Shown: positions 1 to 48,000 of the stretch, piece after piece
Numbering within the stretch: the first letter of the stretch is position 1
Layout of the letters: each line of letters begins with the position of its first letter
NCBI RefSeq assembly: GCF_017115105.1
Contig: NZ_JABXKH010000156.1
Coordinates: 1-48,000, forward strand
DNA: 48,000 bases
Direction of reading: 5' to 3'
Source of the DNA: Nostoc sp. NMS2
Lineage (GTDB): Bacteria > Cyanobacteriota > Cyanobacteriia > Cyanobacteriales > Nostocaceae
Made by a program: the position numbers and the translations under genes
Notes under the pieces: generated by a model
Databases searched by the model: none
What the model was told of the DNA's origin: nothing
What the model saw: only the letters and a program-made list of their open reading frames with translations

Positions 1-56
1 AATTACGAATTACGAATTACGAATTACGAATTACGAATTACGAATTACGAATTACG
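1..56 (+). repeat. Tandem heptamer array (AATTACG)x8, STRR-type; begins at the window edge so may be longer
   Basis: Eight perfect head-to-tail AATTACG units read directly at 1-56. The same heptamer recurs at 7614-7646 and, reverse-complemented, at 17008-17024 and 17070-17084. Confidence 0.97.
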
Positions 57-147
57 CCTTGCGGTACTAGTCCGCTCACTCAAACGGGACACACAGCTTA
101 TAATTACTCAAATTTAAGTATTTAACTATACTGAAAAAGGATGTTTT

Positions 148-996
148 ATGAGCCTAGACAGTAGTTTTTTACTTGACCTGCCGCATGTTGAGGCAAAACT
201 AACTTACTTTACGCCAATGGCAGAAAAACCTGTCATCTATGCCTACGAACCACCACCAGGGATTCCACCATCCAACCGGAAGTTCGAGACACACTTGATG
301 CCAATCTATAATATCCGGGCGGTTTCACAAGACATATCCCTAGATCGAGAAGGCTTTAGACAAGTTGTAGCTCATAGCAGTGTCCGCAATTTTTATGACG
401 AAGATGAGATTCTTCGTGTCTATTATCCTGAAGCCGAGCAACTCTTGAAAGAGGTAACAGGTGCCCAAAAGGTGGTGATATTCGATCACACTCTCCGTAA
501 CGCTCAACGCTCTTTATCCGGTGAAAGCGGGATCAGTGAGCCGATCAAGCGTGTACATAACGACGTGACAGCCAAATCTGGCTATACTCGCGCACGCAAG
601 GAATTGACCTTGAGGGGGATAGATAACATTGATGAATTGCTACAGCAAAGATTTGCTTTCATTAACATTTGGCGAGCGTTCGCCCCAGTTTATGAGTCAC
701 CTTTAGCCGTGTGCGACGCTCAAAGTATCGCACCAACAGACCTAGTAGCTAGTGACCTCGTGTACCGCGATTACGTTGGTGAAAGCTACTTAATAACCTA
801 TAATCCAACACATCAATGGTTCTATTTCCCCCAAATGCAACCCTCGGAGGCACTATTGTTTAAGTGCTTTGACTCGGCAGAGGACGGACGGGCGAGGTTT
901 CCTGCTCATACTGCGTTTGATGACCCAACAAGCCCACCAGATGCCCCAGCTAGAGAAAGTCTTGAATTGCGGACGCTGGTTTTCTATCCTAAATAA
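148..996 (+). CDS. CmcJ/NvfI/AsaB-like oxygenase (putative non-heme iron enzyme)
   Basis: 282-aa ORF with an ATG start and a purine-rich AAAAGGA just upstream. The pattern FINIWRAF..PLAVCDAQS..WFYFPQM..EALLFKCFDS..AHTAFDDP..ARESLELRTLVFY matches my memory of the CmcJ/NvfI family. RVHNDV plus a distal PAHTAF could form a His-x-Asp...His triad. No search was run. Confidence 0.7.
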   Translation: MSLDSSFLLDLPHVEAKLTYFTPMAEKPVIYAYEPPPGIPPSNRKFETHLMPIYNIRAVSQDISLDREGFRQVVAHSSVRNFYDEDEILRVYYPEAEQLLKEVTGAQKVVIFDHTLRNAQRSLSGESGISEPIKRVHNDVTAKSGYTRARKELTLRGIDNIDELLQQRFAFINIWRAFAPVYESPLAVCDAQSIAPTDLVASDLVYRDYVGESYLITYNPTHQWFYFPQMQPSEALLFKCFDSAEDGRARFPAHTAFDDPTSPPDAPARESLELRTLVFYPK

Positions 997-1358
997 GGAT
1001 GATGACTGCTGGTATCCCAAACGGAGGAGGGAAAATCGGGAGTGCGTTTATCAATTCGTTGCCCCTGATGATCAGCGTGATTCGATTTTCGGGCAGTGGT
1101 TTAATCGGGATGAAGCATTTTCTTGTGATTCGGTGTCAGTCACGAACAATATAGAGTTACAAACACCAGGTATTGACACGGAATCTCTTGACATTCCCCA
1201 AACATTATTGCATTTTATTTAATCCACGTTCCTAAGTGGATTTACGCCGTGCTGTACTAGCCATTTTTCTAGGATGAAATCTCCCCATTTTTCCGATGCC
1301 ATCTGTGTTGATCAAACGGCACGATATGAACATCTAAGAACGTTGGCGGAAAAATCTT

Positions 1359-2261
1359 ATGTCTTCATTACTGGCTTTATCCAACAGTTTAGCTGACACC
1401 GTAGAACAAGCCGGGAGTGCTGTGGTTGCGGTAAATGGGGGTACACGTCTCTCCCCAAGTGGCATTCACTGGCGTAATGGCATCATTGTTACCTCTGATG
1501 AGTCTCTCCAGCGCTATGACGATATCATAATTACCTTGTCAAATGGTAGCACTGCACCGATAACACTCATCGGTCATGATTCTAGCACTGATTTAGCTGT
1601 TTTTAAGCTAGAAAATGTAGAAATACCTGTGGCAAAAGTTGGCGATGCCAAAACGCTCAAAGTCGGTCATCTGGTGCTAGGACTGGCAAGAGGTAGCGAA
1701 GGTGACTTAAGGGCGGCGATGGGTGCGGTCAGTGTGGTTAGCGGTGCTTGGCGGAGTATGAATGGCGGGAATATTGACCAATTCATCCGTCCAGATATCA
1801 CCCTTTACTCTGGTTTTGCAGGTGGGCCGCTCGTGGATGCCGCTGGTTTTGTGGTAGGTATGAATACATCGGGGCGACGTGGTACTGCTCTGACTATCCC
1901 CACTGCTACAGTTGATCGCGTCATTGACCAATTAGTAGCAAAAGGACGCATTGACAAGGGCTACTTGGGTGTGGGAATGCAACCTGTACGCTTACCAAAG
2001 AATCTAACAACTGCTCTCAATTTAAGTTCTGCAACTGGTGTAATCGTCGTTAATGTTGAGGCTTCAGGCCCCGCTGAAAATGCAGGTGTACTGCTTGGCG
2101 ATGTTTTGGTAACGTTCGATGGCGTAACTGTGGGCGATACAGGTGATGTGCTGGCGCTGCTTAATAATAGCGATCGCATTGGTAAAGCTGTCAACGTACA
2201 AGTTGTGCGGGGTGGAGTGTTAGTTGAGTTAGCTGTGGCAGTTGGCGAACGACCTTTGTAA
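1359..2261 (+). CDS. HtrA/DegP-like (S1C fold) protein with C-terminal PDZ-like region, predicted catalytically inactive
   Basis: 300-aa ORF alignable to the neighbouring protease. The His box reads IIVTSDESL (Glu, codon 1500-1502, where the paralogue has His). The Asp box STDLAVFKL is kept. The Ser box reads GFAGGPL (Ala, codon 1818-1820, in place of the nucleophile Ser). A PDZ-like GYLGVGMQP...GVLLGDVLVTFDG follows. No obvious signal peptide. Confidence 0.8.
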   Translation: MSSLLALSNSLADTVEQAGSAVVAVNGGTRLSPSGIHWRNGIIVTSDESLQRYDDIIITLSNGSTAPITLIGHDSSTDLAVFKLENVEIPVAKVGDAKTLKVGHLVLGLARGSEGDLRAAMGAVSVVSGAWRSMNGGNIDQFIRPDITLYSGFAGGPLVDAAGFVVGMNTSGRRGTALTIPTATVDRVIDQLVAKGRIDKGYLGVGMQPVRLPKNLTTALNLSSATGVIVVNVEASGPAENAGVLLGDVLVTFDGVTVGDTGDVLALLNNSDRIGKAVNVQVVRGGVLVELAVAVGERPL

Positions 2262-2290
2262 TTCGTAAGAAAGGAATTCGGAACTTTGAG

Positions 2291-3127
2291 ATGATGGCAA
2301 ACATAACATTAACTAACGTTGCTGCGGAATTGACAGAGGTAGCTGCTAGGTTACGCGATTGCACTGTCAAAGTGAAAAGCGGCTCTCTGGGAGTCGGTTC
2401 TGGTGTAATTTGGCAATCTGACGGACTAATTATCACTAATGCCCACGTCGCAACCAGCAACCGCGCAACTGTGGAATTGGCAGACGGCAGGGTATTTGAT
2501 GCGGTGCGTACACAATTTGATCCACAGCAGGATTTAGCAGCGTTAAAAATTGTCGTCACTGATTTAACCGCTGCAACCATCGGTAATTCTGAGGCGCTAC
2601 GAGTGGGTGAATTAGTCTTGGCGGTGGGTAATCCCTTTGCTGACAGTGGTGCTGTGACAACTGGGATTATCTATGCAAATAATCAGCAAGCAGTTATGGC
2701 CGATTTACAGTTATATCCGGGAAATTCTGGGGGGCCACTTGCCGACTGTCAAGGTCTTGTCGTCGGAATTAACACCATGATTGTCAATGGTTTAGCTGTG
2801 GCAGTTAAGAGCAACACCGTTGAGCGTTTTTTACAGGCAAATCGGCGGGAGCAACTGGGAGTCACACTGCAACCTGTGCTTTTAGATCGGCGTAGCTTGG
2901 GTTTATTGGTGTTGTCAATTTTACCTGGCAGTGCGGCAGAAACTGCTGGAGTGCAAATCGGCGATGTTTTAGTTGGAGTTTCGGGGCGATTATTCACTAG
3001 TATGAATGACTTAACTAAATATCTCCATGAAAGTAAAGCAATGCCGATACAACTCCTACGCGGTGGGCAGCAATTCCTGATTTATGTTGCAGTGCAAGCT
3101 GGGAAAACTGCTGTGGAGGCGACATGA
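2291..3127 (+). CDS. S1C trypsin-like serine protease (HtrA family) with PDZ-like C-terminus, intact catalytic triad
   Basis: 278-aa ORF with LIITNAHVA (His), DLAALKI (Asp), YPGNSGGPL (Ser) and a C-terminal GVQIGDVLVGVSG PDZ-like segment. No obvious signal peptide. The start could be 2291 or 2294 (ATGATG). Confidence 0.88.
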   Translation: MMANITLTNVAAELTEVAARLRDCTVKVKSGSLGVGSGVIWQSDGLIITNAHVATSNRATVELADGRVFDAVRTQFDPQQDLAALKIVVTDLTAATIGNSEALRVGELVLAVGNPFADSGAVTTGIIYANNQQAVMADLQLYPGNSGGPLADCQGLVVGINTMIVNGLAVAVKSNTVERFLQANRREQLGVTLQPVLLDRRSLGLLVLSILPGSAAETAGVQIGDVLVGVSGRLFTSMNDLTKYLHESKAMPIQLLRGGQQFLIYVAVQAGKTAVEAT

Positions 3128-3756
3128 TCCAGGTGATGGTAGTTGCTACTTCCCCTGTAGTGCGGGCAGGGTTATCAGCTGTGGTGACTACCAATCCTCG
3201 GTTGACGGTTGTAGGGAGTGCATCCGATTTGGATGTATTGACAAGGGAAGTTGGGCAATTACAACCAGATGTGGTGCTGGTAGATTTAAGCGGTAATCTT
3301 CAACAATCAGTGTGGGAAAAATTGCTGGTCATTCAAGAAGATCAATACCCATTGGCAATGATTGTCATTGTTGAGGATCTCGACAGCATCGACTTAGAGA
3401 CGGCGTTACGTTCTGGTATCCGGGGGATATTGCCCAGTACTAGCACAGAGTCAGAAATTGTCGCTGCTGTGGAAGCGATCGCTTCTGGTTTGCTGGTGCT
3501 GCACCCGAATGCTGTAGAATTACTGTCTATTCGAGAAAAAGTAGTCACAAATCCTGTAAAAAGCCTGACACCACGGGAGATAGAAGTTTTAGTCATGCTG
3601 GGGTCAGGGTTGGGAAATAAAGCGATCGCTAAACGTTTACATATTTCTGAGCATACCGTCAAATTTCATCTCTCGTCCATTTTTCAAAAGCTCAGTGTCT
3701 CCAGCCGCACCGAGGCTGTTGCTTTGGGTATAAGACTGGGTTTGATTATGCTTTGA
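3124..3756 (+). CDS. LuxR/NarL-family response regulator with atypical (degenerate) receiver domain
   Basis: 210-aa ORF whose ATG overlaps the upstream stop (ATGA at 3124-3127). The C-terminal LTPREIEVLVMLGSGLGNKAIAKRLHISEHTVKFHLSSIFQKL is a LuxR-type HTH. In the N-terminal receiver-like fold the acidic pair is replaced (VVATSP) and the conserved Lys position reads GILPS, while the DVVLVDL Asp is kept. Confidence 0.85.
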   Translation: MIQVMVVATSPVVRAGLSAVVTTNPRLTVVGSASDLDVLTREVGQLQPDVVLVDLSGNLQQSVWEKLLVIQEDQYPLAMIVIVEDLDSIDLETALRSGIRGILPSTSTESEIVAAVEAIASGLLVLHPNAVELLSIREKVVTNPVKSLTPREIEVLVMLGSGLGNKAIAKRLHISEHTVKFHLSSIFQKLSVSSRTEAVALGIRLGLIML

Positions 3757-3833
3757 TCCAATAGCACTAAGTTAAGAAACAGCCCTGACCCTGACTGGTA
3801 TCGCATTTTCAATTTTGCTCAATTACAACGTCA

Positions 3834-4037
3834 TCATTTAGTATTGGATCTAAATGCCTCCCCCACATCAGCCAGGCGGGGGCTGAACTGGTAGCCCAGT
3901 AGCCAGAAAAGACCGAATATCATATCACTGTAACCGCTTGTATCAGTCATGATCTCCTTGGGACAAAGAGAGGTCTGTTGCTCCAAAAGCCCAACTAATA
4001 CAACCAGGGGAGCAACGCGATTTTGTGAGGTGATTAC
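3834..4037 (-). pseudogene. Tn3-family transposase C-terminal fragment (remnant)
   Basis: The minus-strand open frame translates to VITSQNRVAPLVVLVGLLEQQTSLCPKEIMTDTSGYSDMIFGLFWLLGYQFSPRLADVGEAFRSNTK*. This matches the conserved Tn3 TnpA block ..YVLDGLLEHES.L..EEHYTDT.GF.DHVFAL.HLLGFRFAPRIRDLG... It is only ~68 codons long, bounded by stops and lacks the rest of a ~1000-aa transposase. Confidence 0.65.
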
Positions 4038-4296
4038 TTAACCGGAATCCTACCTTGTTTTTGACCTTTATAAATCATCTCAAAAGCTAAGGGTAGCGAT
4101 CGCAGAAGTTTTCGGCCTACTGACTTTGCTGCCCTAGAGAATCAAGACTTAGGCGTGGTTAAATATCTCCGAAAGCCAGTCACCAAGCTGAATTTATCCC
4201 CCTCTCCCCATACACGATTATCATTCTTCTTAAGACTATTTTGAGTATTTTAGCTGATTAACAAAAAGCGCTTTATTCTAAACTCTCACGGATGCG

Positions 4297-4968
4297 CTAA
4301 TACAAACACCCATCTTCCATATGAATAATGCGATCAGCAATATCAAGGATGCGGTTATCATGAGTGACTAGCAAGATTGCACAACCTTGGTTTTTTGCAA
4401 GTTGTTGCATCAATTCAACAACATCACGTCCACTATTTTTATCTAAAGAAGCAGTTGGTTCATCAGCAAGAACTACTCTCGGTTGACTAACCAAAGCCCT
4501 AGCGATCGCAACTCTTTGCTTTTGTCCTTCAGAAAGTTGTTCAGGATAGTAATTTATCCTGTGCATTAAGTGAACTACATCTAGTATTAACTCTGCTCTT
4601 TTATCTAGTTCGCGCTTAGAAAGATTATGATGCAAATTCAGGGACATCTGCACATTTTGAGAAGCTGTTAAAAATGGTACTAAATTATGTCTTTGAAAAA
4701 TATAACCAATTTGGCGACGTAATCGCAGAAGTTGTTTATCGCTAGCTCTATAAAGTTCACAGTCTAATACTTTAGCACTTCCTTCTTGAATTGACCTTAA
4801 ACCAGCAACTAAAGTCAATAAAGTTGTTTTTCCCGAACCAGAAGGCCCAGTCAAAATTACAATTTCACCCGGTTGCATTGTTAAATTAATATCAAATAAA
4901 ACTTGCTTACGTAATAAATGTTTACCAAAATAGTGATTAAGATTTTGAATTTTAATAACTGGTTGCAT
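4297..4968 (-). CDS. devA: DevA-family ABC transporter ATP-binding protein
   Basis: 223 aa with Walker A GPSGSGKTT, Walker B VVLADEPT and an H-loop LLVTHD. Overall it is close to Anabaena DevA as I recall it (NLNHYFG..LRKQVLFD...ILDIADRIIHMEDG). The signature motif reads LSEGQ instead of LSGGQ. Confidence 0.9.
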   Translation of the reverse strand: MQPVIKIQNLNHYFGKHLLRKQVLFDINLTMQPGEIVILTGPSGSGKTTLLTLVAGLRSIQEGSAKVLDCELYRASDKQLLRLRRQIGYIFQRHNLVPFLTASQNVQMSLNLHHNLSKRELDKRAELILDVVHLMHRINYYPEQLSEGQKQRVAIARALVSQPRVVLADEPTASLDKNSGRDVVELMQQLAKNQGCAILLVTHDNRILDIADRIIHMEDGCLY

Positions 4969-5024
4969 CTTTGTTATTTGTTATTTGTCATTTATCATGA
5001 TTTATTCTTCTAACTCCCTACTAA

Positions 5025-6197
5025 TTAGCGAAAGAGATCGGCAGGATCAGCTGAACGTAGTTTATTCATAGCTAGTAAGCCAGCGATTGAACACATTGTA
5101 GTTGTGAGTAGAAAGACAATTATGGCTCGACTCAAAGTCATAAACATGGGTAGACGAGTTGCATCTTGAACAAATTTATATAGATAAAGACATAGAGCAA
5201 ATCCAGGAATGTACCCCATCAATGACATTAAAACAGCTTGTTGAATGACAGTACTTACTAAATATAAATTAGAATATCCAATAGCTTTGAATGTTGCATA
5301 TATATATAGGTTGTCAGCAATTTGTGCATATAAAATTTGATAAACAATCACTCCACCAAAAACTAAACCTATAAGTGTACCTAAATTAAAAATAAATCCA
5401 ATTGGAGTGGAATTCTTCCAATGTTCTTTTTCCAGTTCCATGAATTTATTTAATGTAATTAACTTGACAGGAACAGCATCATTTTTGTCAGGGAATCTTT
5501 TGGAGAATTCTTCAATTACCTTTTCTGGTTGAATACCTGGAGCAAGTTTGACAACTCCAACAGCAACTTTTTCTAGCGGCACATTAAGTAATTGAGAGTA
5601 ATTTAAATCACTAGTAATGATCAGCCCATTTTGAGACATGACTCCTCCTCCTAATGAAAATAAACCAACAACATTGATTTTGTGATTTGATAATTCAGTA
5701 GTAATCAAACCTTTATTTTGAAAATCTGAAGCAATAGGGCCATATTCACCTCGTGATAATTTATCGAATAAAACCGTATCTGGTTTTTGTAAAGTATCTA
5801 ATAACTGATTCACATCTGGTAAATTTAAAACTGGTTGATCGGGTCTAAACGCGCAAACTCCTATAGTCTCTGTCACTGAAGTTTCAGGATTTTTAAATTT
5901 ACCATCGGCAAAATATAATGGGCTAGCTGATGCTACACCATTAATTCCTGAAATCATATATAAATAATTTCGAGGAAATTCTTTGATACCGAAAAAGTAG
6001 TTAGTGTCAGCATGAAGTAAAACTAAATCTGCTTGAATGGTTTTATGTATAGTTATTGCGTCTTCATATAGACCATCACGAAAAGCTAATTGTATGAACA
6101 TAAGAAATACTGCAAAAGTTACGCCCATTAGAGTGACTAATAAACGAGACTTTTGGTATGTTAGTTGTAGCCAAGCTATAGGTATTTTGGGAATCAT
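5025..6197 (-). CDS. devC: DevC-family ABC exporter permease (FtsX-like)
   Basis: 390 aa with an N-terminal TM, a large periplasmic loop and three C-terminal TM helices (FtsX-type). It sits between DevB-like and DevA-like genes, the conserved devBCA order. Confidence 0.85.
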   Translation of the reverse strand: MIPKIPIAWLQLTYQKSRLLVTLMGVTFAVFLMFIQLAFRDGLYEDAITIHKTIQADLVLLHADTNYFFGIKEFPRNYLYMISGINGVASASPLYFADGKFKNPETSVTETIGVCAFRPDQPVLNLPDVNQLLDTLQKPDTVLFDKLSRGEYGPIASDFQNKGLITTELSNHKINVVGLFSLGGGVMSQNGLIITSDLNYSQLLNVPLEKVAVGVVKLAPGIQPEKVIEEFSKRFPDKNDAVPVKLITLNKFMELEKEHWKNSTPIGFIFNLGTLIGLVFGGVIVYQILYAQIADNLYIYATFKAIGYSNLYLVSTVIQQAVLMSLMGYIPGFALCLYLYKFVQDATRLPMFMTLSRAIIVFLLTTTMCSIAGLLAMNKLRSADPADLFR

Positions 6198-6211
6198 TAT
6201 TAAATAAAAAT

Positions 6212-7459
6212 TTATGGATTGATATTAATTCTTACTTCAACTTGTAAGTTAATTAGTTTGGCTGCTTCCTCGGTATCCAATGAATTAAGACGAATTTTAA
6301 CTTCGACTACCCTAGCATCTATGTCTAGAGTTTTATCCCCGTTAAATACTTCTTTTTTCCCAACTTGTAAACCGATTTTCTCAACTTTGCCATTTAGCTT
6401 TTTAGACAATGAACTACTAGATATGGTAGCTTTATCTCCTATTTTTAGTTTACCAACTTCAGTTTCATAAACTTCAGCCATTACATACATATCTTTGGTT
6501 TGAGCTAAATCAACTATTCCCTTATCACTAATGCTTTCTCCAGCAAAAGTGTGAATTTTTAAAATTGTGCCATCTACAGGAGCATGGACATAAGCTAAAT
6601 CTAAATCTGCCTCTGCTTCAACTATGGCTGCTTTTGTTTGTTCATATTGAATTTGAGCAACTTGTACATCTTCTGGACGAACTTCTTTGAGCTTTTCTAG
6701 GTTGGCTTTACTCTCTAAAATCTGCTTGGGAGAAGTTGATAAAATTCTATTGAGATTAGCTTTTTCTTCATTGATTTGTTCTTGAAGAGTAGCAACATTT
6801 AAACGTTTACTATCAATTTCGGAAGCTGCGATCGCACCTGCTTTATATAGCTGCTCAAAACGTGAATATTCTGTTTGAGCGTTCTTCAATTCTGCATCTA
6901 AACGGGCAATTTTTGCTTTTTGAGTAGCTATTTCTCCCTGAGATTGGGCTTCTATATTAGCAATTTGTGCCTTCTGAGCAGAAATTTCTCCTTGTTTGGC
7001 ATCACCACTTTTTATTTTATCAAGCTCTGCTTGAGCAACTTTGGCTTTTAACTTAGCTTGTTGTAGAGCAGCTTGTAGTTTAGCTAAACTGTCTAAAATA
7101 GCAATTACCTGTCCACGCTTAACCTGATCTCCTTCTTTGATAAAAATCTTAGATACCCGCGCATATTGAAAAGACGAAGAACCGGAGAGGTTAATAATTT
7201 TATCCTTAGGTTGTATGCGTCCTAAAGCAGTAACACTTTCATTAACAACAGGTTTAGAGGTAGGAATTACTGTAGTAGCTTTCTGACTTTGCTTAGGAGA
7301 TTGAGAACTTAGAAAAATATAGAGTGGGAAAGCGATCGCAACTCCAATTACAGCCAAAAATAAGGGCACTGTCAAATTAAAGTTTATATGTTTTTTGAGC
7401 TTCATGTTCTGACTCTCATAAAAAGATTGCAGCTTTTCTAAATTCTTGGGCATGGCCAT
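6212..7459 (-). CDS. devB: DevB-family membrane fusion protein (HlyD-type) of the ABC exporter
   Basis: It has an N-terminal TM (VPLFLAVIGVAIAFPLYIF), a long coiled-coil (AALQQAKLKAKVAQAELDKIK...) and barrel/lipoyl-like segments. The track ORF starts at a TTG (7468). The ATG at 7459 lies 14 nt after an AGGAG, so it is preferred. Confidence 0.85.
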   Translation of the reverse strand: MAMPKNLEKLQSFYESQNMKLKKHINFNLTVPLFLAVIGVAIAFPLYIFLSSQSPKQSQKATTVIPTSKPVVNESVTALGRIQPKDKIINLSGSSSFQYARVSKIFIKEGDQVKRGQVIAILDSLAKLQAALQQAKLKAKVAQAELDKIKSGDAKQGEISAQKAQIANIEAQSQGEIATQKAKIARLDAELKNAQTEYSRFEQLYKAGAIAASEIDSKRLNVATLQEQINEEKANLNRILSTSPKQILESKANLEKLKEVRPEDVQVAQIQYEQTKAAIVEAEADLDLAYVHAPVDGTILKIHTFAGESISDKGIVDLAQTKDMYVMAEVYETEVGKLKIGDKATISSSSLSKKLNGKVEKIGLQVGKKEVFNGDKTLDIDARVVEVKIRLNSLDTEEAAKLINLQVEVRININP

Positions 7460-7542
7460 ATATTTCAATTACTCCTAATAACCGATACTAATTCGTAGTT
7501 CCTAATTAAGACATACTGCAAAATGTAGAATTAACGAACTTT

Positions 7543-7653
7543 GGGGGTTTAAGTCCCCTGTCTCTACAGACAGCGAGTTTTGGGTCGGGGTCTAAATCCC
7601 CGTCACAAAACTTAATTACGAATTACGAATTACGAATTACGAATTATTTAATT
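7543..7653 (+). repeat. Composite dispersed element: GGGGTTTAAGTCCCC hairpin + GTTTTG..GGGG..CCCC..CAAAAC hairpin + (AATTACG)x4 + AATTATTTAATT terminus
   Basis: Read directly from the sequence. A second copy in opposite orientation lies at 17000-17152. The shared terminus AATTATTTAATT (7642-7653) contains the sbnB-like stop codon and its last sense codon. Confidence 0.85.
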
Positions 7654-8673
7654 GCGTTGTAGCCAGGAAATAGGGAAAAATGATTGAATAATTGTTCCTT
7701 GATTTTCTTTAGTAGCTAAATCGTAGGCTAGCTTTCCTAAAGCTAAGTCAAGGATGCCTAATCCAAAAGGACTGAATACAGTAATTTTGTTATCTTGTCG
7801 TGGTTGAGCGACACCATTAAGAATACTGCCTATACTACATCTAATAAAATCTCGGTTATCTGTGAGTTGTTCAGCAAGATGAATAGATGTTTGAGCACGG
7901 CATACATGGTCTATATCATCAACAATATTGTCGGCTGATAAAATGAATTCTGGTGATAGATCTCGTAGAGATATATGCAAGATTATTTTATTAGCATTAC
8001 TATCTAAAGTATCGAATATATATGGTTTACTTGCTGTTGTGCCAAAAGATATTAAAGATGCAGCTTGTAAAACACTGCTGGGATCTTCCAGAATAAGAAT
8101 ATTTAAATGCTCACATAGCTGCTGACATTTAAGTTTGAATTGCTTTGCTCTAGCTAAACTTAAATCATGAATAAATAAGGTTTCTATTTCAGGGCGACTA
8201 GCTAAGAGAAAACGCAAGGTTTCAAAATTAATTAAACCACAGCCAATCATACCTACTTTAGTTAATGATTGCTCACCCTGCAAATGATCGGCCGCGATCG
8301 CAGCACTAGCAGCAGTACGTTTTGCACTAATCACAGAGCTTTCCATCATAGCTTGGGGACGGCCATTCTGTGTTGAATTTAAGATTAACACAGCTGAGGC
8401 TCGCTCCATATCCATAGCTAAATTGTCTGGAAAAGAAGCAATCCATTTGATGCCTGCTGCCTCAAACTCACCATCTAAATAAGCTGGTAAAGCAATAATT
8501 CTATTTTTAGTATTTTGTGGAAAACGCAAAAAGCTAGAATGAGGCAAGAAACTATTACCTTGTTCATAAGTTTGATAAGCAGATTTAATGATTTGCATTA
8601 TTTCCAAATCACGGTTTTGAAATAACGAGACAATTTCATCGCCTTTCAAAATAAGTATTTGATCATCGTTCAT
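7648..8673 (-). CDS. sbnB: SbnB-like NAD-dependent dehydrogenase (ornithine cyclodeaminase/mu-crystallin fold), second step of L-2,3-diaminopropionate synthesis
   Basis: 341 aa. The blocks GIKWIASFPDN...MERASAVLILNS...MESSVISAKRTAASAAIAA and the Rossmann motif GMIGCGLI match S. aureus SbnB as I recall it. It is adjacent to the SbnA-like gene. Confidence 0.8.
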   Translation of the reverse strand: MNDDQILILKGDEIVSLFQNRDLEIMQIIKSAYQTYEQGNSFLPHSSFLRFPQNTKNRIIALPAYLDGEFEAAGIKWIASFPDNLAMDMERASAVLILNSTQNGRPQAMMESSVISAKRTAASAAIAADHLQGEQSLTKVGMIGCGLINFETLRFLLASRPEIETLFIHDLSLARAKQFKLKCQQLCEHLNILILEDPSSVLQAASLISFGTTASKPYIFDTLDSNANKIILHISLRDLSPEFILSADNIVDDIDHVCRAQTSIHLAEQLTDNRDFIRCSIGSILNGVAQPRQDNKITVFSPFGLGILDLALGKLAYDLATKENQGTIIQSFFPISWLQRN

Positions 8674-8736
8674 ACGAAAAACCTCTGTTGTGTAGTAAAT
8701 AGAAAATACCTAAAAAATGAAGATTTTGCAGATAAT

Positions 8737-17162: not shown

Positions 17163-20100
17163 TTAATCTAAATTGAGTTGGGCGACTAAATCATCGAGTT
17201 CTTGTTGATTTAACTGCGCTTCTGGAAAGTCTGAGGGTGTAAAACCTCCTGCTTGGGGGGATTGACAATGAGTAATTATATCTGTCAATGTCTTGATGAA
17301 AGTCTGAGCTAGATGCTCGATTGTGGATTGTTGATAAACGTTTTTGCTATAAGTTAAATTCAGTTGTAGTTTACCTAATTCCACGAATCCATCGATTTCT
17401 AACTGATAGTTGCGATTTCTCCAAGGAGTGTAATTTTCTCCTGAGGATTCTTGTGCAATTCTTAATAGTGGTGATTTGGAGATTGCTTGATCAAATTGGC
17501 CTAAGTAGTTAAAGCATACTTCTGCTTGGGGTAAGGCTGCTAGTTGTGACTGTTTTACTGTGTCTTGGCTGAGATATCGCAGGATGCCGTAGCCGATGCC
17601 TCGATTTGGTAGATAACGCAACTGTTCTTTAACTGATTTGAGTAATTCTCCTAGATGTTCAGTTTCTCCTAGCTGCAACTGGATGGGGAATACAGTCGTA
17701 AACCAGCCGACTGTACGCGATAAATCTACGTCTTCAAATAGTTCTTCTCGTCCATGTCCTTCTAAATCAATTAGTAGGGAAGGTTCTCCTGTCCACTGGC
17801 AGAAAGTTTGCAGTAAGGCGGTAAGTAGTACATCGTTAATTTGAGTGTTATAGACAGCAGGTACATCATGTAGGAGGGCTTGGGTTTGTTCTATACTCAG
17901 AGAGACTGACACTTGAGCGGCAAATGCAACTGTGTTAGCTGTTTTGGTTAATGGATAATCTATTGGTAAGGGAGCAACAGTACTAGATTGAGCTAACCAA
18001 TAATCCCATTCGCTAGCTACTGTTTGCGATCGCCCATACTCGATTAAGCGAGAAGCCCAATCTTTAAAGGCGGTTGTCTTGGCGGGTAGTTGAATAGGTT
18101 CACCTTGGCTAAGTTGTTGATATGCTGTTGCTAAATCTTCTAGTAAAATTCTCCAAGAAACGCCATCAACTGCTAGGTGATGAATAACAATTAACAATCG
18201 ACTTGGTTTCTCGTTGCCAAGTTTGAATAAAGCCACGCGGATAATTGGGCCGTCTGCCAGGTTGAGGCTAGCTTGCAGTTCGTTAGCAGTGGCTTCGAGG
18301 AGCGATCGCTGTTTTTCGTCAGTCAGTCCTGATAAATCTGCGACTGTAAACGGCACTGTCTCATCTACCCCGGCGTTAACTTGCTGCCAACCATTCGCGC
18401 CTGTAAACCGCAGCCGCAAAGCATCATGATGCATTAATAATTGCTGCACGGCTTGCTTGAGTAGTTCTGGATTGAGTGGTAGTACTTCCACCAGTACAGA
18501 TTGGTTGTAGTGGTGTAACTCTGGCTGATTTTGGGCGAAGAACCATTGCTGAATCGGGGTTAGCGGTACTTGGCCTGTAACTACTCCCTGTTCAGCTTGC
18601 ACTTTGAGCGTTGTACTGACTACAGTAGCTAATTCGGCGATCGTTTGGTGTTGAAATAGTAATTTAGGAGTAACTGAAAAACCTGCTTGGTTAGTTCTAG
18701 CAACTACCTGAATGCTCAGAATCGAATCTCCCCCTAATTCAAAGAAGTTATCGTGAATCCCAACCTGTTCTTGTCCTAAAACGTCAGCCCAGATTTTGGC
18801 TAGGGTTGCTTCTGTAGTAGTGCGGGGTGCAACAAAGTTCGCTTCTAAACCAGTTATTGATGAATCTGGTACAGGCAAAGCCCGCCAATCTATCTTGCCA
18901 TTAGGTGTTAATGGGAAGGAGTCTAGTACTACAAAGGTTGACGGGATCATGTACTCAGGCAGTTTTTCTCTGAGAAAACGCCGTAGTTCCTGGGCGGTGG
19001 CTTGCTCATGGTTGGGGATAACATAGGCTACTAAGCGCTTTTCTGTGGGGTGATCTTCTCGTGCAATTACTACAGTACGTCGTACTTCTGGATGTTGCGC
19101 CAATATCGCTTCGATTTCTCCTAATTCGATGCGGATTCCCCGAATTTTGACTTGGTTATCAATTCGGCCGAGAAAATCAATAGTGCCGTCGGGAAGGTAG
19201 CGCACTAAATCCCCAGTTTTATAAAGTAATTTGCTATTAATTTCTGCAAAGGGGTTAGGAATAAAAACTTTACGAGTTGCAGTTTCGTTATTTAAATAAC
19301 CAAGTCCTACACATTGCCCACCAAGATACAGCTCACCGGGTACGCCAATAGGGACAGGATTTAAGTGTTGATCGAGTATTAATGCATAAACGTTATGCAG
19401 TGGTTTACCGATGGGTATAGGTTCTGTAAATGTAGGGGAAACTTCATTAAAAATAACACCAATTGAAGTTTCTGTAGGACCATAGGCATTACTAATGCTG
19501 ATAGATGGAAAATACGACTTAAACTGATAAATTGCTTTTGCGCTCATCGCTTCGCCACCAACGACTAGTTGTCGCAATGAGTGGAGGTGACAACGCAATT
19601 GGGGATTCTCTACTAAATAATCGAGGAGGATATTAAAGACAGAAGGAACAAAATCTGTAATCGTTACCTTTTGCTTTTCAACGATCGCAATTATCTGCGG
19701 CAAATCTAAACCAAAACTCGGAGCAGGTATAACTGTACGGGCACCATTGATTAATGGCCAGTATAATTGCCAAACACAAGAATCAAAAATAAAGTTGCTG
19801 GTAAATAAAATGACATCATCTTCTTGAGAACCATAGCGATCGTTCATATTGAAAAATCGGTTGACAATACCACGATGTTGATTGATGGCTCCTTTCGGTT
19901 TTCCTGTCGAACCAGAGGTAAAGATAGCGTATATCGGATCGTCTAAATTGATAGCAACATTTAAATTAGGTGTTGCCTCTGTTAGCTGCTGTTCATCAAC
20001 AACAATACAAGACCACTCTGCTAATGCTTCCCAATGCGGCTTGTCTTGACTGACAAGCACAACTTTAGTGTTTAATTCATGCAGAATTTCTTTAATTCTT

Positions 20101-21884
20101 TCTATCGGCCATTTGGGGTCCATTGGCACAAAAGCAGCACCAGCTTTCATAATGGCTAGATGAGAAAGCAGCAACTCTAGACTTTTTTCCATTAACACGG
20201 GCACAAATTGGCCTCGGTTAATTCCCTTTGCTTGCAGTAAAGATGCTAACTGGTTGGCTTTATGATTAACTTCTGAGTATGTGAGTGTTTTGTTTTCAAA
20301 GACAGCAGCAGTGCGCTTTGGAGTTTTCTCCACCTGAGCTTCAATCAATTGATGAATGCATTTGTCTTGGGGATACTCTTTATAAGTATTATTCCACTCT
20401 ACTAGTAATTGTTGGCGTTCCGATGCTGTCAGTATGGGTAATGCAGAAATTTGCTGCTGGGGATTAGCTACAACCCCTTTTAACAAGGTGTAGAAATGTC
20501 CAACCATGCGTTTAATAGTGGCAGCATCGAACAAGTCTGTATTGTATTCCCATGCCCCTATTAATTCTTGCTCTGTTTCTTCAATTGATAGACTCAAATC
20601 AAAATTGGCTGTGACATTCTCCATTTCTAAACTGAGGCTCAATCCAGCTAGTTCTAGTTGCGGTTGTGGTGTATTCTGCAAAACGAACATCACTTGAAAG
20701 AGCGGGTTATAACTCAAACTTCTTTCTGGATGTAATTCCTCTACGAGTTTTTCAAAAGGAACATCTTGATGAGTATATGCATCTAAAGCAACCTGCCGGA
20801 CTCGATGGAGTAACTCAGAGAAACTTGGTTCGCCTTGCAAGTCCACACGCAGCAACAAAGTATTGACAAAAAAGCCAATTAATGGCTCGATTTCCCTACG
20901 GTTACGGTTAGCAATTGGAGAACCAACGACAATATCTGACTGATTGCTGTAACGTGAGAGTAAAGTTGCAAAGGCTGTTAACAAAGTCATAAACAGAGTT
21001 GCCCCTGACTGTCTGCTTAGATCCTTAAGTTTCTTCGTCAAATCGGGGTTAATCTGAAAACGTTCGACATCACCTCGGAAAGACTGAATATTCGGGCGGG
21101 GGCGATCGCTAGGCAGAGATAATAAAGCAGGTATCCCAGCTAATTGTTGCTTCCAGTAATTGAGTCCTTTTTCTAATAGTTCACCTTGTAACCACTGTCG
21201 TTGCCAGTGAGCAAAGTCAGCATACTGAATGGGTAATGCCGCTAAAGGCGAAGGTGTTCCCATCACCAAGGCTTCGTAGAGACTAGTCATCTCCCGGAAA
21301 AATATTTCTATCGACCAGCCATCAGAAATAATGTGGTGTATCGTTACCAGCAGTACATGTTCCTCTTGACTCAACTTGAGTAAGGTGATTCGCAATAAAG
21401 AGTCATAAGCCAAATCAAACGGTTTATCTGCTTCTGCTTTCGCCAACCGTTTTATCTCAGCTGACTTTTCTGCTACTGTTAACGTCTGCAAATCCACTAC
21501 AGGTAAAGTCACAGTTAAAGTTGGAGCTATGACTTGCACAGCAGTGCCATTCACCGTCTGAAAATTGGTGCGTAAAACCTCATGACGTTGGACAATTGCC
21601 GCAATCGCCCCTTCGAGTGCAGCCACTTGCAAACAACCAATCAACCGCACTGCCGCAGCCATGTTGTAATTAGCACTCCCATCTTCTAACTCATCCAAAA
21701 ACCACAAACGTTGTTGAGCAAAGGATAAAGGAATTGTCTCATCTCTGGAGATTGTGGCGATCGATGAAAATTGGTCTATCTTGCCTGTGGAAAAAGTTTG
21801 TTTCTTCTGTGTTTTTAGCTTCTGAAGTAAAAGTTCGCGCTTTTCTATAGAAAGATTTTCCAGACGTTTATGCAAATCAGTCAT
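17163..21884 (-). CDS. NRPS module C-A-T-E (incorporates and epimerises residue 2)
   Basis: 1573 aa. C is ~20415-21737 (HHIISDGWS). A is ~18855-20387 (FTSGSTGKPKG, NAYGPTE, YKTGDLVRY, PNGKIDWRAL). T is ~18600-18812 (FFELGGDSILS). E is ~17250-18587 (PLTPIQQWFF, HHLAVDGVSWRIL, EGHGRE). It has helical N- and C-terminal docking-like tails. Confidence 0.95.
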   Translation of the reverse strand: MTDLHKRLENLSIEKRELLLQKLKTQKKQTFSTGKIDQFSSIATISRDETIPLSFAQQRLWFLDELEDGSANYNMAAAVRLIGCLQVAALEGAIAAIVQRHEVLRTNFQTVNGTAVQVIAPTLTVTLPVVDLQTLTVAEKSAEIKRLAKAEADKPFDLAYDSLLRITLLKLSQEEHVLLVTIHHIISDGWSIEIFFREMTSLYEALVMGTPSPLAALPIQYADFAHWQRQWLQGELLEKGLNYWKQQLAGIPALLSLPSDRPRPNIQSFRGDVERFQINPDLTKKLKDLSRQSGATLFMTLLTAFATLLSRYSNQSDIVVGSPIANRNRREIEPLIGFFVNTLLLRVDLQGEPSFSELLHRVRQVALDAYTHQDVPFEKLVEELHPERSLSYNPLFQVMFVLQNTPQPQLELAGLSLSLEMENVTANFDLSLSIEETEQELIGAWEYNTDLFDAATIKRMVGHFYTLLKGVVANPQQQISALPILTASERQQLLVEWNNTYKEYPQDKCIHQLIEAQVEKTPKRTAAVFENKTLTYSEVNHKANQLASLLQAKGINRGQFVPVLMEKSLELLLSHLAIMKAGAAFVPMDPKWPIERIKEILHELNTKVVLVSQDKPHWEALAEWSCIVVDEQQLTEATPNLNVAINLDDPIYAIFTSGSTGKPKGAINQHRGIVNRFFNMNDRYGSQEDDVILFTSNFIFDSCVWQLYWPLINGARTVIPAPSFGLDLPQIIAIVEKQKVTITDFVPSVFNILLDYLVENPQLRCHLHSLRQLVVGGEAMSAKAIYQFKSYFPSISISNAYGPTETSIGVIFNEVSPTFTEPIPIGKPLHNVYALILDQHLNPVPIGVPGELYLGGQCVGLGYLNNETATRKVFIPNPFAEINSKLLYKTGDLVRYLPDGTIDFLGRIDNQVKIRGIRIELGEIEAILAQHPEVRRTVVIAREDHPTEKRLVAYVIPNHEQATAQELRRFLREKLPEYMIPSTFVVLDSFPLTPNGKIDWRALPVPDSSITGLEANFVAPRTTTEATLAKIWADVLGQEQVGIHDNFFELGGDSILSIQVVARTNQAGFSVTPKLLFQHQTIAELATVVSTTLKVQAEQGVVTGQVPLTPIQQWFFAQNQPELHHYNQSVLVEVLPLNPELLKQAVQQLLMHHDALRLRFTGANGWQQVNAGVDETVPFTVADLSGLTDEKQRSLLEATANELQASLNLADGPIIRVALFKLGNEKPSRLLIVIHHLAVDGVSWRILLEDLATAYQQLSQGEPIQLPAKTTAFKDWASRLIEYGRSQTVASEWDYWLAQSSTVAPLPIDYPLTKTANTVAFAAQVSVSLSIEQTQALLHDVPAVYNTQINDVLLTALLQTFCQWTGEPSLLIDLEGHGREELFEDVDLSRTVGWFTTVFPIQLQLGETEHLGELLKSVKEQLRYLPNRGIGYGILRYLSQDTVKQSQLAALPQAEVCFNYLGQFDQAISKSPLLRIAQESSGENYTPWRNRNYQLEIDGFVELGKLQLNLTYSKNVYQQSTIEHLAQTFIKTLTDIITHCQSPQAGGFTPSDFPEAQLNQQELDDLVAQLNLD

Positions 21885-22065
21885 AATAAGATTTTTCCTA
21901 AAATGATTTCAGAAAAATGGATGGGGGGAGGACTGTTTATTCAACAGTTAATAGTCTAGGGCTTATGCAAGAATTCTTTTTTTTGTCTCACGCAAAGGCG
22001 CAAAGACGCAAAGAAGAGTAAGAAAAGTAACAAAATAACAGGTCTAGTCCATCAGTCAACAGTCA

Positions 22066-25000
22066 TCACTCAGCCAATAATTGCCTCACTTCTTCATCCG
22101 ATAACTCGTCAATTTCAGTCAAAAGTTGCTCTAGCATATTAGTTTCTGCTTGTTCAATCTGTTGAGCAGTCAACAATTCAGCTAACTCAGCAATGGTAGG
22201 ACTTTCAAATAAGTAACGCAGAGGTAACTCAATAGAGAAGGCTTCGCGCAGCCGAGAAATAAGTTGAGTGGCTAATAAGGAATGTCCTCCCATTTCAAAG
22301 AAGTCATCGTGAATGCCAACTTTTTCTAGTTCTAAAACCTCAGCCCAAATGTCAGCCAAAATCTCTTCTGTAGGAGTGCGAGGTGCAACAAAGTTATTTT
22401 CAAGGCAGATTTGAGATGGATCTGGGGCTGGTAGGGCCCAGCGGTTGATTTTGCCGTTAGGTGTCAGGGGTAGAACATCCAGTTGCACGAAAGCATAAGG
22501 AATCATGTAATCGGGCAACTTTTCTTTGAGCAGCTGGCGCAGTTCATTAGAGGTGAGTGCTGATTGCTGGAAAACAACATAGGCTACAAGACGCTTGTTT
22601 CCTGGTTGATCTTCTCGAACTAAGATCACAGCTTGGAGAATTGCAGGGTGCTGGGTCAATATAGATTCAATTTCTCCTAGTTCAATGCGGAAACCACGAA
22701 TCTTGACTTGATGATCGAGACGTCCTAAGAACTCAATGTTGCCATCATTCAGGTAGCGGGCGCGATCGCCTGTTTTATAAAGACGGGTGTCTAAAGTACA
22801 ATGATGGATGAATTTCTGTTCGGTCAATTCTGGTTGATTGAGGTAGCCACGAGCCAACCCCGCACCACTAATGTACAGTTCACCAGGAACGCCAATCGGA
22901 ACGGGTTGTAAGTTCTGGTCTAAGATGTAAATTTTTGTATTGGCAAACGGACGCCCAATCGGAACCAGTCCATCAGCAGACAAATTAATTGCAGCACTTT
23001 CAAAATATGAACTGTCGATGGTGGCTTCGCTCACTCCATAAGAATTAATCAAGCGAGTCTCTGCACCTAAAAACTTTTGAAATTGCTGATACTCCTGTAC
23101 ATACCAACTATCTGAACCTGCGATCAATAATTTCATAAAGCTCAGGTTTTGCTCTGTTTTCTCTAGGTACTGAATTAAGTTCCTAAGCACAGGTGGCACA
23201 AACTCGGCACAATCAACTTGCTGTTGTTGCAACAAGTTATATAGCTTTTCCGGTTCTAAAAGCCACTCTCGTGGACAGATGACTAGTTTTGCCCCAGAAC
23301 AAAGCGCACGCACCATGTCCCCAGAAAAAACATCAAAGGAGAAACTCGCCATTTGTAAATGACTGGTACACGAGGAGCGCAGATGATAAGCATCTTCCCA
23401 AGCCATATAGGCGTTAACCAAGTTGCGATGAGTTATCATCACTCCCTTCGGGTTACCAGTAGAACCAGAGGTGTAGATGATATATGCCAGGTTCTCTGCT
23501 GCTACTTCACTTACCGGATTTTGCTGACTTTGTTGAGAGATTGTTTGCCAGTCTGTATCTAAGCAGATGACATCAGCTCTGTGTTCAGGTAATTCCTTTA
23601 CCAATTTCTTTTGAGTCAATAGCACGGATACTTGTGCGTCATTTAACATGTAGGCTAGGCGTTCTTGGGGATAGTCTGGGTCTAAGGGTACGTAAGCCCC
23701 GCCTGCCTTAAGGATTCCTAGTAATCCCACAATCATCTCTAGGGAGCGCTCAACACAGATACCTACAGGAACTTCTGGTTTGACGCCTAGAGTTTGTAGA
23801 TAATGGGCTAACTGGTTAGCTCGATCATTTAACTCTCGGTAGGTAAGTTGTTGATTGTCAAATACTATTGCTACGGCTTCTGGTGTTTGCTTTGCCTGTT
23901 CTGCAATGATTTGATGGATGCACTGGTTATTGGGATAATCTACTTGAGTATGATTCCACTCGACTAACAACTGATGTCGCTCGGATGCGCTCAACAAGGG
24001 CAATTCTGAAATTCGCTGCTGTGGATGAGCAACAATTACCTTGAGCAAGGTTTGAAAATGTCCTAACAAGCGTTCAATTGTGGCAGCGTCGAATAAGTCG
24101 GTGCTGTAATCGCAGTCTAAGACAATCTCACCATTAATTTCGGTGGCGTTTAAATTCAGGTCGTAATCAACAGAACTAATGGGTTGCCAAAACAAATCTG
24201 TCTCGATTCCCAACATATTGACAGCCACAGGTCGTTCTAGGTTAAATGTGACTGTTACTAAAGGTGAACGGCTGAAGTCCCAACCTCCTCTGAGTTGATT
24301 GAGCAGTTTGGCAAAGGGATAATCATGGTGTTCGTAGGCTTCCAATAACAAACCCTTCAAATTATCCAGAAACTCAGAAAATTTTGCTTCTCCAACAACG
24401 CAACTTCTAATGGGCAATATGTGGGCACAATAGCCAACTAAGCGATCGCTACCCTCCAGAGAGCGTCCAGCAGAAGGAATACCGACTACAAGGTCATCTT
24501 GGGTTGTGATGCGATGCAGTAAAATTGTATATACTGCCAGCAGCGTCATAAATAGAGTACAACCCTGCTCTTTATTTAATTTTTTCAGATCACGATACAG
24601 GTTCGCGTCGAGTCGTATAGTTTGCCTACTACCTTGATAAGTTTTAATTGCCGGACGAGAGCGATCGCTCGGCAAGTTTAAAACAGGAATTGACTGACCA
24701 AACTTTTCCAACCAGTAAGACTCATGGATTGCCATTGCTTCAGTCTGGCTTTGCTGCTCCTGCCACTCAATATATTCTCTAAATTGCATTGGTGGTTGGA
24801 GTTGACAAATCACTCCCTGATATGCTGCTGAATATAACTCGCCCATTTCTTGCAAAATCACACTCATTGACCAGCCATCAACGACAATATGATGAGCCGT
24901 TAAAACTAGCAAATGCAGTTGTTCTTTTAGTTTGAGGATATGAATACGGAACAGTGGACCTTGGCTCAAGTCTAAAGGTACTTGGCTATCTTTCTTAAAC

Positions 25001-28000
25001 CACTCAGCTACTCTAGACTCGCGTTCATAACTATCTACATCTGAAAAATCAATCAAAGGAACGTCTATCTTCAAAAACGGTAGAATGTGCTGAAACTCAC
25101 CTTGATTATCAATAACTGTCCGTATGGCTTCATGGCGGTCTACAACTTTTTGTACTGCTTGATGCATTGCCGCTAGACTAAACATCCCCCGCAATTGCAG
25201 ACTCAAGGAAACGTTATATGCTAGAGAACCATCATCCCCGATCTGCGTCAAAATCCAGAGTTGCTTTTGAGCTTCTGTAAGAGGAACTATTTGTGTGTCT
25301 TTTGCTGCTTCAAATGAATGCTGACTGCTGACTGATGACTGCTGCCTCACCTCGACTGCGCTCGGCGACCACCTGCCTTCTGCCTCCTGCCTCCGGTCAC
25401 TGAGCGTAGCCGAAGTGCTGCCTTTCACCTCGACTGCGCTCGGCGACCACCTGCCTTCTGCCTCCTGCCTCCTAAGTAAAAATCCTCCTTTTCGTAACTC
25501 CTCGACGCTATCTTGAATTGCTTGAATCACATAATCAATATCTGCATCTGTGTGGGCTGTGGAAAGGAAACATGTGCGTCCTTCCCAAATGTAGACTCCT
25601 TTTTCGATGAGGTGATAAAACAACAAATCCAGTTCTAAAGGCTGGTACAAATAGCTGGAATTACCTGATAATACAAAACGGAAGAATGAGCTAAAGTGTA
25701 CTACCTTGATTGGCACATCCTCTTGTGCAAAATAAGCATTGAGTGTTGTGGTCAACTGTGATGTGCGCTGATTTAACTCTTGTTGTAGTGTCGCTCCTTC
25801 CGTTATGAGATGGTTGAGTACAGCTTGTGCGGCTGCCATCGTTAGAGGATGTTTGGAAAATGTACCTGCAAAAAACGTTGTTGCGGTTTGGGGATATGAC
25901 TCATCTCCATAGTTCCACATGCCACCGTCAATACTATCCATGTATGCAGCCTTGCCAGCAACAACGCCAATCGGCATTCCACCACCGATGAGTTTGCCAT
26001 AGGTGACTATATCTGCATTAATGCCAAACCATGCTTGTGCACCACCAGGATGAATGCGGAAGCCAGTAATAACTTCATCGAAAATTAACACTGTACCTGC
26101 TGCTTGCGTTAACTGTCTAAGTTCATGAAGAAAGGTTTTTGGCTGTAAATCTGGTCTGCGACTGGGTACAGGCTCGACTAAAACAGCAGCTAATTCATGA
26201 GCAAAAGCTTTGATGATTTCGAGAGATTCCGGCTCACCATAGGGGAGAATCAGAACATCATCAACTACATTTTGCGTTACTCCTAAAGCCATCGGAACAG
26301 ACTGGCGCTTACCATCGATAGTTCTGGCTATAGCTAAAGTGCCGTCAGAGTGTCCATGATAGGCATCTTGGAACATTACAATCTTGTCTCGACCTGTGAC
26401 GGCACGAGCCAAACGTAGAGCTGTCATCACGGCTTCTGTACCTGAGTTACAGAAGGTGACTCGCTCCATACCCGTCAATTTACAGATTAATGCTGCTACT
26501 TCACCTGCAAGTTTTGATTGGGGGCCGATTTGGATACCTTGCTGAAACTGCTTTTCTAAGGCTTCTGTGACGAAGGGAGTACGATGACCAAATAGATGTA
26601 CACCAAACCCCATAGAGATATCTATATACTCATTGCCATCGATATCCCAAATTCTAGAACCTAAAGAGCGATCGCCAACAATCGGATAGAGCATTTCTTT
26701 TGTTTCCAAACGGAACCCGGTTGATGATCTCCTGTCGGCAATCACTGGACGATAAGTTTGTGTTCTTTGCTTTGATTGTTGAGTACGGTTTGTATATCGT
26801 AAGATAAGTGCTTCTAGATGCTGCTGTTGCTGTACACTCAGTTCCCTAACTTTCGGCGCTTCTACTTTAAACAAAGCCTGAGATTTTTGTCTAGCAGTAT
26901 CAGAATGAACGAGCGGTACGTTTGTGGGATGAGCTAACGCAGATAGTTTGTTGCTTGATGATAAGCCATTGCTACGCAAGACATCTAATTGCTGAGACAT
27001 CACCTGAAGTTGCTGCATCATAATTTTTTCTAGTGCAGTTTCAGGTATATTTTGCTCCTGCCTTCCATTTTGTCTATCCTGCACTTCCGGCTCAGGTGAG
27101 GAATCTGTCACAGCCCATTCTGATGAGAGATTCTTGTCTAGGTAGAGTGCTAATGCCTCGATGGTTGTTAACTCTTCAAATAACTGGCGAATGGTAATTT
27201 TAATCGCGTAAGTGTTTTCAATGTTTCGTATAGCATCAATGAGAACAATTGAATCAGCTCCCATATCTAAAAAATGAGCATGAATCTTGACTTCAGACGG
27301 GGCTACCCGCAACAAATCTCCAACTATACAACGTAATTTAGAGACGATAGCATCCTGACGTTTTTGAGATGGTTGGACTCCATTCACACTAATTTTATTC
27401 TCTGCGATTAATAAGTTTTCTGCTTTTGGTAAAGAATGGCTAGTAAGTGAGGGTTGATTTTGTGAGTAGTCTTTATTAGATCCAATCGAGTTAAAATTCG
27501 CAGATGGTCCTACATGTAACAAGTCTTTGACATTGTGCTGTTTGATGGCCGAGTCTTCTGCAATCCAATAACGTTGTCGTTGGAAGGGATATGTGGGGAG
27601 TGACAGCAAATGTCGTGAGTAGTCTCGATCAAATCCAGTCCAGTTAACATCTATTCCCTGCACATAGATAGTAGATAAACTTGCTAACAACACCTGCCAA
27701 TCATCTTGTCCTTTTACTAAAGAAGGTAGCCAAGTTGCAGTTCCTTGCTGCTGACGTTTGCCCAAAGTTGAGAGAATAGGTTTTGAACCGATTTCTAAGA
27801 ATAGTTCGTAACCTTGTTCAAATAAAGTATTTATTCCTACCATAAATCTCACTGCCTCACAAGTATGGCGTCGCCAATAACTAGCATCTGGGATATAACC
27901 TGGCGGTAGCATCTGACCTGTGAGGTTGGAAATAATGGGAATACAAGGAGCTTGAAATTGGATGCGACTAGCTATATGTTGAAATTGATCTAGTATTGGC

Positions 28001-31000
28001 TGCATCAAGGGCGAGTGAAAGGCATGGGAGACTTTTAACCGTCTAGTTTCAATTCCTTCTGTTTCTAAGGCTGCAATGATTTTCTCTACTGACTGACGCA
28101 CACCGGAAATTACAATATTTTTCGGCGCATTAATAGCAGCGATCGCCACTTCTTGAGAATATGGTTGAATAATCGCTGCAATTCTGCCCTCATCGGCAAA
28201 TACAGCTACCATTTCCCCATTTTGGGGTAGTGTTTGGATGAGGCGCGCCCGCTCGGCAATTAACTTTAAACCATCTTCTAAACTGAAGACCCCAGCAACA
28301 CAAGCTGCAACATATTCACCCAAACTATGACCTACAACTACGTCTGGAACTATGCCCCAAGACTTCCATAACTGGAAGAGAGCATATTCTAGAGCGAATA
28401 AAGCAGGTTGAGTATAAGCTGTCTGATCTAGCAAAGAACTCTCTTGTGATGTAGGGTAGAGGACTGAGAGCAAAGGCTTTTCTAGATAGGGACGCAGAAT
28501 TTCATCACAGTAGTCGAGAGTTTGCCGGAAAGTGGGTTGAGTGTCGTAGAGTTGCCGTCCCATCTCAATATACTGGGAGCCTTGACCTGTGAATAGAAAT
28601 GCTATCTTCGGACGTTGTTTACTATCGAGTTGATTACTTACTAGTTTGCTAGTCTGTTTACCACTAGCAAAAGCATCTAATGTTTCTCGTAACTGTATTG
28701 TAGATTCAGCAGCGATCGCTAGTCGATGATCAAAATGCGATCGCCCGGTATTAGCTGTAAAGCAAATATCTGCAAGAGATGCTGCCGAATTACGTTCTAA
28801 GAATGTTTGATAACGCTGTACCAATTCCCGCAAAGCTGGCTTACTCTTAGCCGATAAAGTCAGAAGTTGCACAGGACGCTCGATTGCATCTATCTTTTGA
28901 ATTTTGAATTTTGAATTTTGAATTTCTAAGGGTGCTTCTTCCAAAATTACATGAGCGTTAGTACCTCCGAAACCAAATGAAGATATACTCGCTAACCGTT
29001 GTTGATGCTGTTGAGGCCATTTTTGGCGCTGAGTCGGAATTGATAATGGTGTGTTTGCTAAAGAAATATAAGGATTTAACTGCTTGAGATGCAAGTGCGG
29101 AGGAATTTCTCCATGTTGCAGAGATAGCACCACTTTAATTAAACCAGCAATACCAGCCGCCGCTTCTAAATGACCAATATTGGTCTTAACTGAACCAATG
29201 TAACAAAGCTGGTCTGGTGCTCGACCCTCCATCAATACTTCTTTTAAAGAATTTACCTCAATGGGGTCGCCTAAAGATGTGCCTGTGCCGTGAGTTTCTA
29301 CATAGTTAATTTGTGCTGGTTGCACCTTGGCGTTTTGGAGAGCCTGGCGGATGACTTGCTGTTGAGAAATGCCATTCGGTGCTGTTAATCCATTGCTGCG
29401 ACCATCTTGGTTAACCGCCGAGCCTCTAATCAAGGCAAGTATGTTATCTCCATCTTTTATGGCATCAGAGAAGCGTTTGAGCACAACTATTCCGCAACCC
29501 TCTCCCCGTACATAGCCATCGGCGCTAGAATCGAAGACTTTGCAGCGTCCATCTGCTGCCATCATTCGCGTTTGGGAGAAAGTAATAGTTAATTGGGGAG
29601 TCAGAATTAAATTTACTCCACCAGCTAAAGCTAATTGACACTCCCCTTGGCGTAAACTTTGGCAAGCCTGGTGAATTGCTACCAACGATGAGGAGCAGGC
29701 CGTGTCTACTACCCAGCTAGGACCTTGTAAGTCCAGCAAGTAGGATAAACGGTTAGCAGCAATACTTAAAGCGTTGCCAGTACCGTAGTAAGCATCAGTA
29801 CCAGCAGCATGATTAACTAGTAAGCGGGAGTAATCATAATTGCTAATACCAATAAATACTCCAGTTTGACTTTCTGCTAAGTGTGCTATCCGCCCGGCAT
29901 TCTCCAGAGCTTCCCAACTCACCTCTAGTAAAAGTCTTTGTTGAGGGTCCATAATCTCAGCTTCCCGTGGAGAAATCCCAAAAAACTGAGGGTCGAACTG
30001 ATCCACTTGTTCCAAAAAGCCACCCCAACGGGTGTTCATTTTACCAGGATGTGCTGGTGTTGGATCATAAAAAGTACTATTATCCCAACGTGATGAAGGC
30101 ACTTCTTGAATAGCATCAACCCCATCGCGCAAAAGCTGCCAGAAAGCCTCTGGATCTTTAGCACCTGGGAAACGGCAGCCAAGACCAATAATGGCGATCG
30201 CTTCAGTGGAAATGGGGAGTGGAGAAGAGATTTTCGTGCTTTCGTTGTGGACTAATAGATCATGATTGTCTAGCTTGGAAGTAGCTTCTACTCCTAAATG
30301 CTGGGCTATGTCTGTAATAGTGGGGTAATCGTAAAATATACTAGGAGCAAGCTGGCATCCCAAAAATTGCTGTAACTCACCAGAAAGCCTGACTGCTGCC
30401 AAAGAACCTAAACCATAGTCAGCTAATGGTTGGTGAATGTCTATCTGCTCTGGAACTACTTGCAGTTGCTGAGAAACCTTTGAGATTAACCAAGCTGCAA
30501 TCTCTTTTTGACTATGAGATTTATCTGAAGTAGCTGGTTGATGAGAATTTTTACTTTTGATAAACTTTGCTGACTGTGTAGTTGTTTGCACTTGTTGCAA
30601 CAATGATTTGACTTCTGTCTCTAAATGCCGGAATGTGGTTTTGTTTTGAGGATTAGCACACCAATCTGCAACTACATCTAAGCTGCCAGATAAAAACCCT
30701 TTCCTACAAGCGCTACGCTGAAGTTTACCACTGGAAGTTTTGGGCAGGCTAGCAGTCTTAAGCAGCAGTACCGCATAAACTTCTATATCGTGTTGTTGTG
30801 CTACTGCTTGACAAATTGCCTCAATTACCTGACTAGCGTTGAGCTTTCGCAGATAACTTCGTTCTACTTCTTGGACAATTACTAGCTTTTCTTGTCCCCC
30901 AATATCTACTGCAAATGCTGCTCCACAATTGGCTCTTAACGCTGGGTGAGACTGTTCTACAGTTTGCTCAATATCCTGGGGATAATGATTGCGACCTAAG

Positions 31001-32391
31001 ATGATGATTAGATCCTTTAATCGACCTGTGATAAATAGTTCACCATCTAGTAAAAATCCTAAATCTCCTGTACGCAGAAAAGGCCCTTCGCCGGTGTCTG
31101 CCAAATAAGCCTGAAATGTTTGCTCTGTTTGTTCTGATTGTTGCCAGTAACCCTGACTAACACTCGAACCTGACACCCAAATCTCCCCGACTTGATTGGG
31201 AACACACCGCGTTAGTGATTCTGGATGAGCGATCGCTATTTTTGTATCTAACCACGGATGTCCACAACCGACTAAATGTCTAGCATTGTGGTTGTCAAAA
31301 GAGGTCTTCACTACCCGATTTTGTTCGAGTGCATCTGCTTGAACTGCACAGTAAATTGGCTCGTCTTTGACTTTACCACCCGAAATCATCAGAGTAGATT
31401 CAGCCATACCATAACAAGGATAGAAGAAGTTAGGACAAAAACCGCAAGGCTGGAATGTGTCTGCAAACTGTTCTAACGTTTCTTTACGAACTGGTTCAGC
31501 ACCACTGTAAGCGCTGCACCAACTGCTTAAATCAAGGTTTTGTCGTTGTTCTGAGGTAGTACTTTTTACGCATAATTCATAACCAAAGTTCGGGCCGCCG
31601 CTGTGGGTAGCTTTGTAGCGCGAAATTGCCTGTAGCCATCTAATCGGTTGCTGAACAAAGGCTGTTGGTGGCATGACGACACCCAAGAAACCTGTATATA
31701 TGGGTTGCAGAATGCCGTCAATCAATCCCATATCATGAAAACTAGGTAACCACGTTACAGAAACGCTATCTGGTGTGAGTTCAAAGGCTTGTTTGATGTA
31801 CTCCAAATTGTGCAGTAAATTACCATGACTTACCATCACCCCTTTTGGCATTCCTGTAGAACCAGAGGTGTATTGCAGAAAAGCTAATGTATCTATGGTT
31901 AGTATTGGTTCTTGCCATGTACTCACCTGTTCGCTGGCCAGATTATCTGTTGTTAGCCACTTCATCCCTGCCAAGTCTAGATTTTCGGCAACGCGATCTT
32001 CTATGTTGGTCAATAGTTCTTTTGTAGTCAGAGTGATTGTTGCTTGAGCATCATTTATAATCGCCTGTAGCCTAGATATCTTCTGATTGCGTCGGGGAGG
32101 ATAAGCGGGAATTGCCACAACAGAGGCATACAAACATCCGAAGAAGGCAGCGATAAATTCTAGACTAGATGGATACAGCAGTAAGGCTCTGGAACCTGGA
32201 GTTACAAGAGATTTTAATTGAGTTGCAATCGCTTGAGCTTGTAAATCCAATTCTCGATAAGTCAAGCTTGAGCTTTCTGTTTCTCCATCTGCAAGAAAGG
32301 TAAAAGCTGTTTTATTGGGCTGGTGCAATGCTCTAAAGCGCAGCATATCTACAGGAGTAGAAAATTTAAAATCCCTTGAATAATCACTCAT
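22066..32391 (-). CDS. Hybrid megasynthase FAAL-ACP-KS-AT-ACP-aminotransferase-C-A-T (beta-amino fatty acid loading plus first amino acid)
   Basis: 3441 aa. FAAL is ~30637-32391 ([41 protein letters not shown]). ACP is ~30292-30519. KS is ~28927-30204 (DTACSSS with the Cys codon at 29695-29697, HGTGT, GHLE). AT is ~27712-28608 (GHSLGE, HAFHS). ACP is ~27127-27354 (GADSI). The class-III aminotransferase is ~25492-26754 (TYGKLIGGG). C is ~23992-25299 (HHIVVDGWS). A is ~22402-23964. T is ~22177-22389 (GGHSL). No KR, DH or ER motifs were seen. Confidence 0.95.
25348..25472. repeat. In-frame tandem duplication (two 47-bp copies, 78-bp period) of a dispersed-repeat sequence inside the megasynthase gene
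   Basis: CACCTCGACTGCGCTCGGCGACCACCTGCCTTCTGCCTCCTGCCTCC occurs at 25348-25394 and again at 25426-25472. It translates as [16 protein letters not shown]([10 protein letters not shown])[16 protein letters not shown] in the linker between the aminotransferase and C domains. Confidence 0.95.
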
Positions 32392-33166
32392 TTTATTAGT
32401 TTAATCTTGTGAAAACTGCTATGTAACAGAGAAAACTCAATGTACAGTAACACTATAGTCTTTGAGTGTAAGTACCAAATAGTATAGCCACCTGGCACGG
32501 CTGCTAAAGCTTCATTTAGGGTATTGTAAACAAATCTTGAAAGCACATCACGATTGAATGATGTATTCTGAATCCCGCCAAACGATATTTTGTCTTTTCA
32601 AACTATCAAAGTACTATACTGCTGTTTACCTCCTATAAATAGTACCCTCTGGGGTAATATCAATAGCCAGGTAACCAGACCCAAAATTTGTCAGGGTTTG
32701 GAAGCATAAGCGAGGATTTTAGTGTCACTTAAAGGATAATGCGGCCGCAGTTGTGACTTAAAGGAAAAGATTTGTAGTTTAAAGGATAAGATGGTTTTTG
32801 GCAACTTTTGCCTCAAAGTAGTCTGGATCGTGTATGGAATAAATTTCTTGATATGCCTCCCAAGCATTAAACTTTGAAGCATTAATCCTATCTACAACCA
32901 TCGTATTTACTCTAAGGCTGTGATGTCAGAAACTAATGTCTGTACAGAAGATACTAATAGGATGTGGTTTTTGTACCTCACTCAACTGGGAACCGCTATA
33001 ATACTTAGTTTGCGGTTCTACCTGTTTTCGGTTTCTCTTGAGGTAAAGATAGACTGCTATAGTAGCTTGCTTAATGGATGCTCTCTTGTGACTATATAGC
33101 TGAGTAATTTTACAAGAAGTATATTATATACAATGAGTTGCTTCTGCCTGATAAGACAAGAAAAAT

Positions 33167-33952
33167 ATGTTATTGCAGCGTAAAGCCATTGCTACACCTT
33201 TTATAATTTGTGTGTCTATTTTAGGAATTGGCTTAATTCAATTCCCTCAATTGCAAACACTAATAGATAGCAAACAATCTGCCTCTTTAGAGACTCTGGA
33301 AAAAGAAATAAAATCAGAACATCTCCGTCTGAATTTCCTTCAAAAAATGCCTAGTTTTGGTTATGACAATTTAATTGCAGATTTAGTATATCTCAATTTC
33401 TTACAGTACTTTGGAGATGATGAAGTTCGGGATAAAACAGGTTACAGTTTAAGTCCAGAATATTTTGAAGTAATTTTAGAACGCGATCCGCGATTTTTAG
33501 CGGCGTATCGGAGTCTTTCTATCAGTACTTCATTATATGCTGCCATGCCAGAACGCACGATCGCACTATCAGAGAAAGGCTTAAAATCACTATCTCCTTT
33601 TGTCCCCGAAAAGTCTTATTACGTATGGCGTTACAAAGGAGTTGATGAGTTATTATTTTTAGGCAATGCTAAAGCTGCCCAAAAGTCTTTCGCAATGGCG
33701 GCAAACTGGGCTGGTAATTTTTCAGATGCAGAAAGTCAGCTTATAGCTTATACTTCCCAAAAAACTGCGGAATTTTTGAGTCGAAATCCTAACAGCAAAT
33801 ATGCTCAGATTGCTACCTGGGCAATAATTTTAAATAATCAAGTTGATGATAGAACTCGAAAACGAGCAGTTAGGAAAATTGAAGCTTTGGGAGGAAAAGT
33901 AATTACAACTTCTGAAGGTACTCATAAAATTATATTTCCTCCTAAAGATTAA
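33167..33952 (+). CDS. Hypothetical protein with N-terminal transmembrane anchor
   Basis: 261-aa ORF with an ATG start and a hydrophobic N-terminus (ATPFIICVSILGIGLIQF). The rest is helical and repeat-like. I recognise no catalytic motif. Confidence 0.6.
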   Translation: MLLQRKAIATPFIICVSILGIGLIQFPQLQTLIDSKQSASLETLEKEIKSEHLRLNFLQKMPSFGYDNLIADLVYLNFLQYFGDDEVRDKTGYSLSPEYFEVILERDPRFLAAYRSLSISTSLYAAMPERTIALSEKGLKSLSPFVPEKSYYVWRYKGVDELLFLGNAKAAQKSFAMAANWAGNFSDAESQLIAYTSQKTAEFLSRNPNSKYAQIATWAIILNNQVDDRTRKRAVRKIEALGGKVITTSEGTHKIIFPPKD

Positions 33953-34060
33953 ATTATTATTGTTCGCGGGTTGCTACAAGTGCAGTAGAGAATTATATGC
34001 ACCCAATTGTTTTAAAATTCCTCAAGCATGATTAGACGTCTTGTACAAATGCAAAATTTT

Positions 34061-34155
34061 CCCTCATCCCCCAACCCCTTCTCCCAATATTGGGAGAAGG
34101 GGAGCCAATTCAAAGTCCCTCTCCCAAACTTGGGAGAGGGATTTAGGGTGAGGGC
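34061..34155 (+). repeat. ~95-bp double-hairpin dispersed repeat (CTCCCAATATTGGGAG / CTCTCCCAAACTTGGGAGAG)
   Basis: Read directly from the sequence. An inverted copy at ~85% identity lies at 38309-38404. Confidence 0.9.
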
Positions 34156-34196
34156 TTTTAATTCATCCAAGAAGTCGATTGAGTAAGGTAATACTG

Positions 34197-34616
34197 ATGT
34201 TAATAAAATTGGCAGAGTTTGACTTTCAAATATTAGGGTGTTTTCCTATTATTTTCCAATTGCGCCCTCACCTTGAAGAAGCTAAGTTTATCGAACAAGT
34301 TCGATATCAAATGAAAGAAGGATATCAACTTGCATTCTTGGAACTAGAGGAGCAAGCTGTTGCAGTAGCTGGGTTTCGCATTTATACGTGTTTAGCATCG
34401 GGAAAGTTTTTGTACATTGATGACTTAATTGTTGATGAACTGAAGCGATCGCAAGGTTATGGTAAACAATTATTTCAATGGCTCATTGAATATGCAAGAA
34501 ATCATGGGTGTGAACACCTCAGTCTTGATTCTGGTGTTCAACGATTTGCAGCTCACAGGTTTTATCTCATGGAACGCATGAGCATTACAAGTCATCACTT
34601 TTCAATGGAGTTGTAG
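34197..34616 (+). CDS. GNAT family N-acetyltransferase
   Basis: Acetyl-CoA binding motif IDDLIVDELKRSQGYGKQLFQWLIEYARNHG. The track ORF begins at a TTG (34179). The ATG at 34197, preceded by AAGG, is preferred. Confidence 0.85.
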   Translation: MLIKLAEFDFQILGCFPIIFQLRPHLEEAKFIEQVRYQMKEGYQLAFLELEEQAVAVAGFRIYTCLASGKFLYIDDLIVDELKRSQGYGKQLFQWLIEYARNHGCEHLSLDSGVQRFAAHRFYLMERMSITSHHFSMEL

Positions 34617-34633
34617 ATACAAGCAATCTAGTT

Positions 34634-35431
34634 GTGACAAATAATATTTTTTGGTATGATGGCAAATTAATTAATTCCCAAACCATAGAATTAAACATTA
34701 ACGATTCGGGTTTGCTTTATGGGGCGACTATTTTTACAACGTTGCGGGTTTATGAGAACTCGCTAAATAGTAATTTAACTAATTGGCAAGCACATTGCGA
34801 TCGCTTACTTTTCTCAATCCAAACTTTTGGTTGGCAGCAACCAGACTGGAACCGTCTACGTCAAGGCGCTCAAATTCTCCTCGCACACTTCCCCGTTCTC
34901 AGAATTACCCTTTTTCCCGATGGACGAGAGTGGATAACAGGTAGATTTTTGCCACAAGATTTGACAGAAAAACAAAACAATGGTATAATATGCGCCGTCG
35001 CTAGATGGGAATTTTATCGCTCTCTCCCCTCTCATAAAACTGGAAACTATTTGAGTGCTTGGTTGGCAAAAACTAGCTTAGATGCTCAAGAAGCAATATT
35101 AGTTGATGCTCAAGGAAATTGGCTAGAAACAAGTACAGGCAACCTTTGGGGATGGTGCGATCGCAGCTGGTACACGCCGCCTTTGACAGCAGGAATATTG
35201 CCGGGAATTGTGCGATCGCAACTTTTAAACTGGTTACAAGACCACCAGCAGCCTGTGCAGGAAGAACCTTGGACGGTGAAGCTATTCCAGAGATTTGAAG
35301 CGATCGCCTACACTAATAGTGTCGTAGAAATTATTCCCATTCATACCGTTAATCAGCCTTCAGGGTCGCTACAATATAATCCCTACCACCCTAGCTTTCA
35401 GCAAATTAGGGAGCTTTTTGTAGCACGATAG
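34634..35431 (+). CDS. Class IV aminotransferase / aminodeoxychorismate lyase-like protein
   Basis: 265 aa with a GTG start. The N-terminal WYDGKLINSQ...INDSGLLYGATIFTTLRVY and the later ..LETSTGNLW.. are typical of fold-type IV PLP enzymes (PabC/IlvE family). Confidence 0.75.
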   Translation: MTNNIFWYDGKLINSQTIELNINDSGLLYGATIFTTLRVYENSLNSNLTNWQAHCDRLLFSIQTFGWQQPDWNRLRQGAQILLAHFPVLRITLFPDGREWITGRFLPQDLTEKQNNGIICAVARWEFYRSLPSHKTGNYLSAWLAKTSLDAQEAILVDAQGNWLETSTGNLWGWCDRSWYTPPLTAGILPGIVRSQLLNWLQDHQQPVQEEPWTVKLFQRFEAIAYTNSVVEIIPIHTVNQPSGSLQYNPYHPSFQQIRELFVAR

Positions 35432-35539
35432 CTACGCCACTTTGTTACACTTAAGATAAGTTAACATAATTCTTAATAATGACCTTTCCGAGCAGAGACG
35501 GTAAGCGATGGCGCGAAACATACAGGAGGATAGACCTTA

Positions 35540-37381
35540 GTGAATAAAAGATGGAGAAATGCAGGGCTGTACGCGCTGCTGTTTATTGTCGTCATTGCGC
35601 TGGGAACAGCATTTTTTGACAAACAACCCCAAAGCAGAGAGACATGGCGATACAGTCGCTTTATTCAAGAAGTTCAACAAGGCAGAGTAGAAAAAGTCAG
35701 TTTGAGTGCAGACCGTTCTACAGCACTGGTTACACCCAAATATGACCCAGCTAAACGGATTGTTACCTTAGTCAACGATCCAGATTTAATCAATACTCTG
35801 ACTTCAAAAGGCGTTGATATTTCTGTTTTGCCCCAAACCGACGAAGGATTTTGGTTTAAGGCACTAAGCAGCTTATTTTTCCCTGTATTGCTTTTAGTTG
35901 GCTTATTCTTCTTGCTACGTCGCGCTCAAAGTGGCCCAGGTAGCCAAGCGATGAACTTTGGCAAATCCAAAGCCAGAGTGCAAATGGAACCACAAACTCA
36001 GGTGACATTTGGCGATGTAGCTGGTATTGACCAAGCCAAATTGGAATTAAACGAAGTCGTAGACTTCCTGAAAAACGCCGATCGCTTTACCGCCGTTGGT
36101 GCAAAAATTCCTAAAGGTGTGTTGTTAGTTGGACCTCCTGGTACTGGTAAAACCCTCCTAGCTCGTGCTGTAGCTGGTGAAGCAGGTGTACCATTCTTCT
36201 CAATCTCCGGTTCGGAATTTGTGGAAATGTTCGTAGGTGTGGGTGCATCCCGCGTCCGCGATTTATTTGAACAAGCTAAGACCAATGCTCCTTGTATCGT
36301 CTTCATCGATGAAATTGACGCAGTAGGTCGTCAACGGGGTGCCGGTTTAGGTGGTGGTAACGATGAGCGAGAACAAACTCTCAACCAGTTGCTCACCGAA
36401 ATGGACGGCTTTGAAGGTAATACAGGCATCATCATTATTGCTGCTACCAACCGTCCTGATGTCCTAGATGCAGCCCTATTGCGTCCTGGTCGTTTTGACC
36501 GTCAAGTAGTGGTAGACCGTCCCGACTATGCCGGACGTAGCGAAATTCTCAAGGTACACGCCCGTGGCAAAACCTTGGCGAAAGATGTGGACTTGGATAA
36601 AATCGCCCGTCGTACCCCTGGATTTACTGGCGCAGATTTATCCAACCTGTTGAATGAAGCCGCAATTCTGGCAGCACGCCGGAATTTGACTGAGATTTCG
36701 ATGGATGAAATCAACGATGCGATCGATCGCGTATTAGCCGGGCCAGAAAAGAAAGACCGGGTAATGAGCGAGAAGCGCAAAACCTTGGTGGCATATCATG
36801 AAGCTGGTCACGCCTTAGTTGGTGCTTTAATGCCAGATTACGATCCGGTGCAGAAGATTAGCATCATTCCTCGCGGTCGTGCAGGTGGTTTAACTTGGTT
36901 TACCCCCAGCGAAGACCGGATGGACACTGGTTTGTACAGCCGCGCTTATCTGGAAAATCAGATGGCTGTGGCTTTGGGTGGTCGAATTGCTGAAGAATTA
37001 ATCTTTGGTGAAGAAGAAGTTACCACTGGTGCTTCTAATGACCTCCAACAAGTAGCACGGGTTGCGCGTCAGATGATTACCCGATTTGGGATGAGCGATC
37101 GCTTAGGCCCTGTTGCCCTTGGTCGTCAACAAGGTAACATGTTCCTGGGACGGGATATCATGTCAGAGCGTGATTTCTCTGAAGAAACCGCCGCCGCCAT
37201 TGATGAAGAAGTCCGCAAACTTGTGGATGTAGCCTATACACGCGCTAAAGAAGTGTTATTAGGCAACCGCCACATTTTAGATCAAATCGCCCAAATGTTG
37301 GTTGAGAAAGAAACGGTAGATGCTGAAGAGTTGCAAGAAATTCTATCGAATAACGATGTAACAACTGCTGCTTTTGCCTAA
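35540..37381 (+). CDS. ftsH: ATP-dependent zinc metalloprotease FtsH
   Basis: 613 aa with a GTG start 10 nt after AGGAGG. It has two N-terminal TM helices, Walker A GPPGTGKT, Walker [10 protein letters not shown], the [22 protein letters not shown] and the zinc motif HEAGHAL. It closely resembles Synechocystis FtsH3 (slr1604) as I recall it. Confidence 0.97.
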
Positions 37382-37432
37382 TTTAATTAGTAGTTAGGAG
37401 TTAAGAACAATTCCTAACTCCTAAGTGTCAAT

Positions 37433-37464
37433 AAAAGCCCGGTCTTAATGACCGGGCTTTTATT
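37433..37464 (+). terminator. Rho-independent terminator after ftsH
   Basis: Stem GCCCGGTC (37437-37444), loop TTAAT, stem GACCGGGC (37450-37457), then TTTTATT. A second hairpin TTAGGAGTTA/TAACTCCTAA lies just upstream (~37394-37424). Confidence 0.85.
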
Positions 37465-37780
37465 ATGGGGTTATATACCCCGAAGTTTCGTTATAGAGTT
37501 TCAGTATAAATCGCTTGTCTGATAGAGACTACCATCTGAGCATAATCAATTCCGGAAAATTAGAAAATTTTTTTAGATACACCCAAATCAAAAAGCGAGA
37601 ACTTTGACTTCAAAAGGAAAAAGATACAATCTAAGTAAGTTGGTAGAAATAAACCAAATTATGTTACGAAACGCAAACAGGCTTAAAGTCCTTACTAATG
37701 ACCAATACTTCGACTACGCTCAATACCAATTTGACAGAACTAGTGTTAAGAGTGACTCGATACTCAACCAGTCGCCAATC

Positions 37781-37999
37781 TTAAACTCTGGATGTCGGTT
37801 TCAAAAATAGCCACGCCACAAAGAATGTAGCCGCCGTGAATAGTTGCGTCAAATCTAAAGCCGATAGATAGCCATCCGCAAATGATGCAATACTGCGATC
37901 GGTAATGCCAAATACCCAGGATGACAGTCCAAACAGCCAAATCCCATTCTTGAGATTTCCGACGAATTGCTTAGAGTTTGATGGTTTTTGGTCTTTCAT
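37781..37999 (-). CDS. Possible small membrane protein (hypothetical)
   Basis: 72-aa ORF with an ATG and two hydrophobic stretches (GIWLFGLSSWVFGI, LFTAATFFVAWLFL). It has no recognisable family and only a weak RBS. Confidence 0.3.
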   Translation of the reverse strand: MKDQKPSNSKQFVGNLKNGIWLFGLSSWVFGITDRSIASFADGYLSALDLTQLFTAATFFVAWLFLKPTSRV

Positions 38000-38308
38000 G
38001 AGCTTATGTCCCGTTGTTGAGAAATTTGATGATTAATGCGAAATACCTGCCATTAAGAATTTTTTCCAACTCCTGACGTTGAATCCACACTGCCTATTAA
38101 TAATATTAATAAATATTTCGCCTGCTTGACTTAAATACCCAAAAGTACATCATCTAATGATGACATTCATCCTTTGGTTCTGCTACCTCTGATAGACGGC
38201 CATGAATCGAGTAGGGTAGCATAGCTGGCTGTCATTGCTGTCAACTTAAGTGAGAAGCCACTATTCAGATGTAATCTCAGAACATCTAAGTTGAGAACCG
38301 TAGTTTTC

Positions 38309-38404
38309 GCCCTCACCCTAAATCCCTCTCCCAGATATGGGAGAGGGACTTTGAATCTAGCTCCCCGAATCCCATATCTGGGAGAAGGGTTGGGGGATGA
38401 GGGC
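38309..38404 (-). repeat. Inverted copy of the ~95-bp double-hairpin dispersed repeat
   Basis: GCCCTCACCCTAAATCCCTCTCCCAGATATGGGAGAGGGACTTTGAATCTAGCTCCCCGAATCCCATATCTGGGAGAAGGGTTGGGGGATGAGGGC is the near reverse complement of 34061-34155. Confidence 0.9.
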
Positions 38405-38450
38405 ATTACATCATGGCTAGGAAACCTCCAGGGACTTCCAAGAAATAAAT

Positions 38451-38937
38451 TAGGGCAAGCATCCTGCCATTGGTGTCAACTTAACGTGAAATCCTGGCAA
38501 TGCACGTTATATCAAGCCGACTCAATTACCAATTAAGTCTTCGGAACCCCACCCCGCTTTTGTCTAACGACAAAATCTCCCCTCCCCGTTCACCTATGGT
38601 GTACACACAAGTCTGCTAGAGTTGCGCCACAGGCTTTTGATCCCCCCTAACCCCCCTTAAAAAAGGGAGAACCGGAGTCAAAGTCCCCCTTTTTAAGGGG
38701 AGCCACTGCGGTCTTGGGGTCTCCCCAAGTGGAGCATCTGGCGTGGTTTCCCCCATGAGCGGGTGGCATGGATTCAGGGGGATCTTCAACGATTTTGGTT
38801 TTCTAGAAAGATGTGTGTACACCGTGGCCCCGTTCACGGGGAGGAGATTAAGGGGAGCATCTGGCGTGTGGGGTAAAATGACTGTGGGATAAGCGTTTGA
38901 ATTTAAGTTGACACCAATGGCATCTGTACGCCCCTAG
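38451..38937 (+). mobile_element. MITE-like element, copy A (terminal inverted repeats CCATTGGTGTCAACTTAA / TTAAGTTGACACCAATGG), carrying a nested insertion
   Basis: The left TIR core is at 38467-38484 and the right TIR core at 38903-38920. The extended ends TAGGGCAAGCATCCTG.. / ..CATCTGTACGCCCCTA are also inverted. The internal sequence is colinear with the reverse complement of 42608-42957. It has no coding capacity. Confidence 0.8.
38594..38827 (+). mobile_element. Nested 234-bp MITE-like insertion with 16-bp imperfect TIRs and a 10-bp target-site duplication
   Basis: The TIRs are CTATGGTGTACACACA (38594-38609) and TGTGTGTACACCGTGG (38812-38827). CCCCGTTCAC is duplicated at 38584-38593 and 38828-38837. 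Removing the insert plus one duplicate restores the hairpin CTCCCCGTTCACGGGGAG seen intact in copy B. Confidence 0.85.
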
Positions 38938-38943
38938 TGAAAA

Positions 38944-39678
38944 CTATTTAGCAGCGAAGTAGGCTTCTAATGCCTCAGAACCACCAATTAATTTACCATC
39001 GATAAATACTTGGGGAACTGTTGTCGCTCCTGTAACGGCTTGTAACGAGCGTGTGGTGACATCCTTACCCAAAGTAATTTCTTCGTAGTTAATGCCGTGT
39101 TCTTTGAGCATGGCTTTAGCACGCGCACAGAAGGGACAACCCACTTTCGCAAACAGAGAAACTAATTCGGGCTTCACTGCTTGGGGGTTGATGTATCTGA
39201 GCATTGTTTCAGCATCGGATACCTTAAAGGGATCTCCTGGCTCGTCTGGCTCAATAAACATTTGGTTAATGACACCATCTCTTACCAGCATAGAATAGCG
39301 CCACGATCGCTTACCAAAACCCAAGTCTGATTTATCTACTAGCATTCCCATGCCTTCAGTAAATTCACCATTGCCATCGGGAATTAGTGTAACATTTTCT
39401 GCTTCTTGATCCTTTGCCCATTCGTTCATAACAAAGGTATCGTTGACAGAAATACAGATAATGTCATCGACACCATTTTCTTTGAAAATCCCAGCCAACT
39501 CGTTATAACCAGGGAGATGAGTGGATGAACAAGTCGGAGTATAAGCACCTGGTAAGGAGAAGACAACCACTGTCTTATTAGCAAATAATTCATCGGTTGT
39601 CACATCCGCCCACTGGTTGTCCTTGCGAGTATGAAAAGTGACATTAGGAACTCTTTGTCCTCGACGATTCGTTACCAT
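38944..39678 (-). CDS. Hybrid peroxiredoxin (Prx5-type) - glutaredoxin fusion protein
   Basis: The N-terminal Prx5-like region has [19 protein letters not shown]. The C-terminal glutaredoxin has [10 protein letters not shown] and [14 protein letters not shown]. The track ORF starts at a TTG (39702). The ATG at 39678 ([15 protein letters not shown]) is preferred. Confidence 0.9.
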
Positions 39679-39754
39679 GTTCTTGTTTCCTGAAGTAATC
39701 AATTCCAGTCATAACCTAGCATGGGAAGACTAGTATAATGTAATTATCAATCAG

Positions 39755-40684
39755 TTAAAAGGCTTCATTGATGAATGGTGCGATCGCTGCTACAAATTCA
39801 GCAGTGGATTCATAAGGCAAAACGTTACGCCCATTTATTTTTATACCTCGACTTTGAGGCAAACAGGCGAGGTAGTTAGCCAAACGCTCGTCTGGCGTTT
39901 CTTTTCTATTGTCTTGGCTAATACTCGATGCAGTTTCCCCCACAACCGCTAATGTTGGTTGCTGAATCGAGGCAATAAAATTAGTATAATCCTGTCGCCA
40001 AAACCCTGCTAAAAAAGAAAACACTGCATGGCGACTAGCAGGATTTGCTGCACCTGCAACTAATGTATTTAACCACTCTGCATCTACAGCACTCTCAGAA
40101 GCGAAGAGTTGGCGAGTCGAGAAAGAACGTAAAAACTTAGGAGTGCGTGCATAGCGATAAAAAGGAATCCCAAAAGGGGAATCTAACACATTCCAAAGAA
40201 ATTTTTGCTGCCATTCTGGTGGTTTATTTGTCATCAAAGCCCAAGTTGGAGGCCCAGAAAGTACAAGCCTGGAAATTAAGTTTGGTTCCTTTTGAACTAA
40301 TGCAATCGCAACTGGTAATAAAGCACCTTGTACTACTACAATAACAGGTTTCTGTACGACTGTTTGTAAAAAGTACTGCAACTGTTCTGCCCAATCACTA
40401 GGAGTATAAGCCAGATGAGGCATATCACTTTCGCCACATCCTAGTAAATCAGGGTTGTAAATTGAATTACGCTGACCTGAATTATACCATTCATGACAAA
40501 ATCGCTGCCAAAACTGCCGCGACAATCCGACACCAATAGGATGAATTAACAGTAAGGGAATCCCCTCAGATGTTATGTTAGTTGGTTGATGAATTTCGTA
40601 GGCGCAACGATAATTCTGCCAAGTGTAAAACTGGCTAGGAGATGCTGTCAAATTAGTTGTGTTAGTTACAGCAGATGGTTGCAT
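39755..40684 (-). CDS. Alpha/beta-hydrolase-fold protein, apparently lacking the nucleophile serine
   Basis: 309 aa with PLLLIHPIGVG and DLLGCGESD blocks typical of the fold. The nucleophile elbow position reads VVVQGALLP (no GxSxG), and I saw no clear C-terminal catalytic His motif. Confidence 0.7.
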   Translation of the reverse strand: MQPSAVTNTTNLTASPSQFYTWQNYRCAYEIHQPTNITSEGIPLLLIHPIGVGLSRQFWQRFCHEWYNSGQRNSIYNPDLLGCGESDMPHLAYTPSDWAEQLQYFLQTVVQKPVIVVVQGALLPVAIALVQKEPNLISRLVLSGPPTWALMTNKPPEWQQKFLWNVLDSPFGIPFYRYARTPKFLRSFSTRQLFASESAVDAEWLNTLVAGAANPASRHAVFSFLAGFWRQDYTNFIASIQQPTLAVVGETASSISQDNRKETPDERLANYLACLPQSRGIKINGRNVLPYESTAEFVAAIAPFINEAF

Positions 40685-40705
40685 AATTCCTAGTTTTAAT
40701 ACTTG

Positions 40706-41527
40706 CTAAAAAATCATCTGTGGATGAATTAACTGATATCCAGCTTCTTTCAGCTTTTCATTCGATACCCAAGCATTATATGGGCGGGTACTTTTGACAG
40801 AAGTATCCCATATAACTTTGGGTAAATGATGTTTTTCAAATAGACTATCTAGCAAGTCTCGGCTGGTGAGATGTGCATCATCTACCAGATTATAAATCCC
40901 TTGTAAACGACGGTTACGGGCAAATTCTATCGCACCAACAATATCATCTAGATGAATCCAATTGGTGATATCCTCACCGCCAGGACGGTTTGTACCAGCA
41001 TATCTGCTAAATATTTTTAACAGTTCCCTACCAGGGCCATAAATTCCTCCCAAGCGGAAGATACAAACGCGGAGATTTTCGCTAGATGCTGATAGCAAAA
41101 TATCTTCTGTTTTTCGGAGAATTTGGGCATTTAAATTAGCTGGTGCAAGTGGTGTTTCCTCATCTACCCATACACCATTTCTGTCACCATATACTGCATA
41201 GCTTCCTGTATATATTAATTGTTTTACACTCGGAATTTGCTGTAAAGATGAAACTAAATGTTGAGCAGTTTGGAGATAAGTTTCTTCATAAACTTCGCCA
41301 CCTTTTGCACCAACGCTCAAGAGTACAACATCTTGATTGTGCAAAACTGATTTTAGACTATCTAGGTCATTCCCGTAGGTAACGAAAACTCTTTGGGATA
41401 CTGATTTTAGTGCAGGGACACGCTCAGGAGAAGTTGTGGTTGTACTGACAACAAAATTCATTTCTTGCTGCCAATATTGAGCAACTTGATAACCAACATA
41501 ACCACAACCAATGATTGCAACGTTCAT
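40706..41527 (-). CDS. NAD(P)-binding SDR-family protein (epimerase/dehydratase-like)
   Basis: The Rossmann motif MNVAIIGCGYVG lies at the internal ATG (41527). The 44 extra N-terminal codons of the track ORF (to 41659) look non-coding. YTGSYAVYG and a later IHLDD are typical of extended or atypical SDRs. Confidence 0.8.
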   Translation of the reverse strand: MNVAIIGCGYVGYQVAQYWQQEMNFVVSTTTTSPERVPALKSVSQRVFVTYGNDLDSLKSVLHNQDVVLLSVGAKGGEVYEETYLQTAQHLVSSLQQIPSVKQLIYTGSYAVYGDRNGVWVDEETPLAPANLNAQILRKTEDILLSASSENLRVCIFRLGGIYGPGRELLKIFSRYAGTNRPGGEDITNWIHLDDIVGAIEFARNRRLQGIYNLVDDAHLTSRDLLDSLFEKHHLPKVIWDTSVKSTRPYNAWVSNEKLKEAGYQLIHPQMIF

Positions 41528-41662
41528 GACAAATTGACACAAATAAAATAAACTACTTATTGAGACAATATTCTTAACTAAGAAACTGGACGGAAATAAA
41601 TTTAACAGCCCAGAGCCAAAAATCAATACCAATAGTACAACCGAATGACCAATGACCAATGA

Positions 41663-42148
41663 CTATTTTGCTAATTCTTTCTCAATTATGGCAATTAACT
41701 CTGGTGAATTTGGCTGGATACTACTATTAAATCTAGCTATGACTTCACCTTTTTTATTAACTAAAAATTTTTCAAAGTTCCAAGCAACAGTTCCCGTTGG
41801 CTCAACAGCTTTGGTAAGTCGCTCATAAAGTGGATGCTGCTGTGAACCTTTGGCATGGACTTTATCAAATAGTTCAAAGGTAACACTATATTTACTAGTG
41901 CAGAACTGCACAATTTCTTCATTACTTCCTGGTTCCTGCGCTCCAAAATCGTTACAGGGGAACCCCAAAATACGTAATCCTGCTTCCCCATACTTTTGGT
42001 TCAACTTTTCTAGTCCCTCGTATTGAGAAGTATAACCGCAGTAGGAAGCTACATTCACAATTAAGAGTACCTTCCCGGTGTAGTTGTTTAATTGCTTCTC
42101 CTCACCGTTGATAGTCTTGACTGCGATATCCGAAATTGTGTTAATCAT
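41663..42148 (-). CDS. Glutathione peroxidase (Cys-type)
   Basis: 161 aa with VNVASYCGYT (peroxidatic Cys), LGFPCNDFGAQEPG and WNFEKFLV, the GPx signature blocks. Confidence 0.93.
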   Translation of the reverse strand: MINTISDIAVKTINGEEKQLNNYTGKVLLIVNVASYCGYTSQYEGLEKLNQKYGEAGLRILGFPCNDFGAQEPGSNEEIVQFCTSKYSVTFELFDKVHAKGSQQHPLYERLTKAVEPTGTVAWNFEKFLVNKKGEVIARFNSSIQPNSPELIAIIEKELAK

Positions 42149-42607
42149 CTTGAATCTGATTTATAGGGAATATTGCCAAGTCTCCCATATTACAGGTACT
42201 CTAAACCCTGTTTCTTTAAGGAAATTAGCTTTGTTAGCCTTGTTTGGGACTAAGATTCTGTTTAACTCAGGTGAGACGGCGAATGGGGAGTGGTGTATTT
42301 AAATTACTTGAAAAACGCTGTATAGCGATCGCCTGTGAGTTTACCTGAGTGATAACTCTTCTGTAATATATAGGATTTAGGCAAACAATAGTCAAAACTC
42401 TTATTCCCAGGTAGGGGCAATAGCCTGCGGGTACTCCGTTGAATAACTCATAGAGTAGCAGCTTTGCGTTGCGTAAGTCCTAATGTATATAGCTCGACAA
42501 TCTGTTGTCTCAGGATATATCTTGGAAATCTGCGTTACTTTTAATACATTTTTCATCGCATAAGATAAATTACAGTCAGTTAATTTCCTGTGGGGTGGGC
42601 CGAAAAG

Positions 42608-42957
42608 CCATTGGTGTCAACTTAAGTCAGAAAGCTCATTCCACAGTCATTTTACCCCACACGCCAGATGCTCTACTACAGCGCAACTCTTGGAGACGCT
42701 TTGCGTTAAGCGAAGCTATGCCGTTCGCGCAGCGTCTCGTAGAGAAGGCTTTACGCGCATCCTGCGGCGGGGGAGACCCCTGTTCCCGCACTGGCTCCCC
42801 TTAATCCCCTCCCCGTTCACGGGGAGGGGAGATTTTGTCGCTAGACAAAAGCGGGGTGGGGTTCCGAAGACTTAATTGGTAATTGAGTAGGCTTGATATA
42901 ACGCCATTGCGAGGGTTTCACGTTAAGTTGACATCAATGACATCTTGCTCGCCCTAA
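42608..42957 (-). mobile_element. MITE-like element, copy B (inverted relative to copy A), carrying a different 124-bp internal insertion
   Basis: The TIR cores are CCATTGGTGTCAACTTAA (42608-42625) and TTAAGTTGACATCAATGA (42923-42940). Its reverse complement aligns with copy A except for the insert at 42674-42797, which is flanked by GCTC on both sides, and the absence of the 38594-38827 insert. Confidence 0.8.
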
Positions 42958-43199
42958 ACATAAGGCGGGCAAGATGCCCGCCCTACAAGATTGGATAATT
43001 TATTTGTTGGAAATCCCTAAAGGAGAATTGCCGCTCTTCAACGCAGCTTTAAAGTAACAAATAATTAACTTTTTGTATAAAAAATTAATAACATTCAAGA
43101 TTGTCCTATGCTGACATCGGGAAATACTTAGCTATAAAGGATACGATTGCTTTATTTATTGCATCAGGAGCTATTTCTCATAAACATAATCAAAAAAAA

Positions 43200-43213
43200 G
43201 TATTCTAAGATAC
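43200..43213 (+). promoter_or_regulatory. Candidate NtcA binding site GTA-N8-TAC upstream of the ammonium transporter gene
   Basis: GTATTCTAAGATAC matches GTAN8TAC exactly and lies ~312 nt upstream of the amt ATG. The candidate -10 boxes (TAAATA at 43231, TAGACA at 43235) are imperfect in sequence or spacing. Confidence 0.3.
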
Positions 43214-43524
43214 AGTTTTTTTGGTTTGAGTAAATAGACAATCAATCAAATTTATCCGCTTAGGCATAAATTTACAAAGGTGAAACAAGAAGTAGTGTTG
43301 GAATTTTTGGGAAGGAATATTTATGTTGTTTCTCAATCAGAGTTTTTGATATTAGACAAAGTGTGTTCCAAGGAAAACAAATAACTGCACAGACAATGAG
43401 ATAATTATCTCCCGAAAGCCTACCTTGGCTAAAGCTTTATTTGGTCGGTCTAATTAAATTAATTGATTTTGCTAAGTCTATTACAAACAGAAATTACCAC
43501 TTTCTCCGTAGGAAAAAATAACCA

Positions 43525-44997
43525 ATGAATAAGCACATTCGACCCTGGCAACGTCTACTGGCGCTAGCAATCGGTTCAATGGTGTTTGCAGTTTTTGCCC
43601 CCACAATTGTACAAGCGGCAGATCCTCCAACTATTCAGTCTTTATCTGAAACTACAACGAAACTGCAAATTTCTATTGATACTACCTGGGTATTAATCAC
43701 CGGGTTTTTAGTATTCTTCATGCAAACCGGCTTTGCCATGTTAGAAGCAGGTTTGATTCGCCAAAGAGGTGTAGTTAACGCCTTACTAGAAAACTTTATT
43801 GATGCTGCTGTAACCATCTTAGTGTGGTGGGGAATAGGCTTTGGGATTGCTTTTGGTACAAGTGCTGGCGGGTTAGTTGGCATAGATACCTTTTTCCTGA
43901 GTCAGCTACCTGGTGCTGATGGTAGTTATCCATTGGGTGCGCCGGGTTCTACAGCCGCCATCAATACTTATGCCTTGTTTTTCTTCCAGTTTGCTTTTGC
44001 TGCTACGGCCAGTACAATCACCACTGGTTCAATGGCTGGAAGAACCGACTTTGTTGGTGACTTAATTTATAGCGCCATTATGGGGGCTATTAGTTACCCA
44101 CTTATCGTTCACTGGGTATGGAACTCCGGGGGATGGTTAGCCAAATTGAGTTATCACGACTTTGCTGGTAGTTCTGTTGTCCACAGTGTTGGTGGCTGGA
44201 CAGCACTGGTAGGTGCATATTTACTTGGCCCCCGTCCTGGTCGTCCAGCTTGGGGAACTCTACCACCAGCACACAATTTAGGGCTAGCAACTCTAGGAAC
44301 AATGATTCTGTGGTTTGGCTGGTACGGGTTTAACCCTGGTTCAACCCTCAGTACAGGTAATACGGGGTTGATTGGTTTGGTGACAGTCAATACCACCTTA
44401 GCCGCAGGTGCAGCCGCACTCTCAGCGATAATTTTCCAATATACTCGTACAGGTAAATGGGATTTAGTTTATTGTCTCAATGGTTCACTAGCAGGATTAG
44501 TGGCAATTACTGCTCCTTGCGCTTATGTTGCACCTTGGGCTTCAGTTTTGATTGGGTTAACGGGTGGTATTTTGGTTACTTTGGGAGTTGATTTGATTGA
44601 GTCGCTCCACATTGATGACCCGGTAGGAGCATTTGCCGTACACGGGATGAATGGGATGATGGGTACTCTCTCTGTTGGCTTCTTAGGTCAAGCAGAATTG
44701 ACCCTTAACAAAAAGGCAGGGTTGTTTTTAGGCGGCGGCTTTGATTTGTTAGGTATACAACTTTTGGGCGTAGTAGCGATCGCAGTTTTTACCGTCGCCT
44801 TTAGCTTTTTGATGTTTAGTGGTCTAAAAGCACTGGGACGACTACGTGTCGATCCCGAAGCCGATCGCATTGGAATCGATGCTTACGAACACGGCGCGTC
44901 AGTATGGCCTGATGTTTATGCGATCGAGCAATTTATTGAAGAAGAAGACAAAAATCGCATTAATACTCCTGGAGTTAGCCCCATCGATCGCAAATAG
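43525..44997 (+). CDS. amt: Ammonium transporter (Amt family) with N-terminal signal sequence
   Basis: 490 aa, about 11 TM helices. Amt blocks: FFMQTGFAMLEAGLIR, DFAGSSVVHSVGGWTALVGAYLLGPR, WFGWYGFNPGS, DDPVGAFAVHGMNG. Confidence 0.95.
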   Translation: MNKHIRPWQRLLALAIGSMVFAVFAPTIVQAADPPTIQSLSETTTKLQISIDTTWVLITGFLVFFMQTGFAMLEAGLIRQRGVVNALLENFIDAAVTILVWWGIGFGIAFGTSAGGLVGIDTFFLSQLPGADGSYPLGAPGSTAAINTYALFFFQFAFAATASTITTGSMAGRTDFVGDLIYSAIMGAISYPLIVHWVWNSGGWLAKLSYHDFAGSSVVHSVGGWTALVGAYLLGPRPGRPAWGTLPPAHNLGLATLGTMILWFGWYGFNPGSTLSTGNTGLIGLVTVNTTLAAGAAALSAIIFQYTRTGKWDLVYCLNGSLAGLVAITAPCAYVAPWASVLIGLTGGILVTLGVDLIESLHIDDPVGAFAVHGMNGMMGTLSVGFLGQAELTLNKKAGLFLGGGFDLLGIQLLGVVAIAVFTVAFSFLMFSGLKALGRLRVDPEADRIGIDAYEHGASVWPDVYAIEQFIEEEDKNRINTPGVSPIDRK

Positions 44998-45030
44998 AGC
45001 GAACAATCACGCTTTTAGCTGCAAAATAGT

Positions 45031-45070
45031 CGGGGAAAAGTAGAGGGTTTTATACCTCGTACTTTCCCCG
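45031..45070 (+). terminator. Putative terminator hairpin after amt
   Basis: CGGGGAAAAGTAGAGG...CCTCGTACTTTCCCCG is an imperfect long stem followed by CTTTCTGTCT. It begins 34 nt after the stop codon. Confidence 0.5.
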
Positions 45071-45119
45071 CTTTCTGTCTGAATTGATGCTTTATTAAGC
45101 AAGTTGGTGCGAAAATTTT

Positions 45120-45575
45120 ATGGTTATAAAATTGAGAGTTGGTATGCTGCTATTAGCAGTTGTAGGAAATCTGGCATGGTCATTGAGTGCCAAGGCAAAT
45201 TTTAACGGCAAACTCACCCTAGAAATTGATGGCTTAAAGAATAAAGAAGGAGAAGTCTGTGTCAGTATATTTGCTAGTAGTGAAGGATTTCCTAGCGATC
45301 GCGATCGCGGCTTACAAAAGCAGTGTACCAAGATTACTGACACTCCCTTACCCATTACCTTTGAGAACTTAAAAGCAGGTAGTTACGCCGTTGCTGTCTT
45401 CCACGATCAAAATAATGACCGCATTCTCAACAGTAATGTTTTTGGTATACCAAAAGAAGGCTTTGGATTTTCCAGAAATCCAGAAATTCGCACAGGTGCG
45501 CCCAAATTTAGCGAAGCAGCATTTTTAGTGGCAGGCCCAAACACTAATATCCAAATCCAGTTGAAATATTTTTAG
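45120..45575 (+). CDS. DUF2141-family secreted protein
   Basis: 151 aa with a signal-like N-terminus (LLLAVVGNLAWSLSAKA). The block YAVAVFHDQNNDRILNSNVFGIPKEGFGFSRN matches the DUF2141 pattern as I recall it. Confidence 0.75.
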   Translation: MVIKLRVGMLLLAVVGNLAWSLSAKANFNGKLTLEIDGLKNKEGEVCVSIFASSEGFPSDRDRGLQKQCTKITDTPLPITFENLKAGSYAVAVFHDQNNDRILNSNVFGIPKEGFGFSRNPEIRTGAPKFSEAAFLVAGPNTNIQIQLKYF

Positions 45576-45577
45576 AC

Positions 45578-46708
45578 TTATTCTTGTGAATCATTGTGTG
45601 AATCTTCTGGTAAACCTTGTTGTTCCGGCAAGCCACGCATTCGATTCATCTGAGTTAAAGCATATCGTGCCGTTGCTTGCACTTCGGCATCTGGGTCATC
45701 TAATGCATGGCGCAACATCTGACTCATTTGACCCATCATGTCATAAACGCGCGTCAAGTCTCGGATCGCATTTTGCCGTACTTGTGGACTTTCATCTTGC
45801 ATTGAAATTGCTAAACCCCGGTTCATCGGTTTGAGTGTGCGGATACCAATTTCTGCCAAAGCTGCCAAAATTAAGCTGCTTTCTTGAGAATCAGCATCAA
45901 TCATTAGGTCAACCATTGGCTGAATTGCCCGCGAATCTCCCTGCTGACCCAAATCCCAAATAGCCTTGCGTCGCTTCGTTGGTTCAGAACTGTGTAAGTC
46001 TTGAATTAATTCGTCAACGATATTGAGTTTAGCAAGCCGGGAAGTTTTTTCTGGCAGTAGTAATTGTGTGGCTAGCGGTGGCGTAGCTGTTTCTTGACTA
46101 GTTACAATCTCTGGTGGTGGTGGTATCATAGTTTTTCTGTTAGCTTCACTCAAACTTTTAGTATTTGATATTTCAGACTTTTGCACTTGTTTAATCTGAC
46201 GAAACCACCTCAGCAGGTAAATAAGTGCGCCAATACTTCCTAGAATTCCGATGGCAAATATAAACCACCAGACGAAACCTTTCTCAGGTGGCTTGGGTTT
46301 GGGAGTTGGATTAGGAAAAGTGACTATTGGAGAGGTGACAATCTGATTTTTGGCAACCAAAGCTGCTTGCAGGCTCCTCCTAGTCGCCAGACCAGCAATG
46401 CCATCTACTTTTAAACCTTTTGCTTTCTGGAATTTCGTTACAGCGATTTCCGTACTAGCGTTGTACTGTCCATCTACCACGCCATTGTAGTATCCCAACT
46501 GCTTTAATTGGGTTTGTAATCTCTGCACATCTGATTTTCGACTACCATATTTTAAAACAGACGGACTAGCGGCAACTGTCGAACTAGCTTGTGCAAGTTC
46601 TAAAATTTCAGGCGCTAGGTTAGGCGTGGCTGTACTTGCGCGATTTGGGTAAAAACCCACGCAAGAAAAACAGGTAAATATCAGAATTGAGGAACGGCAT
46701 AGCCTCAT
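45578..46708 (-). CDS. Membrane protein with peptidoglycan-binding domain, central TM helix and C-terminal HEAT-like repeats
   Basis: PG_binding_1-like segment: VQRLQTQLKQLGYYNGVVDGQYNASTEIAVTKFQKAKGLKVDGIAG. TM helix: FVWWFIFAIGILGSIGALIYLL. HEAT/PBS-lyase-like repeats: RRKAIWDLGQQGDSRAIQPMVDLM, VRQNAIRDL, VQATARYAL. The track ORF starts at a TTG (46756). The ATG at 46708 is preferred. Confidence 0.8.
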   Translation of the reverse strand: MRLCRSSILIFTCFSCVGFYPNRASTATPNLAPEILELAQASSTVAASPSVLKYGSRKSDVQRLQTQLKQLGYYNGVVDGQYNASTEIAVTKFQKAKGLKVDGIAGLATRRSLQAALVAKNQIVTSPIVTFPNPTPKPKPPEKGFVWWFIFAIGILGSIGALIYLLRWFRQIKQVQKSEISNTKSLSEANRKTMIPPPPEIVTSQETATPPLATQLLLPEKTSRLAKLNIVDELIQDLHSSEPTKRRKAIWDLGQQGDSRAIQPMVDLMIDADSQESSLILAALAEIGIRTLKPMNRGLAISMQDESPQVRQNAIRDLTRVYDMMGQMSQMLRHALDDPDAEVQATARYALTQMNRMRGLPEQQGLPEDSHNDSQE

Positions 46709-46786
46709 ATTGAAAGTTTCAGCCTGAACGTGCTTTTGAAGTCTTGGATACCACAATACCTTCTAGATGGACAAATGTTAACTGTC

Positions 46787-46814
46787 ATTGGGAATTGGGA
46801 ATTGGAAATTGGGC
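46787..46814 (+). repeat. Short heptamer array ATTGGGA ATTGGGA ATTGGAA ATTGGGC
   Basis: Read directly from the sequence. Four tandem units, the last two each with one mismatch. Confidence 0.9.
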
Positions 46815-46822
46815 ATGAAAAA

Positions 46823-46945
46823 GAGGCAGAGGGGCGGGAGCGGAGGGCAGGGGGAAAACTCTTTTCCCTTGCTCCCTGCTCCCTCATCTCCCGGTTGGTG
46901 AGCGAAGTCGAACCACATCTCCCTCATCTCCCCACTCCCCTAACG
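46823..46945. repeat. G/C-skewed palindromic small dispersed repeat (GGGAGCGGAGGGCAGGGGG..CCCTTGCTCCCTGCTCCC) followed by a GAGCGAAGTCGAA core
   Basis: An imperfect hairpin is visible. The core GAGCGAAGTCGAA (46900-46912) belongs to the same motif family seen at 25351-25366, 25399-25415 and 37708-37721. Confidence 0.6.
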
Positions 46946-46953
46946 ACTTAGGG

Positions 46954-48000
46954 TCAAATTTCTGATTCAGATTCTCTAACTGCTAAACTTACAGGGTTTA
47001 ATTTTTTAGCAGATGAATCTAAAACTGGTTGCTGTATATTAGCTATTTCGCCGACAGTAAGTGTGTCGTTTTTCGCTGCTAAAGCATCACGTTGGTTAAT
47101 GAGATAGATGCTAATTAAAGTGAGGAAAACACCTACCCACTGTACCGGACTGAGGATTTCTGAGAGAAAGAGATTGCCGAATAGTAGGGCAAAGACGGGC
47201 GTAAGGAAGGTAAGAGAACTAAGACTAGTGAGACTGCCACTAGAGGCAAAGTAGAAGAATAACCCGTAGGCGATCGCACTGCCAAAGACAGTAGCATAAC
47301 TCAAAGCCACTAAATCAGATCCTCCGAGATTTTCCCACTGCTGAGATTCGACAACTGATGATATTCCCCATAGTGGCAATCCCCCTAAAATCATGTGCCA
47401 TCCCGTAGCGGTTACTGGGTCAGCATGTTTACACACAAACCGAATCAACACTGTTCCCACAGCCATTGATAAGGCTGCCAATAGCATCAACCACTCGCCG
47501 CTAGCAAACAAATCTTGCCAGTTGCCAATTGTGATATTTGCGCCTGAGTCGAGAATGTGTAAAATCCACTCATCAGGTAAGCCAATTAAACTAATACCTG
47601 TGACTCCCAAACCTAACCCCAGCCATCCCCAAAAACCAATGTGTTCTTGGAATAGCCACAACGACAGCAATGCTACAGCCAAGGGTTGCGAGTCAATCAT
47701 CACAGACCCTAACCCCGCACTGGTTCTGACTAATCCCTCAGCCAAAAAGCCTTGAAATAACGTCCCATCTATTAGAGCAAATAAGGCAATCCACAGCCAT
47801 GCAGCCCAACCCTTCGGTTGTGGTTTACCCATGAATGCTGCTGCTATTAAAATTAACACCCCAGCTGGTATCAGGCGCACTCCCGCCATGAATAGCGGTG
47901 TGGTGTGGGGTATCACTCCTTTCATGGCTACCATTGCCGTCCCCCATAGGAAAAAGGGGGCAATTAACAAAAGAGGGGCGAAGGGAAGTCGAGATGCACT
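46954..48000 (-). CDS. EamA/DMT-family transporter, 5' end beyond the window
   Basis: About 10 hydrophobic helices and a duplicated EamA-like organisation (APFFLWGTAMVAMK near the N-terminus). The frame stays open from 47970 to the window end (..SASRLPFAPL LLIAPFF..), so the TTG at 47970 is probably not the true start. Confidence 0.85.
   Translation of the reverse strand, partial: SASRLPFAPLLLIAPFFLWGTAMVAMKGVIPHTTPLFMAGVRLIPAGVLILIAAAFMGKPQPKGWAAWLWIALFALIDGTLFQGFLAEGLVRTSAGLGSVMIDSQPLAVALLSLWLFQEHIGFWGWLGLGLGVTGISLIGLPDEWILHILDSGANITIGNWQDLFASGEWLMLLAALSMAVGTVLIRFVCKHADPVTATGWHMILGGLPLWGISSVVESQQWENLGGSDLVALSYATVFGSAIAYGLFFYFASSGSLTSLSSLTFLTPVFALLFGNLFLSEILSPVQWVGVFLTLISIYLINQRDALAAKNDTLTVGEIANIQQPVLDSSAKKLNPVSLAVRESESEI

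Follow-up and report, generated by a model that had tools for sequence, protein, structure and literature searches.

A predicted lipopeptide gene cluster of Nostoc with a putative starter-type condensation domain embedded in its terminal module

Introduction

The last synthetase of a hybrid PKS/NRPS cluster in Nostoc sp. NMS2 carries two condensation domains, here C3 and C*, ahead of a single A domain. What the second of these contributes to the product is the question that the locus raises. A sequence-only reading of the 48,000-nucleotide stretch that holds the cluster (the window) had predicted a beta-amino-fatty-acyl tripeptide with one D-residue. The domain logic agrees with such a backbone, but a plain tripeptide now appears improbable given the chain-initiating clade of C*, the purifying selection on it and its link to diamino acids.

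Results

Gene set and integrity of the locus

Nine intact ORFs, all on the minus strand (as is every feature below), occupy positions 4297-32391. The ORFs and Pfam together reproduced the single-strand gene set, coordinates and domain orders of the earlier reading: a 3441-aa protein (22066-32391; FAAL-ACP-KS-AT-ACP-AMT-C-A-T), a 1573-aa NRPS (17163-21884; C-A-T-E) and a 1797-aa NRPS (11458-16851; C-C*-A-T-TE), with genes for an MFS pump, sbnA, sbnB, devB, devC and devA. The co-linear assembly order FAAL-PKS-AMT-NRPS, C-A-T-E, C-C*-A-T-TE holds, and the terminal peptides and the LSPMQQGMLFH motif quoted there are both present in the translations. All five carrier serines of the cluster are intact, as is the HHxxxDG motif in C1, C2 and C3. 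When the flanking ORFs were scanned for Pfam domains and motifs, none in the window proved to be a PPTase, MbtH-like or type II TE gene, as had been noted before.

The locus was recovered from assemblies made independently of one another, namely MAGs of Nostoc sp. NMS1 and NMS2, ENA metagenomes and strains DSM 114159, 114160 and 114167, and is therefore not an assembly artefact. In all, four Nostoc genomes other than that of Nostoc sp. NMS2 have the cluster. Literature and protein searches found no characterised counterpart. The cluster, known from its genes, appears to be an orphan: a functional PKS/NRPS hybrid for a lipopeptide.

Loading protein and second synthetase

The 3441-aa protein opens with a FAAL (aa 1-590, 30622..32391; Pfam AMP-binding and AMP-dom_DIP2-like) whose best NCBIfam matches are fatty-acid--AMP ligases (PRK05850, 450 bits; FadD32, 419 bits; both below the full-length cutoffs). 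It is followed by ACP1 (aa 623-697, 30301..30525; Pfam ACP_SdgA_C/PP-binding, serine in DYGLGSL), a KS (aa 730-1102, 29086..30204; both ketoacyl-synt N and C, with DTACSS, HGTGT and NIGH), a malonyl-type AT (aa 1265-1581, 27649..28599; Acyl_transf_1, with GHSLGE (GHSLG) and HAFH) and ACP2 (approximately aa 1685-1760, 27112..27339; three PP-binding stretches, GADSI). A class-III aminotransferase, AMT (aa 1903-2330, 25402..26685; Aminotran_3, 187 bits), then leads into C1 (aa 2367-2809, 23965..25293; Condensation, 361 bits, HHIVVDG), A1 (aa 2830-3314, 22450..23904; Pfam) and T1 (aa 3344-3407, 22171..22362; PP-binding), after which comes an acidic helical tail. A-domain codes were read by Stachelhaus extraction, for which the GrsA control returned DAWTIAAICK; the A1 code, DVGELASIDK, is Orn-like and cationic. 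This domain content upholds the iturin/puwainaphycin-like loading logic proposed from the sequence. The loading region is common, its nearest relatives lying in a different Nostoc lipopeptide cluster, and automatic naming has labelled some database relatives 'iturin family lipopeptide synthetase A'. Many relatives have a luciferase-like monooxygenase domain (PF00296), a feature of microginin-type 2-hydroxylation, which Pfam did not find in the window protein.

In the 1573-aa NRPS an N-terminal tail, MTDLHKRLENLSIEKRELLLQKLK, precedes an LCL-type C2 (aa 49-494, 20403..21740; Pfam), which matches Txo2 at 410 bits and TycC6 at 299 bits in the PDB. A2 (aa 515-997, 18894..20342; Pfam) has the code DSWDVGAIGK, with an acidic D at pocket position 278 and an alignment gap at position 331 resolved by hand. 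T2 (aa 1027-1088, 18621..18806; PP-binding, LGGDSI) and an E domain (aa 1100-1573, 17166..18587; the second Condensation stretch, with HHLAVDGVSW, EGHGRE and FNYLG) complete the protein.

The terminal synthetase and its first C domain

The 1797-aa NRPS begins with C3 (aa 9-444, 15520..16827; Pfam, LSPMQQGMLFH and HHLLLDG), to be read as DCL-type. Against PDB domains C3 scores 494 bits with McyB, 289 with SrfA-C and 259 with TycB, versus 111 with the LCL domain TycC6; besides McyB, its matches at 260-314 bits are to other C domains that follow E domains. In the window and in loci L071 and L073, all with an E domain in the module upstream, the tandem's first C is of the DCL type; in the E-less locus L072 it is LCL-like. 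The proposed succession of an E domain and a DCL-type C was thus borne out, and since the type of the first C tracks the presence or absence of E, that C would be the chain-elongating one. Downstream of C* lie A3 (aa 914-1404, 12640..14112; Pfam), T3 (aa 1435-1496, 12364..12549; PP-binding, LGGHSL) and TE (aa 1520-1777, 11521..12294; Thioesterase, 110 bits, GHSFG).

C* is a conserved member of a deep-branching clade

The second C domain of this synthetase (aa 456-905, 14137..15486), putatively of the starter type and marked by a local GC/GC3 dip, is real, but HQIIGDG replaces HHxxxDG. The second His of HHxxxDG is usually regarded as catalytic. It is Gln in the window and in all cyanobacterial orthologues, whereas most other members of the family keep HH. 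C* falls in a clade of C domains that branches deeply and is found in 66 species-representative genomes. At most of these 66 loci the domain stands at the NRPS N-terminus, the chain-starting position, and at several a standalone A domain and a carrier protein lie directly upstream. The closest relatives beyond the cluster family, at 57-59% identity, open C*-A-T-C-A-T-TE synthetases at the N-terminus and have the HQ motif too; in loci L005-L007 the HQ-type C* is the only N-terminal C of complete synthetases of this kind. TonB-receptor-like genes and HupE genes accompany C* at distant loci.

Across 61 family members conservation reaches at least 90% at 45 positions, all of which are kept in the window C*, and HQII[GS]DG is strictly conserved. 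Orthologues of C* are 66-77% identical, equal to the neighbouring catalytic domains. By these sequence comparisons C* is under purifying selection. An AF2 model has the complete C fold (pLDDT 85.9) and superposes best on starter domains (RzmA-Cs, TM 0.85/0.88; CDA-C1, 0.84). C* is remote in sequence from every solved C domain (95 bits or less), and against RzmA-Cs it scores 81 bits versus 67 for C2 and 44 for C3. From its genomic position, an N-terminal motif that marks starter-type domains, and small structural margins, we infer that C* is functional and starter-like. The cluster encodes no standalone carrier protein or acyl ligase as a donor for it.

At 10/10 loci outside the window lineage, the A domain that follows a C-C* tandem has a pocket of the acidic, cationic type. 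The share falls to 2/68 among the remaining A domains (Fisher p=5e-11) and to 4/36 among those after an N-terminal C* (p=2.5e-7); cationic-type codes were called by a heuristic, and the 10 tandem loci are phylogenetically non-independent.

Diaminopropionate supply, conserved cassette and export

Both genes of the proposed dedicated Dap supply exceed curated NCBIfam cutoffs: sbnA (8737..9753), for the PLP enzyme of L-Dap step 1, scores 424.5 bits with TIGR03945 (cutoff 350), and sbnB (7648..8673), for the NAD-dependent dehydrogenase of step 2, scores 404 bits with TIGR03944 (cutoff 327). In S. aureus, SbnA and SbnB make L-Dap from O-phosphoserine and glutamate. The A3 code in the window is DIWEITADDK, and DIWE[IL]TADDK codes co-occur with sbnAB in the window and in L071-L073; on the available L073 DNA this is the sole A domain with a non-Ser code. 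In L013, too, DIWEITA-type codes adjoin sbnAB, and the module concerned carries a single C, so Dap incorporation per se needs no C*. The near-identical DIWELTADDK is a Dab code in the Pseudomonas syringomycin and syringopeptin synthetases, and the choice of Dap over Dab rests on gene co-occurrence. Assigned in this way, the substrate of A3 is most probably L-2,3-diaminopropionate from SbnA/SbnB.

Three cyanobacterial metagenome contigs and one Acidobacteriota MAG share the conserved cassette [C-C*-A-T-TE]-MFS-sbnA-sbnB; the window cluster is thus a mosaic in which a common loading region is joined to this distinctive cassette. A minimal system, [FadD-like ligase-T]-C-C*-A-T, is found at L016. 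The combination had been put forward as lacking a described pathway, and we found no characterised match; the recurrence of the cassette shows that it is not unique to this genome, and tandem C domains have precedents.

Of the two export systems originally proposed, the MFS pump (10143..11456; Pfam MFS_1/MFS_3, with H+ antiporter, Mef-like and EntS-like NCBIfam matches) is the conserved one. Its start codon lies 1 nt past the NRPS stop, in agreement with the earlier coordinates, and its orthologues in L071, L072 and L013 are 51-62% identical. The subunits encoded by devB (6212-7468; TIGR02971, 331 bits, cutoff 129), devC (5025-6197; TIGR01185, 397 bits, cutoff 290) and devA (4297-4968; TIGR02982, 361 bits, cutoff 296) pass their family models, but the genes have a strongly deviant GC3 (0.20-0.23). 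DevB and DevC of L071 are only 35% identical to those of the window, have normal codon composition and are not orthologous. On this comparison devBCA is a lineage-specific addition outside the conserved core. No outer-membrane partner for DevBCA was found in the window.

Discussion

The chain-initiating clade of C*, the purifying selection on it and the link of the tandem to diamino-acid modules make a second acylation of Dap likely. Read from the sequence, FAAL activates a fatty acid and passes it to ACP1, KS-AT(malonyl)-ACP2 extends it by two carbons, and AMT would convert the beta-keto group to a beta-amine. C1-A1-T1 incorporates a cationic Orn-like residue and C2-A2-T2-E attaches a second and epimerises it. 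The DCL-type C3 hands the chain to the terminal module, where A3 most probably supplies Dap. By analogy with module 3 of the icosalide synthetase, C* may acylate one amine of T3-bound Dap, from an acyl-CoA/ACP thioester or FAAL-loaded ACP1, while C3 joins the lipopeptidyl chain to the other. TE frees the product, for export by the MFS pump and DevBCA. We tentatively predict, at a little short of an even chance, a Dap-branched, doubly acylated cationic lipopeptide formed via C*, not a plain linear or cyclic tripeptide.

If C* is instead catalytically silent and serves as a structural spacer or a scaffold for carrier docking, the cluster would yield a beta-amino-fatty-acyl tripeptide (Orn-like, D-X, Dap) that TE hydrolyses off or macrolactamises. 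The Gln in place of the second His, the lack of a dedicated donor and the sufficiency of the remaining domains for a co-linear product all point this way, and we regard it as unlikely but a serious contender. A silent domain would not be expected to keep HQII[GS]DG and the 45 family-invariant positions so strictly or to evolve no faster than the adjacent catalytic domains. Nor does a passive spacer explain why the tandem goes so tightly with cationic A-domain codes; HQ-type C* is moreover the only N-terminal C in the complete L005-L007 synthetases, and the embedded C_I of IcoA is active. An active C* with other chemistry seems improbable: it might form a 'gemini' dimer, an isopeptide instead of an alpha-peptide bond, or a cyclic amidine/imidazoline. 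The 'gemini' option would place a second copy of the T2-bound lipopeptidyl chain on the other Dap amine, and in the amidine/imidazoline option the Dap side-chain amine would attack the preceding carbonyl, promoted by C*. At L016 the two C domains have no visible donor other than one upstream carrier, the window cluster likewise lacks a separate one, the tandem goes with two-amine residues, and the unusual Gln could mean an altered mechanism. No precedent for such reactions was found in the C* clade, however, and the clade is mostly engaged in ordinary chain initiation with trans-acting donors. C* is also kept with an upstream residue that is D (window) or L (L072), both of which a peptidyl-donor site must tolerate.

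We consider it very improbable that the cluster makes a Dap-containing, siderophore-like metallophore. In its favour, it was a siderophore pathway that made SbnA/SbnB well known, the MFS pump is weakly EntS-like, and TonB-receptor-like and HupE genes occur at the distant C* loci. A passage in a review (PMC9414260) also relates that the authors of a genomic survey suggested that 2,3-DAP acts in siderophores of some cyanobacteria. The window, however, has no TonB-dependent receptor, periplasmic binding protein or NIS synthetase and no hydroxamate, catechol or beta-hydroxy-Asp tailoring genes, and the predicted polycationic lipopeptide scaffold is without obvious chelating groups.

Several parts of the cluster resemble known systems. 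The window DevBCA subunits are of the heterocyst glycolipid exporter family, but this copy adjoins a lipopeptide cluster, has deviant GC3 and is not conserved in orthologous clusters. Microginin-type loading likewise yields short linear lipopeptides with an N-terminal beta-amino fatty acid and has close loading-region relatives in Nostoc; the window protein differs in having no PF00296 domain. MycA is not known to have an AT, and the puwainaphycin system has FAAL and ACP as separate proteins. Iturin/mycosubtilin MycA-type and puwainaphycin-type loading are beta-amino fatty acid systems (PMC4219810) and share with the window a FAAL, one PKS extension and an integrated class-III aminotransferase ahead of NRPS modules. 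The window differs in fusing all loading functions, with its own AT, in one 3441-aa protein; those pathways are without Dap supply or tandem C, and the window adds only three amino acids. Staphyloferrin B biosynthesis in S. aureus, where SbnA/SbnB have an L-Dap precursor role (PMC3179956), has its likeness in the adjacent, equivalog-level sbnA-sbnB pair, as do Dap-containing NRPS pathways with homologues of the two enzymes. The window pair differs from that of staphyloferrin B in serving an NRPS A domain in a cyanobacterial lipopeptide cluster and not an NIS siderophore pathway.

A tandem C with a starter-type C is already precedented, tested in icosalide IcoA and proposed in megapolipeptin MgpC. 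The second C of MgpC (C-C-A-T) clades with starter C domains, has the variant motif HHxxxDR and has been suggested to place a second acyl unit on a free amine as a cap (PMC11411415). It shares with the window the tandem C-C-A-T, a starter-like second C and a variant active-site motif, but that role is proposed, its acceptor is Thr or a chain amine rather than Dap, and organism and scaffold differ. Module 3 of IcoA from Burkholderia gladioli has the order C-C_I-A-PCP, and its embedded C_I was shown in vitro to N-acylate Ser-S-PCP, the acyl group coming from a 3-hydroxydecanoyl thioester (Jenner et al. 2019, PMC6553374). As in the window, an elongating C is followed by a chain-initiating-type C, an A domain and a PCP, and one carrier-bound residue would receive two acyl groups. 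IcoA uses Ser as the acceptor and makes its second bond as an ester to the hydroxy-acyl chain, whereas the acceptor predicted for the window is a diamino acid, which offers two amines; C*, with its HQxxxDG, is likened to C_I by architecture, not by sequence.

Gene content and surroundings

The nine genes of the cluster are uninterrupted ORFs on the minus strand between 4297 and 32391, as the sequence-only reading had claimed, and its domain orders for the three synthetases match the Pfam results: FAAL-ACP-KS-AT-ACP-AMT-C-A-T for the 3441-aa protein, C-A-T-E for the 1573-aa protein and C-C-A-T-TE for the 1797-aa protein. The Pfam classes downstream are an MFS transporter, a PALP enzyme, an OCD-family enzyme, an HlyD-like adaptor, an FtsX permease and an ABC ATPase. 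The names SbnA, SbnB, DevB, DevC and DevA can also be retained, since all five proteins exceed the curated NCBIfam cutoffs. Motif reading located all five carrier serines of the synthetases, the TE active-site motif GHSFG and the E domain motifs HHLAVDGVSW, EGHGRE and FNYLG. HHxxxDG is present in C1 (3441-aa protein), C2 (1573-aa protein) and C3, the first of the two C domains of the 1797-aa protein; the second is referred to as C*.

The MFS gene does start 1 nt past the NRPS stop codon, and the remaining intergenic gaps are 14–389 nt, with 389 nt between the MFS gene and sbnA and two other gaps of 311 and 179 nt. Within these gaps there were no minus-strand terminator-like sites and no Rfam matches, and the promoter/terminator and Rfam scans gave no informative signal; this picture neither proves nor contradicts co-transcription of the cluster. 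The flanking ORFs, scanned with Pfam and for motifs, bore out the earlier observation that genes for a PPTase, an MbtH-like protein and a type II TE are absent from the window. Exact-sequence look-ups found identical proteins in Nostoc sp. NMS1 and three further strains, DSM 114159, 114160 and 114167, of which 114159 and 114167 can be cultured. Public annotations differ in the choice of start codon, giving the third NRPS as 1797, 1781 or 1777 aa (window 16804–16851) and the second (17163–21884) as 1573 or 1580 aa. For the third NRPS the long form is more plausible, because the 1781-aa start cuts into the conserved LSPMQ motif.

A plus-strand gene at 148–996, 3.3 kb past devA, encodes a CmcJ/NvfI-family oxidoreductase (320 bits against a cutoff of 80), and a gene of this family also adjoins the cluster in Nostoc sp. 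NMS1. Facing the devA end (1359–3756, plus strand) is a tandem pair of HtrA-like trypsin-PDZ proteases, overlapping a gene for a NarL/GerE-type response regulator. Redox genes on the minus strand at 38944–42148, encoding a peroxiredoxin-glutaredoxin fusion, an alpha/beta hydrolase, an NAD-dependent epimerase-family protein and a glutathione peroxidase, are unrelated to the cluster. The 261-aa ORF at 33167–33952 showed no homology to the DUF3102-like genes that lie upstream of related Nostoc clusters.

The loading module

The 3441-aa protein begins with a FAAL and an ACP (best NCBIfam matches to FAAL families; Pfam matches to AMP-binding, DIP2-like and ACP). The KS has the motifs DTACSS, HGTGT and NIGH, the AT motifs GHSLG and HAFH are of the malonyl type, and no Pfam match to a KR, DH or ER domain was found in the protein. 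Ahead of the first C domain is a class-III (PLP) aminotransferase (Aminotran_3, 187 bits, about residues 1903–2230). The loading logic had been likened to that of iturin, puwainaphycin and microginin. The FAAL-ACP, KS-AT-ACP and AMT found here are of the iturin/puwainaphycin kind, but the likeness to microginin is incomplete: the luciferase-like monooxygenase of microginin-type systems, responsible for 2-hydroxylation of the beta-amino acid, has no PF00296 match in the 3441-aa protein. A domain of this type does occur in several relatives of the loading region.

Dozens of relatives of the FAAL-to-AMT region, with 50–75% identity, are found in Nostoc, Brasilonema, Tolypothrix, Chloroflexota and Acidobacteriota. 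The closest that does not belong to the lineage of the cluster itself, at 75%, comes from a Peltigera cyanobiont, so the producers appear to be related to lichen cyanobionts. The closest full-length relatives of the 3441-aa protein are 68% identical overall, with 79–85% identity in the FAAL and KS, dropping to 51% in A1. These belong to a different Nostoc cluster (L074:9318–30750 and L075:3130–22405), in which two radical-SAM genes accompany a terminal module containing an N-methyltransferase, and which lacks both C* and sbnAB. This relationship is evidence of front-end/back-end recombination among lipopeptide clusters.

A conserved back end in a mosaic cluster

The third NRPS has four full-length relatives at 68–70% identity, and the contigs of three of these, all from cyanobacterial metagenomes, were examined (L071, L072 and L073). 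L071 carries the full cluster together with a type II TE and a two-component system, and its loading protein is just 49% identical to that of the window. In L072, module 2 has no E domain and the MFS gene now lies after sbnB; a 27-aa remnant with 74% identity (L072:15563–15643), straight after the NRPS stop codon, is the footprint of a local rearrangement. The L073 cluster (L073:13545–18630) has only one amino-acid module upstream, which carries a Ser code, and a class-I SAM methyltransferase gene and one for an extra, Ser/Thr-dehydratase-like PALP enzyme adjoin sbnA and sbnB. Further afield, an Acidobacteriota MAG (L013) has the order ...E-C-C*-A-T / TE / MFS (51%) / sbnA (65%) / sbnB (57%). 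From these four layouts the conserved unit is [C-C*-A(DIWE[IL]TA..K)-T-TE]-MFS-sbnA-sbnB, and the cluster as a whole is a mosaic with a conserved back end.

This bears on the two export systems proposed in the sequence-only reading. The MFS gene is part of the conserved unit and devBCA is outside it. The Dev proteins of the window score above their NCBIfam cutoffs (DevB 331 bits vs 129, DevC 397 vs 290, DevA 361 vs 296), but DevB and DevC of L071 are only 35% identical to them, and the L071 genes have normal GC3 values. The neighbouring NarL/GerE-type regulator is 27% identical to its L071 counterpart and is probably unrelated to it. With these identities, devBCA and the regulator were rejected as conserved members. 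No TolC-like outer-membrane partner was found among the window ORFs scanned; one may be encoded elsewhere.

Assembly order and diaminopropionate supply

Stachelhaus codes were taken by alignment to GrsA-PheA, for which the control gave the expected DAWTIAAICK. The A1 code is DVGELASIDK, close to the Orn code DVGEIGSIDK; A2 reads DSWDVGAIGK and A3 reads DIWEITADDK. In Pseudomonas, DIWELTADDK is a Dab code. C3 opens with LSPMQQGMLFH and scored 494 bits against McyB and 259–314 bits against BacC, SrfA-C (289) and TycB, C domains that follow E domains, with just 111 bits against the LCL domain TycC6. C2 scored 299–410 bits against Txo1, Txo2 and TycC6. By these similarities C3 is assigned as a DCL domain following an E domain and C2 as an LCL domain, and since both types fit the co-linear assembly order proposed earlier, that order holds.

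The adjacent sbnA and sbnB genes are separated by 63 nt, and their products exceed the equivalog cutoffs (SbnA 424.5 bits vs 350; SbnB 404 vs 327). In the L073 sequence analysed, which has sbnAB, the only A domains are the Ser-code domain and one with DIWEITADDK. The sole non-Ser A domain therefore co-occurs with sbnAB, making A3 the best candidate for loading Dap. We rejected a general rule in which C* is a Dap-specific partner acquired with sbnAB, as the pairing was seen in only one of 66 loci with the C* family (L013). In that locus, moreover, one DIWEITA-type module contains only one C domain.

The cluster would tie the rare cyanobacterial sbnAB pair to a concrete NRPS use, and this bears on the debate over the origin of 2,3-DAP and BMAA. 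BMAA is N-methyl-Dap, so the methyltransferase-bearing L073 variant is worth a chemical look. That symbiotic Nostoc might, at the genomic level, owe its 2,3-Dap chiefly to this cluster family, with variants such as L073 yielding peptide-bound N-methyl-Dap, strikes us as quite improbable; if true, it would provide a testable locus for the disputed origin of cyanobacterial BMAA.

The embedded C* domain

C* (14137–15486; residues 456–905) reads HQIIGDG where HHxxxDG is expected, as do its orthologues. Relatives are scarce in a word-indexed search of 5.8 billion proteins (only 20), and a scan of GTDB species representatives placed the family at 66 loci from many phyla, nearly all MAGs. Domain maps of these loci revealed two contexts: most homologues are at an NRPS N-terminus, the starter position, and others lie in tandem directly behind another C domain, as in the window. 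Most members have HHxxxD[G/A/N], including those of other C-C* tandems, and the idea of a non-catalytic family was dropped for this reason. The HQ variant is limited to the window lineage and to L019, L005–L007, L010, L021 and L037 among the GTDB loci.

Several observations show that the window C* is not decaying. It retains all 45 of the positions that are at least 90% conserved in 61 family sequences, and its identity to the orthologues (66–77%) is on a par with that of C3, A3 and the TE. The nearest relatives outside the cluster family (57–59%) are also of the HQ type and form the sole N-terminal C domain of complete C*-A-T-C-A-T-TE synthetases. An AlphaFold model of C* (pLDDT 85.9, pTM 0.85) has a complete C fold. 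Its best superpositions are on RzmA-Cs (TM 0.85/0.88, 2.8 A) and CDA-C1 (0.84, 2.9 A), the two solved lipoinitiation domains, and these lead by a small margin over other C domains (0.80–0.84). In sequence, RzmA-Cs is the second-best solved match to C* (81 bits, against 67 for C2 and 44 for C3), and no solved C domain exceeds 95 bits, a weak similarity. The indications that C* is of the starter type are thus the N-terminal position of most homologues and of the nearest relatives and the two superpositions.

The base composition of C* (34% GC, GC3 0.28) is lower than that of the flanking domains (GC3 0.38–0.41). The only other low values in the cluster are those of sbnA/B (0.23–0.27; 7648–9753) and devBCA (0.20–0.23; 4297–7468), the rest of the cluster and the housekeeping genes having GC3 values of 0.33–0.44. 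The dip in C* is kept in all three orthologues (0.31–0.32 vs 0.40–0.43) at 66–77% identity; it is therefore old, shows no sign of a recent insertion, and that explanation was rejected. A role as an interface domain or hydroxylase recruiter was also set aside, because no hydroxylase genes were found in the window or the close loci.

Genes beside the closest C* homologues (a TypA GTPase, unknown proteins and one type II TE) were uninformative. More distant relatives from cyanobacteria and Bacteroidota, at NRPS N-termini, often have directly upstream of them a standalone A domain, a carrier protein, an acyl-CoA dehydrogenase and an ornithine cyclodeaminase. In L029, L031, L032 and about 20 other loci (e.g. 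L031:1554–14155), from marine cyanobacteria and Bacteroidota, this recurrent set also includes HupE/UreJ, a TonB-receptor-like protein and a PPTase, with a downstream Asn/Asp-like A code (DLTKIGEVCK). This arrangement resembles a metallophore pathway, as yet uncharacterised, that would start from a Pro-to-pyrrole-type unit.

Tandem C domains and putative diamino-acid modules

The tandem occupies one module, with C3 at residues 9–444, C* at 456–905 and A3 from 914, and no T domain between them. In L072, where the E domain is lost, the first tandem C is LCL-like rather than DCL-like, and C* is still 77% identical. The first C thus follows the stereochemistry of the incoming peptide and is the elongating domain, and C* must have another task.

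At all 10 loci outside the window lineage, pocket position 239 or 278 is acidic in the A domain after C-C*, a feature used here as a heuristic for cationic substrates. The same feature was present in only 2 of 68 other A domains of these loci (Fisher p=5e-11) and in 4 of 36 A domains after an N-terminal C* (p=2.5e-7 vs tandem), the loci being not phylogenetically independent. Codes after the tandem include DIWEITADDK, DIWEITAVSK, DAENIGTVIK, DTEDIGTVVK, DAEDVGTVVK, DAWEFGTVDK, DVADIGEIGK and DVGDLITIDK. The simplest case is L016, where a single protein has the order [FadD-like acyl ligase-T]-C-C*-A-T. Single-protein synthetases of the general form [FadD-like acyl ligase-T]-C-(T)-C*-A(DAEDVGTVVK/DTEDIGTVVK)-T occur in two MAGs, one deltaproteobacterial and one from Binatia (L016:1670–8131 and L014:6755–13237), and these two loci are the simplest test beds for double acylation.

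Proposed double acylation and its alternatives

The two amines of a diamino acid permit the logic of the icosalide synthetase IcoA, and we therefore propose that Dap is acylated twice. Through C3, one amine of T3-bound Dap would receive the beta-amino-acyl-X1-D-X2 chain, and C* would acylate the other with a second acyl thioester, drawn either from primary metabolism as acyl-CoA or acyl-ACP or from the FAAL-loaded ACP1. The TE would then free a branched, polycationic lipopeptide, to be exported by the MFS pump and DevBCA. Of this scheme, the data directly show the domain content, the integrity of the motifs, the DCL/LCL logic and the comparative associations; Dap loading, the activity and donor of C* and the way the product is released are its inferred parts. 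More generally, we tentatively suggest that the C-C* tandem is an unrecognised, cross-phylum diamino-acid branching module in which a single Dap, Dab, Orn or Lys residue on its carrier is acylated at both amines. The Nostoc product would then be a cationic lipopeptide with two tails, branched at Dap, a type unreported from cyanobacteria.

The His to Gln change in C* could instead mean that the domain is silent and the product the plain lipotripeptide predicted in the sequence-only reading. The conservation pattern of C* and its link to cationic codes disfavour silence; with these in mind we consider the plain product possible but doubtful. C* might also perform other chemistry on Dap, by adding a second copy of the same chain or by forming an isopeptide or an amidine, which we regard as unlikely. 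A metallophore is very improbable, the window having neither a receptor gene nor chelator-forming genes.

If double acylation is correct, a starter-type C domain after an elongating C domain, followed by an A domain whose pocket is acidic, would serve as a mining rule for residues acylated on both amines. The rule would cover at least 12 uncharacterised synthetases from Cyanobacteria, Acidobacteriota, Binatia, deltaproteobacterial MAGs and others, and icosalide, the single validated example of dual priming, would be extended from ester to amide branching. The predicted lipopeptide, small, polycationic and possibly two-tailed, would belong to a compound class that is plausibly membrane-active.

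Comparison with known systems

That no described pathway combines these elements was borne out within the searchable literature and protein databases (a scope that did not include MIBiG), where no characterised cluster, product or paper matched. The literature searched also contained nothing relevant on the A-domain codes, on the Nostoc strains or on any Dap-containing FAAL/AMT cyanobacterial lipopeptide. The cluster is one orphan among many, and its most interesting feature is one that we infer. The component classes are all known, and tandem C/starter-C modules have precedent. In IcoA module 3 (C-C_I-A-PCP), the embedded chain-initiating domain C_I was found in vitro to N-acylate Ser-S-PCP from a 3-hydroxydecanoyl thioester, and the neighbouring elongating C domain attaches the upstream chain at a different nucleophile (PMC6553374). 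MgpC of megapolipeptin (C-C-A-T) has been interpreted along similar lines (PMC11411415). The window tandem has the same C-C-A-T order as IcoA module 3, but its embedded domain has HQIIGDG rather than the canonical HHxxxDG. Three things appear to be new: the embedded domain in its HQ variant, the recurrent cassette uniting the tandem and Dap supply in cyanobacteria, and the link, seen across phyla, between the tandem and diamino-acid modules.
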